From: a virus
Virus record (IMG/VR): IMGVR_UViG_3300036832_000330
Span: 29,648 to 93,647 of that record
Reading direction: 5' to 3' (one strand)
Length of the DNA stretch: 64,000 bases
Part shown: positions 1 to 64,000 of the stretch, piece by piece
Numbering within the stretch: the first letter of the stretch is position 1
Layout: the number at the start of each line of letters is the position of its first letter
Notes under the pieces: generated by a model
The model's database searches: none
What the model saw: the letters and a program-made list of their open reading frames with translations, nothing else
What the model was told of the DNA's origin: nothing
Made by a program: the position numbers and the translations under genes

Positions 1-2
1 AC

Positions 3-116
3 TCGGCACCCACCCCGGTCAGACGCTGGACCGGCTCGCTGTCGACCACCAAGTCAGTGAACGCAGGCGACACCTTCTCGATCTCGATAGGTAGCTATAG
101 CAAGAGCATGTCATGA
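3..116 (+). CDS. 3' end of a small phage structural-like protein (partial)
   Basis: Open frame from the window edge, ...WTGSLSTTKSVNAGDTFSISIGSYSKSMS*; ATGA overlap with the next ORF. Confidence 0.55.
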   Translation, partial: SAPTPVRRWTGSLSTTKSVNAGDTFSISIGSYSKSMS

Positions 117-295
117 GCGTCGTCAGCGGCGTGGTAACCATGACGGCATCGACCACCATGGTGGTGACTCCTCTTCAACCACCTCCACTGGTCGACCAGA
201 TCATCGCCCTGTCCGGTCAAGATCCAGCCCTGCTGGGGGCCATGGGCTACATGGACGATGTCTTCACCACTCGTCTGGTGGGTGACATCAACTAG
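113..295 (+). CDS. hypothetical protein
   Basis: ATGA-coupled to the upstream ORF; converges on the lysis cassette. Confidence 0.5.
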   Translation: MSVVSGVVTMTASTTMVVTPLQPPPLVDQIIALSGQDPALLGAMGYMDDVFTTRLVGDIN

Positions 296-873
296 CGCAT
301 ACAGGCCAGGAAGTTGAAGACCTGGCTCTTCTCCTTGATGGAGATGGGTTTCAGGGAGTATCCGGCTGGGCAGGTAGTTCCCGTAGGCCCTGCTGGCCCC
401 CGTGGTCCGGTCGAACCGGTTTGCCCCGTAGCTCCCTTCGTTCCTTGGGGACCGGGAGGCCCAGCAGGGCCAGCAGGTCCGCTACGCCCAGTCGCGCCAG
501 TTGCACCCGGTTGCCCCTGCGATCCTGCGGATCCGGTGGATCCTGTCTGGCCTTGTGTTCCCGTCGCTCCCGCCGTGCCGGTGCTTCCCGCTGCTCCCAC
601 TGCTCCCGCCTGGCTCGCAGTTGTTGATCCGGTTGATCCGGTTCCGGCTGGTCCGATGGCACCTCTTTCTCCTTGTGGTCCCCGTTGGCCTGTTGGCCCT
701 GGCGGTCCAGTTTTCCCCTGCGGTCCAGGGGGGCCATGTACTCCTGGTGGCCCTGCTGCCGCAGGTTCGGGAGGATTCCCCACTACCAGAGCTATGGCGC
801 AGGCAATAAATAGGGCAGCGGCGATGAGTAGCAAGGCCACCCCGCTACTAAAGACTCTTCGGATCCACCCCAT
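292..873 (-). CDS. membrane-anchored collagen-like protein (lysis cassette)
   Basis: N-terminal TM helix, long Gly-X-Y run, C-terminal TCPAGY...LACMR; start uncertain (873 or 909). Confidence 0.75.
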
Positions 874-1126
874 CCTCTTCCCCGTTCTGTTTCGGCGGCT
901 TGATGCCATGTTCCGCCAGATCGAGTAGAAGCTCATAGTTGTGACGTTCCGCCTCGATGCGTAGACGACGCTCGTCGGCCAGCATGTGGCTCATGCTGTC
1001 GAGGTCTTCTTTGGCTCCCTTGCGCTCCTTGTTACGCACGGTCCTGATCGCCAGCAAGACACCCCCGATGGCGGCGACGATCCCCCCTATCCCGGCGATG
1101 AGGGCGATGAGATCGGTGACACTCAT
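848..1126 (-). CDS. single-TM coiled-coil lysis-cassette protein
   Basis: Hydrophobic N-terminus then a charged coiled coil; downstream of the endolysin. Confidence 0.7.
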
Positions 1127-1401
1127 TCATCTCGTCTGCGACGCCTGGTCATGGCGAGGAGCATGGTCTCCACTGGGATGATGCCGATCAGGATCAGTCC
1201 CGTGATGATGTAGGCGATGTTCTTGCTGCTGGCGCTGACCGAGTAGGTGATGATCCACACCCCCAGCAGGAAGACGGCTACCTGTCGGACGATAGCTACC
1301 CATCGTGGGTATTCCTGATCCTTGTTGACACGCTGAGCCAGCCACTCAAGCCGACTGACCTCCTTCGGTTCCTCAGATTCTCGGCCTGGTACCGAACTCA
1401 T
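1123..1401 (-). CDS. holin-like two-TM protein
   Basis: Two TM segments, basic C-tail RRRRR, adjacent to the endolysin. Confidence 0.65.
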   Translation of the reverse strand: MSSVPGRESEEPKEVSRLEWLAQRVNKDQEYPRWVAIVRQVAVFLLGVWIITYSVSASSKNIAYIITGLILIGIIPVETMLLAMTRRRRRDE

Positions 1402-2235
1402 TCATGTGACCGGAGCGGTCCATGAGGTAGCCCAAGTCTGTGATCCCACTAGACCATCTACGGTCAAGCCCTTCTCGGATTGGAAGCTGCGGGCCACGCT
1501 GTATGACTGATCACCGAAGTCACCGTCCACGCTTATGGCCCATCCTCTGTGCGCCATCTGCTGTTGCCAGGTGCGGACGTTCGTGCTATCCACGCCACCG
1601 TAATGGCCGGAATGACAATATGGGCTGGGGTCCGGTCGCCCCAGGTAGTGACCCGCCGGATAGGGAAAGGGTGGGGCTTTACCTGCCGGGGGAGGCGTGG
1701 GCGTAGGTCCGGGTGATGGTGCTGGTTGCCCCCCGGCCATGGCGATGACCTCGTCCATGGGGAAGCCACTCCCGCAATCGACGTGCCCGCCCCCCCAGCT
1801 ACCGAGATCGATGTGCTGGCATACACCCCGTCCATTGGACTGGGCCTGCTGGGCGTTCAGCTTGGTCAATGGGATGCCGAAAGCAGCACTCTCCTCACGT
1901 AGCCAGGACGCCACGTTGGAGAGCATGTTGGGGTGCCTGTGCCACTCGGCGCTGTCCCAGGCGGCAAACGCACAGATTTCTGCCTGACAGGCCACTGGAT
2001 TAGCATTGCTCGCGGTCCAGGCTTTATCACCACGTTTTACGTAGACGCCGATAGTGCCCAAAGTGTCGTCTATGCCAGCATGGCTGGAGACACCGCTTGA
2101 AGAAGACGCAAAATAGTTACCCAACGACTGGTACGTCCTCGATCCCTCAGCCGTATGCAGCACCAGGAGGCGCACACCGGCCCCGCCCCGGCTGGAGTAG
2201 TTCGGACTGGGGATAGCAACACGGTTCAGCGCCAT
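1402..2235 (-). CDS. endolysin: N-acetylmuramoyl-L-alanine amidase (Amidase_2) plus peptidoglycan-binding domain
   Basis: LVLHTAEG, SSH, HxD..GGGHVDCG zinc-amidase motifs; Pro linker; C-terminal VDGDFG..FQ..GLTVDGLVG PGBD. Confidence 0.92.
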   Translation of the reverse strand: MALNRVAIPSPNYSSRGGAGVRLLVLHTAEGSRTYQSLGNYFASSSSGVSSHAGIDDTLGTIGVYVKRGDKAWTASNANPVACQAEICAFAAWDSAEWHRHPNMLSNVASWLREESAAFGIPLTKLNAQQAQSNGRGVCQHIDLGSWGGGHVDCGSGFPMDEVIAMAGGQPAPSPGPTPTPPPAGKAPPFPYPAGHYLGRPDPSPYCHSGHYGGVDSTNVRTWQQQMAHRGWAISVDGDFGDQSYSVARSFQSEKGLTVDGLVGSQTWATSWTAPVT

Positions 2236-2381
2236 CTACGATCCTCCTCATCGTCCAGGGGAGTCTTGGCATGATCGTGGATTGGTTCCTTGTTCGGCTC
2301 TTCCGCGGGATCGGGCCATAGGACACCGACGCTCTCGTGGAAATTCTCGGGATCTGGATCCCGCGATCGATCTCTTTCCAT
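2226..2381 (-). CDS. small acidic hypothetical protein (51 aa)
   Basis: Read by hand (MERDRSRDPDPENF...); AGGAG RBS; overlaps the endolysin start. Confidence 0.5.
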   Translation of the reverse strand: MERDRSRDPDPENFHESVGVLWPDPAEEPNKEPIHDHAKTPLDDEEDRRWR

Positions 2382-2388
2382 GTAGCTC

Positions 2389-2568
2389 CTAGTTGATCTG
2401 TTCGCCTGTGGTGGGGTTGAACTCGCTGGCAGGGTCTTCGGTGCCGGGAGGAACGTCCTCTTCCGGCTCTGGGGTCTCCTCTTCCGGCTCTGGGGTCACC
2501 TCAGCAGACTTCTCTGTCTCGGTGTCGGGGCCTTCACCCTCAGGCGTTGGCTCTTCAGTGGTGGACAT
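2389..2568 (-). CDS. small acidic Glu/Pro-rich protein (59 aa)
   Basis: Read by hand (MSTTEEPTPEGEGPD...); TACCTT-N6-ATG leaderless start. Confidence 0.55.
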   Translation of the reverse strand: MSTTEEPTPEGEGPDTETEKSAEVTPEPEEETPEPEEDVPPGTEDPASEFNPTTGEQIN

Positions 2569-2609
2569 GGTCTAAAGGTAGTTCTCGACTGGTCGACGCT
2601 CGGCGTCAA

Positions 2610-3413
2610 CTAGTTCGCCCACAGTTCGGCGTAGATCGTCATGGCACCAGCAGACACAGGCGTGTACTGGTAAAGAGCGACCCTCTCTCCTGGCCGGATG
2701 GCAGGAGCTTCGGTGCTACGGATGTACTGACCGGAGAAGGTGCCCCCACCGCTCACCTGTGACCCACAAACGACGTTGTTCGCGCTGTCATAAACCATCA
2801 CGTAGATCTGCCCACCGGTCTCGTTGGCAGTGCAGTTCTCCCGATAGGTGAAGATGACCGAGTGCAGGTTGCCGTCGTTGGGGGCGGTCCAGGTCACGAT
2901 GTCCTGGGTTCCGTTGACGAGGGCCACGCCACTCGCTCCGGTAGAGGCGACACGCTGTAAGCCGGCAGCCGTCCCCGCAGGACCGGTCGCTCCAGTCGGA
3001 CCAAGTGGCCCCTGTGCCCCGGTAGGTCCGACCTGACCCTGCACCCCTTGAGGCCCCAAAGGACCGGGTATTCCCTGGACGCCCTGAGGTCCGACCGCGA
3101 TGTCCAGGGCCATCCAGCCCTGGATCGAGTCGTAGAACCAGACCACAGGCGGGGTGCCTACCAGCCACACCATGCCGGCCTGAGCCGGCGTAGGAACAGC
3201 GGGTAGGTGGGTGTTGTCAGCGACTGATCCGGCGACGAGGAAGCCGCCTGGAGGCCCCTGTGGCCCGCTGGGACCGACTGGGCCGGCGGGACCGGTTGGC
3301 CCCTGCATCCCACCTGGACCCTGTGGCCCTGGTTTGCCTGGAGGCCCAGGTAGTCCTGGGACAGTGATCTCGATCACGTCCGCAGTCGGCCCGGTGACCG
3401 TGATGTCACTCAT
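2610..3413 (-). CDS. collagen-like minor structural/fibre protein
   Basis: Two Gly-X-Y blocks and a beta-rich C-terminal domain; start at MSDITVTGP. Confidence 0.8.
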
Positions 3414-3858
3414 AGCTGCCTCGCTCTCCGATGGTGAGGGCCAGGTTGGTGTTGGGCTTGGCCGGCTGGGTGATGTTCGGGTCCACGTTGAAGAAGCCGC
3501 GCATGATGCGGTCCTGCACTCCGCTGGCGGTGTAGGTGGCGAAGAGGTCATACAGGTACGACCGGCCAATGCCCCAGAACCCGACAGCCTGGACGGCCCC
3601 TGGATAGTTGCCCTGGGCGAAGTAGGTCAGCGAGTCTTCCTGGCTGATGTGGAGTGCAATGGTGGCCCCGTCCTCCAGGATGGTGCAGCGGCTGGAGGCG
3701 GCGTCGAGGCGCATGACCAGTACCCAGTTGGTGTTGCGGATCTCCATGACCGCGTCGCTCAGTGGCACCAGTTGCGCCGTTTGGGAGTCTCTGATCGCCA
3801 CGGTTCTTTGCCAGTCGGCCCAGGCGTCGAGATAGAGGTCGTATTGAGCTAGTGCCAT
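3406..3858 (-). CDS. putative fibre-attachment/structural protein
   Basis: Ig-like pattern (YDLY..ADW..YLYDLF..RIMRG.F.V.P) of the kind that precedes collagen fibre genes. Confidence 0.6.
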
Positions 3859-3859
3859 A

Positions 3860-4366
3860 TCACCACGTCATGGTCTGTACGAAGAAGTCCTGCTGCTGGG
3901 TGTCGTTGACCACCTCTTCGGCCTTGATCTGCTCGCCCAGCGCAGAGATGGTCATATAAGTGCCGTGGACGAAGCCTTGTTTTTCATACTTCGTCACCTT
4001 GTAGACGATGTTGTCGTAGCTGAACCGATCACGAAAATGGTTGGCGGTGTTGAGCGGGCTGATGCGAAAGCGGTCCATAGCCGCCGTCACCTGGAACACG
4101 ATGCTGGCGGTGGAGAGGACGTAGAAGCCCTCGTCGGTCTCCAAGGGGTCATCCTGGCGGAAGTCGACAAACATGACGGGTAGTACCACGGGTGGGTACC
4201 AGGCGCGGCTCGGTCCCTCGTCGTAGACCTGATGCTTGGTCGAGGCCATGGGGTCGTACTCAGCCCACAGGACGGCCTCGCCCCAGTATCGCTGGTAGTT
4301 CCGCATGACCTCGTTCATGCGGATGATCTGATCCTTCTGGTACCAGGCCGGCGTGTAGAGAGGCAT
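3860..4366 (-). CDS. putative head-closure/neck protein
   Basis: GEAVLWAEYD...RDRFSYDNIVYKV pattern; position in the neck operon. Confidence 0.55.
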   Translation of the reverse strand: MPLYTPAWYQKDQIIRMNEVMRNYQRYWGEAVLWAEYDPMASTKHQVYDEGPSRAWYPPVVLPVMFVDFRQDDPLETDEGFYVLSTASIVFQVTAAMDRFRISPLNTANHFRDRFSYDNIVYKVTKYEKQGFVHGTYMTISALGEQIKAEEVVNDTQQQDFFVQTMTW

Positions 4367-5007
4367 CAGAACAGCTTCCCTTGTGCTGACTTTGGCTTGA
4401 GCTTGGCTTTGCGCTTCTTGTCGGCTGCCGCCCTCTGAGCTAGCTCCTCCCGCTGATAGGGGTGGAAGCCGTAGTGGACGTTCTCCCAGATGGGAGGTTC
4501 ATGAGCAGGCTTGCCTAGTGGGGCGTGTACCTCTTCGGTGCGGTAGTTGGCCCAGACATCAGGCTTGAGGTCTGGTCGCACCCGGTTGGAGAAGCGTTCG
4601 CCGGCCTCAGAGCGTTCGGGTGAGTGGATGGGCACGGTCTCCTGGCCGAAGTTCCAGTAGTGCGCTGAATGAAATAGCGCGCCGGCCAGGCCCCTGGCTC
4701 TGGCATCTCCCTCTTTGGTGTGCCCGGTGGCGAGGTTCTCCACCATGGTGACTTCACCAGGGGTACCGGACCCTTTCCTGGCCCAGGACAACTCTGCCGC
4801 CACTGAGGGGTACTTCGGGTGCGATACGTCGACCGCAGCCAGGTGATGCTCGTGCGGTGACTGCTGCATATCGAGCATGTAGCCGTGGGCTATGGGACCG
4901 GCCCAGGGGTGGGCCAGGTGTTCCATGCCAGGCAGGGCTAGTTGGTGCGGGTTGATCTCGCGCTTGGTGCCGGCGAACTGCTCAGGGTTGAGGGCCTCGT
5001 GACTCAT
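4366..5007 (-). CDS. GNAT-like protein with MSHEALNPEQF leader
   Basis: ARARGLAGALF (motif A-like) followed by HSPERSEAGERF; paralogous to 35561 and 37609. Confidence 0.65.
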   Translation of the reverse strand: MSHEALNPEQFAGTKREINPHQLALPGMEHLAHPWAGPIAHGYMLDMQQSPHEHHLAAVDVSHPKYPSVAAELSWARKGSGTPGEVTMVENLATGHTKEGDARARGLAGALFHSAHYWNFGQETVPIHSPERSEAGERFSNRVRPDLKPDVWANYRTEEVHAPLGKPAHEPPIWENVHYGFHPYQREELAQRAAADKKRKAKLKPKSAQGKLF

Positions 5008-5609
5008 CGAGCCAACCTGTGCGCCACAGTGCGGTGATGACCCTCAGCGAGCCAGGTCTTGCCTCCATGCTCGTAGGTTTCTGGCTCGTAAGGCACGCTT
5101 TCACCGGGGTAGTCCGGGTCATGTCGCGGTACATCACCCTGGGCGTACTCCCGCAGGGTGGGCAAGTGGAGGTGGGCCTGGGATGTCCAGACTTCGCCAT
5201 GTGGATAGCCACGGCTCTCCCCGTACCCCTCAGCGGCACCGACGAGGTGGGGGGCAGCTACGAGGGGATCGGTATAAGGCTTGTGGGCCTCAGGGTTACG
5301 ACTGGTCTGGCGAATATCAGCCTGGGCGAAGACATGCTTGGCAACTCGGCCTCGGATCACATCAGGAGCTTCTTCACCACCCAGGGAGGGATGTACCCCT
5401 AGCAACTGGGCGACATTCTCAGGCTCTTCCTGGAAATCCCGCCAGGGGCGAGGGTCACCTCTACGTGCTGCTGTCTGCGCTCGCCCCAGACGAGCTTGGT
5501 TCTCAGGATCGAGCTTGGGCCGGTTGGCTGCGATGTGTTCTTGCACGCCTGTGGTGATGCGGTTCTTCCACTGCTCAAACTGCTCGTCGTTGAGAGCTTC
5601 GTGGCTCAC
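5004..5609 (-). CDS. ParB/Srx-like domain protein with MSHEALNDEQF leader
   Basis: VWTSQ...WLAEGHHRTVA motif. Confidence 0.6.
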   Translation of the reverse strand: MSHEALNDEQFEQWKNRITTGVQEHIAANRPKLDPENQARLGRAQTAARRGDPRPWRDFQEEPENVAQLLGVHPSLGGEEAPDVIRGRVAKHVFAQADIRQTSRNPEAHKPYTDPLVAAPHLVGAAEGYGESRGYPHGEVWTSQAHLHLPTLREYAQGDVPRHDPDYPGESVPYEPETYEHGGKTWLAEGHHRTVAHRLAR

Positions 5610-5610
5610 G

Positions 5611-6723
5611 TCACCACCAGCCGACCCAGCCTGTATTGATGGTGGTGTAGGCCCAGTAGTACCCGTAGCCGGTGGTGGGGTCCACGTCCCTGGTGGGGTC
5701 GATATTGGTGCTGGGCTGGAGGGCCACGTAGCGACGGTTCTGGTAGTCGATGAGATCCTGGGGTTGGTAGGTGTGTGTGGAGTTCCACAGGCCCTGGTAG
5801 CTGTACATCTTCTGGGTCACATCGATCTGTGGCATCTCCCGCTGGGGCCAGGTCAGGTCGTCGTACTCCTTGGACCGGTAGATGGGCACCAGCCGCTTGG
5901 TGGTGCGCGACACCCGCCGCAGCCTCGATTGGGTGATGCGGTACAGGCCCACGCCCAGGGCGCTCGACAGTGCCATGTACTGGCCGTTGAGCCGGTCGAT
6001 CATCTGGGTGATCTGATTGAAGGTCTGGCTGATCGGGATGGTGACGCCGTCCGGTGTATGGACATCGTGCTGCTGGGCTACGCCAGTGGCGATGTCCCAC
6101 AGGGCCATGACCGTGACCAGGATGGAGATGGGGTACTCCTCCACCTCAGTGATCATCATGGGGGCCGGTGTCCCGTAGTCGATGGGCTGGCCGGTAGTAC
6201 CCAGTGGAGGAGGTAGTACCGGGGGGTAGCCCTCATCGATCTCGCCGGCTGGGCTGGTGCCATAGGTGTGCTGCACATAGGCCGTGCGGACGTAGAGGTC
6301 AAGCTCGGCGGGCAGCAGGTCACGGTAGTAGGTGCCCTGGGCCACCAGGAGCATGCCGATGGCGGGGGCCTGGGTGAAGACCAGGACGCCACCATGCTCG
6401 TCCAGGACGTAGTCGAAGCCCAGGTTGGCTGAGGTAGTACCTCCTGCCGTGGTGTCGGTCAAGACCACCTGGAGGTTGGACGATGACACGTTCTCGACGG
6501 GAAGCTCAAAGCGAAAGGCCACGCCAGAGCAGGTCTGCCGGCAGATGAAGGGCCGGGGCAGATCCCGAAGTCGGAGTCGCGCCATCTGGGCGATCCGCTG
6601 CGTCGAAGAGGGGCTGACCGGCGGGTAGGCCAGCCCCTGATCGGTGTCGGGGTACTGCCCCGGCGATCCTGCCGTGATGTCATATGGGTTCGGAAGCCCG
6701 GAGACCGGCCCAGAGACTGACAC
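5611..6723 (-). CDS. putative head-tail adaptor/neck protein
   Basis: First gene of the leftward structural operon; RLRLRD N-terminus; C-terminal WNSTHTYQPQDLIDYQNRRYVAL CBM-like module. Confidence 0.55.
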   Translation of the reverse strand: MSVSGPVSGLPNPYDITAGSPGQYPDTDQGLAYPPVSPSSTQRIAQMARLRLRDLPRPFICRQTCSGVAFRFELPVENVSSSNLQVVLTDTTAGGTTSANLGFDYVLDEHGGVLVFTQAPAIGMLLVAQGTYYRDLLPAELDLYVRTAYVQHTYGTSPAGEIDEGYPPVLPPPLGTTGQPIDYGTPAPMMITEVEEYPISILVTVMALWDIATGVAQQHDVHTPDGVTIPISQTFNQITQMIDRLNGQYMALSSALGVGLYRITQSRLRRVSRTTKRLVPIYRSKEYDDLTWPQREMPQIDVTQKMYSYQGLWNSTHTYQPQDLIDYQNRRYVALQPSTNIDPTRDVDPTTGYGYYWAYTTINTGWVGWW

Positions 6724-6729
6724 ACACCC

Positions 6730-6777
6730 AGGCTAGGTCCGGGTGGTCAGGGGGGACGCGACACCCGGACCTAGCAT
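6730..6777. promoter_or_regulatory. symmetric divergent late-promoter pair
   Basis: 14-bp inverted repeat (6732-6745 / 6762-6775) giving CACCCGGACC-TAGCCT on - (6 nt before GTG 6723) and CACCCGGACC-TAGCAT on +. Confidence 0.6.
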
Positions 6778-6848
6778 TGTGGCTATCCGGTCTGATTCCA
6801 CCGGTCAGGTAGTACAGCTAGAAAATGCCCAGCCTTTTGTGAGGAAAA

Positions 6849-7265
6849 ATGCCTTCCTCGTCGTATAACTGCGTCAAAAAATCAGACGTGGCAAAGCTGG
6901 GAAAAGCTGTCTCTCAATACAAGAGGATCTCGGATTCCAAGACGGTCAGGAAGCAGGCGTCGAAAGCCGGCCAGCCGTTGCTGGAGCAGATGCAGGGTCT
7001 GATCCGGGGTGAACCCAGCCTGTCTGACTTCGGCCACATAGCCGACGCCATGCGGGTCTTCAGCCATGACGACAACGTCAGCGTCGGCTTGCCGGCGGAT
7101 CACCCCCTGCTGCCCTCAGCCCAACAGATGCACAACGTCTTCCAGGTCAGCGACGTGGCCTTCGACTTGGCCCAGCAGAGTGGTGAGGTGGAGGGGGCCT
7201 TCCATGACAACCTGGGCCTGCGGTCTCAGCCCTGGTGGCGACGCATGGTGGAGCAGATGCGATGA
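6849..7265 (+). CDS. hypothetical neck/tail-completion-region protein
   Basis: GAGGA RBS; first gene of the tail operon. Confidence 0.6.
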   Translation: MPSSSYNCVKKSDVAKLGKAVSQYKRISDSKTVRKQASKAGQPLLEQMQGLIRGEPSLSDFGHIADAMRVFSHDDNVSVGLPADHPLLPSAQQMHNVFQVSDVAFDLAQQSGEVEGAFHDNLGLRSQPWWRRMVEQMR

Positions 7266-7302
7266 CGATAAAGGAAGATCTTCCTATATCGGGGGTGGTG
7301 TC

Positions 7303-8028
7303 ATGACCCTGACCAACCCGCCCAACGATGTCGTCCCCAACCCTCCCTTCCTGGGTCTTTATACCGAAGAGGACATGGGCCTGAAGACGCACCTCCAGGG
7401 CCTCTATGTCAGTGATCTGAACGCCCCCAACGAGACCCGCCAGGTACCGGTGTGGTTTCACAATCCCGAAAGGGAGGAGCGGAGGATCACCTATCCCAAC
7501 ATCACCATCAACTTCACCGGAGAGCGGATAGCTCACGAGCGCGAGCATCGGGGCTGGGTGGGGATCGGCTATCGGTACCTCCAGGGCGTCCCCTTCGTCC
7601 TGGGATCAGAGCAAACCCCGCCGTCCATGGAGTACCCCATCCCCATGGACTTCGACTACACCGTCACGGCCAGCGCCCGGATCAACCAGCACATCTCCCA
7701 GATCTCTGGCAGCTTGGCGATGAGCAAGCTCCATCCCCGCTTCGCCCAGATGGAGTGCCCCGGTGGCACGGTGCGGAGGATCACGGTCATGGGCGTGAGC
7801 CGCACCAATAGCATGGAGTCCGACAAGCGGCTCTTTCGCCAGATCTACCAGCTTCGGATCTCCACCGAGATCGAGGATGTTGTCACTGCGCTCGGCACCA
7901 GGGTGGCCTGTGTTGTCCTGAGCGTCTTGGGTCAGGTGAATGTGAAGCTAGATGGCGGGTTGACGATCAGGGATATGCAGGGCGGCGTCCTGTGGGGTCC
8001 GCACACAATCACATCGGAGGAAGAATAA
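7303..8028 (+). CDS. tail terminator/sheath-stabiliser-like protein
   Basis: VPVWFHNPE..RITYP.I, P.PMDFDYTV motifs; immediately upstream of the sheath. Confidence 0.65.
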   Translation: MTLTNPPNDVVPNPPFLGLYTEEDMGLKTHLQGLYVSDLNAPNETRQVPVWFHNPEREERRITYPNITINFTGERIAHEREHRGWVGIGYRYLQGVPFVLGSEQTPPSMEYPIPMDFDYTVTASARINQHISQISGSLAMSKLHPRFAQMECPGGTVRRITVMGVSRTNSMESDKRLFRQIYQLRISTEIEDVVTALGTRVACVVLSVLGQVNVKLDGGLTIRDMQGGVLWGPHTITSEEE

Positions 8029-9894
8029 ATGCCCACCTTGACCAGGCCGGGGGTTTACGTCGATGAGTCGTCGTTCCCCACCTACATCGGTGCCACTCCC
8101 GGCACAGCCGCGGCGTGCTTCGTCGGCCCGTGCCCTCGCGGCCCGTGCCAGGTGGGTCAGTCGGGTGGGGCCAACCTGCCTGTCGCCTATGGGGTGACAC
8201 CGACGCGTGTCAACTCCTGGAGAGAGTTCACGGCCTGGTTCGGTGGCTTTGAGACTGCCTATCCCCCCAGCCTCCTGCACTTAGCTGTCTATTGCTTCTT
8301 CTCTGCGGGCGGCACCAATGCCACGGTCATTCGATCCATTCGTCAGGACGCCTCTGGGCCAGTGGTGGCGAGCCACACCTTCAATGACTCCCAGACCGTA
8401 GCGCCCCGAACCGTGACTGATGGCGTGACGACGAGTACGTCGGCCACGGTAACGTCAGCCACCGCCAACTTCACCACCAACGACATCGGCAGGACGATCT
8501 CGGGTGCCGGCATCCCTGCCAACAGCACGATCATCACGATCAACAGTGGCACCAGTGTCGTCATCTCCGCGAATGCCACGGCCACCGCTACCGCAGTCTC
8601 TCTGACTATCAGCGGCGGCGGCTTGCCTACCCTGGAGGTTGACGCAGCGAATCCAGGTGCGTGGGCCTCTGGTACGACCCAGAATCCCAACGGGGGACTG
8701 TGGATCGACATCCTGCCGGGAACCATCAGGGACTCCCACTCAAACATCATCAGCTTCACTATCCAAGTGAAGTATCAGGGCAATGGCCCCAACAATGTCG
8801 TAGAGCATTGGCCGGATCTATCCATGATCCCCGGTTCGACCAACCTGGGCCAGGCCAACTACGCCCCTGACATCATCAACAACCCCTACACCGGGTCGAA
8901 GTACATCCATCTGGTGGACAAGGGAAATGTGCCCACTCCCCCGGCTATACGCGACTACACCTGGAACCCGTCCACCACCACCGCTTCGCAACAGTTGACC
9001 GGTGGCTCTGACGGCCAGCCCATCACCTTCCAGGATCAACTGTCTGCTCTCCAACAACTGGATGCGTACCCGGAGCAGCCCTTCGTGATCAACATGCCGG
9101 GGCTGATCACCGGGTCGGACATCTCTAGCGTGGTGGGCTACGCCCAGACTCGTGGCGATAGCTTCGTGGTCATCGATTGCCCGCCGGCCTACAGCCCCAG
9201 CGCCATGGTCACCTTTGCCCAGGCTCTGTCGTCCAGTGCCCAGTGCGCCATCTACTACCCCCAGGTGAAGATCTCCGACCCGTACTCGGCGGTGCCGGGA
9301 GTGACGCGCATGGTGGCACCGGGTGGCTTCGTGGTCGGTCAGTACATCGCCACTGACGCCAGGCGGGGGGTGCAGAAGGCTCCCGCCGGCCTGGGCAACT
9401 CCCTCCTGGGGGCCTTCGGCGTGGAGACCATCCTCACCAACACTGACCAGGGCAACCTGACCCAGGCCAACGTCAACTGCATCATCTCGGTGCCTGGCGC
9501 AGGCGTGGTGATCTGGGGCGCTCGCACCCTGTCGCCTTACCTCGTCACCCGGTACGTCCCCGTCGAGCGCACTCTGCTCTATCTCGCCACTGAGATGACG
9601 GCCATGACCAAGTTCGCGGTCTTTGAGCCGAACGACTGGGTGTTGTGGAACATGATCACGTCGGTCCTCAGCCAGTTCTTGACCTCGTTCTGGCAGAGCG
9701 GTGGTCTGCGGGGGACGAGTATCTCGGAGGCGTTCTACGTCACCTGTGACAGCAGCGTCAATACGCCTCAGTCCATTCAGCAGGGCATCGTCAACGTCGA
9801 GGTCGGTGTGTCGCTCCAGTACCCCGCTGAGTTCGTCATCATCTCCATCGGCCAGTGGGCCGGTGGTCAGAGCGTCAGCGTCACCACTACCTGA
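8029..9894 (+). CDS. contractile tail sheath protein
   Basis: RPGVYVDE N-terminus; YYP, KAPAG, WGARTL, YVPVER, AVFEPND, PAEFV C-terminal motifs. Confidence 0.96.
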   Translation: MPTLTRPGVYVDESSFPTYIGATPGTAAACFVGPCPRGPCQVGQSGGANLPVAYGVTPTRVNSWREFTAWFGGFETAYPPSLLHLAVYCFFSAGGTNATVIRSIRQDASGPVVASHTFNDSQTVAPRTVTDGVTTSTSATVTSATANFTTNDIGRTISGAGIPANSTIITINSGTSVVISANATATATAVSLTISGGGLPTLEVDAANPGAWASGTTQNPNGGLWIDILPGTIRDSHSNIISFTIQVKYQGNGPNNVVEHWPDLSMIPGSTNLGQANYAPDIINNPYTGSKYIHLVDKGNVPTPPAIRDYTWNPSTTTASQQLTGGSDGQPITFQDQLSALQQLDAYPEQPFVINMPGLITGSDISSVVGYAQTRGDSFVVIDCPPAYSPSAMVTFAQALSSSAQCAIYYPQVKISDPYSAVPGVTRMVAPGGFVVGQYIATDARRGVQKAPAGLGNSLLGAFGVETILTNTDQGNLTQANVNCIISVPGAGVVIWGARTLSPYLVTRYVPVERTLLYLATEMTAMTKFAVFEPNDWVLWNMITSVLSQFLTSFWQSGGLRGTSISEAFYVTCDSSVNTPQSIQQGIVNVEVGVSLQYPAEFVIISIGQWAGGQSVSVTTT

Positions 9895-9905
9895 GAGGAG
9901 GACAC

Positions 9906-10541
9906 ATGACGCGTCCCTTGAACAGTGATCCACTGCGGAACTTCCGCTTCCTGGTCACCATCACCTCACCCAACCATACGGCTGTGCCCACCACTATTGG
10001 TCGCATGGGATTCATGGCCGTATCCGGTCTATCTGTTAACAACGAGGTCATTCCTTACCGTGAAGGTGGGAACAACACAACGACCCGTAAAATGCCCGGG
10101 CAATCTGACTTTGGCCCTCTTACTCTTACAAGAGGGTTCATGGCTATCCCTGTTGATGGCGGCAATGGTGGCACAGATGAGATCTATAAGTGGTTCCAAA
10201 TGATCTTCTCTGTAGCGGGAGCAGCCGGCAGTGGTACTGGCGCACCGGGCATGAACTTCCGTAGCGGAGTAACCATTGACGTGCTGGAACACCCTATCAC
10301 CAAGACCGCTTATGCGGCTGGTGTTTCCGGAGGCACGCCGGCTATCAAGGCTCGCTTTGCAGTTTATAACGCTTGGCCTATGGGCTATTCATTCAGCGAC
10401 TTGGAAGCCGGTGGCAACGCAGTGTTTATAGAAAACCTTACGCTTGCACATGAAGGCTTTGGCGTATTAGCCGGTAAGCAGGATCCGGGTCTCTTTATCG
10501 GCGGATCTGAGTATCCAGCGGCAGGTAATCCAGGTGCCTGA
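9906..10541 (+). CDS. tail tube protein (T4 gp19-like)
   Basis: DPLRNFRF, GF..VSGL, YREGG, KMPG..FG.LTL.RG, NAWP, IENLTLAHEG. Confidence 0.95.
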   Translation: MTRPLNSDPLRNFRFLVTITSPNHTAVPTTIGRMGFMAVSGLSVNNEVIPYREGGNNTTTRKMPGQSDFGPLTLTRGFMAIPVDGGNGGTDEIYKWFQMIFSVAGAAGSGTGAPGMNFRSGVTIDVLEHPITKTAYAAGVSGGTPAIKARFAVYNAWPMGYSFSDLEAGGNAVFIENLTLAHEGFGVLAGKQDPGLFIGGSEYPAAGNPGA

Positions 10542-11355
10542 TCCGCTCGCTGAGTTCACCGCGACAATCATTGATCCGGCTTCTAGCCCGGAGATCGTCC
10601 ACGAACTGACCAAGCCGGCGGTGCCATTGATGCCGTCCCTGCCGGCTGACACCGTGACGCTCCCAGGCGGTCTCCTGGACAGCGACGGTGTGCTGCACGC
10701 CGAAGCACGTATCCGGGAGATCAACGGGTCCGACGAAGAGGCCATGGCCCGTGAGCTACGTAGCCCCACCGTCAACATCCCCAAGGTGGTGGATCTCATC
10801 CTCAAGAGGTGCGTGCTGTCGGTGGGTCCGTACGAGTCGACCCCCAAGCTGCTGCTGGGCATGCTGACCGGGGATCGGTCTGCTCTCATGCTGGCGATCA
10901 GGATCCTGACCTTTGGCCCGGATTGGGAGGTGCCTGACTTCCCCTGCCGGATATGCGGCAAGTCCTTCGGTGTCATCGTGGAACTCGACAAGGACATCGA
11001 GATCAAGAAGATGGACAACCCGATGGTGCAGGACATCGAGGTGCCGCTCCGCAATGGTCACCTGGCGCTCGTCCACATGCTGACCGGGGATGTTCAGCTT
11101 GAGATGGTGGGCGATGGCAACAGGACCGGCCCGGAGGAGGCCACCATCGCCATCGACCGTAGCCTCCGCTCGCTGAACGGCAGCCCGGTGATGGGCAACA
11201 TCGCTCAGAAGATGAGCATGGCTGATCGGCGCAAGATCATCCAGGCCATGACTGACGCGCAACCTGGCCCGCGTATGGAGGAGGTGATGGTCACATGCAC
11301 CGAATGCGGCCAGGAAGCCGCCTACCAGTTGAGTCTGGTGGATCTCTTTCGCTAA
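10534..11355 (+). CDS. tail assembly chaperone/baseplate hub assembly protein
   Basis: LPGG, REING.DEE, GDR.ALML.IR..TFG, two CxxC pairs; lies between tube and tape measure. Confidence 0.8.
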   Translation: MPDPLAEFTATIIDPASSPEIVHELTKPAVPLMPSLPADTVTLPGGLLDSDGVLHAEARIREINGSDEEAMARELRSPTVNIPKVVDLILKRCVLSVGPYESTPKLLLGMLTGDRSALMLAIRILTFGPDWEVPDFPCRICGKSFGVIVELDKDIEIKKMDNPMVQDIEVPLRNGHLALVHMLTGDVQLEMVGDGNRTGPEEATIAIDRSLRSLNGSPVMGNIAQKMSMADRRKIIQAMTDAQPGPRMEEVMVTCTECGQEAAYQLSLVDLFR

Positions 11356-11497
11356 CTACGTCACCCCGTTCGACCTCCTCTACCTCCAGTACCGCCGGAT
11401 CGCTGAGCGATTCTCGGGCTGGAGCCTGTCCGAGATCAAGACCATGAGCTACCCGGAACGCATGCACTGGGTCGAAGTCGTCCTGGAGACTAAGTAA
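11348..11497 (+). CDS. start-less +1-frame chaperone extension (49 aa), probable frameshift product
   Basis: FANYVTPFDLLYLQY...GWSLSEIKTMSYPERMHW; no upstream start in frame; TAA overlaps the tape measure ATG. Confidence 0.65.
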   Translation, partial: FANYVTPFDLLYLQYRRIAERFSGWSLSEIKTMSYPERMHWVEVVLETK

Positions 11498-14340
11498 TGC
11501 CCGGTGGTGGGTATGGCGTCGGGCTGTTCGACTCCTCGGGACCGGACAAGTTCGCGGAGTCGATCAAGAAGATCACGTCTGCCCTGACCGGGGTCCAGGG
11601 CGGCTTCACCAACTTTGGGAATGCCGCCAACAAGAGCCTGAGTGGCCTCGGGACACTCATCGACAACCTGACCAAGAAGCTGGGTGACTTCCAGAAGCAG
11701 GCCCAGGCAGCCAGCAGCGCCATGGGTGGTGGCGGTGGTGGAGGCGGTGGAGGAGGCACTCCTGCCGGCGGTGGAAGTGGGGGCACCGGAGCAGCCGATG
11801 GCTCGTGGACTGCGCCCAGTGCCAAAGGTAACCCCGGTGGCTACAACCAGGGTCCGCTCGACACCGGCCAGGGCACCCAGCCGGATGGCAGCGCGGCGGC
11901 GGCGCAACTGAAGGATCAGTGGGGTCGGATGCCTGAGGGCACGCCCAAGCCCAAAACGGACTCCATGGTCAGTCCTGGCAATGACCAGAGCAGCATGCTA
12001 GGCAAGGCAGCCGGCTCCATGATCCCGGCTGCCATGGGCAAGATGGCGACCTCTGTGCAGCAGGGAGCCGCCGGCAACCTGATCGCTTCGTCTATTCAGG
12101 GGGCGACCATCGGACAGATGCTGGCCCCGGCTTATGGGGTCAGCGCCAAGAGCATTTACACCTTCGGTACCGGTACGTGGGCGCAGAATCCCCAGGACGT
12201 GGCGCAGTCCGCTATGTATGCCTCCACCTACATGGGTGCCGGCCCTGGTACTAGGAACTGGTCGACTGTCAACCGTGGCGCTAACCAACTCATGGCATTG
12301 TCGCCTGGCATGACCCGGCAGCAGGCCATGGTCACCCAGAATCAGATGCAGCAGCCAGGGACGCTCAACGCTGGCCTGATGTTTGGCTTGAACTTCAAGC
12401 CTGGCGGGAAAATGATGGAGACCACTCAGCAGTACAGCATGATTTATCAGAAGTTGTTCTCCAGCTATCCAGGTGGCAAACCGACTGCTGATCAGTTCTC
12501 GGCGTACTTTGCTCCGGGTGGTCCGGGCGAGAACAACCTGGCTGCCATGGGCATCCAGCCCGGTACTGATCAATACCAGGCGTTCATGAACTACGCCACT
12601 GCCCGTCTGGGCGTAGCCAATAAGGGCGGGGACATAACCAAGATGGATCTCAGCACGAAGAAGGGAGTGAAGCAGGCCGGTCTCGACACGCCGGCTTTTG
12701 CCCAGTTGCAGGCTCAGACTGCCAAGGCTTCCACCATGTCGAAGGCTGAGCCTGGTCTCGCCGGGGCTGCCACGAACCTCAACAACGCCGCCGCTGCTCT
12801 GTTGAAGGCCGTTGGCCCGCTAGCCAGTTTGGGCGGTGGTGTCATCGGCAAGATCTTCGGCGGCAGCCATGGTCTGCTGGGTGGGCTTGGCCCTGAAGTG
12901 AGCATGATTGGCAAGCTCGGCGGTCACCTACCGGGCGTGGGTGGGATCATCAAGAGCATCTTCCAGCAGGGCGGTCAGGTGCCGGGGAATGGCCCTCAGT
13001 TGGCCGTTGTCCATGGCGGCGAGTACGTCCTGACCAAGGACGATGTCGACAAGATGCAGGGCAAGAAGGGTGGGCATGGGGCCGGCGCAGGTAGCGTCCT
13101 GGGCAGTGTCGCGGGCGCGAGTGCGGGGCCGGGGGCTAAGGGCGGCGACTCTGCCCTCAAGCTGCTCTCGGAGAAGCCCTCCGACAACCCCACCATTGCG
13201 CTGTCGATGCTGTTGTCGCCCCCTCCACCTGGATCGCCTCTGGCTGCCCTCGCCAAGGGTGGCGCTCAACATCAGCTAGGTGCCGGCAAGACTGCTGCTC
13301 CTGCCCAGACTGGTGGAAAGGGAAATGCTGGAGTGGGTGGGGCCGGCATGCCTGGTCAGTGGGTGGTGAATGGCGCTCTCACTCCTGCTGGCATGGCAGC
13401 CTTGATGGGGACGGGAGGAATGGGTGCGGCGTTGGCAGCGACGCTGCCAGGAGCCGCCACCGGGACAGCAGGAGGCCAGCCCGCGACAGGAGGCAGTGCC
13501 TGGAACTACAAGTCAGCCGGCGTGGGTGCTAGCGATCTGTCGGGGATGTTCGCCGGTTCAGGCACGAACACCCAGACCTCTGACGGCTCTGGTAGTGGAG
13601 CGGGTGGCTCGGGTGGGACTGGTTCCGGCACGCCCACAAGTCTGAACGGTAGCGGCAACGTCCAGCAGGCGTACAACTACTACATCGGTAAGGGCCTGAA
13701 GGATTACCAGGCAGCCGCCATCATTGGGAACTTCGCCCAGGAGTCTGGGGTCAACCCTAGCTCCAAGCAACCTGGCGGTGTTGGACGTGGTATCGCTCAG
13801 TGGTCGGTAGGTGGTCGATGGGATCAGCTTGTTGCCTGGGCCAAGGCATCGAACCGAGACCCCAACAGCATGGCAACCCAGTTGGACTACACCTGGGTGG
13901 AGTTGACCGGTTCCTATGGCAGCGCCCTGTCGAATCTGAAGGCAGCCGGCAACGTCAGTGATGCCACCACGGTCTTTGAAACAGGCTACGAGGCTGCTGG
14001 CAAATCGGCTATGTCGAGCCGGATCAAGTACGCCCAGAACGTCCTGGCCTCTAAGGGCCAGGGCTATGCCCGTGGCACCCAGCTTGTGGCTCGCAACCAG
14101 CTTGCCATGCTCCACCGGGGCGAGGCCGTGGTGCCGGCGGCTGACAACTATTCCACCACCCCCTACAACAAGGGTGGCGCTCAGGGTGGTAGCCCCATTG
14201 TCCAGTTGAACTTCAAGCCAGGCTCGGTGGTGTTGCAGGTTCCGGCCAACTCCACCCAGCAGGACATGGACTCGCTCGCCAAGCAGTTCATCGCTGCGGT
14301 GTCCAAGCCCCAGAACCTGGCGTCAGTGAGGAGTACGTAA
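11497..14340 (+). CDS. tape measure protein with C-terminal phage tail lysozyme domain
   Basis: Long Ala/Gly-rich protein after the chaperone; AAIIGNFAQESGVNP..GIAQW..GRW lysozyme motif; LHRGEAVVP. Confidence 0.88.
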   Translation: MPGGGYGVGLFDSSGPDKFAESIKKITSALTGVQGGFTNFGNAANKSLSGLGTLIDNLTKKLGDFQKQAQAASSAMGGGGGGGGGGGTPAGGGSGGTGAADGSWTAPSAKGNPGGYNQGPLDTGQGTQPDGSAAAAQLKDQWGRMPEGTPKPKTDSMVSPGNDQSSMLGKAAGSMIPAAMGKMATSVQQGAAGNLIASSIQGATIGQMLAPAYGVSAKSIYTFGTGTWAQNPQDVAQSAMYASTYMGAGPGTRNWSTVNRGANQLMALSPGMTRQQAMVTQNQMQQPGTLNAGLMFGLNFKPGGKMMETTQQYSMIYQKLFSSYPGGKPTADQFSAYFAPGGPGENNLAAMGIQPGTDQYQAFMNYATARLGVANKGGDITKMDLSTKKGVKQAGLDTPAFAQLQAQTAKASTMSKAEPGLAGAATNLNNAAAALLKAVGPLASLGGGVIGKIFGGSHGLLGGLGPEVSMIGKLGGHLPGVGGIIKSIFQQGGQVPGNGPQLAVVHGGEYVLTKDDVDKMQGKKGGHGAGAGSVLGSVAGASAGPGAKGGDSALKLLSEKPSDNPTIALSMLLSPPPPGSPLAALAKGGAQHQLGAGKTAAPAQTGGKGNAGVGGAGMPGQWVVNGALTPAGMAALMGTGGMGAALAATLPGAATGTAGGQPATGGSAWNYKSAGVGASDLSGMFAGSGTNTQTSDGSGSGAGGSGGTGSGTPTSLNGSGNVQQAYNYYIGKGLKDYQAAAIIGNFAQESGVNPSSKQPGGVGRGIAQWSVGGRWDQLVAWAKASNRDPNSMATQLDYTWVELTGSYGSALSNLKAAGNVSDATTVFETGYEAAGKSAMSSRIKYAQNVLASKGQGYARGTQLVARNQLAMLHRGEAVVPAADNYSTTPYNKGGAQGGSPIVQLNFKPGSVVLQVPANSTQQDMDSLAKQFIAAVSKPQNLASVRST

Positions 14341-15689
14341 TGCCTGTCCTCAATCCTCCTGACGTTCCAGGCAGTGCCTACCCCGGCGCGGCCACCAAGC
14401 CGGCGGTCACCCAAGACCAGATCGACAAGATGGTGTCCTGGGCACTCAGCCAGGTGGGCAAGGGATACTCCGAAGGCGCAGGCGTGAGGTGTGGCCCGGA
14501 CAAGTACGACTGCTCGGGGTTTGTTTACACCGCCTGTAAGCAAGCTGGCATACGGCCTCCTGGTGGAATTCAGTCCTCTTGCACCACCACCTTCACCCAG
14601 TGGCCTGACCGGAACTCCAATGGCAATACGGAGGTGCAGCCCCCGTTCGCCAAGGGGGTCTTGATCTACTTCAACACCAGCAGCGGGGCACAGCCGGGTC
14701 ACACCGCCATCTCACTGGGTGACGGGACCATGGTGAACGCCCTCGACACCCAGTACGGCATCATCACTTGTCCCCAAAGCTGGGGCGGGACGCCCATGGG
14801 CGGCATCTCCCTGGTCGGTGCTGGCAGCACGGGAGGAGCGGGATCCGACACGGGAGGAGGGTCTGGCTCTGGCTCTGGATCGGGCAATGCCCAAAGCACC
14901 ACAGGGAAGACCTGGCAAGACGAGGTGGCTGCTCAGCAGGCCATCGTCGCCAAGCTCCCGGACCCACGAGACAACCTGCCCTTCTCCAAGTACTTCCAGA
15001 CGATGCGTATGCCGCCGGCCAATAACCTCGTGCGCGGTGGGATCGCGGACCTCACCACCAGGCAGTTCAAGTGCTACTTCATGATGAACCCCCAGCAGAT
15101 CTCGATGGGGTCCAACATTGACACCAGCAACCTGACCTCGCCCCTGCAACAGGATCCTTCGGTCATGCAGTACGGCGGTTACTGGGTGACCAACCAGACC
15201 GTCAGCTTCACCATCTATTTCAACCGCATGTATGAGGTGTGGCAGGGTGGGGTCAAAGGGCCGTCCGATATCGGGTGTCGCTGGGACATCCGCGCCATTG
15301 AACGGCTCATGGGCATCTTCGACGCCCAGACCAAGGGCGGGGCATCGGTTGGCATTGGCAACTACGGAGCCGGTGGCTACCCGCCCATGACCTACCCGCT
15401 CCAGGTGGTCTTCGGTGGGTCCAACTCCTACCAGTTCCAGGGCACCATCGCCGGTATGGACTACACCTACACGCTCTTCTCCAAGGACATGATCCCCATC
15501 GAGGCGTTCTGTGACCTTCAGATCATGCGTATCTACCAGCCCAGCATGTCCACCCCTGATCTGGTCAATGGCACCTTCATGACGGCGGCGAAAGCCAGTC
15601 AGTACGCGGCCAACCCCGCGGCCAATGCGTCGAAGTTTGCCAACACCCCCTTCAATCTGCCGAAGAAAGGCACGGCGAAGAAGAAGTGA
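14340..15689 (+). CDS. NlpC/P60 peptidase fused to tail-tube-initiator-like domain
   Basis: WALSQVGKGY, YDCSGFV, PGHTAISLG; C-terminal F.MNP.QI..F.G.I...YTLF...MIP. Confidence 0.8.
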   Translation: MPVLNPPDVPGSAYPGAATKPAVTQDQIDKMVSWALSQVGKGYSEGAGVRCGPDKYDCSGFVYTACKQAGIRPPGGIQSSCTTTFTQWPDRNSNGNTEVQPPFAKGVLIYFNTSSGAQPGHTAISLGDGTMVNALDTQYGIITCPQSWGGTPMGGISLVGAGSTGGAGSDTGGGSGSGSGSGNAQSTTGKTWQDEVAAQQAIVAKLPDPRDNLPFSKYFQTMRMPPANNLVRGGIADLTTRQFKCYFMMNPQQISMGSNIDTSNLTSPLQQDPSVMQYGGYWVTNQTVSFTIYFNRMYEVWQGGVKGPSDIGCRWDIRAIERLMGIFDAQTKGGASVGIGNYGAGGYPPMTYPLQVVFGGSNSYQFQGTIAGMDYTYTLFSKDMIPIEAFCDLQIMRIYQPSMSTPDLVNGTFMTAAKASQYAANPAANASKFANTPFNLPKKGTAKKK

Positions 15690-15964
15690 CCATCGGCCTG
15701 TACTCTCGCTATCTGGGTCAGCCCGTGGTCGCGGTGCCTCTCGATACCTCTGGGCAGTACAAGTCGGCGGTGTTTGGCCCACCCACCACTGGCCCCACCC
15801 AGTTCGCCTACTACACCGTGGTGGACGGGGATCGCTTCGACACCATCTCCTATGAGGTGTACGGCCTGCCGGATTACTGGTGGAAGATCGCCAATGCCAA
15901 CCCTGAGGTGTTCTACCCGGACTACCTCGTCCCTGGCTCGATCCTGAGGATCCCAACCTCATGA
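15686..15964 (+). CDS. LysM-like/tail X baseplate protein
   Basis: YTVVDGDRFDTISYEVYG.PDYWWKIANANP...PGSILRIP. Confidence 0.85.
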   Translation: MTIGLYSRYLGQPVVAVPLDTSGQYKSAVFGPPTTGPTQFAYYTVVDGDRFDTISYEVYGLPDYWWKIANANPEVFYPDYLVPGSILRIPTS

Positions 15965-17148
15965 CCATTCAAGCCGTGGCGTATCCGACCTTCGATCCTG
16001 GTGGCATCGCGGCCAAGAAGACCGTCAGCACAGTCAAGGTGATGATGACTGAGGGCATGCATGACACTGCCATCATCACCCTGCGCTCGGAGGTGACTGA
16101 TGCCCCGGAGCTTCAACCCGGCACCCCGGTGCAAGTGCAGTATGGCTGGAACCCCCTCGACATGGACTGGTTCTACGGCTACGTCGACCACGTCGAGGCC
16201 CACTACGACAAGTCCCTCCCCGATCAGTCCACCTTTGAGGACGTGGTCTGCCTGGGGGCTAGCTATTGCCTGAAAGATCCTTTCTCGGGGGCCTGGACGC
16301 ACGTCCAGGCATCGAGCCTGGTGACTCAGATCGCCAGCCAGTACTTCCTGGCTTCGCTGATCGAGAACGACGACTACATCTGGCCGCAGTTGTCGAACCC
16401 CGGTTCGTCGGCCTGGTCGTTCCTCGTCCAGCTTGCCAACAAGAACGGCTACAGCCTGGCCGTGAACCAGACGCTGTTGCGGTTCCTCTCTATCGATGTC
16501 GGTGTGCGTTGCTACGGGCCAGCCATGCCGGTATTCAAGACCCGCAAGACCGCCGCCAGTGTGGTGCAGCAAGGAATCTCAAACTTTCAGGCTATTACCG
16601 GGGAGACTTTCACCACTCCAGGCGGCAACAAGGCCATCCGTACCATTGCCGGCCTCGATCTCACCACGGGCACGGTCGTCGGAGCGGTCAACACGGGCAC
16701 CGAGAGCATCCTGGGACAGGACGCCGTCTATCCCTTCTTCACTCAGCAGGTCTCTGACACGGTGGTCAACTCTCAGGGATCGGCCCAGAACACGTTGATA
16801 GGCATGGCTGAGTACAACCGGCTCAGCTATCGGGCCACGGCCAGTCTCACTGGCCTGACCACAGTCAAGCAGGGCACACCCATCGTGCTGAATGGAATTG
16901 ACGCCAACAACGATGGGGTGTGGTGGGTCATGGAGGTTACTCACCGGATCTCATCGGTGGGCTACTCCATGGATGTCTGTTTGGGCCGTGACTCCAAGGG
17001 TGACAATGGCATGCGCCCGGTTCAGTCAGCAGCGGCGGCTTACACCCCTCAGAACCCCATGTCCTACGCCGTCAAGAACGCTCCTCCCACCAGGCTCGTG
17101 AATAATCGCTGGCGCGCCGGGAACCAGTTCAATGTCAACATCAGTTAG
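15961..17148 (+). CDS. baseplate hub protein (gp27/VgrG N-terminal-like)
   Basis: [36 protein letters not shown]; position after LysM. Confidence 0.8.
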
Positions 17149-18901
17149 CCCCACCTCCACTCCGCAGCTTTACCCTGGTGTCTATCCGGCCAAGGTCTTC
17201 GCCAACAATGATCCGCAGCACAAAGCCCGGATCCAGATGTACATCCCCCAGATCTACGGGACCATGCCGGTCAAGATCTGGGCACCTCCGGTCTCCCAGG
17301 CATCCGGCTCGCCGGCAGTGGGCAGCGTGGTGTGGTGCCTGTTCCAGGGCGGTGACCCTGCCTACCCCACCTACCTGCCCCAGACGGCGGGTGGAGGTGG
17401 TGCCATTGGCCCGACAGGCCCCACCGGGCCACAGGGTCCAGTCGGTGCCCAGGGTCCACTAGGTCCGACTGGCCCAACGGGACCGCAGGGGATCGTTGGC
17501 CCCACTGGTCCCTCAGGTGGCCCACCTGGGCCTACGGGAGCGACGGGTCCGACCGGCCCCACGGGATTGGTAGGGCCTCCAGGAGCGACCGGTCCTGCGG
17601 GTGCCATCGGTAGCCCTGGCCCGACTGGATCCACAGGACCGACTGGCCCTCAGGGTCCAGCCGGTGGCCCTACCGGACCCACCGGTCCTCAAGGCCCACC
17701 TGGACTCACCTACATCACCACGCTGACCTCGCCCACGGTGGCCGGCTCCCCTTACACCGTCGTCCACAACCTGGGTGCCACCTATCCACTGGTCGAACTG
17801 TGGGATGCGGTGACTGGCTTCATGATCACCGCCGATGTCACGCGGGTGGACGCTAATACCATCCGGGTCTCTTTCCGACAGAACGCCGCCAACAACGTCA
17901 CCGTGGTGGTCACGGGAGGAGCATCAGGCAGCGGACCTACCGGCTCCACTGGCCCCACTGGTGTCGCTGGTCCGACCGGCCCCACCGGGCCTACTGGAGC
18001 GACTGGGCAAGGCATCAGCATCAAAGGCTCGGTGCCCAACTCGGGCAGTCTGCCCTCCACTGGTAATCAGCCAGGTGACGGGTGGATCACTGCTGATACC
18101 GGGCACCTGTGGGTATGGGACGGGACCAAGTGGACAGACGCCGGCCTGGTTCAGGGTCCACCCGGTGTCGCTGGCCCCACGGGACCGACTGGAGCTATTG
18201 GCCCCACGGGTCCGACCGGCAACACGGGAGCCACTGGATCTCAAGGCATCCAGGGAGTGGCCGGTCCCACCGGGCCAACAGGAGCCACCGGGACGACAGG
18301 GGTCACTGGCGCGTCTGGATCCACTGGGCCGACAGGGCCGACTGGTGCGGCCTCCACTGTCCCTGGCCCCACTGGGCCGACTGGGTCGACCGGTCCTGCC
18401 GGCACGGGCCTCGTCTACACGGCAACGCTCACCACTCCTACGGTGGCCGGTTCTCCCTACACAGTGACTCACACCCTGGGCGTTCAGTATCCCTTGGTGG
18501 AACTGTGGGACTCTGTCACTGGCTCCATGATCCAGGCCGATGTCGCCACTGTCGACACCAACAGCATCCGGGTCACGTTTCGTCAGGATGCCGCCCACAA
18601 CGTCACAGTGGTCGTCACTGGCTCGACTTCAGGGAGCGGCCCCGCCGGTCCTCCCGGCCCCACCGGTCCCACAGGAGCCACTGGCCCCGCCGGTACGGGA
18701 GCCGGTCAGACCTTGACCTGGAACCAGGCCAGCGCAGCCACGGTGTGGACGATCCCTCACAATCTTGGCTACTACCCCAACGTGACCGCAGTGGACTCGG
18801 CGGGCACTGAGATCTTCCCAGGCACGGTGAAGTACATAAGCGCCACCACAGTTGAACTCGACTTCTCGGCTGCCGTGGGCGGCTCGGCGTACCTGAGTTA
18901 G
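17132..18901 (+). CDS. baseplate spike gp5/gpV-type OB-fold fused to collagen-like repeats
   Basis: [35 protein letters not shown], then GPT repeats and [12 protein letters not shown] modules. Confidence 0.8.
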
Positions 18902-18910
18902 GAGCGAACC

Positions 18911-20392
18911 ATGCCCACCTTCTACGGCGCTGTTGACCTGATCCAGAACGAGCTTCGCAACGCCACCGTCCAGAACCTGGGATCGGCCCCGGCCACACCA
19001 CATGCCGGTCAGCTTTACTACAACACCGCCAATAACACACTGTGGTGGTGGAATGGCACAGCCTGGATAGCAGCTTCAGGAGCTACACCGGGCAGCACAG
19101 TCACCACCCAGGCAGTCGGTGATGCTGCGGTCGTTGGTGCCCTCACCAGTTTTGCCCGTGAGGATCACAAGCACGGGCGAGAAGCATTCGGTGGCACGGT
19201 CACGGCAGACACCACCTTTGGTGCTGGTTCAGCAGTCGGTAGTGCTACCACGCTGCCGCACTCTGACCATAGTCATGGTTCTCCCACCCATGACGCCACG
19301 GCGCACAGTGCCCTGTTAGGTACGGTCACGGCGGAACCGACCTTTGGTAGCGCCAGCACCAACGGTGCAGCAGGCACGATCTCACGCTCGGATCATGCCC
19401 ACGGTAACCCCACCCACGGTGCGGCTGACCACACGGCCTTGTTGGGAGCGGTCACTCCCGAACCCACCTTTGGCTCAGCCAGTGCCAATGGTGCGGCCAC
19501 CACCATCTCTCGTTCAGACCATGCTCACGGCAATCCCACCCACCTGGCCGGCGATCACTCCTCGATCTCGCTGTCGGCCTTCGCTGTGCCTACGGCGGCG
19601 CTGAACCTCAACAACCAGAACATCAACAACCTGGCGGATCCCACTACCGCTCAGCAGGCTGCCACCAAGAACTACGTCGACAATGCGGTAGCGGGCCTGT
19701 CCTGGAAGGCCCCGGCTCGGGGTGCATCCACCGCCAACATCGCCGCTCTGTCGGGCACCATGACCCTGGACGGCGTGGCCCTGATCGCGGGCGACCGTGT
19801 CCTGGTCAAGAACCAGACCACACAGTCAGCCAACGGTGTCTATGTGGTGGCGGCGGGAGCGTGGGCCAGGGCCACTGACTGTGCCACCGCGGCCCAGCTT
19901 CTCAACATGGCGGTCTACATCGAGGAAGGCACCACCCAGGCCGACACGGGCTGGGTCATGACCACCAACGCTCCCATCACGGTGGGCAGCACGAACCTCG
20001 TCTACGTGCAGTTCACTGGGGCGGGCACCTATACCGCCGGCAATGGCCTGCAACTTACTGGCAACGTCTTCTCGGTCCTGAATGCTGACACGAGCATCAC
20101 GGTGGCGGGAGGTGGCATCTCGGTCAACACCGCAGTCATCGCCACTCAGGCGTACGTCAACACCGCCGTCACCGGGGTGACCAAGAAATACGCCGCCAAC
20201 CTGACCGGCACGGCCTCGCCGGAAACCGTGACCCATAACCTCAACACAAGGGATGTGCAAGTGACTGTACTGAATGGCGCATCGCCCTACGGTGCCGTCG
20301 AGGTGGATTGGCAGGCCACTACTGTCAACACCGTGACCATCAGCTACAACCCCAACCTGGGAGCGGGTTATCGAGTGGTGGTGCAAGGCTGA
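18911..20392 (+). CDS. tail fibre/head-decoration-like protein with His-rich repeats
   Basis: Repeated SRSDHAHGNPTH; AATKNYVD; DGVAL..GDRVLVKNQT..NGVY; THNLNT module. Confidence 0.8.
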   Translation: MPTFYGAVDLIQNELRNATVQNLGSAPATPHAGQLYYNTANNTLWWWNGTAWIAASGATPGSTVTTQAVGDAAVVGALTSFAREDHKHGREAFGGTVTADTTFGAGSAVGSATTLPHSDHSHGSPTHDATAHSALLGTVTAEPTFGSASTNGAAGTISRSDHAHGNPTHGAADHTALLGAVTPEPTFGSASANGAATTISRSDHAHGNPTHLAGDHSSISLSAFAVPTAALNLNNQNINNLADPTTAQQAATKNYVDNAVAGLSWKAPARGASTANIAALSGTMTLDGVALIAGDRVLVKNQTTQSANGVYVVAAGAWARATDCATAAQLLNMAVYIEEGTTQADTGWVMTTNAPITVGSTNLVYVQFTGAGTYTAGNGLQLTGNVFSVLNADTSITVAGGGISVNTAVIATQAYVNTAVTGVTKKYAANLTGTASPETVTHNLNTRDVQVTVLNGASPYGAVEVDWQATTVNTVTISYNPNLGAGYRVVVQG

Positions 20393-21978
20393 TGCCCCGT
20401 ACTTATGGCACCACCAACGTCATGCCCTACGCCTCTGCGCCGGCAGTGGGCGCGGTGGGCGACGAGTACTACAACACCACCAACAAGTTCCTGTACCTCT
20501 CGGACGGCACGGCCTGGAACGCCATTATGGGTGGGGGAGGAGGAGGTGGTGGCTCGCCGGCCTGGGTGGGCACCATCACCTCGCCGGTAGCGGGGACCAC
20601 CTACACCCTGACCCACAACCTCAACACCTCGACGCCCTTCGTGCAGCTATGGGATGCCGTCACGCTGGTGCAGGTCATCGGTCAGGTGGTGGCTGTCAAC
20701 GCCAATCAGGTACAGGTCACCTTCTCGGCCACCCCGGCCCACAACGTGACGGTGGTGGTAGGCGGCATCTCGGCGGTAGGCACGGCCACCTCCACTGGCC
20801 CCTGGACTGGGACCATCTCCACGCCCGCCGCCAATACCGCCTACACCCTGACCCACAGTCTGAATACCGCCACCCCCATCGTGCAGATGTACGACGCCGT
20901 GACCAGGGCACAGATCATGGGTCAGATCGTGGCGACCACCGTCAACTCCATCACGGTCACCTTCACCCAGGCCCCGCCCAACAACGTCACGGTGGTCATC
21001 AGCACGGGCGGCATAGCCGCCTCTGGTGTCGCGCCCTCTGGTCCCTGGACTTCCGCCATCGTCAGTCCCGCTGCCCTGACCACCTACACCCTGACCCACA
21101 GCCTGAATAGCTCTACACCTTTGGTGCAACTCTGGGATGCGGTCACCAAGCTCCAGGTGCAGGCCCAGGTGACGGCGCTCGACGCCAACCGCATAGCGGT
21201 CCTCTTCGCCACGGCCCCACCCAACAACGTCAACGTGGTGGTGAGCAGCGGAGGTGGCACGCCCGGACCCACGGCTGCCAATGTCTATTACCTGACCTAC
21301 TACCAGACCATCCCGGCAGTGCAGGCCGGCTCGCCCTACACCCTGAACCACAGGCTCAACAGCACCCAGATCATCGTGCAGCTATGGGACGCGACCACCC
21401 TCCAGTTGGTGCAGGCCCAGGTTCAGATCATCGACGCCAATAACATCCGCATCAGCGTGGCTCAGTCCATGCCCAACGCCGTGAACGCGGTGGTGATGAT
21501 CGGTCCTAGCACTCCTGCGGCGGTCAACCCTGGCGACATGGCGAGCAAATCCTACGTTGATACCGCAGGGTCCACCCGCTATGCCTTCAGGGGTGTGCGG
21601 ACTGCTGCGCTTAACTCATCTGGCACAGCAGCCACTTCACAGATCGTGGTGTTCGATCAGGCACCTGTCAATCAGGGCAACTGTTACAACACTACTACCG
21701 GTCTGTATACCTGCCCGGTTGCTGGTGTGTACATGGTTCACGGCGGGTTAGGGTGGAACCTGAGTGCGTCGGGCCAGGGTTTTACACAAATATTTAAAAA
21801 CGGTGCCGAAGTGCGACGTGTAGGTATTACCAGCTCTGGATATGCCGAGACTAGTGTTACATACATCGATCTGTGCGTGGCAGGGGACACATTCCAACTG
21901 AATAATCAGAGTTCGTTGACTACCCAAGGTATTCGGCTCGGCACTGAAACCTACTTCAATGCTGTATTCATGGGATAG
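20392..21978 (+). CDS. tail fibre with four THxLN..VQLWDA repeats and a C-terminal C1q-like domain
   Basis: Four ~75-aa repeats; AF..R..IVVFDQ..NQGNCYNTTTGLYTCPVAGVY C1q signature. Confidence 0.8.
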   Translation: MPRTYGTTNVMPYASAPAVGAVGDEYYNTTNKFLYLSDGTAWNAIMGGGGGGGGSPAWVGTITSPVAGTTYTLTHNLNTSTPFVQLWDAVTLVQVIGQVVAVNANQVQVTFSATPAHNVTVVVGGISAVGTATSTGPWTGTISTPAANTAYTLTHSLNTATPIVQMYDAVTRAQIMGQIVATTVNSITVTFTQAPPNNVTVVISTGGIAASGVAPSGPWTSAIVSPAALTTYTLTHSLNSSTPLVQLWDAVTKLQVQAQVTALDANRIAVLFATAPPNNVNVVVSSGGGTPGPTAANVYYLTYYQTIPAVQAGSPYTLNHRLNSTQIIVQLWDATTLQLVQAQVQIIDANNIRISVAQSMPNAVNAVVMIGPSTPAAVNPGDMASKSYVDTAGSTRYAFRGVRTAALNSSGTAATSQIVVFDQAPVNQGNCYNTTTGLYTCPVAGVYMVHGGLGWNLSASGQGFTQIFKNGAEVRRVGITSSGYAETSVTYIDLCVAGDTFQLNNQSSLTTQGIRLGTETYFNAVFMG

Positions 21979-21987
21979 GACGGGCTG

Positions 21988-22545
21988 ATGACACTCCTCA
22001 ACTACACCTACCCGATCCCTCTCCCGGCCCCGGTTACGTCGGGGTCAGGTATCCAGAGCTATACCGATCCGATGGGTGACGTATGGGTAGCTGCCAATGG
22101 GGTGAACTCGGGCAACTGGAAGCGGGCCAGAGATGCGTTGCATTGTGAGTATTATCGGGCGGCTGCCTGGACGACTCCAACTTCGTTGTCGGCGGTAGCT
22201 ATGGATCAGGTCATCGAGGATTTCTATGGCCTATACAATGCCAACACTGGTGTGTTCTCGGTTCCGGTCACAGGACTGTACCTGCTTAACTTTTCCGTAG
22301 CGGCGACGGCGACCGCGATCAACCAATGGCTGAACTGCGTTCTCGTTAACACTGGCGGTAGCATGGTAGCGCAGTTCCAGAACTACGCCGGTGCCGCCGC
22401 CAACTTTACCTCTGCCACCATTTACCAACGTGCCCTCGCTAACACGGAGACAATCACTACCAAGGTGAACGCTAGTGTTGGCATGACAGGGAGTATCGGT
22501 GTGAATGCGAGTCGATTTGGGGCCGTATACCTGGGGACAAGCTGA
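21988..22545 (+). CDS. C1q-like receptor-binding tip protein, paralog 1
   Basis: Conserved N-block PAPVTSG..TDP.GDVWVA.NG..W.RARD; YNANTGVFSVPVTGLY. Confidence 0.75.
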   Translation: MTLLNYTYPIPLPAPVTSGSGIQSYTDPMGDVWVAANGVNSGNWKRARDALHCEYYRAAAWTTPTSLSAVAMDQVIEDFYGLYNANTGVFSVPVTGLYLLNFSVAATATAINQWLNCVLVNTGGSMVAQFQNYAGAAANFTSATIYQRALANTETITTKVNASVGMTGSIGVNASRFGAVYLGTS

Positions 22546-23105
22546 TGAGCTTTCCTACCTACGCCGATCCCATCCCCACCCCGGCTCCCCTCACGTCGGG
22601 CACCACCACTCAGAGCTTCACTGACCCTCTGGGTGACGTGTGGGTAGCCAAGAACGGGGTCAGAGGTGGCAACTGGTACCGGGCCAGGGACGTGCTGCGT
22701 TGTCACTACAGTCGGGCCGCAGCCTTCAACTTCACCAACGCCAATGTTGTCCTCGCATATGACACGGTGAACACGGGTGGCGATTCATACGGCCTTATGG
22801 CGGGGGGTGCCTTCACGGCACCAGTAGCCGGTGTCTATATGTGGTTCCTTCAGGTTTGTGGCACGGCTACAGCCGCCGCTCAGTGGTTTCAGTTGACGGG
22901 TCTAAACAATGGGGCGTTTGGCTGGAGCCAAAACCGTGTCTATGCTGTGGGGGCGGGCAACGTCACCCTTTCAGTGACCGATTCACAGCCCCTGAACGCT
23001 ACTGACACCATACAGCCGCAGATCATCTGTTCAGCAGCTTCTCTGGCTGGTGTTGCCAACGGACTACTCACCTATGGATTCTTCAACTACATGGGGACGG
23101 GCTGA
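22545..23105 (+). CDS. C1q-like receptor-binding tip protein, paralog 2
   Basis: Same N-block; GAFTAPVAGVY; TGATG coupling. Confidence 0.75.
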   Translation: MSFPTYADPIPTPAPLTSGTTTQSFTDPLGDVWVAKNGVRGGNWYRARDVLRCHYSRAAAFNFTNANVVLAYDTVNTGGDSYGLMAGGAFTAPVAGVYMWFLQVCGTATAAAQWFQLTGLNNGAFGWSQNRVYAVGAGNVTLSVTDSQPLNATDTIQPQIICSAASLAGVANGLLTYGFFNYMGTG

Positions 23106-23692
23106 TGAGCTTTATCGAAGTACCTAGCTACGCGCCCATGATCAACCTGCCACCTCCGGTCACGTCAGGCAGTGGGCTTCAGACCTTCACTGATGTGCTG
23201 GGTGACCTGTGGGTGGCGCAGAATGGCACGGCAGGGGGAGCCTGGAAGCGAGCCAGGGACGTGTTGCATGCTCGGGTCTACCGCAATGCCGCTTTCAACT
23301 GCAACAGCGGCACCTTGACCCTGGTGCCGATGGACGGGGTGTATCGGGACGCCTGGGGGATGAGTGATGGCAGCGGGATCGCTTTCCTCGTCACCGGAGC
23401 GTTCGCCGTCACCATGCAACTTGGCTTCGTGGCGACGGTAGCGGCACAGTGGATGATGACCCGTGCCTATGTTGGGCCGGTTGGGTCAGAACTACTCCTC
23501 GGAGCGGCACAGAACGCTTCGGCCATCGCATCCGGCACTTGGTCGGCCAGTGTGACGTTCAACCATGTGGTTACGAACGCCGCTTCTCATGTGCTGACCC
23601 AAGTGACCGCCAGCGGGACCATGGCGTTATCGGTGGCTGCCGGAAGCCCGACTTGGTGCTGGCTGTCAGTGAGCTATCTAGGGACGGGCTGA
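23105..23692 (+). CDS. C1q-like receptor-binding tip protein, paralog 3
   Basis: Same N-block; ends SYLGTG. Confidence 0.72.
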   Translation: MSFIEVPSYAPMINLPPPVTSGSGLQTFTDVLGDLWVAQNGTAGGAWKRARDVLHARVYRNAAFNCNSGTLTLVPMDGVYRDAWGMSDGSGIAFLVTGAFAVTMQLGFVATVAAQWMMTRAYVGPVGSELLLGAAQNASAIASGTWSASVTFNHVVTNAASHVLTQVTASGTMALSVAAGSPTWCWLSVSYLGTG

Positions 23693-24258
23693 TGTCAACT
23701 ACTGAGTTTGCTGCTTACGTTCCGCTCATTCCGCTGCCTGCCCCGGTCACCTCGGGCAGCGCCATCCAGGTCTACACCGACCCCTATGGCGATGTGTGGG
23801 TGGCGAAGAACGGTGTGGACAGTGGCAACTGGCATCGAGCCAGGGATGTGCTGTACTGCCGGATTACCCGAACCGCTGCCTACACCCTCCCGGCTAGCCC
23901 CAACGGGGTGGCAATGCCGTGGGACGGAGCAGTAGCGGGCCAAGACAAATATGGCATGTACAATGGCACCGGCATCACGGTCCCTATTGGCGGGATTTGG
24001 ATGTTTGGGGCGGTTATTGAGCTAAACAATACGGCAGTGAATCAAGTCCTTGGTTACTATGTGGGGGCGAGTCGATCATCTACCAACCAGATGCCTGGCA
24101 CTGGCTTCCCGCTGCGTGTAGCTCACACCACCACACAGATTACGGCAGCCAATGCGGCTGTCAACGTCGTATTTGAGTACACGACAGCAAGCCTGGTGAT
24201 GACGGTTGGTACCGGGGATCGTTGCCACATGTGGGCGCAATACTTGGGGACGAGCTAA
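23692..24258 (+). CDS. C1q-like receptor-binding tip protein, paralog 4
   Basis: Same N-block; GITVPIGGIW; ends YLGTS; start at MSTTEF. Confidence 0.72.
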   Translation: MSTTEFAAYVPLIPLPAPVTSGSAIQVYTDPYGDVWVAKNGVDSGNWHRARDVLYCRITRTAAYTLPASPNGVAMPWDGAVAGQDKYGMYNGTGITVPIGGIWMFGAVIELNNTAVNQVLGYYVGASRSSTNQMPGTGFPLRVAHTTTQITAANAAVNVVFEYTTASLVMTVGTGDRCHMWAQYLGTS

Positions 24259-24270
24259 AAGGAGGAACAT

Positions 24271-24852
24271 GTGAGTTATCTGACCTACGCCCTGCTGACT
24301 GAGGACGTGAACTTCGGGAGGAGATCACGGGCCTGCATCAACTACACAGCCAACCTCAAGAACCAGGACAGTGATCCTGCCATAGCGGCACTGGCGAACG
24401 ACTTGCTGAAGCAGGAGCCGTTGCAGACTGTCGTCCTGCTGAACTCCATCTGTGCTGGCCCGAACTTCAGCGACATCGTGGACAACGGCGACGGCACCAT
24501 CGACTCGTCCAAGATCACTGACGAGGACATCACTTCCCACACCGACAATATGTTCTCTGAGGTGGCGAGGATCTTCTATCCGTACTCGGCAGACACTCCA
24601 CCTTCACAGCCGGTGATCAGCGGAGTGGATCCGACCAGCGGTAGCAAGGGCACCACCATCACTATCTCTGGGGTAGCACTGAGCGGGACCACGAATGTCG
24701 CCCTGAATGATCTTGACTGCACCAACCTCAACGTGGTCAGCGACACTGAGGTCACGGCAGACACGCCACTCGATACCGGCAAGGGTGTCTGGCCCCTCGT
24801 GGTGACGGTGGATGGCACCGACATCACCGGCCCAATCTTCCAGGTCACCTAG
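24271..24852 (+). CDS. IPT/TIG (Ig-like) domain protein
   Basis: PVISGVDPTSG..GTTITISG..L...VVSDTEVTA.TP; AAGGAGG RBS. Confidence 0.75.
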   Translation: MSYLTYALLTEDVNFGRRSRACINYTANLKNQDSDPAIAALANDLLKQEPLQTVVLLNSICAGPNFSDIVDNGDGTIDSSKITDEDITSHTDNMFSEVARIFYPYSADTPPSQPVISGVDPTSGSKGTTITISGVALSGTTNVALNDLDCTNLNVVSDTEVTADTPLDTGKGVWPLVVTVDGTDITGPIFQVT

Positions 24853-24862
24853 GATCTGACCA

Positions 24863-25204
24863 GTGATTGACGGCCCGCGCCCGGTGCGCCTTCAGAACTC
24901 TGGCGACATCTACCAGGAGCTTGGCCCCAACTATTCCTCCCAGGAGCTACTGGTCACCGCGGCCCTGCGGACGGCCATGATCCCCGGCCAGGAGATCGTG
25001 GCTGAGGTGCGGCCCCCCATCCCTACTCTGGGCGATCCCTTCCCGCCCCGGTACGGGTACGCCCCCTACCAGGATCGCCAGGCCACCATCCAGGAGGCCC
25101 TCGACGTGAACCGGAGCTACCCGAATCGTCGCTGGGATCTCTCGGGCGGGGTAGCCGGCTGGCAGGGCGCAGCGCGTAACGTAGGTGTGGAAGATGTCTG
25201 GTAG
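24863..25204 (+). CDS. hypothetical protein
   Basis: In operon; GC3-biased codons. Confidence 0.6.
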   Translation: MIDGPRPVRLQNSGDIYQELGPNYSSQELLVTAALRTAMIPGQEIVAEVRPPIPTLGDPFPPRYGYAPYQDRQATIQEALDVNRSYPNRRWDLSGGVAGWQGAARNVGVEDVW

Positions 25205-25212
25205 GAGGACAC

Positions 25213-25497
25213 ATGTCTGATCTGTTCGGAGGAGGTCGGGGAGCGCCCGAAGGGATCGGCCCCATCGAGGGCCTGGCACCCTCACCAGGAGCGGGACCGG
25301 GACGCATCCTGGGCCTGTCCCAGGCCCTCAAGCTCGGTGGTGACCTGGGTGGCCCCCTGGCTCAGCACTTCATCAATCGGGCCAAGGCCCGAAAGGACTT
25401 CAACGACGCCCCGGCGGATGATCCTCTTGGCGCAGACGATGGCAACTTGATCAAGACTGCTGGCGCTGGACCCATTGATCCAGCGGTGGTCCCCTAG
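25213..25497 (+). CDS. hypothetical protein
   Basis: AGGAGG RBS. Confidence 0.65.
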   Translation: MSDLFGGGRGAPEGIGPIEGLAPSPGAGPGRILGLSQALKLGGDLGGPLAQHFINRAKARKDFNDAPADDPLGADDGNLIKTAGAGPIDPAVVP

Positions 25498-25505
25498 GAG
25501 GACGC

Positions 25506-25748
25506 ATGGCTGAGAACAGAGACCGCAGCATGAATGCCGAACTCATAGACGGCATGGTCGATGGCACCTACAAGCGTGTCATCCGCGACCGCTCCAACTA
25601 CCCGGACCCTGACCGCCGGCTCCAGCGAGCCGACAGGCTGGCCCTCAACCATGGCACCAACGGCTTCGGTGTGGCTGAGGCCCCGGAGAAGCGCACGCCC
25701 GATGGCCGCTTCTCCCATGGCGTGGGCTTCATTCCCCCTGTCACCTGA
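25506..25748 (+). CDS. hypothetical protein
   Basis: AGGAGG RBS. Confidence 0.65.
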   Translation: MAENRDRSMNAELIDGMVDGTYKRVIRDRSNYPDPDRRLQRADRLALNHGTNGFGVAEAPEKRTPDGRFSHGVGFIPPVT

Positions 25749-26266
25749 TGCCACGTCTGTTGGTCTGCCGGGAGTGCAAGACCATCGAGGAACTCCCGCT
25801 CTACAACGGCTCGCCCAAGCTTGAGGCCCAGGATCCCCTCCTGGACAACCTCGTGCGCCGGCACGTCCAGGCCCATGACACCAAGGACGACACCGCTGCC
25901 CTCCTGGTGGCGTCGGAGGAGGCGTGCAACTGCGTCAAGTGCAAGGGTCGCTACACCTTCTGGCAGGCCCACCGGGACGAGGTGTTGAAGGGCCTGGGCG
26001 AGCGGTGGACTGGCTTCCACCCGGAGTTCTACGCCACCAAGGACACCTACAAAGAAGATGCCATGCGGTGCTACAACATCCACCGCCGGCCCAAGGGCAC
26101 CGACTGCATCGACTACCGCGACGACGGGCGCAAGCTGACCGGGAAGAACTGGCCCAGGGATAAGGCCGTCTACCTCTGTGACTTCTGCCCGGTGGAGACC
26201 CAGGTGACCACGGCCATCCGCCATGCCGCCGGCATGTACAAGAGAGCGCCAGGCGAAGTTGACTGA
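25748..26266 (+). CDS. Cys-rich putative zinc-binding protein
   Basis: CREC, CNCVKC, YLCDFCP; TGATG coupling. Confidence 0.7.
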   Translation: MPRLLVCRECKTIEELPLYNGSPKLEAQDPLLDNLVRRHVQAHDTKDDTAALLVASEEACNCVKCKGRYTFWQAHRDEVLKGLGERWTGFHPEFYATKDTYKEDAMRCYNIHRRPKGTDCIDYRDDGRKLTGKNWPRDKAVYLCDFCPVETQVTTAIRHAAGMYKRAPGEVD

Positions 26267-26519
26267 CCTCAACGGCTCGGAGCCGCCGCCCCAGCAGGTA
26301 CTCACCCTGTTCCTGGTGGTGGTCGACCTGGATGGCTCCTCCAGGGCGGTCCTGGACACTGAAGAGCGGTTCATGGCCCAGCGCATCGCTGGCCCCAAGG
26401 ATGTCTACCCGGCCCTGGCGAACGTCCTGGCTGACTTCGCCGGCCTCAAGGCAGCGGAGGCCATGGTCTCCTTCCAGATGCAGATGGCGCGACAGGCTGC
26501 TGCTCACCAGGAAGGCTGA
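26259..26519 (+). CDS. hypothetical protein
   Basis: TTG start overlapping the previous stop; good codon bias. Confidence 0.6.
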   Translation: MTDLNGSEPPPQQVLTLFLVVVDLDGSSRAVLDTEERFMAQRIAGPKDVYPALANVLADFAGLKAAEAMVSFQMQMARQAAAHQEG

Positions 26520-26558
26520 GGACTGTCTACAGAGGCCCCTACACGTCGCTGTGACCGC

Positions 26559-26759
26559 CTACAGCCGACTCTGGGCAGTCCAGCCCTCCAGGTACTGGTA
26601 GGCGTCCTCCAGGGGCACTGAGGCATCGTGGGGGTGCCCACAGATCCACTCCCCCCAGCGGTCCCGGAAGCAAGGAGGACCGCTGGCGTCTTCCACCAGG
26701 AAGCTACGCCCAGAGGGACGTAGCTCCTGGGGAGTGCGGACGCCGCGCTGGACTGCCAC
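26559..26759 (-). CDS. hypothetical protein
   Basis: GTG coupled to the stop of the IPT gene. Confidence 0.45.
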   Translation of the reverse strand: MAVQRGVRTPQELRPSGRSFLVEDASGPPCFRDRWGEWICGHPHDASVPLEDAYQYLEGWTAQSRL

Positions 26760-27391
26760 TAGGTGAAGGTCATACCGCCGGCCAGGGTGGCAGAGCCGCC
26801 CGTGGTGGTCACCTTCACGTCGACTGCCGGCGGGCCTGCCACGTTGGTGGTGCCAGTGGTGCAGGTCAGTTCGCCGTCGTTGACTACGACCACTGACGTG
26901 CAAGCCACGCCACCGATGGTCACGCTCGGAGCCGACACGCTGAAGCCGCCACCCATGATGGTGACTGGGGTGGCTGCGCCGTGGACTGCCGTGGTGGGGC
27001 TGATGGTGCCCACGCTCGGTGCCCCGCCCGTGATGCCGTTGATGGCATTGATGGCGTTGGTGTTGCCGGTGCTGGAGTTGGTCAGCCGGGTCTTCTCGGC
27101 GTTCAGGGCGGTGTTGGCAGCCAGGTCACGCTCCATGATCTGGGCATCCGGCCAGGTGACAGAGGCCGTCGCCACCGGGCTGATGGCCTGGCCTGGAGAG
27201 GTGGTGGGCGCGCCCGGTCCCGGCTGGTTGGGGGCCACGTTCATCTGCCCCCAGTTGGGGGTGTAGTACGGCGACATGCACCATTGGCTGGCGCTGACGA
27301 TCTTGGGCTGCACCAGGGCAGCGGCAGCCTGGTTGGCCGGCAGTTCCTTGACGTTGATGATGTAGGGGAGGGTGGCGGGATCGTAGGGCAT
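26759..27391 (-). CDS. IPT/TIG domain protein
   Basis: PSVGTISPT..VTIMGGGF..VTIGGVACTSVVVV..LTCTT..VDVKVTT.GG. Confidence 0.8.
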   Translation of the reverse strand: MPYDPATLPYIINVKELPANQAAAALVQPKIVSASQWCMSPYYTPNWGQMNVAPNQPGPGAPTTSPGQAISPVATASVTWPDAQIMERDLAANTALNAEKTRLTNSSTGNTNAINAINGITGGAPSVGTISPTTAVHGAATPVTIMGGGFSVSAPSVTIGGVACTSVVVVNDGELTCTTGTTNVAGPPAVDVKVTTTGGSATLAGGMTFT

Positions 27392-28167
27392 TACACATTC
27401 TCCTCTGTGACTTGTCCTGCTTCGGGATCAGAATGCGTGTGCGCGGGCACGTCCTCAGCTTGTTGCCCGTATCCAGCCTGTCGGTCCTGCTCTGTCTCTG
27501 GCTCTGGCTCTGACTCTGCCGCCACTTCCCGCTGCTGCTGCTCGGCCTCCGCTGCTGCCCCGGCTTCGGTCGGTCCCCTTCCTTCTCTCTCCTCGCCCTC
27601 TGCCACTTCCTCCTCTTCAGCTACGGGAGGCGTGTAGCCCTCCAGGCGGGGATCCTCCACGATGACGCCGCTGGCAGCCATGGTCTCGACGTGATCCGCG
27701 ATGTTGGCCTGGGCCATGGCGTGCTGCTCAGGAGGTAGCTGTAGACCCAGGTCTACGGACTCCGGGTTGCGCTCGATGAACTGCTGGGCGGCAGCGGTGT
27801 TGGCCGGCAGTTCGTCAGGGCTGTAGACCCGCTTGTAGGGGTCGACGGCCACCTCTACTGCCCCGGCCTCGACTTCACCCCTATCGACGGCCTCCTGCTC
27901 GGCCCTGGCCTGGGTGCCCTGGGGCGTGCCGGCAGCCTCCTGCTCAGCCTGAGCCTGGGTGCCCATCGGGGTGCCGGCAGCCTCCTGCTCGATCTCAGCC
28001 TGGGTGGGGCGACCGGCTTCTTGGCCTTCACTGGGCGCAGTGTCGGCGTCGTTCTGCTGAAGCCGGCTGATCAACTCGTCCTTGTTCCCTGAGGTGTGGA
28101 GGCTTCTGCTCCGAAGCTCGTCCCGTAGCTCTTCCACGGTCCTGTTCTGGTACTGGTCATCAGCCAT
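27391..28167 (-). CDS. SAP/HeH-domain acidic protein
   Basis: TVEELRDELRSRSLHTSGNKDELISRL; 15-aa AEQEAAGTP repeats; Glu-rich tail. Confidence 0.75.
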   Translation of the reverse strand: MADDQYQNRTVEELRDELRSRSLHTSGNKDELISRLQQNDADTAPSEGQEAGRPTQAEIEQEAAGTPMGTQAQAEQEAAGTPQGTQARAEQEAVDRGEVEAGAVEVAVDPYKRVYSPDELPANTAAAQQFIERNPESVDLGLQLPPEQHAMAQANIADHVETMAASGVIVEDPRLEGYTPPVAEEEEVAEGEEREGRGPTEAGAAAEAEQQQREVAAESEPEPETEQDRQAGYGQQAEDVPAHTHSDPEAGQVTEENV

Positions 28168-28232
28168 GCCCAAGTTTTACCCATGGCCTGGTCACCCCCT
28201 GTGTCACCCGACATGGGCACTAGGCTCAAGCC

Positions 28233-28454
28233 ATGGCGTTTCTTGAAGCAGCAGCACCTCTACTGGAGGGTGGCGCAGAGGCTGGTGGCGCTGGTGAGGG
28301 TCTGGGTGGCCTGAGCAAGATGCTTCCAGGCATGACACATGATTTCAACGACAATCCTGTCTCCAAGATCACCCATGCCTTCATGGGGAACATCGGTACC
28401 CACGGCGGTGACCAGGAGAAAGCCAACATCGGAACCCTCGGGTCTCTCGCCTGA
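28233..28454 (+). CDS. small Gly/Ala-rich hypothetical protein
   Basis: TAGGCT-N6-ATG leaderless start; followed by a hairpin. Confidence 0.6.
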   Translation: MAFLEAAAPLLEGGAEAGGAGEGLGGLSKMLPGMTHDFNDNPVSKITHAFMGNIGTHGGDQEKANIGTLGSLA

Positions 28455-28473
28455 TTTTTCCAGGCTGGACGCG

Positions 28474-28500
28474 AAGAGGCCCCCCTGGAGGGGGCCTCTT
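28474..28500. terminator. GC-rich hairpin between convergent genes
   Basis: AAGAGGCCCCC-ctgga-GGGGGCCTCTT. Confidence 0.6.
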
Positions 28501-28595
28501 GCATGGCTAACCATGGCTACCACACCATGACCGCAACACCGTCCCCGGAGACCGACAAGCGACCGGAAAGGTACCGCTTTTTGCAGTGTAGCGGA

Positions 28596-28961
28596 TCAGG
28601 ACGCCTGACGCACCAGCACCCGGCGAGGTGGTGCCGGCTCCTCCTCCTCCTCCTCCACCTGGGGTCGGATGCGCTCGTTGGTGTCCCACTCCTGGAGGCC
28701 CCGGCGAGCCAGAGTCTGCTGTACGTACTGGTACGGCCAGTTGTTCAGGTTGCGGGAGATCTCCATGATGCCCTGGCCGTCGAGGAACATGGCGACGATG
28801 GTCTCGTCCCGGATCTGGGACTCGTCCCACTTGGACATGGGGGTCTCGGAGCAGTCCTCGCAGCACCAGAACACGAACCGTCCTATGCGGCGTCGGTAGC
28901 CCATGAACACCCCGCAGGCGCGGCAGCGCATCTCCTGGAGTTCATCATCCTGGTCAGCCAT
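28596..28961 (-). CDS. Zn-finger/HTH-like protein
   Basis: CRAC..WCCEDC, then IVAMFLDGQGIMEISRNLNNW HTH-like segment. Confidence 0.6.
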   Translation of the reverse strand: MADQDDELQEMRCRACGVFMGYRRRIGRFVFWCCEDCSETPMSKWDESQIRDETIVAMFLDGQGIMEISRNLNNWPYQYVQQTLARRGLQEWDTNERIRPQVEEEEEEPAPPRRVLVRQAS

Positions 28962-29082
28962 CAGTTCGGCCTCCCTCCAGAACGGCTGCATCTCTTCTTC
29001 GTGGCTGGGTCATTGTGGGTGTACAGCTTGCCCAGTTTGGTCAGAGTCACCTTCTTGGCGCAGTAAGGACAGCGGGTCTTCA

Positions 29083-29325
29083 TCAGCCCGCCTTTCTGAG
29101 AGCGGCGATGACATCGTCCAGGTAGCTGGCCGGGAAGACCGCGCCGCTCATGTTCTGGCCGTTGGGGAGCAGGTTGATGCCGACTCTGATGTAGTCGTCG
29201 TTCCCCCCGGTGGTGATCCTGGTGACCCGAACCTCTCGACTGTCGCCTAGTTTGACTCGGCTCATGACCTTGGGGGGGCGGATGGTCCTGGTGGGGTTGG
29301 GCTTGGTGCTGTTCTTTTCAGGCAT
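29083..29325 (-). CDS. PC4-like ssDNA-binding protein (tentative)
   Basis: REVRVTRI..YIRVG..GAVFP..LDDVIAAL pattern. Confidence 0.5.
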   Translation of the reverse strand: MPEKNSTKPNPTRTIRPPKVMSRVKLGDSREVRVTRITTGGNDDYIRVGINLLPNGQNMSGAVFPASYLDDVIAALRKAG

Positions 29326-29551
29326 GGTTGTCTTTCATGTTAGTGGTTTTTTGAAGTCTTTCCTGCTCGTGCTTGAGGAACGTAAGGGTGTCCAGCCAGC
29401 CGGTGGTGTAGACCTTGCCGCCACCCACCACATAGATGGTGGCTCGACCACCCTTACGGACAACCCAGTCCCTGATGGTGCCTGCCTCCTTGGCGGCGCG
29501 TAGCTCGGAGCGCAGGATCGTCATGAGGTTGGGGGACAGCGGCTCGCTCAC
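29318..29551 (-). CDS. hypothetical protein
   Basis: GTGA overlap with the upstream gene. Confidence 0.55.
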   Translation of the reverse strand: MSEPLSPNLMTILRSELRAAKEAGTIRDWVVRKGGRATIYVVGGGKVYTTGWLDTLTFLKHEQERLQKTTNMKDNHA

Positions 29552-30009
29552 GGCCATACCGCGGTGGGATAGACATCGATCAGCCGGCGGCGGTACCTGT
29601 CGTAGGGCACCCAGACCGGCTGACCGGTGCGCTCGATCTCCTGCTGGATGTCCCAGTAGCGGTCGTAGCGGCGGCGATAGCGTGCCCGCACCGCCAGGTA
29701 CCAGAGGGCGTAGATAGGCAGGGCCACGAAGACGAAGACGGCGTCGACTCCACCGAAGACCGCCGCGCTGCCGAAGGCGATGAGCATGCCGGTGTACCAG
29801 CGTTCCCAGTGGTGCTTCTGGCTCTGCATCAGGGCTTCGCATCCGTAGGGATCCATGTAGCGCCCTAGTCTGCGCCGGCTCTTGACCTGGCGGAACGAGG
29901 GGGCTGGCGGCTTGGGAGAGCCGCGTAGCCCAGCCCAGTAGCTCTGAGAGTCGAGGAGGTAGCCGGCGTACTTCGGGTTCTGTTGCGGTGGTGGTAGTTG
30001 GATTGCCAT
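29548..30009 (-). CDS. two-TM membrane protein
   Basis: TACCAT-N6-ATG start; two hydrophobic helices. Confidence 0.65.
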   Translation of the reverse strand: MAIQLPPPQQNPKYAGYLLDSQSYWAGLRGSPKPPAPSFRQVKSRRRLGRYMDPYGCEALMQSQKHHWERWYTGMLIAFGSAAVFGGVDAVFVFVALPIYALWYLAVRARYRRRYDRYWDIQQEIERTGQPVWVPYDRYRRRLIDVYPTAVWP

Positions 30010-30043
30010 GGCTACATGGTACCACATGTATGAGTGAACGTGG

Positions 30044-30211
30044 TCATGTTGCTAGGTCTTCTAGATTGATCTCGACCTTGCCCTTGACGAAGGCGTTGAT
30101 GAGCAGGACTTCGGAGTTCATCAGGTCAACGGGCCGAAGCACGGCAGTGCCGTACTCCGACTCGATCCTGATCCGCGGGTCAGTCTTGGGGGTCTGGATA
30201 GTGATCTTCAC
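30044..30211 (-). CDS. small hypothetical protein (55 aa)
   Basis: Read by hand (MKITIQTPKTDPRIRIE...); AAGGAGG RBS and GTGA overlap. Confidence 0.5.
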   Translation of the reverse strand: MKITIQTPKTDPRIRIESEYGTAVLRPVDLMNSEVLLINAFVKGKVEINLEDLAT

Positions 30212-30639
30212 GCCGCCTCCTTGTAGTAGTAGCCATACACGGCGCGGGTGCCGTCCCGGCTGGGATCACCAGTGTCATGGATGACCCCGTCGATGACGGC
30301 GGTGTAGTGCTTGGAGCAGGCCACTACGAGCCGGCCCATCGGTAGCTCGCCCTCCTTCAAGTGGACCGTGGTGCCACTGCCGATGCTCATGGTGGGCACC
30401 CATGTCCAGCCCAGTTGCTCCATGAACCGGCGGCATGTTCGCTTGGACACACCGTTGCGAGAGCTAGAGCGCGTTGTGCCCTTGCCGGGTCGCTCCAGCT
30501 TGACCACCTCGTTCATGGTCTCGTAGATGTTGTTGTAGCCAAGCTCGGTGGCGATGGCGATGGCTCGCACCACGCAGTCGCCCGCCGATCCTTTCCAGCC
30601 GGCAGCCTTGCGGCCACCGTCGTCGTAGACCCAGTTCAT
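30208..30639 (-). CDS. conserved phage protein with papain/C39-like Cys-His-Asp pattern
   Basis: GDCVVRAIAIA...KHYTAVIDGVIHDT. Confidence 0.65.
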   Translation of the reverse strand: MNWVYDDGGRKAAGWKGSAGDCVVRAIAIATELGYNNIYETMNEVVKLERPGKGTTRSSSRNGVSKRTCRRFMEQLGWTWVPTMSIGSGTTVHLKEGELPMGRLVVACSKHYTAVIDGVIHDTGDPSRDGTRAVYGYYYKEAA

Positions 30640-30896
30640 CGTGGCCTCTTCTTCAGCAGTGCCTTGGTCAGGGCCGCGCTCTGTGCCTGGAGAGCCTTCC
30701 TTTCCTCTTCAGTGAAGCGACTCTTCGGTGCGTTCTTTGCGTCTTCCCACTGGTAGGCGAGCTTGATGAGTTGACTGTCGGACATGGACTCCATGGAGTT
30801 GACTGTCTCCTCAGGGATCTCGGCGGTGACGAGGTCACCCTCCATCCCCCAGGTGCCAGTCTGTCGGTCAATGTATACGTGGTAGTTTTTTGCCAT
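30636..30896 (-). CDS. hypothetical protein
   Basis: TGGTAAACT-N6-ATG leaderless start. Confidence 0.65.
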   Translation of the reverse strand: MAKNYHVYIDRQTGTWGMEGDLVTAEIPEETVNSMESMSDSQLIKLAYQWEDAKNAPKSRFTEEERKALQAQSAALTKALLKKRPR

Positions 30897-31013
30897 GTGG
30901 ACAGTTTACCACACCGCATGTGAAGAGTGTTGGCAGCATGTGAGGTAGATTATGTGACGTACGTCACACCGGAACAGCGCACATCCATCTGCTCACTATG
31001 ATATGCTGTACTC
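30897..31013. promoter_or_regulatory. divergent leaderless promoters
   Basis: TAAACT (-) and TATGCT (+, 31002-31007), each 6 nt from an ATG; CATG-rich. Confidence 0.6.
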
Positions 31014-31253
31014 ATGGCTAACACCGATGACATCCGCAGGGAGATGATCGAGACCGGGCAACCGGCAGTCGATCTCGCTGCCACCATAATCACTGACCAA
31101 CCCACCTGGGACACCGACGCCCTGCGTCAGGAGTTTGAGGTGCTGGGCTTCGCCGCTCCCTTCGTCGTCGTTCGACGCAAGTCGGATGGTCAGAAGGGGT
31201 CGCTAGAGTTCACCCACAACCCGCGGGTGTACTTCAACTTCGTCGCTGACTGA
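31014..31253 (+). CDS. conserved hypothetical phage protein
   Basis: FEVLGFAAPFVVVRRKSDGQKGSLEFTHNPRVYF. Confidence 0.75.
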   Translation: MANTDDIRREMIETGQPAVDLAATIITDQPTWDTDALRQEFEVLGFAAPFVVVRRKSDGQKGSLEFTHNPRVYFNFVAD

Positions 31254-31261
31254 GAGGGTAG

Positions 31262-31579
31262 ATGGAACAGCCCACTTACGAGAGTGAGTTCCCCAAGCAT
31301 CTCGGCCCGCCTCCGGTTCCTAACGGGACCGGGGGCAAGCTGCACGATGCCACCAAGCCCACCTACCTGCTCCAGCTTGACTCTGGAGCCTTCATGGCTG
31401 TCTGGGAACACATGGAAGCTGAGGCACGGCACCGCTTCCCCACCAGGGGCACCTATGCCCACGCTCGCGCTTACCTGCGCGCCGTCGAGGCATTCCGCAA
31501 GTGCTACTGGGCCAACCACGAGGCCCCGGATCCTCCCAAGCCGACGCCGGTTCGCCGGCTGGTGAGGAGGGGACGATGA
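31262..31579 (+). CDS. hypothetical protein
   Basis: RBS; codon bias. Confidence 0.6.
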   Translation: MEQPTYESEFPKHLGPPPVPNGTGGKLHDATKPTYLLQLDSGAFMAVWEHMEAEARHRFPTRGTYAHARAYLRAVEAFRKCYWANHEAPDPPKPTPVRRLVRRGR

Positions 31580-31827
31580 GTGAACTGATGGTCACCATCC
31601 CTCACCCGTTCGGGGACGTGACCATGCCCTTCACCCAGGCAGAGGCCGTGGGCCAGTGCATCGAGAAGCTGGCCTTCAAAGGCAAGGAAGCCACCTGGCA
31701 CCGGGCCGAGTGCGCCTGCTGCATCGTCGTCCACGAGGCCGGCGTCGAACCCTGTTACGAGGGGTTCATCGTGGGCCGGGACGGTGCCTTCGACTGGGTC
31801 GAGCATGACCCAGTCGAAGAAAACTGA
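31576..31827 (+). CDS. hypothetical protein
   Basis: ATGA overlap, GAGGAGG RBS; starts MSELMVTIP. Confidence 0.6.
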   Translation: MSELMVTIPHPFGDVTMPFTQAEAVGQCIEKLAFKGKEATWHRAECACCIVVHEAGVEPCYEGFIVGRDGAFDWVEHDPVEEN

Positions 31828-32039
31828 GGGTGTAAGCAGGAGCTACCAGTAGTACCTCCGCGTGCCGGTGTAGCCGCCCCGGAAGGTCGGTGCCGCCCAG
31901 AACAGAGCTAGGCAGACGGCAGCCACGATCAGGATGACGCCGATGATCCAACTCACGAACAGCAAGCAGACCAAGCCGACGATGAGAAGCAATCCAGCTA
32001 GAGCCATGGGCAGTACTTACCCACAACTAGCCTTGGCAT

Positions 32040-32261
32040 ATGACTACTGCTCCCGCACCTGGACAGCCTGGTCAGCGTCGGTACTGGTACAACGCTCCCG
32101 CGGCGTACTCTCCCTTCCTCCGAGTGCTGGCCGTGGCATGTGTTATTGCCATCTTGATCGTCGGGATTCTCATCCTGGCTGACGACAAGGTGACCGTAGA
32201 CCGAGTGGCCTCAGGATTCATCGCCACCGGAGTCTTGGGAGCCATCCTGGTCTTCCTCTGA
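32040..32261 (+). CDS. small two-TM membrane protein
   Basis: Two hydrophobic helices. Confidence 0.5.
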   Translation: MTTAPAPGQPGQRRYWYNAPAAYSPFLRVLAVACVIAILIVGILILADDKVTVDRVASGFIATGVLGAILVFL

Positions 32262-32408
32262 GTCGCTGCCCTGGTCGGACTCTTCCAGACGGGCTACGAG
32301 ATCTTCCTTCTTGCCGGTCTTGGGCAGATCCCGCTCGGCTAGCTCGTCCTTCAACTCAGCCACGGTCTGGCTCTCGTAGGGGGTCTCGGTTTCGTTCTCT
32401 TCGGGCAT
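32211..32408 (-). CDS. small SAP/HeH-domain protein
   Basis: TVAELKDELAERDLPKTGKKEDLVARL; AGGAG RBS. Confidence 0.75.
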   Translation of the reverse strand: MPEENETETPYESQTVAELKDELAERDLPKTGKKEDLVARLEESDQGSDSEEDQDGSQDSGGDES

Positions 32409-32438
32409 GCCTCTACTCCTGCCCCTCTGGCCGGCGCG

Positions 32439-32696
32439 TCAATCAGCAGGGATCAGGTTCTCCAGCATGCCCAGGCACGCCTCCAGGTGCAGGCGTAGCT
32501 CCAGTAGCTGATCGAGTTGGGTCTCTCGGTCATCGGCAAGCTGTCGGTACCGGGAGATGGTCTGGCCGCACTGCATGAGGATCAGGTCGACCTCGTTGAC
32601 GAGTTCCGGCTCCCGCAGGGAGGCTGACCGGTCCCTGGCCTTCTTCCAGAACCCGGTGTCGCGTCGATCTCTTCGCCAGTCCTTAAGAACTGACAC
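32439..32696 (-). CDS. hypothetical helical protein
   Basis: In operon; codon bias. Confidence 0.6.
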   Translation of the reverse strand: MSVLKDWRRDRRDTGFWKKARDRSASLREPELVNEVDLILMQCGQTISRYRQLADDRETQLDQLLELRLHLEACLGMLENLIPAD

Positions 32697-33480
32697 TGGC
32701 TGACTTGCCCACCCTGACCAGGCGTCGCCGCTGTGGAAGCTCGGTGATGGTGGCTAGCTCGGGCTTGCTCACCCGCTTCTTGGCCTCTCGCTCCTTGAGC
32801 CGCCTGGCTCGGGCCTTCTCCAGTTCCCTCTGCTTGGCCTTGTCAGCCGCCCTGGCCTCCTTGGACCCCGGCACCAGGCCGTCCTTCCTGGGACGGCCAC
32901 GAGGCCGCTCGGAGGGGGTCTTGTTGGCTCCAGGAGGTGGGATGGAGAAGGCTGTCTTGGTGAAGGTGTGCCGGGGTCCGAACTTGGTCCGGGATCCCGG
33001 TGTGTTGAAGTCCAGGGTGGCCTTGGACTCCGACTCCAGGGGCACCGCCGGCAGGACGTACTGGGCCGGCTTGGTCTGCACCACGATCTTGAAGTCGCTG
33101 CCGGCCAGGGACAGGGCGTCCTGGACGTGAGCCGGCAGCCCGTTGGTTGGCCCGGTGTTGAAGATCGAGTTGGCCCACGCCTCGATGTCGGCCTGGGTCT
33201 TGATCTGCTTGTTCAGGAGGCCCTTGACCCTGATCCCCAGCTTCTCTAGTTGAGGGATGGTGTCAGGGAAGGCGGCTAGAAGCTCCAGGGCGTTCTGCCG
33301 CAGCTTGTCGACGCGCTCGGGGTTAGACGAGTACTCCATCCCCGGCCAGATGACGGCAGTGTTCCTGAACCACGTCCAGGTGCCCCCGTTGTAGACCGGG
33401 ATATAGCCCACTCTCCCCAGCTTGAGGCTGCCGTTGGAGGCAGTGATTTTTTGCCAAGCCTCAGTTCCGTTCAACTCCAC
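32683..33480 (-). CDS. AT-hook-containing basic protein
   Basis: RPRGRPRK motif and K/R-rich C-terminus. Confidence 0.65.
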   Translation of the reverse strand: MELNGTEAWQKITASNGSLKLGRVGYIPVYNGGTWTWFRNTAVIWPGMEYSSNPERVDKLRQNALELLAAFPDTIPQLEKLGIRVKGLLNKQIKTQADIEAWANSIFNTGPTNGLPAHVQDALSLAGSDFKIVVQTKPAQYVLPAVPLESESKATLDFNTPGSRTKFGPRHTFTKTAFSIPPPGANKTPSERPRGRPRKDGLVPGSKEARAADKAKQRELEKARARRLKEREAKKRVSKPELATITELPQRRRLVRVGKSASVSS

Positions 33481-33814
33481 TCTCCAGATCACTCGCTCTA
33501 GCCACGGCGTCATGCCAGTCCCGCTCCAGGGGGGAGTCGCTCAGGATACGGGGTGGTTTCCCACGAATCCAGACGCCTGACGCGTAGGCATGATGTTTTT
33601 TCCTGAGCATGATACCCAGGCCGTGCCGCCAAGGAGGAGTGATCTCTCGGGTCAGGGCTACGGAGAGCCGGCGTTGCCAGGGGTTGGGCTGGCCGCTCCA
33701 GAAGTAGAAAATCGACCAGGACTTGGTGTTGTCAGGAACTGAGGAAGCGTCGGGGAGGTGGGGTAGTACCCAGTCGTTTTCCTCTGGGTCTCGGCTGTCG
33801 GGGTGGATCTCCAA
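33461..33814 (-). CDS. hypothetical protein
   Basis: In operon; start uncertain. Confidence 0.5.
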   Translation of the reverse strand: MEIHPDSRDPEENDWVLPHLPDASSVPDNTKSWSIFYFWSGQPNPWQRRLSVALTREITPPWRHGLGIMLRKKHHAYASGVWIRGKPPRILSDSPLERDWHDAVARASDLESGVERN

Positions 33815-33922
33815 GAGCTTTTTCGTTCTCTTCCAGGGCCTGGTCGATCTGGGCTAAAAGAGCGTCGATCCGCTCATTCAGCACCGGGGCTTTTTTGGGC
33901 GGATCGCACTTCTTCGCCATGG

Positions 33923-34405
33923 CTACTCAATGCTCCCCCAGCCGCCTTGACCGTAGGGGTAAGCGTTCAGGACGGCGTTGATGTATCGCCCAGGAGACTC
34001 CACCCGCTTGAAGCGGTTCCAGATCCTGGGGGGCACGTTGGAGTAGTGCCAGGGTGTGCCATCGCGGAAAATGACCTCCAGTTGTTGCAGGTTCCGGGAG
34101 TAGCGCGCCTGGAGGGTCCGGGGTCTAGGAGGGTTGATCGTCCTGGTGGGCCAGTAGTAGTCCCAGGCCGGATCCGGGGTGGGGCCGAATGGCCCCTGGG
34201 TGCCGTGTGGCTCCTCGTCGGAGACCAGGGGGAAGTCCTCAGGCCGCACGTACTGGGGGTGCAGCTTGAGCATGGCGTTACGGGCGCGCTCCTCCCGTGC
34301 CTGGGAGTAGCTGTCGTAGCCGCGGGCCTTCTCCCGCTCGTTGCGGACTGCGTAGTAGCTGATGTCCCTCCGGGTCGCTTCGGCCCGGATGGACTCCCTG
34401 GGCAT
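33923..34405 (-). CDS. KTSC-domain protein
   Basis: ARY....LEVIFRDG..W.Y.NVP..W..F....SPGRYIN. Confidence 0.8.
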   Translation of the reverse strand: MPRESIRAEATRRDISYYAVRNEREKARGYDSYSQAREERARNAMLKLHPQYVRPEDFPLVSDEEPHGTQGPFGPTPDPAWDYYWPTRTINPPRPRTLQARYSRNLQQLEVIFRDGTPWHYSNVPPRIWNRFKRVESPGRYINAVLNAYPYGQGGWGSIE

Positions 34406-34408
34406 TGG

Positions 34409-34717
34409 CTAAGGCGCGGTCAGGCCAGGGAGGGAGGGCCTCATGACGGGCACCTGTGCCCCGGCGCTGTTGGCTACGAACGCCTTCTGGTCGGTCCAGC
34501 CCCCGAAGGGGTCGGTGGCGTTGACCGTGACCCAGTTGCCGGGGCTAGCCAGGCCGGGGTAGGGCGGGATCGAGGTGGTCATGTTGATGAGGTCGAAGAT
34601 CGGCCCCACACCGGGGAACACGGTGTTGCCCACATACGGGGTACCGGGCGGGTTGGGGGCAGTCGGTACCGATCCGCCGCCTTGTGCCGTCCAGGCCCGC
34701 CAGTCCACTACGCCCAT
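34409..34717 (-). CDS. Pro/Gly-rich hypothetical protein
   Basis: AAGGA RBS; codon bias. Confidence 0.55.
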   Translation of the reverse strand: MGVVDWRAWTAQGGGSVPTAPNPPGTPYVGNTVFPGVGPIFDLINMTTSIPPYPGLASPGNWVTVNATDPFGGWTDQKAFVANSAGAQVPVMRPSLPGLTAP

Positions 34718-34718
34718 G

Positions 34719-35060
34719 TCATCCTTCTTTCACTCGCTTGACGGGTGTGCCCTTCAGTCGGGCCAGATTGGCTCGGACGAGGTACAGATCCTTCAGCACC
34801 TCATCGATGATCTCGATCTGCCGGCCTGGGTCGGTCTCCTCCATCATCTGGCTCAGACCGCCCAGGACGTTCCTGGTCCGATGCTCCCAGGACAGCATTG
34901 GCTCCTTGGGCTTGACGGCTCGGGCCGGATGCTCCTGGTCGAAATGTGCTTGCACGTCGGCGTCGATGGCGGTGTTGCACAGGTAGCAGAACCCGTGGGC
35001 AACCTGAGCATCGGACACGAGATCCAGCCTAGGTGGCCGGGGTGGCGCGACCTGGGGCAC
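34719..35060 (-). CDS. C2H2-like Zn-finger protein
   Basis: CYLC...HFDQEH. Confidence 0.55.
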   Translation of the reverse strand: MPQVAPPRPPRLDLVSDAQVAHGFCYLCNTAIDADVQAHFDQEHPARAVKPKEPMLSWEHRTRNVLGGLSQMMEETDPGRQIEIIDEVLKDLYLVRANLARLKGTPVKRVKEG

Positions 35061-35073
35061 CTAGGCTTGGGGC

Positions 35074-35343
35074 GTGTCGATCCCATTCTCAACCCAGCAG
35101 TTTGAGAAAAAACCAAACCGGAAAATGCCCCGGACTACCGTGCGTTTAGACAAGGTCGTTGCTACTCAAGGGAAGCTGGACTCGGCCAAGGTGCAGAGCA
35201 TCGCCCAGAGAGGGGCTGATGACGGCACTGATCCTCTGGTAGCCCCGTTCCGGGGCAAGTACTACGTCCTCGATGGTCACCACCGGGTGGCTGGGGCCAT
35301 GGAGCGCGGTGACACCAAGATCAAGGTCAGACGGGTCAAGTGA
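35074..35343 (+). CDS. ParB/Srx-like N-terminal domain protein
   Basis: VVATQ..PLV..GKYYVLDGHHR; TAGGCT-N6-GTG start. Confidence 0.8.
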   Translation: MSIPFSTQQFEKKPNRKMPRTTVRLDKVVATQGKLDSAKVQSIAQRGADDGTDPLVAPFRGKYYVLDGHHRVAGAMERGDTKIKVRRVK

Positions 35344-35561
35344 GAAAGGTTAGCAAGGCGAAGCTTCTCGAGGGCCGCACCCCACGGGCCACCAACATCA
35401 GCCAGTTCTACGACGGGGCCAACGGCTCTCGTCACCCTGGTGACTGGCCCAGCCTCCTACGCCGGTCCTGGGAGCTTCGCTACGGCCAGACCCAGCCCTA
35501 CCCCTACGGCCCGGACAATGTCCAGAGTCCGGGATCCAGAGCCAGCCAGTACACAAGCTGA
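35340..35561 (+). CDS. hypothetical protein
   Basis: GTGA/TGATG coupling on both sides. Confidence 0.55.
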   Translation: MRKVSKAKLLEGRTPRATNISQFYDGANGSRHPGDWPSLLRRSWELRYGQTQPYPYGPDNVQSPGSRASQYTS

Positions 35562-36085
35562 TGGCAAGCAGACGCCGCCAACGGGCTAAGACGATGGCCC
35601 GTCAACGTGAGAACGTGCTGGTGATCCATCCCAGTCACACCGGGATTCCTGGTGGTGTAGGTGAAGCCCTGCACAAGGTGGCAGCCCAGGAACCTGATGT
35701 CAGATTCGGCTGGCGGAAGAGGGATGAGCACGAAGCAGTAATCCACGCTTCGATTCCTGACGCTGACGAGCGTGCCGGGATCGGGCACATGACCTGGCAC
35801 GCCGGTCCTGCCAAGCCCGAACGCGTCAGGACGAATAGGTATGGTGAGGAAGTCCGTGATCCTGCGGTGGGTCAGGGTGAGATCGATGAGCTACACGTCG
35901 ATTCGGCCTATCGTCGGCAGGGCATCGCCTCAGCCATGTGGCACGTCAGCCGCCAGTTGCTGCCCTACGTCGCGCCTGAGCATTCGCCTCACCGGACCAA
36001 GAAGGGTGACGCCTGGGCGCGGGCCGTGGGAGGCCCTCTGCCCAAGCAGCAAGAAGCCGCCTGGAACCCGCTGAGGGACGACTGA
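35561..36085 (+). CDS. GNAT-family acetyltransferase
   Basis: EIDELHVDSAYRRQGIASAM; HSPHRTKKGDAWA. Confidence 0.85.
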   Translation: MASRRRQRAKTMARQRENVLVIHPSHTGIPGGVGEALHKVAAQEPDVRFGWRKRDEHEAVIHASIPDADERAGIGHMTWHAGPAKPERVRTNRYGEEVRDPAVGQGEIDELHVDSAYRRQGIASAMWHVSRQLLPYVAPEHSPHRTKKGDAWARAVGGPLPKQQEAAWNPLRDD

Positions 36086-36609
36086 TGAGCGTGGCCCTGG
36101 TCGCTATCGAGGGTGTCCTGGGGGAGAGCAGTGTCCTCCACGGCTTCTATCCCATCGTGGACGGGGTCAAGCTGGCCCACGCCTTGCGCTCGGGCTACCG
36201 GCTGTTCTTCAGCAGCGTCCAGGCCGGCGCGGAGGCGGTCGAACATTGGCTGCATATCAACGGCATGACCCAGCCGGCCTTCTACGAGAACTTGATAATC
36301 AGGGACTCAAGATGGACCGATTTGTCCGATTCTCAGCTTCGGGCAGAGCATGCTGCTCACTTGAGGCGTCTGGGGGTCGACCTGGGCCTGGTGGTGTCGG
36401 GAGACCCGGCCACTGTCCTCCTGGTGAGTGAGATGGGTGTGCCATCGCTGCTGTTCTCCAACCCGGCCTACCGCTGGGGGGAGTACCGGCCTGACCGCAA
36501 GAGGCTGCCCAAGCCCTGGCAGGACATCGATAACGAGATGGTCCGACAGATGGAGCTAAAGGCCGGTGATCCCCGGCTCTCTGACGAGGAACAGGTGGAG
36601 CGCATATGA
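36085..36609 (+). CDS. HAD-like fold protein (degenerate motif I)
   Basis: VALVAIEGVL in place of hhhDxDGVL; PI.DG..L; D...V......GVPSLLF. Confidence 0.6.
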   Translation: MSVALVAIEGVLGESSVLHGFYPIVDGVKLAHALRSGYRLFFSSVQAGAEAVEHWLHINGMTQPAFYENLIIRDSRWTDLSDSQLRAEHAAHLRRLGVDLGLVVSGDPATVLLVSEMGVPSLLFSNPAYRWGEYRPDRKRLPKPWQDIDNEMVRQMELKAGDPRLSDEEQVERI

Positions 36610-36833
36610 GCATAGGTGCCATCAGTGAAAAGCAGTTCAACACCCAGAGGTCGCTCCTGGCCCAGGGCAACTCGGATGAGTTGGCTACCCAGGTGCGCGG
36701 TACCCAGACCATGACCTCCAATATCTTTCGGCCCTCCTTCTACCATGACCTCACCACGGTGCGCGGCATGCCCTCTGGCACCCAGTTCAAGATGGGGGGA
36801 GCGGGTGAGGAAGAGGGAGAAGAGGGGATGTGA
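36606..36833 (+). CDS. small hypothetical protein
   Basis: ATGA coupling; N-terminus MSIGAISEKQF. Confidence 0.55.
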   Translation: MSIGAISEKQFNTQRSLLAQGNSDELATQVRGTQTMTSNIFRPSFYHDLTTVRGMPSGTQFKMGGAGEEEGEEGM

Positions 36834-37612
36834 GCCAGCGCGCCCTCAACGCGGAGCAGTTCGGACGTACCGCCTCCCAGGTGGGATACGAGGAGGGTCG
36901 GAGCAGGCCCGATTTTCGTCGGTTGAGTGAGGCTCATAAGGCCAAGGGCGGCAATGTCGCAGATGCCTGGACACCTCATATCCAGGGGCAACTCTTCGAC
37001 CCGGCTGAGCTTCCTTCGATCCCCGCCCACCACCAGCTTCCTGAGCAGTTCGCTGCTGATCCCCAGACGTGGTTCCATGCTCGGGTCATGAAGGAGGCCC
37101 AGCCCAAGGCCCCCAAGGGGGCAGGGGCAGAGGGCTTTCACGCCGGCACCCGGCTCTCAGCCATGCAGCGTCTTCGGTTCAACGTCAAGCGCAGGGGCCT
37201 GAAGGAGGGCCTGGTTGGTCGCGTGTTCCCGCTACGGGCTACTGGGGACTTTGAGGAGGGGTTCCAACGGGAGCCAGAACCCACCAAGAACCCCTTCCGA
37301 AAGGGTCCGGGCAGTATCCGCCACACTGGCCTGGGCGGGGCCGAGAAGGGCTATCGGTACAAGAACGCGGTGGAGGACGAAGGCTCTATATCCATAGGTG
37401 CCCCCCAACGGGCCGGCTTCCTGTCCACCCACAAGGAGATGGTGGGTGCTGCCAAGGCCCGTGGTGAGTATGTCCACCCCAACGTGGAGTGGGCTGCCAA
37501 GCATTACCCCGAACACACCGGAGAAGTGGCAGCGCGCTCTGAGCCGTCCCGGTATTGGTCGCCTCCCGTGACAAACGAGCAGCAGTTCTGGCCTGGTCAG
37601 GGGTACAAATGA
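36830..37612 (+). CDS. ADP-ribosyltransferase-like (polyvalent-protein ART type) with MSQRALNAEQF leader
   Basis: WFHA...GFHAGT..SA..R...YRYKNAVEDEGSIS pattern. Confidence 0.5.
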   Translation: MSQRALNAEQFGRTASQVGYEEGRSRPDFRRLSEAHKAKGGNVADAWTPHIQGQLFDPAELPSIPAHHQLPEQFAADPQTWFHARVMKEAQPKAPKGAGAEGFHAGTRLSAMQRLRFNVKRRGLKEGLVGRVFPLRATGDFEEGFQREPEPTKNPFRKGPGSIRHTGLGGAEKGYRYKNAVEDEGSISIGAPQRAGFLSTHKEMVGAAKARGEYVHPNVEWAAKHYPEHTGEVAARSEPSRYWSPPVTNEQQFWPGQGYK

Positions 37613-38055
37613 GCCACCAGGCACTCAACCCGGAGCAGTTCCAGATGTTCAAGGCCAACCCGAAGGAGATGGGTGGTCGACCGACTCATACCGTCGAGGC
37701 ATGGGCACCTGAGCATGTTGGCACCGACTGGGCCAAGGCCCGCCCTGAGGAGCGGGAGCATTATGCCGGCTCAAGCGCGGACCCCGGTCATCGACCCATG
37801 GGATCGATCTCTTGGCACCACAAGACCGGTGAGATCCTGGGCATGTACGTTGACCCTGCACACCAGCGTCAGGGTGTGGCAACGGCTATGTACCGCCATG
37901 CTCATAGTGTCGCTACCGAGACCAGGGGCGTAACGCCACCACGGCACTCCTCGTTCCGTACCACCTCTGGGGAAGCCTGGGCGCGCTCTCTAGGGGAGCG
38001 TCTACCGAAGCATTTGCAGCTTCATGGGACTCTCGGGGAATGGCAGCCGGCGTGA
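37609..38055 (+). CDS. GNAT-family acetyltransferase with MSHQALNPEQF leader
   Basis: EILGMYVDPAHQRQGVATAM; HSSFRTTSGEAWA; ATGA overlap. Confidence 0.85.
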   Translation: MSHQALNPEQFQMFKANPKEMGGRPTHTVEAWAPEHVGTDWAKARPEEREHYAGSSADPGHRPMGSISWHHKTGEILGMYVDPAHQRQGVATAMYRHAHSVATETRGVTPPRHSSFRTTSGEAWARSLGERLPKHLQLHGTLGEWQPA

Positions 38056-38531
38056 GCCATGATGCGCCCTGGGGTTACGACAAGTGGACCCACACGCAGG
38101 TCATCCCCAAGCCGCCTCCGATCCGGTGGAGGTGGCACTTGGGGCCGGTGGCCCCGAAGCAGCACCAACCCATACCTGGGTTCCCAGGAATCCCATATAC
38201 AGGAAATGAGGACGTACTCATGCAACTGACCGCTGACCAGCAGGTTGAGCTTTCCATCAGCGGACAAGACAACTATGGCAACCCGGTGAATATCACCGGC
38301 AATACCTCCTGGTCTTCCTCCGACACCTCGATTGTCTCGGTGAACATGACCGACTCCTCCCACGCCACCGCAACCGCCGTAGGCCCCATTGGCTCCGCGG
38401 CAGTGACGGTCACCAACGATGTCGACCAGGACGGGACCGGCGACTTCATCGGCAGCCTTGCCATTGACGTGGTGGCCGGGAACATGACCGAGATCACCAT
38501 CACGGCAGGGACGCCCACCACCAAGCCGTAA
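38052..38531 (+). CDS. Ig-like domain protein
   Basis: D.YGNPV....WSSSDTSIVSV...GSA.VTV. Confidence 0.65.
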   Translation: MSHDAPWGYDKWTHTQVIPKPPPIRWRWHLGPVAPKQHQPIPGFPGIPYTGNEDVLMQLTADQQVELSISGQDNYGNPVNITGNTSWSSSDTSIVSVNMTDSSHATATAVGPIGSAAVTVTNDVDQDGTGDFIGSLAIDVVAGNMTEITITAGTPTTKP

Positions 38532-39808
38532 TGCCTAAGAAGGGCCGCAAGGCCACCCGTACCACACCGGGGTTCACCGGGCCGTTCAAGGGCAATGCCC
38601 AGCAGGGCACGCTCTTCGACGTGGGCACTCTGCCCAAGACTGGTGACGAGATCGGCCCTCGTGGCTACAGCCTGAACCGCTCTCGCCAGTTCCAGGCCAT
38701 CTTCCAGGGCGTCAAGGGCACGATAAAGCCCGGTACGAGGTATGCCTTTGGAGCAGAGGGTCCGAAAACCCACATGTTCATCAAGCATGTAGCTAGAGAT
38801 CCGATGGATCCAGAAGCTGGGACTCGCCCTGCCGTAGAACCTAATCAGCACCCCTTCGGGCCATCTCGGGTGCCTCTGCCTCCCCCGGAAAAACGTAACG
38901 CTGCTACTAAGCACATCCAACTGGCACAGAGCCTGGAGCGAGCTAAGTCCAAGTTGGTGGACACCCTGGCACGTTCCACGGTGGACCCGGAGTCGCTCAA
39001 GGGTCTGTCGGAGATCTCCATGCAGCCCGAAAACCCGGAGTATGCCGGCAGATACCACGGCCCGCCTCATCGACAACACACCTCCATCCAGTTGGCCGTC
39101 ACCAAGGAGTCACCCGAAAAAACCTCGTGGCCGACTGAGGATCGGCCTGACATCCCGTTCTCCTATCCCTCTGATGTCAAGCGCCCTGAACAACGAGGAC
39201 CGGTTGACCCTCACTCAGAGATGACCCTCCTGCACGAACTGGGTCACCACGTTTCGGCCATGACCGAGAGACCGTCATCCGAATACCGTGATCCTAGACA
39301 GATGGGAACAGAGGAAGGATTTGCCGACGCTTTTGCCGTAGGGCACTACCGGGAAGATACTCGCACCGCTCGTTGGCATGGGCGTATCGATCCCCGCGAA
39401 CACACCTACCTGGGCCGTGGTGGCCCCCGTGACTGGCAGAAGTTCTCAGTCAGCCCCATATCCCAGTATCGACAGGCTCTAGGGGCGCAGAACGTCCCTC
39501 CTGACAAGGGTGAATCTCTGGAGCGTGGCGCTATCCAGGAACGACATGAGCGACCCATGCTGGATGAGTACCTACCTGCACACCAGCAGGTCTTCAGCAC
39601 TCGCATAGAGGGATGGTCGAGCCGTGGTGCTACTCCCGAAGAACATCGGGCAGGGGTGTACAAGAAGGCGCGCCAGATAACCAATACGCGAACCGGTAGG
39701 TTCAAACAAGAGCGGCAGGAGGTCAAGCGTCGCTGGGGCGTGAACCGTAACTCAGCCTTCCAGGGATCACAGTGGGCGGGTGGGGATGAGGAGAGCAATG
39801 AGCGTTGA
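38531..39808 (+). CDS. zincin-like metallopeptidase-domain protein
   Basis: TLLHELGHH...EEGFADAFA. Confidence 0.7.
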   Translation: MPKKGRKATRTTPGFTGPFKGNAQQGTLFDVGTLPKTGDEIGPRGYSLNRSRQFQAIFQGVKGTIKPGTRYAFGAEGPKTHMFIKHVARDPMDPEAGTRPAVEPNQHPFGPSRVPLPPPEKRNAATKHIQLAQSLERAKSKLVDTLARSTVDPESLKGLSEISMQPENPEYAGRYHGPPHRQHTSIQLAVTKESPEKTSWPTEDRPDIPFSYPSDVKRPEQRGPVDPHSEMTLLHELGHHVSAMTERPSSEYRDPRQMGTEEGFADAFAVGHYREDTRTARWHGRIDPREHTYLGRGGPRDWQKFSVSPISQYRQALGAQNVPPDKGESLERGAIQERHERPMLDEYLPAHQQVFSTRIEGWSSRGATPEEHRAGVYKKARQITNTRTGRFKQERQEVKRRWGVNRNSAFQGSQWAGGDEESNER

Positions 39809-41225
39809 GTTGTACTTCGCCGGGGCTGAGGTGCCCACCTGGAGGAAGCTCTTGGCCCAGGAGCATGTGCCCCACGTCGCCATCAACTACCTCCACCTCA
39901 AGCCCCGTTTGCCCCAGGAGAAGCCCTGGACCCTGGCCCAGCACTTCCCGCAGGAGGCCAAGCTGTTCCTGGTGTCGGGGGCCTCAGCCACCGAGAAGAA
40001 GGGCTGGAGCGTCGAGCAGCACGAGGAGTTCTTCGCCGGCTACTTCGACTTCGTGCGGGAGAACATCGACCGGCTGGCCTACTTCACCGAGTACGACGCC
40101 CTGGGCCTGGGCCTGGACTGGGTGCTACGCCAGCGCCAGGTCTGGGAGGGCCTGGCTGACGAGAAGCTGGTGCCCATCTGGCGCGAGACCTGGGGTGCGC
40201 CCCTGCTTCGGGACATGGTCGAGGCGCACCCCAACCTGGGTGTGCCTCCTATCACGCCCAGGACCGCCAACGTACTGTCGGGCCTGGTCAGGCGCACGAG
40301 GATTTCGCTGCACGGGCTGTCCTTCAGCCACCCCTATGATCAGCCTGGCGGTCTCTACAGCACCATCGTTTCCTCGTCCTGGATCTCCCCCACCCGGTTC
40401 GGGGAAACGGTGGTGTGGGACCAGAACCGGCTGCGCCGCTACCCGGCTGATGAGAAGGCCAAGATCCGCCGCCGGTACGCTCAGCACTTCGCCCAGGCCG
40501 GTTTCGACGCGGAGCGGATCCTGAAGGACGACTCCAAGGAGGTGGCCCGGTACACCATCTGGGCCTGGCGTCGTCTGGAGGAGTCCATGGAGGGGCCGGG
40601 ATCAACTCATGGAGATATGGGAAGATCTTCCGATAACGGCTCGGACCCCGTTGAAGTAGTTGGTCATAGGAGCCTGGAAGTGCATCAAAACGGGTCAGAC
40701 GACCGCCAGGTCATGCCGGTGTTCGCCTTCCGCCCGGTGACCTCCACCGTGCCCAACCCAGACGGGGCCGGCACCGTCGAGGTCACCAGCCAGGTGGCGG
40801 TAACGGGGCAGGCCAGCGTGCGTGCCTGTGACTCCTGTTCCCTGGCCGTGGTCTGCCCGCTCTTTGAGTCAGGCTCTCAGTGCAAGTACTCGATCCCCAT
40901 CGAGATCCGCAACCGTGACCAACTCTTGGGCATCCTGCACTCTCTCCTGGAGCTTCAGGGGCAGAGGATCGCCTTTGCCCGGTTCTCGGAGGAGCTTCAG
41001 GGCGGATACCCCGATGCGAACCTTTCGTCCGAGTTAGACCGATTCATGAAGATGACCATGTCGGTCAAGGAGATCCAGGACAACCGGGACTTCTTGAAGG
41101 TGACCGTGGAGGGGCGTGCCCAGGCCGGGGTGCTGAGCCGGCTGTTCGGGGCCGAGAGGGCTGAGTCTCTACGTCGAGTCGATCCTGACAAGGCAGAGGA
41201 TGCGGTTCGACGCACGATGCAATAG
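39798..41225 (+). CDS. tRNA-guanine transglycosylase/DpdA-like TIM barrel (apparently inactive) with C-terminal Cys cluster
   Basis: LYFAG, LFLVSGA, EYD, VPIW, LHGL, SSSW..RFG; CDSC..CP..C. Confidence 0.6.
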   Translation: MSVELYFAGAEVPTWRKLLAQEHVPHVAINYLHLKPRLPQEKPWTLAQHFPQEAKLFLVSGASATEKKGWSVEQHEEFFAGYFDFVRENIDRLAYFTEYDALGLGLDWVLRQRQVWEGLADEKLVPIWRETWGAPLLRDMVEAHPNLGVPPITPRTANVLSGLVRRTRISLHGLSFSHPYDQPGGLYSTIVSSSWISPTRFGETVVWDQNRLRRYPADEKAKIRRRYAQHFAQAGFDAERILKDDSKEVARYTIWAWRRLEESMEGPGSTHGDMGRSSDNGSDPVEVVGHRSLEVHQNGSDDRQVMPVFAFRPVTSTVPNPDGAGTVEVTSQVAVTGQASVRACDSCSLAVVCPLFESGSQCKYSIPIEIRNRDQLLGILHSLLELQGQRIAFARFSEELQGGYPDANLSSELDRFMKMTMSVKEIQDNRDFLKVTVEGRAQAGVLSRLFGAERAESLRRVDPDKAEDAVRRTMQ

Positions 41226-41460
41226 GCCCGCCTTCTTCGTTCTCTTCATGGTCATGACCGTGGTGGTGGTGGTGTTGGGACTCTGCCTGGGCGTCGTCCT
41301 GGCCGTGGTGTTCTCCTAGGCGGGTCCATGTAGATCTGCTCGGCGCGCCGCTTGGCTCGCATGTACTGGCCCCAGTCGCCCTTCCCCTCCAGGCAACCCA
41401 TCCAGGCCCTCCACTCCCAGTGTCGGGCACGCCAGTGTCGCCACCGCCAAATAATCCACT

Positions 41461-41814
41461 TCAATCTGGCAACCTCTTCCCCTTGATTTTTGAAGACTCT
41501 ACCGCCTGCTGGTGGAAGTAGTCGGCGATGTCCAGCATCCGCTGGTACTCGTCCTCATCCATGTCGTTCCGCATGAGATCCAGCACGGTGAGGATGGCAC
41601 TGCAATAGGTGTGCAAGGCGGTGGCGGCGAAAGGGTCTTTCAACCGGATCACCACGGCATCGCCCACGGGTGTGCCGTCACGCTTGGTGACGATGTACTT
41701 GTCTTCGGTTACGTCTGGGTCGATGTGCATCATGCCGGCGAGCTTGCCATTCGCGACCAGTCGCGAGGAGGGGCCTGGGGATCGCCTCCCCAGGAGGTAA
41801 TCCCCGGTGCCCAC
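41461..41814 (-). CDS. conserved hypothetical phage protein
   Basis: KYIV.KRDG..VIRLKDPFA..AL..Y...K.LPD. Confidence 0.65.
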   Translation of the reverse strand: MGTGDYLLGRRSPGPSSRLVANGKLAGMMHIDPDVTEDKYIVTKRDGTPVGDAVVIRLKDPFAATALHTYCSAILTVLDLMRNDMDEDEYQRMLDIADYFHQQAVESSKIKGKRLPD

Positions 41815-41847
41815 GAGCAGCCGGGGGGCTGGTCGTACGCTCGGACC

Positions 41848-42390
41848 ATGAGCGTGAAGATGATCCTCCAGGGCGGGCCGCTTGACCGTGAGGAACAGCT
41901 AGTCCTGGATCTGAACACCGCTCCCGGCTACCAGATGCAGTTCAACATCCCGAACTACCAGACCTTTCACACCGATGGGGAGTCGGTGCTGAGCCAGGGC
42001 CTGGTGGCGGTGTACGGCTACGTCGGGCCGGGGCCGGCACCAGGGGGAAGCGACACTTGGACATCGTCGGAGATCTATGAGTTCACGGGTGAGTACTTCG
42101 TGCCGGCACCGGGACCATTGCCCACACCAGGGCCATTGCCGCTTCCACCCACGGTGTTCATGAACGCCCTCAGCGGCATGACGGTCAACGCCAACGACCC
42201 CTTGCCAGGGGTCCAGCTTGTCGGTGAGGGCGACATGTCGGTCGACGCCCTGGTCATCTCCTTCGACTACGCCACCGTGGCCCTCCTGGCTGAGACCAGC
42301 ATGAGCATCACCCGGCAGACCTGGGCCAACACGGTCAGCATGAGCGCCCAGACATCCCTACAAGTCACAGGATTGGTGAACGGACAATGA
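41848..42390 (+). CDS. hypothetical (possibly structural) protein
   Basis: TACGCT-N6-ATG start; LQGGPLD motif. Confidence 0.65.
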   Translation: MSVKMILQGGPLDREEQLVLDLNTAPGYQMQFNIPNYQTFHTDGESVLSQGLVAVYGYVGPGPAPGGSDTWTSSEIYEFTGEYFVPAPGPLPTPGPLPLPPTVFMNALSGMTVNANDPLPGVQLVGEGDMSVDALVISFDYATVALLAETSMSITRQTWANTVSMSAQTSLQVTGLVNGQ

Positions 42391-42614
42391 GCAGCAGCAT
42401 CACTCTCCAGACCACTGACGGTCGAATCATTCATGGCATCAACTACGGCGTCAACACCACCACCCTGCCCAGTGACCCAGCCGCCCTGGCTGCCGGCATG
42501 CCGGGTGGCATGGCCTATGGCGTGTACCACATCCACACCCCCAGTGGTTGGCAGTACATCCCGGCCAGTCAGATTGCCGCCGTCCTCCAGGTGTCGGCAG
42601 GGAAGCCGACGTGA
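42387..42614 (+). CDS. hypothetical protein
   Basis: ATGA coupling. Confidence 0.6.
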   Translation: MSSSITLQTTDGRIIHGINYGVNTTTLPSDPAALAAGMPGGMAYGVYHIHTPSGWQYIPASQIAAVLQVSAGKPT

Positions 42615-42769
42615 AGACCTGTGAGGAATGCCTGGGTCATGGCTACATCGAGTGCCCCACCTGTGACGGTACGGGTGAGGTAGAAGGGGAAGAGTACGAG
42701 CAGCTACAGATCCCAGGAGAAGACTGGTCGAAATATGAGCGCCCTGAACGGAGCGGGACTGGACATTAG
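42611..42769 (+). CDS. small DnaJ-type CxxCxGxG zinc-finger protein
   Basis: CEECLGHG..CPTCDGTG. Confidence 0.6.
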   Translation: MKTCEECLGHGYIECPTCDGTGEVEGEEYEQLQIPGEDWSKYERPERSGTGH

Positions 42770-43154
42770 TTGCGGGTGCTACAGCGGCACCTGTGAAGGC
42801 TTCGACGCCCTGCGGATCATGCTGTCCCAGGTGGCCGGGTACGGCATCCAGGACTACCGCCACCAGGGCGGGCCGGTCTTGCCCAACCTGGACTGGCATG
42901 CCTTCACCGACGACGACCTGCACGGGGAATGGCCTAACGGCGCTCCTGATGATCCCCTGGTGATCCTCCTGGCTCACCACGAGCATGCGGGGCGGATCAA
43001 GCGCGAGCATGCCTCCTACCTGGCTGACCGCCTGGAGGAGCTAAGTGCCGTCCTTCTGGGCCATCGCGATATGCGCTGGGCATTGCTGACCCAGCAGTTC
43101 GTGCGGGGCCTGCGCTATGCCGTCAGCAACCACATGGATGTAGTGTTCAACTGA
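42735..43154 (+). CDS. hypothetical protein
   Basis: GLDIS..C..G...F..LR; codon bias. Confidence 0.65.
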   Translation: MSALNGAGLDISCGCYSGTCEGFDALRIMLSQVAGYGIQDYRHQGGPVLPNLDWHAFTDDDLHGEWPNGAPDDPLVILLAHHEHAGRIKREHASYLADRLEELSAVLLGHRDMRWALLTQQFVRGLRYAVSNHMDVVFN

Positions 43155-43345
43155 TGTCTGATGAGTACCACCGGAAGCTGGACGAGCACTCCTTCGTCCA
43201 TCGCATCGACCCCCTGCGGGATGCAGCCAGGCGAGCGGTGGATCAGTGGGATCGGGAGGACGAGATGGACAGGATCGAACTCTCCAATGGTTTCTGGGAC
43301 GCCATGAGACAGCTACGGCAAGTTCTAGATGAGGTGAAGCGATGA
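43154..43345 (+). CDS. hypothetical protein
   Basis: TGATG coupling. Confidence 0.55.
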   Translation: MSDEYHRKLDEHSFVHRIDPLRDAARRAVDQWDREDEMDRIELSNGFWDAMRQLRQVLDEVKR

Positions 43346-43833
43346 GCGAGACTCCTACTCCCCTCTTGGTGGGTGCCCAGTTCCTGGGGCTGGCCGACGA
43401 TGCCAAGTTCCAGCGTCAGGTCTTGACCGACCCCTACCTGCAAGCTGCTGTCTACGCGCTGGGGAAGGTAGTGATCATGGGGGAGGTACCAGAGGTGGAG
43501 GTGACATCCTCAAGCTCGCTCATGCATGCAGCTTCCCCTGAGAGGCCCCCAGAACGCCGCAGGAGCGGCGCAAAAAATGTTTCCGACCCACACCTTCAAA
43601 ACGTCTTTATTTCGGAGGCACGGCGTTCTACGGGCCAGCCTGACGTGGAGACCGTTCGGGAGTTCCTGGGCCGGGAGGTGAGGCTGGTCTTTAATGTGGA
43701 CTGGCCCCCGAAGCTGGGCACGTTGACCCAGATCATCGACCTCCCCACCGCCGCACCTGTCTATCTCGTCATGGATGATGACGACTCGATCCGGTATCCC
43801 CTCTACGCCGTCCAGAGCATCGAGTTGGTATGA
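43342..43833 (+). CDS. hypothetical protein
   Basis: GAGGTG RBS, ATGA coupling. Confidence 0.6.
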   Translation: MSETPTPLLVGAQFLGLADDAKFQRQVLTDPYLQAAVYALGKVVIMGEVPEVEVTSSSSLMHAASPERPPERRRSGAKNVSDPHLQNVFISEARRSTGQPDVETVREFLGREVRLVFNVDWPPKLGTLTQIIDLPTAAPVYLVMDDDDSIRYPLYAVQSIELV

Positions 43834-43987
43834 CCACTGACCACCCTCCCGTGGACGTGAAGGGCGTCTACTTCCAGGACGTGGAGCTACCGAAGTTCGA
43901 CGCCTTCCCCCGGCTCTTTGAGTGCGGGGAGTGCGGAGCCGTGGTCATCGACCGCCAACTGCACGCCGGCTGGCACAAGAGGCAGGA

Positions 43988-45064
43988 ATGACAATCGGCC
44001 TGGTCATGATCGTCAAGGACGAGGCAGCCATCCTGCCCCGGTTGGCTGAGAGCTTGAAGGGCCAGATCGACTACTGGACAATGGTGGACACCGGCAGCAC
44101 TGACGACACAGAGCGCGTCGCCAGGGCGGCGTTCGCTGATGTCGAGGGCCAGTTCCTCCATGACGAGTGGCGGGGGTTCGGGCCGTCGCGGACGGTCGCA
44201 CTTCGTGCCGCGGAGGCCCACAGCGACTGGATGCTCGTCCTCGACGCCGACGACACCTTCCACGGCAAGATCGATGAGGCGCAGTGGCTGCCCGGTACGG
44301 ACTGCATCGAGGCCCGGATACAGAGCGGGGACTTGGTGTGGTGGCTGCCCAAGCTGTTGCGCTCCAACCGGGGCTGGGAGAGCCGGGGGCGGGCGCACGA
44401 GTACTACAACAGCCCCATCGCCAGCCCTGCCATTCGCACCGACAGTTTCTGGATCGAGCATCACGGTGACGGCAGTGGGCGGGCTGGCAAGTTCCACCGG
44501 GACGTGGCCCTGCTCCTGACCGACTGGGAGGAGGATCCCACCGACAGTCGGACGGCCTTCTACCTGGCCCGCAGCTACGATGATGCCGGCGACTGGCCCC
44601 AGGCCATCGACTGGTACCGCACCCGGCTGCGCCTGGGGGGCTGGGACGAGGAGACCTTCTACGCCCGGTACCGCCTGGGGGCCTGCCTGGTCAACCTGGG
44701 GGCCACCCAGGAGGGCTGTGGGCACCTCTGGGAAGCCTGGGGCCTGCGGACAGACCGGGCTGAGCCACTGGTGACCCTGGCTGAGCATTACCGTCTGAGC
44801 CAGCAGTGGGCGCTGGCCTACCACGTCATCGACCTGGCCTACAGCCACTGTCTGGCCCAGCCCGGTAACCGGCTGCCGCGCCATACCGGGCTGTTCGTGG
44901 ATGTCAACGCCGCCGCCTGGAGAGCGGCTTACGAGCAGTCCATCAGTGCCTGGTACACCGGCCACAAGCAACGTGGCAAGATGCTCTCGGAATGGCTGTC
45001 CAGCGTGATCCTGCCCGAACCTTACGCCGCCTCGGCACGGGCGAACGCCGCCTTCTATGAGTAA
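43988..45064 (+). CDS. glycosyltransferase family 2 with TPR repeats
   Basis: MIVKDEA, VDTGSTDDT, F...R..AL, LDADD, HEY; FYLARSY TPRs. Confidence 0.92.
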   Translation: MTIGLVMIVKDEAAILPRLAESLKGQIDYWTMVDTGSTDDTERVARAAFADVEGQFLHDEWRGFGPSRTVALRAAEAHSDWMLVLDADDTFHGKIDEAQWLPGTDCIEARIQSGDLVWWLPKLLRSNRGWESRGRAHEYYNSPIASPAIRTDSFWIEHHGDGSGRAGKFHRDVALLLTDWEEDPTDSRTAFYLARSYDDAGDWPQAIDWYRTRLRLGGWDEETFYARYRLGACLVNLGATQEGCGHLWEAWGLRTDRAEPLVTLAEHYRLSQQWALAYHVIDLAYSHCLAQPGNRLPRHTGLFVDVNAAAWRAAYEQSISAWYTGHKQRGKMLSEWLSSVILPEPYAASARANAAFYE

Positions 45065-45290
45065 CAGCTTCAAGTGCCCCAGGTGTGGCACGGTCAGCTA
45101 TCTCCCCCATGACCTGGAGGAGGGTTATTGCGGTCACTGCCATGACTGGACTGCGTCGCCTCATGGCATCGTCTGGCCCTTCGTGTCGAGGAGGGAACTG
45201 GAGGATCTGGAGGTGGTCGAAGTGCCTGACCGGATCATGGGGAACCGGGTAGAGACAGAGCGTGGCGAAAAAACCCAATCCTCTGACTGA
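45057..45290 (+). CDS. small Zn-ribbon protein
   Basis: CPRCG..YCGHCH. Confidence 0.6.
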   Translation: MSNSFKCPRCGTVSYLPHDLEEGYCGHCHDWTASPHGIVWPFVSRRELEDLEVVEVPDRIMGNRVETERGEKTQSSD

Positions 45291-45565
45291 GGCCCAGGGC
45301 AACCTTATTGTGGCTGAACTGGGTGTCCTGGCTACCTGCGCCCTCCTGACCCTGTACGGGGCCTGGCGAGGCATCTTCACCGTGACCAAGACCGCCTCTC
45401 AGGTCAAGGACGTAGCGGAGGGCATGGCTAGTCGCTTCTGATGCCCCACTACCGGGCCTGGCCTAAGTCCTGGGGCCTGATGTGGGTCAATGACACCCTG
45501 ACCCTGCGGAGCGGCTCGCACGCCTGGTTGCTGGACTGGAGGAAGCTGCGGGAGCGAGCCAGGTA

Positions 45566-46147
45566 CTACTGACCTCGCTTGCGGGCCTGGTATGTCTCGA
45601 TCATCTCCCAGATGACCTCGACGGCCCACTGGCACACCGTGATCCGATCAGCGGCTGCGGTGCGGTCGAAGAAGGTGCCGCAGTCATGTGGGTATAACTC
45701 GCTCTCGTGATCCTGCTCCCCGGTCTCGATGTTGCGACCGTGGAAGGTGGTGATGGCGTAGAAGGTGACCCGTCCGCTGGTGCGGTCTACCACCTCGATG
45801 AGGTAGCCCATCATATAGTCGGCGTCGATGGTCATGACCACGCCGTTGATGTAGGTCTCCTCGTTGCAGTGCCAGAACTCGCTGTGGAGGCCGGTGCCCC
45901 AGTTCTCACGGGTCTGGATGTCCCAGGGGATGTCGAGAAAGCACTGAACTACTTCCTGCATTTTTATCTTCTCCTCGTGGCACACGCAGGCACAGCCGGC
46001 GCGAGCCTGGTCGACATGGCAGTCGCACTCGTCACAGTGCAGGAGCCGGTACTGCAACTCGGGCCAGGTAGGCATCTTGCCCCCGGCAGCTATGTAGTCC
46101 CGCAGGATCTTCGCGGCTTGCTCGTTGGTGATGGGTTCTTTGCTCAC
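45566..46147 (-). CDS. hypothetical protein
   Basis: Codon bias; CDECDCH..CACVCH; start at GTG MSKEPIT is approximate. Confidence 0.6.
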   Translation of the reverse strand: MSKEPITNEQAAKILRDYIAAGGKMPTWPELQYRLLHCDECDCHVDQARAGCACVCHEEKIKMQEVVQCFLDIPWDIQTRENWGTGLHSEFWHCNEETYINGVVMTIDADYMMGYLIEVVDRTSGRVTFYAITTFHGRNIETGEQDHESELYPHDCGTFFDRTAAADRITVCQWAVEVIWEMIETYQARKRGQ

Positions 46148-46327
46148 ACTCTGTACAAGGAGGCTTGAGCGGCGAAGTGTCAAAAGAAAATCGAGAACCC
46201 CTGACCGGGGCAGTGCCTCTCGCGCCAACGGCCCAAGGCGGGGTGTGAGTCCTGTACTGGAACAAGGTCGAGTCAGGTCTCAGGGACCAAAAGAAGCCGG
46301 TCAGGGGTTCCCGAAAAATATACCACA

Positions 46328-46720
46328 CTACGAGTAGCGAAGGCGGTCGTATTTTCCTTGCAGGCGGGCCACCACCTCGATGGCCTCCTGGGAGGGGTTC
46401 TCGATGTCGCGCTTGCCATGCTCGCACGCCTCTGTACCGGAGGCGAACAGCGGGGTGTGTTCCTCGACGGTGCTGGGGTCGACGCCCCACAGGCGAAAGG
46501 CTAGAGGCTCATGTGCGTGGTCTTGACGCCCGTGTACGACCGTCCAGCCATGGCAGATGACCTCAGGGGTGGCATGGCAGTGGAAGGCCCCCATGGGCTG
46601 CTCATGGGTCTCTGCGTCGTACTGAGCCAGCTTCTCGTACTCGCTGGCAGCCCACACTCCACTGGGCACATCCCGGCGATAGGGGCAGGCCAGACAGGAC
46701 TCCTTGCGGATGTCAGCCAT
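46328..46720 (-). CDS. DUF6283-like Cys/His-rich protein
   Basis: CLACPYRRDVPSGVW..EYEKL..YD..FHCH..CHGW. Confidence 0.7.
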   Translation of the reverse strand: MADIRKESCLACPYRRDVPSGVWAASEYEKLAQYDAETHEQPMGAFHCHATPEVICHGWTVVHGRQDHAHEPLAFRLWGVDPSTVEEHTPLFASGTEACEHGKRDIENPSQEAIEVVARLQGKYDRLRYS

Positions 46721-46858
46721 CCTTAGGCTCCACGGGCCGGTGAGGGGCGTCGAAGACGCCGTAGGAGCGGGCGTGGTTGTCGCAGTAATACTCGTCGTAC
46801 TCGGTGTCGAGCGTGGTGGCGGTCTCGCCGCACACGCAGCAGGTAGGGAGATCGGTGG

Positions 46859-47044
46859 TCATGCCAGGGCCTCCGGGTTGATGTCCCTGGCCTCCAGGAT
46901 GCGGGAGATCAGGATGGGGCGGGTGATGTCGGGGAAGATCTGCGCCCCCACGCGCTCAGCCTCAGCGACGAGTTCCATGTAGCGCATCTTGTGCAGCCGG
47001 CGCTCATAGCCCACGAGGTCGCGGACGGTCTCTTCTTCACTCAT
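46859..47044 (-). CDS. hypothetical protein
   Basis: Coupled early-operon ORF. Confidence 0.5.
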   Translation of the reverse strand: MSEEETVRDLVGYERRLHKMRYMELVAEAERVGAQIFPDITRPILISRILEARDINPEALA

Positions 47045-47250
47045 TGGTGTTCCACCCGCACGCTGTTCTCAAAGAACTCGTGCGGCATCCAGGTGGCCCC
47101 AGGATCCGGGCGGAAATCCACCTGGATGGTGGTGGGGTCGAGGTGCCCAGGCAGGCGCACCAGCACCTGGGTGCATGTGCGATCTGTCGCTGTTGCGTTG
47201 GGCACGGTGATGACGATGGCGGTCTCGATGTAGGTCTCAGGCATCGGCAT
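47041..47250 (-). CDS. hypothetical protein
   Basis: Coupled early-operon ORF. Confidence 0.55.
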   Translation of the reverse strand: MPMPETYIETAIVITVPNATATDRTCTQVLVRLPGHLDPTTIQVDFRPDPGATWMPHEFFENSVRVEHQ

Positions 47251-47554
47251 GCTCCAGTGCGTATTTCATCGCTATGTCCTTGGCCTCTTTCATGGTGGCG
47301 ACCAGGGTGATGTCGGTCGACCGTGCGTTCTTCGGCTCCAGGCGCACCTCCCAGGTCTTGGCGATCAGACCGCTCCAGCGGACGCTGGAACCTCGCATGT
47401 CAGCGATGTAGATATCGGTGCCACGCAGCCGGTAATAGCCGGGTTGGATGCGCTGCCAGGTCAAACGCTTGCCCTTCTCGGGGCCAGCGTTGCCCTGCCA
47501 CCAGTCGATGTTAGGCATCGTCCAGCACCTGGCGACCTTTTTCGGTGATGACAC
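47237..47554 (-). CDS. hypothetical protein
   Basis: Early-operon ORF; start uncertain. Confidence 0.5.
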   Translation of the reverse strand: MSSPKKVARCWTMPNIDWWQGNAGPEKGKRLTWQRIQPGYYRLRGTDIYIADMRGSSVRWSGLIAKTWEVRLEPKNARSTDITLVATMKEAKDIAMKYALEHADA

Positions 47555-47747
47555 ACGCTTTGCCGTTATTGATGTCTATGCGGTAGGTGCTATTGGGGTC
47601 ATTGGGATTGTCCGGTACGACCGGTACGATCAGGCCCTCCTGTATCAGGTTGTAGACCATGGGCATGAGGCTGGCAGCGTCCCAGATCCTGGGGTGCCCG
47701 CTCTCGTAGCTGCGGAGCATGTCCAGGTCTTCGGGGGTGATGGTCAT
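47511..47747 (-). CDS. small winged-helix-like hypothetical protein
   Basis: LIQEGLI...ITEKGRQVL. Confidence 0.55.
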   Translation of the reverse strand: MTITPEDLDMLRSYESGHPRIWDAASLMPMVYNLIQEGLIVPVVPDNPNDPNSTYRIDINNGKACVITEKGRQVLDDA

Positions 47748-48106
47748 TTGAGACTCCCGTCTTCGTTGTGTGGATAGAAGGTCTGCTCACCGCGGAACCG
47801 CATCTGCTCGTCGGCCTCATGAGTGAGGTGGAAATGGATCAGGCCACGGATCTGTTGGCGAGGATCCTCGTAGGGGTCGACCTCAATGGTCACCCGTAGC
47901 TGATCCATGTCCTCATGGAAGTCCTTGTCGGTGTCGAGGACGAACACGTTCAGTTGCAGCCGGTTGGCCTCCCGGTCGACGCTGACCTCGCCCAGGACGG
48001 TGTCGCCCAGGCCCCACTGGAAGTGATCGCACTCCTCATCCAGGCGGTCGTACATGGCGTCCAGGGCGTCCAGGCGTCCCTCCAGCCGGTCAGTACTCCA
48101 GGTCAT
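47744..48106 (-). CDS. hypothetical protein
   Basis: HEADE..F.PH; ATGA coupling. Confidence 0.6.
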   Translation of the reverse strand: MTWSTDRLEGRLDALDAMYDRLDEECDHFQWGLGDTVLGEVSVDREANRLQLNVFVLDTDKDFHEDMDQLRVTIEVDPYEDPRQQIRGLIHFHLTHEADEQMRFRGEQTFYPHNEDGSLK

Positions 48107-48327
48107 CGGTCCATCATCTGGACATACCAGAGGACTTTCTCCAGCCACTCAGCGGTGGGCCAGGTCTCGGCCTGGGCGCTGTTGGGCACCTCGATGCCCA
48201 GGCGGCGCATGATGGCGAAGGCGACCTCGTGACGCCATTCGCTGCCGCCCTCCATGTCTACGTTGCCTTCTTTCTCCAGGGCCTCCCAGGCGACGTGGAA
48301 GGCTTCGGGGTCGGATATGTCAAACAT
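48103..48327 (-). CDS. hypothetical protein
   Basis: AGGAG RBS; starts MFDISD. Confidence 0.55.
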   Translation of the reverse strand: MFDISDPEAFHVAWEALEKEGNVDMEGGSEWRHEVAFAIMRRLGIEVPNSAQAETWPTAEWLEKVLWYVQMMDR

Positions 48328-48721
48328 CGGTCTTCTCCTGGGCCGGCGCGGGCTGCACTTCCCTGTGGTCAACGCTGGTGCTGGTGCCTCCGAATGTGCC
48401 GTCCTTCTGCTTGAGGAACACGGTGTACCAGATCTCCTGATGGGACCAGGGCTGGCCGGCCTCGTCACCGAAGATGGCGGTGTCCGGGTTGATGCCCTCT
48501 GTGTAGTTGAGGCGCACCCGATAGATCCGGGCGGGCCACATCGTGCGCTTACCAAATAGCTTGCGGGGCACCAGGATGATGTCGCCTTCCTGGAAGCGTT
48601 CCCAGCCTCTGAATCGCTCCTCCAGGAGAGCATCTTCGGTCACGTCCAGGCGGGCTTGAGTGGCGGTGACCTCCTCCTGGAGCCGGTCGCGCTCAGCGAT
48701 CAGTTCTTCTAGCTTGCTCAT
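48320..48721 (-). CDS. hypothetical protein
   Basis: AAGGAG RBS; coupled. Confidence 0.65.
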   Translation of the reverse strand: MSKLEELIAERDRLQEEVTATQARLDVTEDALLEERFRGWERFQEGDIILVPRKLFGKRTMWPARIYRVRLNYTEGINPDTAIFGDEAGQPWSHQEIWYTVFLKQKDGTFGGTSTSVDHREVQPAPAQEKTDV

Positions 48722-49125
48722 GATTTCTCCTTGTCGATTACTTTCCAGCCCCAGCCCACCGGCTCCCAGTCTGCGATCCAGCCCAGCAGCTTGTTGGCCT
48801 CGTTGATGGCACCGTCGGGATCGCCGGCACGGGTGCCGGGGATCTCGTAGCGCCAGCCGCTCCCCTGCGAGAGGTTGGCGACGTGCAACGACCAGTTGCG
48901 GTCCTGGCTGCGGGAGGCACTGGCGTTCTTCGGCGGTGCCAGTGTAATGGTCACATCGATCTGCTCGCCCCCATCCTTATATCCCAGGAACCGGTGTTGG
49001 TGGGTCAGATGACGGCTGTGGTGGTCATCCTGGTGCCAGGTGATCCAGTGCTGGTGCGTGCCCCGGTGGACATGCTCGCCATGCTGGCTCGCCAGGTGTG
49101 CCACGAGGGCCTGCTTGGGGGTCAT
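48718..49125 (-). CDS. His-rich hypothetical protein
   Basis: Coupled; HLASQH..H..H. Confidence 0.6.
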   Translation of the reverse strand: MTPKQALVAHLASQHGEHVHRGTHQHWITWHQDDHHSRHLTHQHRFLGYKDGGEQIDVTITLAPPKNASASRSQDRNWSLHVANLSQGSGWRYEIPGTRAGDPDGAINEANKLLGWIADWEPVGWGWKVIDKEKS

Positions 49126-49625
49126 GACTCTTCCAGGGGGTGGCTGTCGAGGTACTCCTGCACCAGGGCGTCGTACTCAGCCTGGTGGCGCAGCACGAGG
49201 TTGTCAGCGGCGCTCTGCTTGGCAGCCGCCACGCGCAGGCGAGCGTTCTGCTTGCGCTCCTGCTCATCCCAGCGAGCATGGCGCTCAGCCATGATCTGGC
49301 GGTCGATCTCCTTCCAGATGGCGGCGACCTCAGGGATGGCCTTGTAGTGGGGCCGGCGGTAGGAGGTCTTGCTGGTCTCAGTGACGGTCAGCAGGCCCCG
49401 CTTGACCAGGGAGTCGCCCAGCTTGATCTGCGTGGAGTGGTTGCTCCAGATCCAGCCTGAGGAGCCTTCGGACCAGCCGCCATGCGCGCACATGCTCTCC
49501 AGGTATGACCACTGGTCATCGCCCATGCGGGCCAGCTTGATGAGCGGACTCATGTCGTCAGCGAGCTTGGCGACCTTGTCCTGGAAGATGATGTGCCGGT
49601 CCATCACTGGGTCACCGGCACGCAC
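49122..49625 (-). CDS. hypothetical protein
   Basis: Codon bias; wHTH-like SLVKRGLL; start uncertain. Confidence 0.6.
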   Translation of the reverse strand: MRAGDPVMDRHIIFQDKVAKLADDMSPLIKLARMGDDQWSYLESMCAHGGWSEGSSGWIWSNHSTQIKLGDSLVKRGLLTVTETSKTSYRRPHYKAIPEVAAIWKEIDRQIMAERHARWDEQERKQNARLRVAAAKQSAADNLVLRHQAEYDALVQEYLDSHPLEES

Positions 49626-49870
49626 TTCCAGCCGAAGCTGGCCCAGCGGGCGGGGGTAGGGCCGGTCAGGCCACGCATGCGGACCTGGCGGGTGCTGGCG
49701 AAGGTTGTGATGCCCATGAGGCCGGCATCGGTCTGAGTAGCGGGCCAGCAGTGGTCGTAGCGCAACATGTCGGTGGGGAAATCCCCCTTGCCCTCGACAT
49801 CGAAGGTGATGGCGGTCTGGGCTGCCTCTACGAGCTTGTCTCGCTGGCGCTGTGTCAGTTTGGTGGGCAT
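49604..49870 (-). CDS. conserved hypothetical phage protein
   Basis: F.V.G.G.FP.DMLRYD.CWP...PT..RW.SFGW; AAAGGA RBS. Confidence 0.7.
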   Translation of the reverse strand: MPTKLTQRQRDKLVEAAQTAITFDVEGKGDFPTDMLRYDHCWPATQTDAGLMGITTFASTRQVRMRGLTGPTPARWASFGWKCVPVTQ

Positions 49871-49913
49871 TTCGGTTTCCTTTGGGTTGTCGGTTGCTGT
49901 GGTAGCTGGGTAA

Positions 49914-49941
49914 ACCTTACCACACTCGCATGCGAGTGTGG
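49914..49941 (-). promoter_or_regulatory. early promoter with a 22-bp perfect palindrome
   Basis: CCACACTCGCATGCGAGTGTGG (49920-49941) abutting a TAAGGT -10. Confidence 0.6.
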
Positions 49942-49957
49942 CGTCAGGTATGCGGAT

Positions 49958-50308
49958 TTATTTGTACTCGGGATGCTCGGCCAGGAACAGCTTCCTGGCC
50001 TCCTTGTTGATGTCGAGGTGATGGATGAGCAGTGGGGGGGAATCTGCCACACCCAACTGGGTGCCCTGCACGAACACATCGAAGTAGGGGTGCTTGCCCT
50101 TGTCGTTGGGGAAGACCCGGTAGGTGACATGGGTGACTCGGGCCTTGATGTCCTTGCCCGTGATCTCCTTGCCCCCCTGGAACATCCTGTACCGTTGCTG
50201 GGACAGGGAGTTGGGCATGGTGGGATCGAGTCGGCCCTCCACGATGGGGCCGTCCTTGATCCTGTACTCGTACTCGCAGAAGAGGCGGGGTTTGGGTGCG
50301 AGCTTCAT
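49958..50308 (-). CDS. hypothetical protein
   Basis: GGAGG RBS; coupled. Confidence 0.6.
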   Translation of the reverse strand: MKLAPKPRLFCEYEYRIKDGPIVEGRLDPTMPNSLSQQRYRMFQGGKEITGKDIKARVTHVTYRVFPNDKGKHPYFDVFVQGTQLGVADSPPLLIHHLDINKEARKLFLAEHPEYK

Positions 50309-50553
50309 GCCTCCAGCCCCTTCAGTTCCTTGTCGTAGGCAGCCTTCAGCTTCTCCTCCACATCCTGGAGGCGTCGCATGACATGCTCATGCTCCAGGAT
50401 CTTGTCGGTGCTGCGCTGGTTGGTGCCCTTGCATCGGTCCAGGGCCTTGGCGTGCTGCTCGTGAGCAGCCACGATGGCGTGGCGTAGTCGCCAGTAGTCG
50501 TCGTTGCTGAGTGTGACGGTGACGTTCATGTAGTCGGGGTCGTTGGTGGGCAT
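50305..50553 (-). CDS. hypothetical coiled-coil protein
   Basis: AAGGA RBS; coupled. Confidence 0.6.
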   Translation of the reverse strand: MPTNDPDYMNVTVTLSNDDYWRLRHAIVAAHEQHAKALDRCKGTNQRSTDKILEHEHVMRRLQDVEEKLKAAYDKELKGLEA

Positions 50554-50816
50554 CAGCCCTGTCCTTTCTCTTGGTTGACTCGGTTGGTGTACTCGGTGAT
50601 GATGGCGTCCTCTTTGAGGGCCTGGTCTCCTGCCGGGGTGGTGACATAGACGGTGCGGTTGCGGCCCCAGTAGCGGACGTAGCGCCCGTCAGAGCGGATC
50701 AGGCCCCGCTTTTCCAGGGACTCCAGCACCTCCCGGCGTGAGTGCGCCGCCGCCCTCACAGGCTCGACAGAGACCCACTGGAGAACCCACCGCTGGGTGC
50801 TGCCCAGGGGGCGCAT
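50553..50816 (-). CDS. small winged-helix-like protein
   Basis: LESLEKRGLI...TPAG; TAATG coupling. Confidence 0.55.
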   Translation of the reverse strand: MRPLGSTQRWVLQWVSVEPVRAAAHSRREVLESLEKRGLIRSDGRYVRYWGRNRTVYVTTPAGDQALKEDAIITEYTNRVNQEKGQG

Positions 50817-51883
50817 TACTCGCCCCCCTCTTCGCTCTTGTCGAACGTGACGCCCAGGATGTGGTCGACGGCCTTCTGCGCCTGGGACGCAGCCCTGATG
50901 ATCAGGTTCTTGTCCTGGCGCAGGGCCTTGAGCCAATGGGCGATGTAGGCGGCGCTGTTGTCGAGGACGGCGTCCTGCTTGATGCCGGCGATGGCGGTGA
51001 GGAAGCTGGCCCCCAGTTCGGCCACCAGTTCCTCAAACGAGTACACGGGTGAGCCGAATGGGCCGAAGGTGCCCTGGGCGATGCCCTCACGCTTGAGCCT
51101 GGAGTCATGCCCGCTGGAGTGCGTCAACTCGTGGTACAGCGTCGAGAAGTAGCCCTCCGCGGTGCTGAAGTCCTCAAAGCGAGGCATTTGCACATGGTCA
51201 GTGGCCGGCGTGTAGCAGGCCCGGTCCCCGCCATGGGCCAGCGAGGGGCCATTGGCGAGGTACTCAGCGACCAGTTCCTCAGCATCAGCGAGGGTCTCCT
51301 TGGCCTCACGTACTGGTGCAGTAGGCACGCCCTTGCTGCCCTCAGGGAAGTTGCACTGGTCCGCGTTGAACACATGCCAGATGACGGGGAAGCCACTGCG
51401 CTTGAACAGCGGGCTGCCGTCCTTCTTCAGCACCGGCTTGCCGTCCTCCAGGACCGGGCGGTCAGAGAAGATCCAGCGAATGATCTCGGTGGACTTCTCG
51501 CCAGCCCGCACACCTCGTGGTGTCGGGTCGACGGTGCCGTCCTCCAGCTTGGGCGAGAAGTACTTGACGCGGTCGCTGCCGTCGCGGTTCTTGCCGACGA
51601 CGGTGGCGACCATGCCGGCGCGCTCAGCCATCTGGTTGTAGGTGCCGAAGTACTTGGAAGTCCATCCGTTGTCGACCATGGCGATCCAGAGGCGGATGGT
51701 GTTGGAGCCGCGGTAGATCAGGCCGGTAGCCAGCGAGGTGGGCATGTCGCCGCCCTCACAGTGCCAGTCCTTGTGCCAGGGCACCGTGCCAGCCTCCAGG
51801 CGGGCGATGATGGCGTTGGTTTGCTCCTGGGCGGCGTCGCGGGTGTTGGTGCGGTTCTTCTTCGATGTGGTAGCTCGTGCCAT
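50816..51883 (-). CDS. ardC: ArdC-like antirestriction protein (ssDNA-binding domain plus metallopeptidase)
   Basis: IIARLEAGTVPWHKDW, YRGSN, TYNQ, VRAGEKS, VFNADQ, Y.PATDHVQMP, HELTH, YSFEELVAELGA. Confidence 0.9.
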   Translation of the reverse strand: MARATTSKKNRTNTRDAAQEQTNAIIARLEAGTVPWHKDWHCEGGDMPTSLATGLIYRGSNTIRLWIAMVDNGWTSKYFGTYNQMAERAGMVATVVGKNRDGSDRVKYFSPKLEDGTVDPTPRGVRAGEKSTEIIRWIFSDRPVLEDGKPVLKKDGSPLFKRSGFPVIWHVFNADQCNFPEGSKGVPTAPVREAKETLADAEELVAEYLANGPSLAHGGDRACYTPATDHVQMPRFEDFSTAEGYFSTLYHELTHSSGHDSRLKREGIAQGTFGPFGSPVYSFEELVAELGASFLTAIAGIKQDAVLDNSAAYIAHWLKALRQDKNLIIRAASQAQKAVDHILGVTFDKSEEGGE

Positions 51884-51919
51884 GTGTCTAATATACCAGA
51901 GCGAGCAGTCGCATGCAGG

Positions 51920-52117
51920 TCACTTGCGCCTATTTCTTTGCCGGCCCTTGGAGTTCAGCCCTCCACGGTTGCCGACGTGGTAGCAGTCACAGAAGCCACA
52001 CCGAAAGGCGTAGGTGTTGGCCCCCTTGTGCCGCAGCCCGGACGCGGCAGCAACAGCAGCCCGCCTGGTGGCGTACTGCTGCTTGCCGGTGACGCAGTCA
52101 CTGCCCTCCGTTGCCAC
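51920..52117 (-). CDS. small Zn-ribbon protein
   Basis: C.TGK..Y.TR..A...AFRCGFCDCYHVG. Confidence 0.6.
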   Translation of the reverse strand: MATEGSDCVTGKQQYATRRAAVAAASGLRHKGANTYAFRCGFCDCYHVGNRGGLNSKGRQRNRRK

Positions 52118-52743
52118 TAGAAAGGCTCCTCGTCCTCCTGGTTCTCCTGGTAGGCCACCAGGGCATCCCAGGCAGCCCGCTGGGCCTGCTCCTGGGTGAA
52201 GCTGGTCCCCTGGGCCACCTTGACCTCGTCGCCCGTCTGAGGGTTCACACGCCACACCTCCCAGGCCCATGTCGTACCGATGTAGCCAGTGACGTACAGC
52301 CAGAAGTTCTCGGACCACACATCATCGACTGGGGCACCCTTGCTCTCACTGCTCTCCTCAGGCCAGGGGATCCAGTCCAGGCCCCGGTACTGCTCTTCGT
52401 TGGCCTGCGTAGCCTCGTAGGCCAGGTAGTTGGCCGCACCCATGAGGATGTTGCCGCGATCCTTGTCGCCGCTCTCCTGCTCCTGCTTGGCCTTCGCGAC
52501 CAGGCCCTGGCGCACCTGGGGAGTGTGGGGCAGAGGTGCCAGCACCAGGGCAATGGCAGCCTCCTCCAGGGCACGGTAGGCGTGGTCTGCGAAGCAGTGC
52601 ATGACGTAGCTGAAGTTGCCGGTGACGCGCTCAGTCTTGCCACACACGCATGTGCAGATGTAGCTGCTGGAGTTCTCCACCTCCCCGACGTGCCAGCGGT
52701 GGGCACCGATGTAGCCGGTGTCGAAGGGTCCGGTGGTGGTCAC
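52117..52743 (-). CDS. hypothetical protein
   Basis: Coupled; codon bias. Confidence 0.6.
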   Translation of the reverse strand: MTTTGPFDTGYIGAHRWHVGEVENSSSYICTCVCGKTERVTGNFSYVMHCFADHAYRALEEAAIALVLAPLPHTPQVRQGLVAKAKQEQESGDKDRGNILMGAANYLAYEATQANEEQYRGLDWIPWPEESSESKGAPVDDVWSENFWLYVTGYIGTTWAWEVWRVNPQTGDEVKVAQGTSFTQEQAQRAAWDALVAYQENQEDEEPF

Positions 52744-53036
52744 TGCTGCTCCACCAACTGCTCGGTGATGGCAGCCTTCTTGGCCTCAGCCGCCTCCTGG
52801 CGACGGTTCCGGGAGGTCTTGATGCTCTCCCAGGTAGCCATGTCGAGGATCTCCTTCGCCAACTCGACGGCCTCCTCGACGTTGTCGAGTTCGACATGGT
52901 CGTAGCTGGTCTCAGCCTTCTGCCACTCCTTGCCGCGCCCGGTGACGAAGCCTTTGGTGGTGACCTTCTGAAGCTGGACGGTGCCATCCTCCTGGAGGTA
53001 GACATTCCAGCGCACTTCGGTGTAGGGGGTCTTCAT
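52740..53036 (-). CDS. hypothetical protein
   Basis: AAAGGA RBS. Confidence 0.65.
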   Translation of the reverse strand: MKTPYTEVRWNVYLQEDGTVQLQKVTTKGFVTGRGKEWQKAETSYDHVELDNVEEAVELAKEILDMATWESIKTSRNRRQEAAEAKKAAITEQLVEQQ

Positions 53037-53073
53037 GGTGTGGTAGTTCCTTTGTTAGCTGTGTGGGGTGTTC

Positions 53074-53102
53074 GACTGCTCACTCTACCAGAGTGAGCAG
53101 TC
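53074..53102 (-). promoter_or_regulatory. early promoter inside a 13-bp inverted repeat
   Basis: GACTGCTCACTCT-acc-AGAGTGAGCAGTC containing TGGTAGAGT (-). Confidence 0.6.
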
Positions 53103-53115
53103 ATATGTGGGTCGG

Positions 53116-53496
53116 TCAGGAGATTTCTTCAGGCTTGACCTCCTTGCCTCCGCAGTCGACACAGGTGTCGTTCTCCCAGTACTTACAGCCGCACCAGCAT
53201 CGGTCCAGGCCCTCACGCCGCTCCCAGTTGCCCAGGCGATCAGCGACCTTGCGCTGCTTGTTCGTGGGCGTGATGATGGGCGTATGGGTGCCGCCGATGA
53301 GCGCCAGCTTGTACTTGGTGGCACCGAGATCCCGGAACTTGGTGATGCGCCGGATGACGTATACCTTGGCGGCGGGGAAGGGGCCGATGTACTCGGTGCG
53401 AAGGATGTGGTCCCCCTCCCTCAGGTCACGAGGGAGGGTCCAGCGAAACTCGGGCAGGTCGTCAGGGTCGTAGGTAGTGATCCAGATATCGCTCAT
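53116..53496 (-). CDS. hypothetical protein with C-terminal Cys cluster
   Basis: DRCWCGCKYWENDTCVDCG; AAGGAGG RBS. Confidence 0.65.
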   Translation of the reverse strand: MSDIWITTYDPDDLPEFRWTLPRDLREGDHILRTEYIGPFPAAKVYVIRRITKFRDLGATKYKLALIGGTHTPIITPTNKQRKVADRLGNWERREGLDRCWCGCKYWENDTCVDCGGKEVKPEEIS

Positions 53497-53831
53497 CAGT
53501 CCTCCTTGGTGCCCTGGTCACCGACCAGGACAGCGATGAGGTTGGCGCTGTTCCACTTGTGGGAGGTGGTGCCAGTTTCGGGCAGCGCCCAACGCTTGCC
53601 GTTGCTCATGCCGAACACGCCGGCAGTGGCGTCCTGGTCAGCGACGAAGCTATGGATGTCCACGCTCAGGTGGTCACCCAGGCCAATGGGGTTGACGATG
53701 ACGGTCTTGTCACCGTGGCGGATGATGATGAACGGGGAAGGCTCGTTGCCGCCCTCCACGTTGATCTCGGTCACGGGGTGCGACCCGTCATCGTTGTAGT
53801 CGGACAGGAACTCTTGCAGGTTTTTGGGCAT
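53496..53831 (-). CDS. hypothetical protein
   Basis: TATACT promoter and AAGGAG RBS. Confidence 0.65.
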   Translation of the reverse strand: MPKNLQEFLSDYNDDGSHPVTEINVEGGNEPSPFIIIRHGDKTVIVNPIGLGDHLSVDIHSFVADQDATAGVFGMSNGKRWALPETGTTSHKWNSANLIAVLVGDQGTKED

Positions 53832-53882
53832 GGTGTCGGTTCTCCTTTGTGGTAGGGGTTGAGTATATCAGAGCGAGCGAGT

Positions 53883-54731
53883 CTATGCGGGCAGTAGCTG
53901 GCGCTCGGCGGCGGCGATGATCTCAGCGATGGACAGAGCCACGGTGAAACGCTTGCCCACCTTGTCCTCGACGGCCCGGTACTCCTGGGCCAGCGAGGGG
54001 TTGTGCTTGGCGGCGATGATCAGGTCAGGCTTGCTGGCGAGGACGCAGAAGCAGCAGGACAGGCGAGACATGCCCTTGTCGTAGGCATCGTGGTAGCGGA
54101 CACCTGACGCATGGATGCGGTCCCAGACCTGCTCCTCACTCCAATCGAAGATGGGGAGCCAGCGATCCACGTCACGCTTGCCGTTGCACGCCTTGGGATC
54201 CTTCTCCCAGGCGGCTTTCTTGGCCCGTGCCGGCGACTCCTGCGCCCGGATGCCCAGGCAGTTCAGGATGCGCGCCTGGCGCTTGGCGTAGGTGCCGTCA
54301 GCGTTGCGGATCCAGCCCGCCTTGTTGCGGATCTCATCGGTCAGCGAGGTGATGAGCTTCAGCACCTGGGCCGTCTTCTGATCAGAGGTACACCAGCGAG
54401 CGGCGCTGGAGGGCCAGGGAGCGATGTCGCGACCCTTGGCGATGTTGGCCTCGTGGCGCTGCTCCACCTGGGTCAGCAGGTCACCCTTCTCACGAGTGAC
54501 CACCTCAAAGCGCAGCCCGTAGTGGGCAGCCTGCTCAGCGGCGAGTTCAGCGGTGCCTTCCCACTCCACGCGGCCCAGGTCGCAGTGAACGACCACCAGG
54601 CGGGAGCGAGCGACGCCCTGGGCATCAGCGAGTTCCACGAGGTAATCGAGCATGGCCTGCGAGTCCTTGCCCGCGCTGGAGTTGACCAACACCCAGTCGT
54701 AGCGCCCCAGGTCGGGGATGTCATGTGCCAT
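53883..54731 (-). CDS. PAPS-reductase-family (PP-loop) protein
   Basis: SSAGKDSQA, HCDLG.VEW, RWCTSDQK, GIRAQESPARA, PIFDW, Y..G.SRLSCCFC; start at MAHD. Confidence 0.88.
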   Translation of the reverse strand: MAHDIPDLGRYDWVLVNSSAGKDSQAMLDYLVELADAQGVARSRLVVVHCDLGRVEWEGTAELAAEQAAHYGLRFEVVTREKGDLLTQVEQRHEANIAKGRDIAPWPSSAARWCTSDQKTAQVLKLITSLTDEIRNKAGWIRNADGTYAKRQARILNCLGIRAQESPARAKKAAWEKDPKACNGKRDVDRWLPIFDWSEEQVWDRIHASGVRYHDAYDKGMSRLSCCFCVLASKPDLIIAAKHNPSLAQEYRAVEDKVGKRFTVALSIAEIIAAAERQLLPA

Positions 54732-55131
54732 GGGGACAAGGTACAGGCCAGCCGCATGCAAGTGGGATCACTCGCATGTGTCATCCGTCACATCAACATG
54801 CTCACAGTCGCATGCTGACCCCCTCTCAAATGCCCTGAGAGGCCCCTGTACGCCTCCCTGAGGCCCGCCACCCCCTCCAGGCACCAACCACCCATTGCTG
54901 AGGCTTACAGGGCCTCCTGGAGGATTCCCACAGGGTGTGGATAAGCCGAGAAACCCTTATGGGGCAAGGGCCAATGGCCCGCTTGGCAGGTACATAAACC
55001 TGCTCACACTCACATGCCTACCCGATGCATTCCATGTACTGGCTCACGCTGGCCCACGCTCAGGGAAAGAAATCTGGAGAAATGTGCCTGCCTGCACCTG
55101 CTCGCTCTCACATGTGCTGTATCTTGTCCCC
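54732..55131. promoter_or_regulatory. divergent early control region
   Basis: Near-identical inverted leaderless starts CTGTA(C/T)CTTGTCCCCATG at each end; many (C/T)CRCATG motifs. Confidence 0.65.
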
Positions 55132-55719
55132 ATGCCCAAGAACGCAAACCCCATCACCCCTGAACTGGAGGCCCTGGCCCTGAGTGTGGTCGCCTCCCTC
55201 GATGGCCCGCCCGCTGGCTTCGTGCCGGCAGTCGCAGGCCAGGTCACAGTCGGCCAAGTGGTCTCCTGCTGGGGCCACAACAAGCAGCGCGTGGGTGTGG
55301 TCACTGAGGTGACCAAGACCCGTGTGCATGTCCTCTTCACCACCCCTGGTGCCATCAAGGAGGCCCAGGACAGTGTGGTCCGCACCATGGCCCGCCCCAC
55401 CGACCTGGCAAGCCACATCGCTGAGGCCCGTCCCACCTCCACCAGCAACTACCTGTACTGCCTGGGTGAGGCCCGTGCCGAGACCGCCAAGTACGGCAAG
55501 CACTTCGATGGCACCCCCGACACCGAGCATCTGGTCGACGCCGCTGACCGCCTGACCGAGTGGGAAGAGGAGGGCTTTGAGGCTCGCCTGACCGCCCAGG
55601 CTGAGGTCGCCCTGGCTGACGTGCTTCGCCGCCGGGAGATCCCCTGGCAGGACCGGGTGGGCTACACCCACTCCTGGAAGAAGGTCTCCGACGTGCTGGT
55701 GGAGGGGGTGGTCGCCTGA
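55132..55719 (+). CDS. hypothetical protein
   Basis: TATCTT-N6-ATG start; codon bias. Confidence 0.65.
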   Translation: MPKNANPITPELEALALSVVASLDGPPAGFVPAVAGQVTVGQVVSCWGHNKQRVGVVTEVTKTRVHVLFTTPGAIKEAQDSVVRTMARPTDLASHIAEARPTSTSNYLYCLGEARAETAKYGKHFDGTPDTEHLVDAADRLTEWEEEGFEARLTAQAEVALADVLRRREIPWQDRVGYTHSWKKVSDVLVEGVVA

Positions 55720-55814
55720 CATTCTCCCGGCTCCGCATGCATGTGACCCCCCATGCATGCGGAGCATGCTGTAAGATGGCCCCGCTACCACGCAGACCGC
55801 CCAGGAGGCACCCG

Positions 55815-56135
55815 ATGTTCCCCAACTCCCCCACCACCTACAAGCTGCCCTTCGATGACACCGTTCGCGTTGGCTCCAAGTGCCGGTTCGTCCTGGTCCG
55901 CATCCCCAACCTGGGGGACGCCCCGAAGGCTGAGATCCTTCGCCGGTCTGACAACCTCGCCACCCTGGAGAGGATCTACGACCCGGCCACCGACTACATC
56001 ATCGACCAGGCTCGTGGCTTCGTGACCTATCACTTCAATGGCAAGCAGGAGACCTACGACGGTATCGAGGGCAAGCACCTTTATGGCCCTGGTCCCAGCA
56101 TCGTGGCTGGCAAGCCTCCGGTGGGGTGGGTGTGA
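55815..56135 (+). CDS. hypothetical protein
   Basis: AGGAGG RBS; upstream TAAGAT and a 13-bp inverted repeat at 55731-55764. Confidence 0.65.
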   Translation: MFPNSPTTYKLPFDDTVRVGSKCRFVLVRIPNLGDAPKAEILRRSDNLATLERIYDPATDYIIDQARGFVTYHFNGKQETYDGIEGKHLYGPGPSIVAGKPPVGWV

Positions 56136-56277
56136 TGAGCAAGCCTCGCAAGGCCCAGGCCCCCAGGCCGGCACGCCCCCGCGGCATGAATCCCCTCACC
56201 TGGGATCGCGCCTCGACCGTGCCCGACAAGAGGAAGCAGGCCAGCAAGCGCGCCTGCCGGGGCCGGGTGACTGACCG

Positions 56278-56550
56278 ATGAGAACCAGGGACTTCCCCAG
56301 TTACGCCATGTACTCCGACCAGGGTGACATCGCCGTGCATCGCATGGTGACCTGCATCGTCACCGACATCGGCATGGGACGCTGCCGGCGCGTCGAGCTT
56401 GAGGGCCGGATCAAGCAGGGCTGCATCTGGGTGGCTGAGACCGGCCACCAGGAGGTCTACGACACCGAGCCGCAGGGTGACATCGAGGATGCCATCAACC
56501 GTGCCTGCCTGGAACAGGGCTGGCAGAGGGTCTCCAGGTGGGACTGGTGA
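56278..56550 (+). CDS. hypothetical protein
   Basis: YAMYSD.GD.AV..H.EVYDTE; codon bias. Confidence 0.6.
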   Translation: MRTRDFPSYAMYSDQGDIAVHRMVTCIVTDIGMGRCRRVELEGRIKQGCIWVAETGHQEVYDTEPQGDIEDAINRACLEQGWQRVSRWDW

Positions 56551-56807
56551 GCCGCCCCGTCGACCCCCAGGCCCTCAACCTGGCCTGGTCCCGCTGGCTG
56601 GCTGAGCAGAACGAGCCTGAGGAGGAGGCTGAGGTGGTGGATCTTCGTGAATCCGCCTAGGGGTGACTGGCATACGGGTGCGAGCAGTGGTATGTTCGCA
56701 CCCGTGACCCCGTTGGGACTCCGAGACCAGGGCTGCCCTGAAATATCCCGCCAAGAAATCTCGCCCCTGATCCCACATGTGTCTGCTCGTTCCCCTATAC
56801 TGGCCCC

Positions 56808-57788
56808 ATGGCACATGACATGACCCCCGAAGAGCAGTACGAACTGGTGTATGGGAGCATCCTCGACGTTGCCGGCAACTGTGACGGCGCGGTTGACCGG
56901 GACGGTGTGGGCTTCAACGGTGTGGACACCAAGTTCGGTCGCCGCATTGCCTCCGTTCCCCGCAGCCAGTGGACCCCCGATGTGATGCTGGAAGCCTGCA
57001 AGATCATTCTCAAGTACCGGGATCAGGTGCTAGCTCGCACTGGTGTCGACGTGGGGACACTCAGTGTCGTCCGGGAGGCCCAGGACAATGGCACCAACTA
57101 CGCTGCTCGCAACCAGGCCCGCACCTATGAGAAGAGGGCCAAGCACCTGGCTGCCCGCCAGATCGGTGTGGTCCGCAACCAGAAGGGCCAGAGGGTGCTG
57201 GGCATCCGCTGGGCCAACGGTGACCCTGACTTCGACTCCTTCCTGAAGCTGGTCCGCGACCTGCCTGGTCGCACCTGGAACGGGGAGACCAAGACCAACG
57301 AGGTGCCCTACAGCCCCCAGGTGGAGACCTTCATCGAGGAGTGGGACTTCACGGTCACTGAGGCTGGGCAAGCCTTCATCCAGGCTGCTCTCACCGTCGC
57401 CCCTGTGGCCCCTGCCCCCCAGGTCAGCTATGAGATCACCCTGGGTGTTGATGGTCGGGTGGTCATCAAGACCAACCTGACCGCTCCTGGGCAGCCCGCT
57501 GCCGACGCGGTCCGCTCCCTGCCGGGTCGCTCCTTCAACCGCTCGCTGTACGCCAACACCGCCAACGCCCACCCCCAGGTGCTGGCTTTCGCTCGCACCT
57601 TCAACCTCAATGTCCACCCCGACGCGGTGAGGGCCTGTGAGGCCGCAGGAGCCGCCCTACAGGCTGCTGACGCCTCTGGCCTGGCTCAGACCGACATCGA
57701 CATGGTGATGAACACCGTGAGCCGCTGCAACGGTCCTGAGGAACTCCCCGCCGTCTTCGTGATGATGCTGAAGGAGATCCTGCCATGA
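56808..57788 (+). CDS. HARP-like repeat protein (resembles a detached SNF2 N-terminus)
   Basis: CDGA...DGVGFN..D..FG; two VR.LPGR.(W/F)N repeats; TATACT-N6-ATG start. Confidence 0.6.
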   Translation: MAHDMTPEEQYELVYGSILDVAGNCDGAVDRDGVGFNGVDTKFGRRIASVPRSQWTPDVMLEACKIILKYRDQVLARTGVDVGTLSVVREAQDNGTNYAARNQARTYEKRAKHLAARQIGVVRNQKGQRVLGIRWANGDPDFDSFLKLVRDLPGRTWNGETKTNEVPYSPQVETFIEEWDFTVTEAGQAFIQAALTVAPVAPAPQVSYEITLGVDGRVVIKTNLTAPGQPAADAVRSLPGRSFNRSLYANTANAHPQVLAFARTFNLNVHPDAVRACEAAGAALQAADASGLAQTDIDMVMNTVSRCNGPEELPAVFVMMLKEILP

Positions 57789-58240
57789 CCCGGCAGCCCA
57801 CCTACTGGGACCAGGCCAACGTGGCTTGTGTGCCATGCCGGGGCCGGGGCTGGATCATCGAGGAGGATCCCTCCTCCGGTGCCCCTGGCCGGGAGGTGAG
57901 GTGCCCGTACTGCCATGGTCGCCAGACCACATGGTGGGTGGCTCGCAACCGCCACAAGAGGATCATTCGCCCCCGCGTGCGGATGATCCTCATCCTGATC
58001 TCACTGACCTACAGCGTGTGGCCCTCTCACCACTTCGCCGCCCACATGTACGTCCTCATCCCCGTGGTGAGCTTCCTGGTGCTGGCCTGGATCAGGCCGT
58101 CCCTGTGGCCCCACCGGTCGCGCCGGCAGCATGCCCCTGGCTTCACCGACCCCCGTGAGGGCAAGGCTCTGGGCATCTTCGGGGCCGTGGTCGGTCTCCG
58201 CAGCCTGTTCACGAACCACACCAACCAGAGGGGGTTCTGA
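57785..58240 (+). CDS. membrane protein with CxxCxGxG finger
   Basis: CVPCRGRG..CPYCHG, then two TM helices. Confidence 0.6.
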   Translation: MTRQPTYWDQANVACVPCRGRGWIIEEDPSSGAPGREVRCPYCHGRQTTWWVARNRHKRIIRPRVRMILILISLTYSVWPSHHFAAHMYVLIPVVSFLVLAWIRPSLWPHRSRRQHAPGFTDPREGKALGIFGAVVGLRSLFTNHTNQRGF

Positions 58241-58295
58241 AAAAATGTCCTCCCCTGACACCGCAAGCACTCGCATGTGCCCTACCATGGTTCAC

Positions 58296-59810
58296 ATGGC
58301 ACATGACATCAACTTCGACCACCTCCTCCCCGATGGGCAGGAACTCAAGCCTTTCCAGACCACGGGTGTCGCATACGCCCTGATGGCTGCCCAGGACGGC
58401 AAGGGCGTGATGATCGGTGACGAGATGGGCCTGGGCAAGACGGCCCAGGGCATCGTCCTCGCCAAGCTGTTCGCCGCCGCCCACAGCATCGAGGCCCCCA
58501 AGTTCCTCTTCGTGGTCCCGCCCTCGCTGAAGGGCAACTGGGAAAAGGAGATCAACCGTTTCGCCCCCGAGTGGGACGTGCAGATCCTGCTGGGCAAGAG
58601 GCCCTACGCCCTGGTGGGCAACGTCGCCATCATCGGCTACAACCTGCTCAGCACCTGGGCCAAGGCTCTCATCGCGGAGGGCTTCACCGCCGTCACCTTC
58701 GATGAGAGCCACAAGGTGAAGGATCCCTCCACCCTCCAGACCAAGGCTGCTCTCAAGGTCGCCGCCGACGTTCGCTCCCGCAAGGGCCTGGTGGCCCTGC
58801 TCAGTGGCACGCCCTTCCTGAACCGCCCGGTGGAACTGGTCAGCCAGCTACAGATGATGGGCCGCATCGAGGAGATCGCCCCCCTGCCCCGCTACGGCAC
58901 CTCTGACAAGGACTGGGAGTTCAGCTTCAAGAACACCTTCTGTGCCCCTAAGAAGGTCTACCGGGGCCGTCAGTCCTTCACCGAGTACAAGGGTGCCAGC
59001 CGCCAGGATCTGATGAACACCAACCTGCGGAACCGGTGCTACGTGCGTCGCCTCCGCTCTGAGGTGCTGAACATGACCGAGACCCACCGGATCCACATGC
59101 CTCTCAGCCTCAACGGTGACCTGGATCCCTACTGGGAGGTCGAGAAGAACTTCCAGGCCAAGGATCCCCGCTCCTTCATGCTGGAACTGCTGACCCAGCT
59201 TCGCATCACCGCTGGCGTCTGCAAGATCCCCGCCGCTGTCGAGTGGGTCAAGACCTTCATCGAGGAGAACGAGGGCAAGAAGCTGGTGGCCTGGGCCTGG
59301 CACATCGAGGTGCAGCAGGAACTGACCAACGCCCTCAACGCTGCCGGCATCGAGGCCATCTACCTGAAGGGGGAGCAGGACAAGGGCCAGATCGAGGAGG
59401 CCAAGGCTCGTTTCAACGAGGGCACCGCCCAGGTCATCGTGTGCTCGCTGCAAGCGCACCGTGAGGGCCACACGCTCCTGGGTGATGGCACCAACGTCAC
59501 CGACAGCCTGTTTGTCGAGCAGCCCTGGCATTGTGGGGCCGTCGCCCAGGCAGAGGATCGGATCTCCCGCATCGGTCGCACCGCGGAGGCCGTCTTCGCC
59601 CACACGCTCATCGTCCCCGGCACCGTGGACACCTGGCTGGAGGACATGATCGCCAGCAAGTGGGCCACCTTCAAGGCTGGGGCCGATGGCACCATCTCCG
59701 ACTGGAACGAGAGCAGTGCCCAGAAGGAGATGATGGATCGCCTCGCCGCCCACCTCCGGGCCAAGTACGGTGAGGGCCGGTTGCCCCAGCCCCCCCAGGA
59801 GGAGGGCTGA
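58296..59810 (+). CDS. SNF2-family (SMARCAL1-like) helicase/translocase
   Basis: LKPFQ, GDEMGLGKT, NWEKEI, DESH, LSGTPFLNRP, RRL, QAEDRISRIG. Confidence 0.93.
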   Translation: MAHDINFDHLLPDGQELKPFQTTGVAYALMAAQDGKGVMIGDEMGLGKTAQGIVLAKLFAAAHSIEAPKFLFVVPPSLKGNWEKEINRFAPEWDVQILLGKRPYALVGNVAIIGYNLLSTWAKALIAEGFTAVTFDESHKVKDPSTLQTKAALKVAADVRSRKGLVALLSGTPFLNRPVELVSQLQMMGRIEEIAPLPRYGTSDKDWEFSFKNTFCAPKKVYRGRQSFTEYKGASRQDLMNTNLRNRCYVRRLRSEVLNMTETHRIHMPLSLNGDLDPYWEVEKNFQAKDPRSFMLELLTQLRITAGVCKIPAAVEWVKTFIEENEGKKLVAWAWHIEVQQELTNALNAAGIEAIYLKGEQDKGQIEEAKARFNEGTAQVIVCSLQAHREGHTLLGDGTNVTDSLFVEQPWHCGAVAQAEDRISRIGRTAEAVFAHTLIVPGTVDTWLEDMIASKWATFKAGADGTISDWNESSAQKEMMDRLAAHLRAKYGEGRLPQPPQEEG

Positions 59811-60034
59811 GACCTTAGCCTGGGGTCATGTGCCAACATCACCCAGGCTGATAGGAACCAGGAGGCCCCTTAGGGGGCCTTCTGGCGCGTCTGGGGGGCT
59901 GTAGCCCCAGGAATGGCCCGTGGTGCCATACGAGACCACAGGGGCACACAGAGCCACACAGGCCCCTCTGGAGGCAACGAAGAAATCTGCCCACCTGCTA
60001 CCGCTCGCACTCAGATGTGGTGTAGCTTGGAGGC

Positions 60035-60712
60035 ATGGCACATGACTACCGCACCAACCCGCTGACCTACACCTTTGAGGGCGTCACCGTCCGCTACGCC
60101 GGCCAGATGACCATCACCCAGATCCACGCCCACATCAACGCCATCACGGCCCAGGCCAAGAGACTGGCCCCGCGTGTGGCTGAGGAGGCCCTGGAGTCCT
60201 GCTGCACCAACACCCGCCCCACCGGCCCCAAGCAGGCCCGTGCCTGGGATCTGGTGGCCCAAGGCTTCGCCTGGAACGCCCTGGCTGGCCTGCTGACCGA
60301 CGAGGAGGGCATGACCCGCTACCTGGCCCGCACCCAGCCCCAGGCCCAGGAGGCCCCCAAGACCTACGTTTACCATCACCGCTACAGCCCGCCCGCCGGG
60401 GACATGTTTCAGGTCCACGCCGATGGCTCTGTGTTCCTCCAGGCTGGCACCGATTGGGTCAAGCTGGCTGAACTGAACGCCGCCAGCTACCGCAAGGCCG
60501 TGGCTGAGGGTCTGGCTGAACTGGTCGACATGACCCCCCAGGCTGCCTCCCAGCACGCCTCCACCCCCCAGTTGCTCTCCGACGAGGTCAAGGTCAACAC
60601 GGTCGCCAAGCTGACCGGCACCCCCAAGGCTGAGGTCGCTGCCCGCATCGCCCGCCTCGCCCAGCAGGACGAGGTCATGGCCCGCCTGGAGGGTGATGAC
60701 ACCAGCCACTGA
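60035..60712 (+). CDS. hypothetical protein
   Basis: TAGCTT-N6-ATG start; MAHD N-terminus. Confidence 0.65.
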   Translation: MAHDYRTNPLTYTFEGVTVRYAGQMTITQIHAHINAITAQAKRLAPRVAEEALESCCTNTRPTGPKQARAWDLVAQGFAWNALAGLLTDEEGMTRYLARTQPQAQEAPKTYVYHHRYSPPAGDMFQVHADGSVFLQAGTDWVKLAELNAASYRKAVAEGLAELVDMTPQAASQHASTPQLLSDEVKVNTVAKLTGTPKAEVAARIARLAQQDEVMARLEGDDTSH

Positions 60713-60736
60713 CACCACACGCCACCACGCAGCACC

Positions 60737-60761
60737 GCAGCCCCCCACCACGGGGGGCTGC
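60737..60761 (+). terminator. hairpin after the 60035 gene
   Basis: GCAGCCCCCC-accac-GGGGGGCTGC. Confidence 0.5.
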
Positions 60762-60779
60762 TTGGCGTATGGTCCCAGG

Positions 60780-61076
60780 ATGCCTACCACGCCTGCACCC
60801 CGGCCTCGCCGGCAATCCGCCCCCCTGCCCAAGATCACCCCGCCCACCGATCCGCCCACCGTAGCCCTGCCCTTCCCGGTGTATCGCTACCGGGTGCTGT
60901 TCTCGGACGGGCAGACGGTCGACTTCCTGAGCTACGCCGACCACTCGGGCATACGAGGCCAGATGCTCGACGCCCACTTCGGCCCCAAGAGGCCCAAGGA
61001 GGCCCAGGACCGCATCGAGGGCATCGCCCACCTGGGAGAGGCATACGTGTACACCCCGCAGCCTCCAGCACCCTAG
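60780..61076 (+). CDS. hypothetical protein
   Basis: TATGGT-N6-ATG start; YRYRVLFSDG. Confidence 0.6.
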   Translation: MPTTPAPRPRRQSAPLPKITPPTDPPTVALPFPVYRYRVLFSDGQTVDFLSYADHSGIRGQMLDAHFGPKRPKEAQDRIEGIAHLGEAYVYTPQPPAP

Positions 61077-61368
61077 AAGGCCCGCATACGACCCCACACG
61101 GTCGTATGTGACGACGCAACGCCCACAACGCACCACGGGTCCATACCGCCCCCTGTGACCGCCTAGAGCCACACAGGCCCTCTACAGGGCAACGACGCTT
61201 GCAGCAGGCCCACCTGGCCCCCAGATCCGCCCCGTTGCCCCAGGAGAGCAGGAGCTACACCCCACCTACACGTAGACAGGCCAGCAGGCACACCAGCCAG
61301 CACCCATCACACCCCGGCTATGCCGGGAGCAACTCATGGTGAGTGGATGTAGCCCTGGCACCTGGCCC

Positions 61369-61673
61369 TGAACACCTGTTCGGGCCATGGGGCACACCTG
61401 TTCGCCTGTACTCGAACACTTGTTCCCCACATGGGGTACAAGTGTTCGCATGATGACGCATGCGTACGCATGCTATGCATACGCATAGCTATGCAGGGGG
61501 TAAACGAGCCTTATGCCATAAGGGGTTCTCGACCACACGAGTACACACGCATACACACAGCTGCATACTCGAACACCTGTTCGGGAACAGGTGTTCGAGG
61601 CACCCCCCACCCTTATCGAACGTGTGTTCGGGAGACGGGGCCAGGAGGTACGCTTACCTGGATTGTGTGTTCG
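61369..61673. repeat. array of LexA/SOS-box-like palindromes (CGAAC-N4-GTTCG)
   Basis: Sites at 61369, 61391, 61413, 61435, 61570, 61584, 61617 and a half-site at 61660, in non-coding DNA. Confidence 0.8.
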
Positions 61674-61865
61674 TGTGTAGTACCCGTGGGTGGGTGAAGA
61701 GGTGCGGCGTAGTACCTGGGAGTCGGCTGTAGGCGGCGCTGTGGAATCTCGGTAGTACCGTTTCAGAGGGGTAGTACCGTCATTTGGGGTCGAGCTAGAC
61801 GTTTTCGCAGGCTCCCGAAGGGCTAGCTGCGAGTTTTCGCAGGTCAACGCACGTTTTCGGAGTGA

Positions 61866-61895
61866 TTGACGGTGAACACGGGCATGTGGTAGGGT
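61866..61895 (+). promoter_or_regulatory. sigma-A-like promoter
   Basis: TTGACG-N18-TAGGGT with an extended TG, upstream of 61950. Confidence 0.55.
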
Positions 61896-61949
61896 GGTGT
61901 CGGCTATCTACCACGCCGTACGACCGACACGAGACAAGGAACGACTGAC

Positions 61950-62420
61950 ATGAACGAGACCGAGTACCCGTCTGACTACCACCCTGGGCGATGTGCCATC
62001 TGTGACGCCGTAGAGCCAAAGGGCGGGCTGATACGCCGGCAGTTGCCGGTGGGAATCGTCTTGGTGGATGAGCAGGACCGGGTGTACCGGACTGGGGCCG
62101 GCGAGTACGCCTGGTACTGCCGTCTGGACGGTGACTGTAGGAGGAGAAGGAAGCAGATCGAGGCCCAGGCCGAAGAGGGCATGCACCGGTTCCTGGCTGA
62201 CCCCGATGCTCGACACGCTCTCCTGCGGAACAACCACAACCTGATCTACCGGATCAACGCCGATGGCACCGTGACTCAGGGGCGGGAACTCCTGGCTGAG
62301 GTACTCAAGGGCCAGGTGCCAGAGGGGGGCGTGTACCGGTTCAATGAGGAGGAGGAGTTGCGCCGGCTGACGGAGTACCTCGACGGCGCTTTCAAGAAGA
62401 AGGAAGCTCGTGACAACTAG
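61950..62420 (+). CDS. hypothetical protein
   Basis: AAGGA RBS; CAIC..YC...C. Confidence 0.65.
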   Translation: MNETEYPSDYHPGRCAICDAVEPKGGLIRRQLPVGIVLVDEQDRVYRTGAGEYAWYCRLDGDCRRRRKQIEAQAEEGMHRFLADPDARHALLRNNHNLIYRINADGTVTQGRELLAEVLKGQVPEGGVYRFNEEEELRRLTEYLDGAFKKKEARDN

Positions 62421-63396
62421 CGAATACGACAACGAAGACCTGCTGGCCCAGATACGGGTGGCCGTAGCGGCGTTGGACGCCGTGACGAGCATGCTGTTGT
62501 CCCTGGAGCATGGCGTGGAGGTACGGCCCCTGAGCCGGGAGGAACGGGCCATGGCCCTGGAGGGCTTCTCCCGGCCCCGGAGGAGGAAGAGGAAATGGGA
62601 AGGCGTGGACATGGAGGAGATGCTGCGCCGGCATGTGGCCGGGGAAACGATCAAGAGCCTGTCCGACGAGGTGGGCATGAGCCAGAACTGGCTGTACCAA
62701 CGCCTGCACCAGTTGGACCCGGACTGCTCCCAGAAGGCCATGCTGGTACGCCGGCAGGAACGCTACGAAGCTCGGGACCGGGGCCAGAAGCCGCCCCCCT
62801 ATGTGCAGATCTCCAAGGTCGAGGACGTGGAGGCGGCTCGGGAGTTGTGGCTGGAAGGGGCCACGTTGCAAGAGATCGGTGACCGCTACGGGGTTACCAG
62901 GGAGCGGATCCGCCAGGTGATAGAGCAGCGGTTCCCCGGCTCGGGGAAAGAAGCTCGTAGACGCCGTATGGAGCGCCACGATGAGCGCAAAGCAGAGCAG
63001 GCCGCGCAGGAGGAGGCCGACAGGGAGGCCCTGATCGCGGCGCGGGGCCACGAGGCCCCGGCCTGCTGCGTGTGCGGTAAGCCCAACATCAGAGCCTTGA
63101 CCAACCCCGGCTTCACCTGTTGCTCGCATGAATGCTCGGAAGCCTGGCCGGTGCTGCGCTACTACATCGAGGAGGGGCACGCCGAGAAGCACCGCATGCA
63201 GATGGCCCGCTGGCAGGTCGAGAACGAAACGGACCCCGTCAAGCTGCGCTACGCCCAGCGGGTGCTGGATGGCAAGGTAGGCCGTCCGGTGCAGCACTTC
63301 GGTATCCGGCCCGGTACGAAAATCTGGGAGATGGCGAAGAAGTTCCGCCCTGATTTACTGGAGGGCGACATCAACGACAGGAAGGAAGAGAGATGA
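62410..63396 (+). CDS. HTH protein with a sigma-70 region 4-like domain
   Basis: TLQEIGDRYGVTRERIRQV; second HTH GETIKSLSDEVGMS; CCVC..CCSHEC. Confidence 0.75.
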   Translation: MTTSEYDNEDLLAQIRVAVAALDAVTSMLLSLEHGVEVRPLSREERAMALEGFSRPRRRKRKWEGVDMEEMLRRHVAGETIKSLSDEVGMSQNWLYQRLHQLDPDCSQKAMLVRRQERYEARDRGQKPPPYVQISKVEDVEAARELWLEGATLQEIGDRYGVTRERIRQVIEQRFPGSGKEARRRRMERHDERKAEQAAQEEADREALIAARGHEAPACCVCGKPNIRALTNPGFTCCSHECSEAWPVLRYYIEEGHAEKHRMQMARWQVENETDPVKLRYAQRVLDGKVGRPVQHFGIRPGTKIWEMAKKFRPDLLEGDINDRKEER

Positions 63397-63593
63397 CGAA
63401 CACCGCCATACACACGCCCTACCACTACACCGAGTGGGTGAGCTACTGGCGCAAGCAGCCTCCGGTGGAGGCGTTCAAGGCCGTACGGGGCAAGAGTTGG
63501 GACGACTGCCGCCACGTCCGGGAGCAGGCTGCCCTGACCGTGTGCATGGACACCCTGGGCCAGGTCTTCGCCAGCCTGGGGCAGGAGGTATGA
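63393..63593 (+). CDS. hypothetical protein
   Basis: ATGA coupling. Confidence 0.55.
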   Translation: MTNTAIHTPYHYTEWVSYWRKQPPVEAFKAVRGKSWDDCRHVREQAALTVCMDTLGQVFASLGQEV

Positions 63594-63612
63594 GCCAGGG
63601 GGCCTGGCGGTC

Positions 63613-63858
63613 ATGAAGCCGGCCCTGGTCATGTGCTTTGAGGTGTACCGGCTCCCTCCTCCCTGGTTCGTAGCGGTGGAAGCTCCTGCTTGTGGCGCGG
63701 TGCTGGACGTGAAGGCGGAACAGACGAACGACGGGGTAGCCAGGAGGTTCGTGTGTGACCGCCCAGAGGGCCACCCGGAGAAGACGAGCAAGACCGGCAA
63801 ACATCGCCAGGTAACCGATAACGATACCGGGGAGACCCTGGAGTGGGATACAGCATGA
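63613..63858 (+). CDS. hypothetical protein
   Basis: CG...CDRPEGH...H motif; start uncertain. Confidence 0.45.
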   Translation: MKPALVMCFEVYRLPPPWFVAVEAPACGAVLDVKAEQTNDGVARRFVCDRPEGHPEKTSKTGKHRQVTDNDTGETLEWDTA

Positions 63859-63862
63859 ACGA

Positions 63863-63890
63863 CGAGGGCCTCCCCGCAGGGAGGCCCTCG
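63863..63890 (+). terminator. hairpin
   Basis: CGAGGGCCTCCC-cgca-GGGAGGCCCTCG. Confidence 0.55.
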
Positions 63891-64000
63891 CTGCAACCGT
63901 CCAACCAACCGGTCAGGATACTACCAGGGCGTGGGGAGCTTCTTGGAGTTGGCGCGACCGTGGTTCCAGGCCAGCACGCACAACTGGTAGGCGGCGGTGC

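Follow-up and report, generated by a model that had tools for sequence, protein, structure and literature searches.

A portable N-terminal peptide on unrelated accessory proteins of soil myoviruses: a candidate address label for loading into the virion

What could be the role of a nearly identical peptide of eleven residues at the start of otherwise unrelated phage proteins? The question is posed by the genome of an uncultured soil myovirus (IMG/VR record IMGVR_UViG_3300036832_000330, 93,647 bp), of which positions 29,648 to 93,647 make up the window, i.e., the whole 64,000-nt stretch of DNA analyzed here and the frame for all coordinates (Table 1). Four of its genes, divided between two loci, code for proteins that begin with this tag, and a preliminary description of the DNA had seen in it a modular system for packaging small enzymes into the particle.

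Table 1. Genes, tags and promoter-like elements at the two cassette sites (positions in the window)
Feature	Position	Strand	Remarks
Conserved 168-aa structural-module gene	3860-4366	-	Right anchor of site A
Tagged 213-aa protein	4366-5007	-	Site A; weakly GNAT-like; ends ...AQGKLF (nt 4369-4383)
Tag 1, MSHEALNPEQF	4975-5007	-	First 11 codons of gene 4366-5007
Tagged 201-aa protein	5004-5609	-	C-terminal EGHHRT motif; ParB/Srx-like, unconfirmed
Tag 2, (GTG)SHEALNDEQF	5577-5609	-	Start of gene 5004-5609
Conserved 370-aa structural-module gene	5611-6723	-	Left anchor of site A
Promoter-like element, 35 nt	6743-6777	+	Before tail operon; back-to-back with site-A operon
Promoter-like element, 35 nt	35033-35067	+	Ends 7 nt before site-B operon GTG
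89-aa ParB/Srx-like protein	35074-35343	+	First site-B operon gene; distant variant (GTG)SIPFSTQQF
Untagged GNAT paralogue	35561-36085	+	Similar to tagged GNAT 37609-38055 at E 5e-13
Conserved 75-aa gene	36606-36833	+	Variant tag MSIGAISEKQF; heads site-B cassette array in every relative
Tagged 260-aa protein	36830-37612	+	ART-like label unverified; QGQLF nt 36983-36997; relic internal tag AHHQLPEQF nt 37025-37051
Tag 3, (GTG)SQRALNAEQF	36830-36862	+	Start of gene 36830-37612
Tagged GNAT acetyltransferase, 148 aa	37609-38055	+	Pfam Acetyltransf_1 1.8e-7
Tag 4, MSHQALNPEQF	37609-37641	+	ATG overlaps upstream gene's stop (ATGA)
Untagged HExxH protein, 425 aa	38531-39808	+	Site-B array; HELGH nt 39233-39247; QGTLF nt 38603-38617
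TGT/DpdA-like 481-aa gene	39780-41225	+	Downstream anchor of site B; phrog_887 1.3e-41; synteny

A short N-terminal motif selected as a peptide

The tag, with the consensus MSHxAL(N/S)x(E/Q)QF and the commonest full form MSH(R/E)AL(N/S)x(E/Q)QF, is built around a conserved core, L-(N/S)-x-x-Q-F, that usually occupies residues 6-11. When all six reading frames of the complete genome (93,647 bp) are scanned, S..ALN.EQF has only four matches, each after a start codon, and the back-translated pattern likewise gives four, as against 0.00 in 100 shuffles. The four strict tags are where the preliminary description had put them, with the addition of the strand, which it did not give and which is the minus strand for tags 1 and 2. 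A loose pattern matches 23 times in the relatives against once in the reversed control. The profile scan of the genome and its relatives that had been suggested at that time finds the tag restricted to the N-terminus (core directly after ATG or GTG in 62 of 63 matches in the relatives) and fused to at least 16 sequence groups. The two weaker variants listed with the strict tags prove to be real conserved families, reading MSxxALSN(K/Q)QF (36606 family) and (V)S(I/V)P(F/L)STxQF (35074 family) in the relatives; the 35074-35343 protein matches Pfam PF23719 (8.6e-6) and ParBc_2 (0.002), and its N-terminus is conserved in five genomes. In an AF2 model of the 5004-5609 protein (pLDDT 67), residues 1-6 are disordered and a helix begins at residue 8.

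One might see in the tag a DNA-level by-product, namely a junction left by cassette recombination and stop-start translational coupling, with no function as a peptide. Cassettes do clearly move between the sites, in 36 of 47 cases a tagged start shares an RTGA with the stop codon of the ORF (>=30 codons) ahead of it, and codon 2 is always an AGY serine (23/23 unascertained tags vs 39% genome-wide). Against this, the codons other than codon 2 follow the genome bias while the amino acids stay fixed (GCC/GCT/GCA/GCG, CTC/CTG/CTT, CAC/CAT), third positions vary, the four tags of this one genome differ synonymously at many sites, and the adjoining DNA both upstream and downstream is unconserved (~0 bits). 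Moreover, the core peptide survives in orthologues in which the first residues have been replaced or extended, being shifted inward in some of them by up to ~35 residues from the start. We hence consider the by-product explanation highly improbable: the tag is a short flexible N-terminal motif under peptide-level selection, as had been claimed from the outset.

One label on many unrelated proteins

Upon removal of the tag, 51 distinct tagged proteins from soil-metagenome relatives fall into 16 groups (BLAST, single linkage), which include GNAT acetyltransferases, Arr-type ADP-ribosyltransferases, a family with a GHHR motif and zinc ribbons. Pfam confirms the GNAT domain and Arr-ms (1e-12), the latter beginning at residue 11-14. 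The tagged proteins are the products of separate, translationally coupled genes, 43-260 aa in length, and no unusual basic or acidic character was found among them. Without their tags, the four proteins of the present phage do not resemble one another significantly in any pairing (best E 0.13), which rules out that they are full-length paralogues and agrees with the earlier statement that their similarity is limited to the tag.

The domain labels first given to them fared unevenly. The 37609 protein is indeed a GNAT. The 4366-5007 protein has no Pfam match, is joined to the GNATs by single linkage only and reaches an E of 0.005 with the untagged GNAT. The 5004-5609 protein displays the GHHR motif with no confirmed ParB fold and a weak structural match to sulfiredoxin (Z 3.2), and the family search with the 36830-37612 protein was without a match. 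This last gene has the appearance of two tagged genes joined into one, a mini-gene and an enzyme gene, whose counterparts stand apart in the relative L007. Nearly all of the 29 homologues in the GHHR family possess the tag, which is invariant and is followed by a linker of 0 to 53 aa; the 53-aa linker of the 5004-5609 protein itself is missing from most orthologues. The existence of the untagged GNAT paralogue further indicates that the GNAT fold does not include the tag. The tag is a modular, portable N-terminal label on many unrelated small enzymes. To that extent the earlier picture of a modular tag on diverse small enzymes stands, being upheld by the N-terminal restriction, the at least 16 groups, the exchange between two loci and the peptide-level selection.

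Two hypervariable cassette sites and a shared promoter-like element

The tagged genes occupy two hypervariable cassette sites, A and B, ~30 kb apart. One and the same tagged family may occupy site A in one genome and site B in another, and close relatives (portal 85-93% identical) bear different cassettes. The preliminary description had placed two of the tagged genes between neck genes. Their flanks are conserved structural-module genes, the homologues of which are neighbors in LuckySocke (genes 82/83) and in BRock; the 370-aa anchor is 76-91% identical in relatives and 35% identical to the BRock/LuckySocke gp82-like proteins, with a weak match to a tail-fibre PHROG. However, the same junction in ~30 relatives also houses membrane-protein genes, HNH-like genes or nothing, and site A is thus a general insertion hot spot. 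The site-B array is always preceded by conserved untagged genes (GNAT, HAD-like, ParB/Srx-like and 73-aa), of which the GNAT, HAD-like and ParB/Srx-like ones occur clade-wide, making their linkage to the tag inseparable from phylogeny. The HExxH gene 38531-39808 in the array is unique to this genome, and a tagged member of its family is present in L104. Downstream, the site continues into the TGT/DpdA-like DNA-modification gene and a glycosyltransferase.

A 35-nt promoter-like element has only three copies in the genome: one lies within the head module, one ahead of the tail operon and one ahead of the site-B operon (two matches in the window vs 0.00 expected); G002 carries it at the same three places. 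The copy at 6743-6777 has a palindromic partner with a -10 TAGCCT at 6730-6735 (-), located 6 nt ahead of the site-A operon's GTG. This arrangement suggests that the tagged cassettes are expressed together with virion genes from a shared promoter-like element, which could also mark a gene class other than late.

The head module, in the order portal, HExxH gene, scaffold and capsid, is of the SPP1-like type, with a separate scaffold and an uncleaved capsid protein; the HExxH gene beside the portal occurs in this genome only, both HExxH genes being absent from complete tag-bearing relatives. In the genome, estimated to be 80% complete, searches found no Peptidase_S78 prohead protease (controls worked), no Phage_Mu_F (MuF) domain and no Peptidase_S77 match, the last having none in the controls either. 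The tag-bearing clade consists of uncultured soil myoviruses, to which two Streptomyces phages, BRock and LuckySocke, come closest among isolates. No tag was found in these two, which share the virion gene set, so that the shared virion genes do not single out a receptor. The canonical tag has one match, at chance level, in bacterial genomes of 185,579 species, and only five N-terminal matches were seen among 1.84 billion proteins; the tag thus does not imitate a motif that is common in hosts.

What the tag might do

We propose, at somewhat less than even odds (roughly 0.45), that the tag serves as an address for one common receptor, most likely a component of the assembling virion, by which the cassettes are loaded into the particle. 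The single receptor, the loading and the injection are all three what we infer from these patterns. The clade puts its portable tag on accessory "effector" cassettes that can replace one another, among them GNATs, Arr-type ADP-ribosyltransferases, GHHR proteins, zinc ribbons and HExxH proteins, and all tagged proteins would be recognized by the same receptor; made alongside the structural proteins, they would be co-packaged and delivered with the DNA, with no need of a maturation protease for loading. We count in favor of this the placement at start codons, the 16 groups, the selection on the peptide, the invariant tag before a variable linker, the cassette turnover, the shared 35-nt element, the untagged GNAT paralogue, the AF2 disorder at residues 1-6, the precedents of the T4 CTS and P1 DarB, and the near-absence of the tag from bacteria. 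Counted against it are the general hot-spot character of site A and the passage of site B into a DNA-modification gene and a glycosyltransferase, which would be unexpected as virion cargo. The same holds for the searches that found neither an S78/S77 protease nor MuF, the tagless BRock and LuckySocke, the ordinary charge of the tagged proteins, and the chance that the 35-nt element marks genes other than late ones.

A second motif on the same proteins bears on a different role. QGxLF(D/N)P occurs seven times on several proteins of the tagged set vs 0.76 expected from shuffles; the proteins of the site-A GNAT-like family end in it (QG(K/R)LF is conserved among orthologues of the 4366-5007 protein), and in P0031 and L089 it comes immediately behind the tag. 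The motif agrees with the consensus for binding to the bacterial beta-clamp, QL(S/D)LF (PMC9690074), and no sliding clamp gene of the phage's own was found; hence, these proteins seem already to dock on cellular hubs via linear motifs. The tag itself might then dock its carriers on a hub in the cytoplasm (a host machine or a phage protein outside the virion), such that the modifying enzymes are concentrated, unpackaged, on one target in the infected cell. The inward-shifted cores, as seen with linear motifs, and the DNA-modification genes adjoining site B are in line with this, and the clients of the beta-clamp likewise reach one hub through a short linear motif on unrelated enzymes. However, the L-(N/S)-x-x-Q-F tag is not of the Q-x-x-L-F type and, by the database counts given above, is not a feature of host or other cellular proteins, while a true hub motif would as a rule be found on host clients too; its strong N-terminal restriction would be unnecessary for a generic docking motif, and the promoter element is common to head and tail operons. 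We hold the hub to be somewhat unlikely; were it a host hub, the tag would point to a new vulnerable host node. A combination of the two labels can also be envisaged, in which, in these actinophage-like myoviruses, the core would load small enzymes protease-independently into the particle and QGxLF would tether a part of the enzymes, once injected, to the sliding clamp of the host, replacing the covalent linkage of the polyvalent proteins; this we regard as distinctly unlikely.

It is also conceivable, if unlikely, that the tag is recognized by one shared factor that processes, modifies or controls the proteins, such as a protease, an N-terminal acetyltransferase, or an inhibitor or chaperone by which toxic enzymes are kept silent until they are needed. 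The conserved genes that always stand ahead of the site-B array, and the HExxH metallopeptidase-like genes in the same arrays, speak for such a factor. Yet, the two HExxH genes are confined to this genome, the ability of the motif to sit well inside the chain argues against free-N-terminus chemistry or an N-degron, and no partner has a specific linkage. Leader-plus-maturase systems are characterized by an enzyme gene consistently linked to the tagged genes; here, the site-A cassettes lie 30 kb from the candidates conserved at site B.

Should loading into the virion be the correct reading, the tag would single out a whole group of proteins in soil-actinobacterial phages as candidates for injection (ADP-ribosyltransferases of the Arr type and others, acetyltransferases and GHHR proteins), and proteins could be loaded into such phages by a very short and portable handle. 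Either way, it provides a simple rule, based on sequence, by which the fast-evolving accessory genes of the clade can be found.

Comparison with known systems

Short terminal peptides that address unrelated enzymes into a protein shell are known from the cargo-loading peptides of encapsulins, which are mostly C-terminal and serve a capsid-like shell, and from the encapsulation peptides of bacterial microcompartments; these resemble the tag in being short terminal peptides on unrelated enzymes, and differ in belonging to cellular compartments and in their sequences. The sequence of the T4 CTS, MKTYQEFIAE, is also dissimilar to the tag. Nevertheless, it too is a ~10-residue N-terminal peptide on hypervariable small anti-host or anti-defense proteins (IPI/IPII/IPIII and Alt), being the only conserved part of the hypervariable internal proteins (PMC3012670) and portable to foreign proteins, with an ADP-ribosyltransferase among its carriers (PMC3012670, PMC9024508). 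The T4 parallel drawn in the preliminary description is hence apt for a tag on hypervariable proteins; it falls short in that the present phage has no T4-like genes and an SPP1-like head module in which no T4- or HK97-type prohead protease was found, and in that the core tolerates N-terminal extensions, with a variable distance from the N-terminus. As neither S78/S77 protease nor MuF was found, the T4 route of scaffold core and cleavage is not simply transferable.

In P1, the N-terminal 30 residues of the antirestriction protein DarB suffice for capsid loading (the segment being >9 and <=30 residues), and thus an N-terminal segment sends a reporter into a myovirus capsid alongside anti-defense cargo (PMC9024508), as we propose for the tag from sequence. 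Unlike the tag, this signal belongs to one large protein rather than to many small cassettes, and the two have no sequence relation. The polyvalent proteins, whose delivery at invasion is predicted, unite two to fifteen effector domains per polypeptide (Iyer et al. 2017, PMC5512222). The repertoire of these and the MuF-effector fusions (ART, GNAT, ParB/Srx and zincin-like metallopeptidase; PMC5512222) recurs here, as had been anticipated, with Arr-ms and GNAT recognized by Pfam, HExxH by motif, and ParB/Srx by the GHHR motif and weak matches only. In contrast to the polyvalent proteins, the domains reside in separate genes, with no MuF/portal virion anchor, and a short shared peptide would replace the covalent linkage. 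If the tag indeed loads particles, the capsid-addressing of anti-host enzymes seen in T4 and P1 would have arisen independently in a distant lineage without a maturation protease.

A Shared N-Terminal Peptide on Unrelated Proteins

The preliminary description had placed one N-terminal peptide, MS(H/Q)xALNxEQF, on four otherwise unrelated proteins. All four copies were recovered at the claimed places, each directly at an ATG or GTG start; a six-frame search of the whole genome with S..ALN.EQF found no match beyond these, and the back-translated tag gave four matches against 0.00 in shuffles. In a DNA alignment of the four genes, conservation extends solely from the start codon through the TTC/TTT codon. 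Once the tag is cut off, the proteins display no significant pairwise similarity, which bears out their being unrelated and rules out full-length paralogy. Moreover, the tagged GNAT (37609-38055(+)) is clearly related to the untagged GNAT of its own operon (35561-36085(+); E 5e-13), and the tag is therefore not part of the GNAT fold.

Coordinates of the tags, the second motif and the promoter-like element (window positions unless marked as genome positions or given on L014, a stretch of the studied genome that includes the head-module copy)
Feature	Coordinates	Strand	Context
Tag 1	4975-5007	-	directly after ATG/GTG
Tag 2	5577-5609	-	directly after ATG/GTG
Tag 3	36830-36862	+	directly after ATG/GTG
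Tag 4	37609-37641	+	directly after ATG/GTG
QGxLF motif	4369-4383	-	
QGxLF motif	36983-36997	+	
QGxLF motif	38603-38617	+	
Also listed for QGxLF motif	genome 21309-22991 (L014:3309-4991)		
Also listed for QGxLF motif	genome 25793-26671 (L014:7793-8671)		
35-nt element, head module	genome 20630-20664 (L014:2630-2664)		just after terminase gene
35-nt element, before tail operon	6743-6777	+	back-to-back with TAGCCT-N6-GTG start of site-A operon
35-nt element, before site-B operon	35033-35067	+	7 nt before the operon's GTG

The phage record spans 93,647 bp (62% GC; about 80% complete by the CheckV estimate), the window being its final 64 kb. It is a myovirus and codes for a large terminase, an SPP1-type portal, a coiled-coil scaffold, a 336-aa capsid protein and a tail sheath. 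Closest in culture are Streptomyces phages (LuckySocke, Alone3, GiJojo, pSt2308 and BRock), whose capsid proteins are 70-71% identical; the tagged genes have no relatives among GenBank phages, and neither this tag nor any other common N-terminal tag or analogue was found in BRock and LuckySocke. Searching IMG/VR and JGI metagenomes with proteins and with patterns recovered many soil-derived contigs of a single clade, with portals 85-93% identical.

A loose DNA pattern matched 23 times in five contigs, versus once for its reversed control. When the motif was searched without its initiator, 62 of the 63 matches again lay directly after an ATG or GTG, the remaining one being four residues in, and the 51 distinct tagged proteins fell into 16 BLAST groups after tag removal. 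Such a scan of the genome and its relatives, which the preliminary description had proposed, finds the tag to be restricted to N-terminal regions and joined to diverse proteins. Represented among the groups are GNATs; Arr-ms rifampin-type ADP-ribosyltransferases (Pfam 1e-12), whose domain starts at residue 11-14; the GHHR family, relatives of the 5004-5609(-) protein with a C-terminal EGHHRT motif; DUF7002-like and YunG-like proteins; zinc ribbons; and mini-proteins of 43-56 aa. Against 1.84 billion proteins, the tag profile returned seven matches at E<=1e-3. Five of them begin small phage-like proteins at residue 1; the other two are helical LSDEQF repeats inside unrelated proteins. Among 185,579 species genomes the canonical tag turned up once, at chance level: a 57-aa ORF (L015:4454-4627(-)) on a 6.3-kb contig of a Burkholderia MAG. 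We reject a host call from this single match, as about 0.3 were expected and the control pattern also matches the same genome.

Codons vary at the fixed residues (Ala GCC/GCT/GCA/GCG, Leu CTC/CTG/CTT, His CAC/CAT) in proportions near the genome bias, and the 40 nt upstream and 47 nt downstream of the tag carry about 0 bits. As had been proposed, selection thus acts on the peptide. The second codon is AGY without exception, and in 36 of 47 tagged genes the start overlaps the stop of the upstream ORF as RTGA, indicating translational coupling.

In an alignment of 37 GHHR-family sequences the tag is nearly invariant, and the linker that joins it to the conserved domain is 0 to 53 residues long. 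The AlphaFold model of the 5004 protein leaves residues 1-6 unstructured and begins a helix at residue 8, which fits an (N/S)-P-E-Q helix cap. Orthologues of the GNAT-like protein at site A open with MPELNHAQF, MVAPENLNSTQF or MVALNPTQF, and some carry 13-35 additional residues ahead of HRLNQ(E/Q)QF; hence, the conserved core, L-(N/S)-x-x-Q-F, sits in a flexible region near the N-terminus. Fold searches with the 5004 protein gave nothing above Z 4 (sulfiredoxin, Z 3.2 only), PDB profile searches gave nothing useful, and the AF2 model of the 36830 protein (pLDDT 40) is too poor for use. Weak Atlas leads point to ART-PolyVal (0.85) and VapB/ParB (0.90). The tagged proteins do not differ in charge from other small proteins.

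Cassette Sites and a Shared Promoter-Like Element

The tagged genes reside at two variable sites. Site A is flanked by structural-module genes coding for 370-aa (5611-6723(-)) and 168-aa (3860-4366(-)) proteins, whose homologues lie side by side in LuckySocke (genes 82/83) and BRock. Site B is bounded by a conserved 75-aa gene with a variant of the tag (36606-36833(+)) and a TGT/DpdA-like gene (phrog_887); almost all genes of its arrays bear the tag or a variant. The GHHR family lies at site A in the studied genome and its relative G002, and at site B in the relatives G001 and G005. In about 30 relatives the site-A gap measures 4-1909 nt, and its content varies between tagged genes, genes for membrane proteins, HNH-like genes and no gene at all. 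Insertions of many kinds thus favor site A, a general hot spot; therefore, the position between neck genes emphasized earlier, while correct as to the structural-module flanks, says little alone. In three relatives (L090:2145-3330, L108:2826-3460 and L103:2262-3280) the site holds HNH-like (WLCECECG motif) or small membrane-protein genes and no tagged cassettes.

The 260-aa protein of 36830-37612(+) resembles a fusion between a tagged mini-gene (tag plus QxxLFDP) and a tagged enzyme gene: the mini-gene is separate in the contig L007 (compare L007:3412-4193(-)), and the second tag persists internally as AHHQLPEQF (37025-37051). Downstream of the array, the TGT/DpdA-like gene (39780-41225(+); 1.3e-41) and a family-2 glycosyltransferase with TPR repeats (43922-45064(+)) hint at DNA base hypermodification.

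A two-block scan uncovered exactly three genomic copies of a 35-nt GC-rich promoter- or operator-like element, GTGGYCRGGGKGG...CGCGAC...ACCTAGSMT, two of them in the window (0.00 expected); G002 has copies at the three equivalent places. At two of its three places in the studied genome it is arranged divergently, as a palindrome, with leaderless GTG starts. Putative early genes have a different box, TACCAT. Should the 35-nt element act as a promoter or operator, the operons of tagged genes would share a regulon with the head and tail genes. The longest ORF of the minus-strand gene beside the site-B copy (34719-35060(-)) suggests a start at 35060; the gene probably starts at GTG 35018 (TAGGCT-N7-GTG, leaderless) instead.

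Possible Functions of the Tag

On these comparisons, we regard it as established that interchangeable accessory enzymes carry a portable address or docking tag under selection as a peptide. Literature searches found no description of it, and neither its sequence nor its clade seems to have been described. The best single reading is that the tag may load these proteins into the virion, to which we give a probability of roughly 0.45. On the other side, no MuF was found in the genome and an S78 prohead protease is absent. An S77 search matched nothing, controls included. Two paralogous HExxH metallopeptidase-like genes (L014:7793-8671(+) and 38531-39808(+)) are unique to the studied genome among close relatives, one of them directly after the portal gene, the usual place of MuF; the relative L104 has a tagged member of this family at site A. 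As a universal tag protease or receptor these proteins are ruled out by their absence from the complete relatives G001 and G002. A tag-like SPQQPF in the scaffold protein is rejected as well, since orthologues do not keep it.

In the main rival reading, somewhat unlikely in itself, the tag would dock its carriers on a hub in the cytoplasm. Cargo-like proteins, several of them tagged, repeatedly show a second motif, QGxLF(D/N)P (seven observed versus 0.76 in shuffles), which forms the extreme C-terminus in the site-A GNAT-like family and stands directly behind the tag in some relatives. It fits the beta-clamp-binding consensus QL(S/D)LF (PMC9690074), and no clamp gene was found in the phage, both consistent with such docking. 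Less likely than virion loading or hub docking is that the tag serves as the site for a shared processing or control factor, which we consider improbable; the altered and extended N-termini indicate that a free N-terminus is not strictly required, arguing against N-terminal chemistry or an N-degron. Weakest, and highly improbable, is a pure DNA-level by-product: conservation of a regulatory RNA or recombination site is mostly ruled out, the AGY serine codon and the RTGA overlap being the sole DNA-level features.

Virion loading is ranked best because of its likeness to characterized systems and the domains involved. The known systems most like the tag are the capsid-targeting sequence of T4, which alone is conserved among its hypervariable internal proteins and in the ADP-ribosyltransferase Alt (PMC3012670), and the signal of P1 DarB, whose N-terminal 30 residues are enough for loading into the capsid (PMC9024508). 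The tagged proteins also match, in their set of domains, the polyvalent proteins, which are predicted to be delivered at infection (PMC5512222). The principle of such a tag is already known from T4 and P1.

Follow-up and report, generated by a model that had tools for sequence, protein, structure and literature searches.

Why does a phage that looks virulent and encodes no LexA of its own carry a phased array of LexA-box-like sites in a stretch of DNA without genes? The array lies in a window of 64,000 nucleotides, the final 64 kb of an IMG/VR record of 93,647 bp with an estimated completeness of 80% and a GC content of 62% (62.6% in the window). A first-pass annotation had seen in it a possible LexA decoy or origin. 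The record carries genes for terminase, portal, major capsid protein, tail sheath and tape measure, a replication set of Pol I, primase, DnaB, two SNF2 helicases and a RecA/UvsX-like recombinase, and in addition a DpdA-like transglycosylase and an anti-restriction protein. Searches of the record for tRNA, integrase and resolvase found none, and a lysogeny module was ruled out by the lack of integrase or resolvase. A search of the record for the LexA DNA-binding domain (LexA_DNA_bind, PF01726) gave no match at E <= 1, which rules out that the phage encodes a LexA or LexA-DBD protein of its own. For the major capsid protein the nearest relatives, at 70-71% identity, come from the Streptomyces myophages BRock, LuckySocke, Alone3, GiJojo and pSt2308, whose genomes are 112-116 kb in size. 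Judged by these capsid relatives the host is probably Streptomyces-like, an actinobacterium of that kind being the most likely one. A DNA-level search of INPHARED found no close relatives of the phage, nor did a search of IMG/VR with the neighbour proteins encoded at 62410-63396 and 60035-60712 find relatives. The Arthrobacter phages Laroye and Kovu, which have the nearest SNF2 helicase, were set aside; the identity is only 28-29% over the helicase and the gene neighbourhood differs.

The sites lie in a gap of 873 bp (61077-61949) that separates two rightward operons on the same strand. In the left operon are a SNF2 helicase gene (58131-59810) and genes of 225 aa and 127 aa, the latter with its end at 61076. 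The right operon begins with a 156-aa gene at 61950, followed by a 328-aa double-HTH gene. The gap had been described as gene-free, and it is: no ORF within 61077-61949 has a coding GC3 signature, and the island has neither a Pfam nor an Rfam match, the latter ruling out a known RNA family. The eight listed sequences are all present in the window at the positions given for them. Cluster 1 (61369-61448) consists of four LexA-box-like sites at 61369, 61391, 61413 and 61435, which are, as had been reported, exactly 22 bp apart; this is two helical turns, and the sites therefore lie on one face of the DNA. Sites 1 and 3 of this cluster are near-full palindromes; in sites 2 and 4 only the right arm is present. 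Cluster 2 (61570-61673) has an abutting doublet, the perfect site 61570 and site 61584, whose starts are 14 bp apart; one more site follows at 61617, and then the half-site 61660. In total the island has five full sites and three half-sites (61391, 61435 and 61660, right arm only).

The clustering exceeds expectation. The palindrome CGAAC-N4-GTTCG, allowing at most one mismatch, has six matches in the 64 kb, five of them in the island, where 1.35 are expected, and none of 100 shuffles reached six. The 11-mer ACANNTGTTCG occurs seven times in the 93,647-bp record, always inside 61372-61597. In the five full sites the arms are either perfect (10/10, three sites) or have one mismatch (two sites). 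At position 6 there is an A in seven of the eight sites and a G in one, and position 9 is a T in all eight. A T precedes the box, giving TCGAAC, at 61412, 61569 and 61616.

These features were compared with the boxes that actinobacteria use at their own lexA genes. Among 61 genomes of the class Actinomycetes 59 had lexA, and the 450 bp upstream of it were read for 30. Boxes of the form CGAAC(A/G)NN(T/C)GTTCG were present in 30 of the 30, two to five in each and most often four. The spacing between them (loci L204-L232) is 15-17, 23-24, 29-30 or 33 bp. Since every sampled actinobacterial lexA has two to five boxes, operator arrays are the norm there. All 106 boxes of this set have A/G at position 6 and T/C at position 9, and a position weight matrix (PWM) was built from them. 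In the 93.6-kb record five positions reach or exceed the score of the weakest host box, 61369, 61413, 61570, 61584 and 61617; shuffled genomes give a mean of 1.0 match. The scan of the whole genome for site density, which the first-pass annotation had suggested, thus places every match in the island. Sites 61570 and 61617 stand at the 92nd and 85th percentile of the host boxes. The reading of the individual sites has to be corrected in part: the five above fall within the host range, and 61391 and 61435, which had been listed as sites like the others, turn out to be right arm only, as is 61660, all three scoring below every host box used. In relatives, full sites occupy the places of 61391 and 61435.

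The ChIP-seq motif of Streptomyces venezuelae LexA is tCGAAC-N4-GNNCGa, with one dominant half, and site 61617 shares 13 of 14 bases with the validated S. venezuelae lexA-2 box (PMC9380542). In the island the GTTCG arm is invariant and its partner looser, which fits a motif with one dominant half. Set against the actinobacterial or Gram-positive LexA operator (SOS or Cheo box), the island has the palindrome with R6/Y9, and five of its eight sites score inside the range of genuine host operators; none is located where a repressed promoter would have it, at about -35 to +20. The proposed LexA-operator-like identity, including R6/Y9, is well supported by this match to the boxes upstream of lexA and by arms that are conserved around a free centre in four island variants. 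We infer that the repeated element is bound by host LexA, which is likely though by a good deal less than certain. What the phage would do with it is probably to dock LexA or to soak it up, because related phages hold the sites in the same places.

A pattern scan found homologous islands in metagenomic phage contigs. One is a 57-kb contig (L016/G001) that is syntenic with the window over 49.6-61.1 kb at 40-70% protein identity. Another type is found in L044/G002 and in the 115-kb contig L190, and L199 has a fourth variant. The proteins flanking the islands in L016, L044/L190 and L199 are only 40-65% identical. In a four-way alignment the box positions nevertheless coincide, and the positions of cluster 1 are occupied in L190/L044 and L199. 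Three-way identity is 67/96 (70%) in the arms, 4/16 (25%) in the central NN and 74/193 (38%) between the sites (Fisher p = 5e-7). The spacings of 22/22 and 14/33/43-44 bp are common to the window and L190/L044, and the variants retain the GCATGC palindromes, CCAGGAGGTA, GTAGTACC and the hairpin at the centre as well. The orientation of the array relative to the downstream promoter is the same in all of them. The downstream genes vary, being RHH-like in L190 and L199 and unrelated in L016. Equivalent arrays are thus present in L016, L044/L190 and L199, but not in the complete 117.5-kb relative G007, in which the 127-aa gene stands directly before other genes with no island and no such sites, nor in the cultured Streptomyces phages BRock, LuckySocke, pSt2308 and GiJojo, which have no array and only scattered one-mismatch matches at about the control level. 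As a non-coding module the island is conserved, yet accessory. A link to genome ends was also considered, as several arrays are near contig ends, and rejected: the island is mid-contig in G001, it is 2.7 kb from the contig end in L190, the end of G002 is an assembly break, and nothing consistent emerged.

The module extends from the end of one rightward operon to the promoter of a variable, early-type operon. Its upstream neighbour in all four island variants is a homologue of the 127-aa gene (60693-61076, + strand), which is also present in G007, where the island is absent. tblastn and alignments gave 14 homologues of this gene but no Pfam domain and no family. The AF2 model of the protein has a beta-beta-alpha-beta core (mean pLDDT 75.5) and a best fold match of Z 4.6. 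Its candidacy as the binder of the palindrome was rejected, since neither a family nor a fold match beyond Z 4.6 turned up and its homologue is present in G007 without the island. Directly after its stop codon an inverted repeat forms a hairpin with a 9-bp stem (CATACGACC / GGTCGTATG, 61085-61108, + strand) without a T-run. The conserved left border of the island is CAACTCATG (61330-61338, + strand); its core AACTCA is invariant in the four-way alignment, and the 9-mer is common to the window, L199 and, minus the last base, L016.

The core between the two clusters (61449-61569) is the AT-richest part, with 51% GC as against 62.6% in the window. It carries two 12-bp palindromes ATGCRTACGCAT, at 61460 and 61475, and a palindrome or hairpin CCTTATG-C-CATAAGG (61509-61523). 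The core elements GCATGCGTAYGCATGC and CCTTATG..AAGG are kept in L190 and L199. Between the sites of cluster 2 lie a C-tract (61602-61612) and CCAGGAGGTA (61641-61650). Further right a repeat search showed four copies of GTAGTACC on the + strand, at 61677, 61709, 61752 and 61771 (61677-61778), with 2-4 copies at the equivalent place in relatives. They are followed by three + strand copies (61799-61862) of a repeat family of CGTTTTCGCAG-like 12-mers, (A/G)(C/A)GTTTTCG(C/G)AG, found in the record only in the island. This triplet abuts, directly upstream, the -35 of a sigma-A-like promoter, TTGACG-18-TAGGGT with extended TG (61866-61895, + strand), and is likely where a regulator of that promoter, from phage or host, would bind. 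The promoter was found by our own scan, a stricter tool scan giving none. No other promoter-like site was found on either strand of the island and none inside the array, so that promoters within the array are ruled out. The sites had been said not to overlap the promoter, and the nearest one does end at 61673, 193 bp upstream.

The first downstream gene (61950-62420, + strand) encodes 156 aa with CxxC motifs and no Pfam family match; it is not kept in relatives, which have the RHH-like gene in its place. The next encodes a 328-aa protein (62410-63396, + strand) with two HTH segments, one sigma-70 region 4-like (Sigma70_r4, 4e-08) and one resolvase-HTH-like (HTH_7, 6e-04). Cumulative GC skew has a sharp V-shaped minimum at 61617 of the window (91264 of the record), inside the island. 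From about 54.4 kb onward the skew declines steeply, and in the island it swings abruptly upward, with + strand genes on both flanks; the flanks differ on one and the same strand, being C-rich to the left and G-rich to the right.

Arrays of this kind are not confined to one phage lineage. Triple arrays, defined as three sites with gaps of 5-35 nt, were found in 45 IMG/VR contigs with a GC content of 26% to 69%, and the reversed pattern in none. The contigs form about 15-20 unrelated groups that share no common neighbour protein except SNF2 helicases in a few, and a shared host factor is the simplest explanation for triple arrays in unrelated phages whose GC runs from 26% to 64%. Forty other arrays are in non-coding gaps of 180-1200 bp. 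Only 4 of the 40 overlap a sigma-70-like promoter, which, together with the lack of overlap in the island, gives ordinary operator action no support. Two of the low-GC array loci were compared with cultured phages by BLAST, which gave nothing useful.

Look-alikes are found as well. In five of the 45 IMG/VR contigs, with 69% GC (L022, L033, L035, L042 and L054; family B) the palindrome array is coding. Eight copies of CGAACA-NN-TGTTCG, exactly 21 bp apart (L054:3116-3276), translate into the repeated heptad xEQ(V/L/M)Fxx, which lies in the linker of a DUF1376-like protein of 390 aa whose gene immediately precedes dnaB. A coding repeat of this type also occurs in the genome bins L118 and L095. 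The lambda origin lies inside gene O, and by analogy the family B array may be an origin that lies within an initiator gene. Since its palindrome is coding, family B was rejected as evidence for LexA. A DUF1376 initiator was searched for in this phage and in four other array-bearing records and is absent from them.

In bacterial genomes the triple pattern is common, with at least 120 matches, and was found in Acidimicrobiia, Firmicutes, Elusimicrobia, Photobacterium and one archaeal bin. Acidimicrobiaceae chromosomes have a conserved triple LexA box with 30/33 bp spacing (L076:3501-3577), about 1.5 kb upstream of a Y-family (ImuB/DinB-like) polymerase gene of the same strand, with a small ORF and a PIG-L deacetylase-like gene in between; a second pair of boxes, 49 bp apart, is about 60 bp to 6 kb off depending on the genome. 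Prevotella and Bacteroidaceae have 22-bp tandem arrays of CGAACATATGTTCA in 3-5 copies at no fewer than 10 loci per genome, for example L084, L101, L104, L110 and L123 (Prevotella sp. RUI435 and other Bacteroidota MAGs), and Elusimicrobia MAGs have palindrome arrays with 17-19 bp spacing at several loci. Neither phylum is known to employ this LexA motif. Bacteroidetes have no canonical LexA, their SOS motifs being GGA-N5-TCC and CTAA-N5-TTAG (PMC8565304), and another factor reads the palindrome there. The palindrome is not exclusive to LexA.

A phi29-like contig (L011; Phi29_MCP, 17 kb, GC 36%) has five LexA-type boxes at 8588-8759, 70 bp from its end, that adjoin the scaffold and capsid genes, one of them overlapping a perfect TTGACA-17-TATAAT promoter; phi29 itself has its Spo0A boxes in this region. 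E. coli-type SOS-box triples (ACTGTATATCCATACAGT, 33-bp spacing; L233, L236 and L235) are found in a few IMG/VR contigs. As an independent test they were discarded, since eight contigs against two with the reversed control, about four of them canonical, are too few.

Several explanations of the island have to be weighed against this evidence. That the repeats arose by chance, or are selfish and without function, is exceedingly improbable. Nothing speaks for it except that repeats are generally frequent between the genes of phages, none of the 100 shuffles equals the observed count, and all PWM positions fall within one 305-bp stretch of the 93.6-kb record; the conservation pattern, with arms kept across four diverged islands while the spacers drift, refutes it. 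An ordinary SOS operator, through which LexA would repress the 61866-61895 promoter directly and render the downstream operon damage-inducible, is very unlikely. The array does lie upstream of the island's only promoter, in the same orientation in all variants, and LexA-controlled phage genes are well known (GIL01, PMC4551915). However, the sites are 193-520 bp upstream of the -35 with none in the -35 to +20 zone, the promoter-proximal position is taken by the three CGTTTTCGCAG repeats, and the genes that would be controlled are not conserved among the island variants. It is also unlikely, if clearly less so, that the island is a replication origin or another cis site whose iterons are read by a phage protein, the likeness to LexA boxes being coincidental or convergent. 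The phased repeats flanking an AT-richer palindromic core of 51% GC would suit an origin, as would the skew minimum at 61617, which is sharp despite rightward transcription on both flanks, the recombination and helicase genes upstream, and the further repeat families within the island; the lambda-like arrangement of family B, with eight palindromes at 21 bp in a DUF1376-like gene upstream of dnaB, and the arrays in phyla without canonical LexA point the same way. Yet the record and the neighbourhood of the island have no initiator-like, Rep, O, DUF1376 or LexA-like gene, the downstream genes differ among variants, and the sole constant neighbour, the 127-aa protein, occurs also without the island. 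The lack of such sites in a complete relative and four isolates, and so of a conserved place, would be odd for an essential origin. A co-evolving iteron should moreover drift across islands with 40-65% identical flanks, yet the arms remain at the host consensus, and unrelated phages have the same motif but no common neighbour protein.

Two readings remain in which host LexA itself would be the binder. One takes the island for a sponge or decoy: the replicating genome would bring hundreds of high-affinity sites, pull LexA off the chromosome and turn SOS on without damage. Five strong sites and three half-sites, two of which outrank 85% of host lexA boxes, could serve this, and promoter overlap is absent here and in 36 of the 40 other arrays. 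The phage looks virulent, and a high copy number is therefore to be expected. The island is dispensable, missing from G007 and four cultured relatives, as expected of an accessory host-manipulation device. A sponge requires no fixed geometry, however, and the spacing, the bracketed core, the flanking motifs and the position beside the same upstream gene and before a promoter are conserved across variants; SOS induction could also activate host defences or resident prophages. The literature searched contained no precedent for LexA arrays or decoys in lytic phages. This reading is improbable to about the same degree as the origin, and so is its general form, that virulent phages of Gram-positive hosts carry promoter-free LexA-operator arrays acting in trans as a DNA sponge. 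The conserved geometry favours instead an accessory island with host LexA docked around its conserved core of palindromes, acting as an SOS-sensitive gate. This is slightly ahead of the sponge and origin readings and is preferred tentatively, as a possibility somewhat short of an even chance. In its favour, host lexA promoters themselves use arrays, with spacings of 15-33 bp, and the host regulators Spo0A and CtrA on virulent phage DNA offer precedents by analogy, as does LexA on GIL01. Against it, no site overlaps a recognisable promoter, the nearest being 193 bp upstream of the -35, three of the eight are half-sites weaker than any host box used, and the same palindrome is coding in family B and arrayed in Bacteroidota without canonical LexA. 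A constitutive LexA block would also seem costly for a virulent phage.

If the island is an SOS-sensitive gate, LexA dimers would occupy both clusters in the undamaged cell and form a tight nucleoprotein block around the core. Such a block could hinder transcription that reads through into the operon downstream, or else replication or recombination that starts locally. Cleavage of LexA, through the host SOS response or the phage RecA-like protein, would then dissolve it. Titration of LexA by the replicating phage DNA might be a by-product or the alternative main effect.

The island can be set beside several known systems. With the actinobacterial lexA operator arrays it has in common the 14-bp palindrome, R6/Y9 and several boxes per region. 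The phage array differs in being larger (five full and three half-sites as against 2-5 boxes), in its two clusters around a palindromic core, in overlapping no promoter and in its carrier, a virulent-looking phage without its own LexA. In the temperate tectivirus GIL01, LexA exerts control through dinBoxes at the P1 promoter with the co-repressor gp7 (PMC4551915, PMC6182141). Like the island, GIL01 has several SOS boxes of the CGAAC-N4-GTTCG type; it uses host LexA directly and has a Gram-positive host. Its boxes, however, are in a promoter and maintain lysogeny, whereas the island shows no promoter overlap and no sign of lysogeny. With neither promoter overlap nor an integrase or resolvase, it does not fit a switch of the GIL01 type.

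Host regulators are also found on the DNA of virulent phages. Spo0A binds the Bacillus phages phi29 and Nf and blocks early promoters and replication initiation (PMC2731898). As in the island, a lytic phage has multiple sites for a global regulator of the host that it does not encode. Spo0A binding couples infection to the state of the host, the signal being sporulation, as against DNA damage for LexA. The phi29 sites overlap mapped promoters and origins, whereas those of the island overlap no recognisable promoter, and an origin near them is hinted at by the skew minimum and the AT-richer core. Spo0A on phi29, with its block of early promoters as well as replication initiation, is the closest worked example for an SOS-sensitive gate. 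Comparative genomics showed CtrA sites in phages of Alphaproteobacteria, described as 'lytic deferment' (PMC9437464). There too the sites of a host master regulator are conserved on virulent phage genomes, but they are promoter-associated and scattered, and the island is a phased array in one place. The island shares with such host-regulator arrays on virulent phages its several consensus sites, a regulator not encoded by the phage, and conservation. The iterons of lambda-type origins resemble it in being phased, dyad-symmetric repeats beside an AT-richer stretch. They are in or beside the initiator gene, whereas the island has no initiator nearby, is absent from close relatives and has a motif that is fixed on the consensus of the host's LexA.

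The use of host LexA at promoters is known from temperate elements, among them GIL01, CTX-phi and coliphage 186. Phage DNA with sites for host regulators is known too, as is the use of LexA by mobile elements; what is new is a promoter-free, phased and conserved LexA-box array on a virulent-looking actinophage. If LexA loads on the island, it would be seated on a promoter-free conserved array and not at a promoter as in the temperate elements. This would point to a general, undescribed way for lytic phages to sense or reprogramme the SOS state of their Gram-positive hosts, a generality that rests on the recurrence of the array across dozens of uncultured phages unrelated to one another (45 contigs of IMG/VR, with 0 in the control). 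A sponge, if that is what the island is, would be a DNA-based counterpart of protein anti-repressors, with the host SOS regulon turned on or reshaped without damage. LexA loading on the island would also matter for predicting how phages behave under DNA-damaging antibiotics. The coding and Bacteroidota look-alikes warn against equating every such palindrome array with a LexA site.

One of the island's repeats has a distribution of its own. Of the 16 copies of GTAGTACC in the 93.6-kb record, 15 are on the + strand regardless of gene orientation, where composition predicts about 1.1 per strand; positions in the window beyond the island include 4180, 5656, 6194, 6213, 6434, 31849 and 33763. The same polarity is seen in relatives, at 7:1 in G001, 9:2 in G007, which has GTAGTACC yet no LexA-like array, and 1:5 in G002, where the island is reversed. 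With this strand bias GTAGTACC may be a polar motif, comparable to Chi, to KOPS or to motifs that give the direction of packaging.
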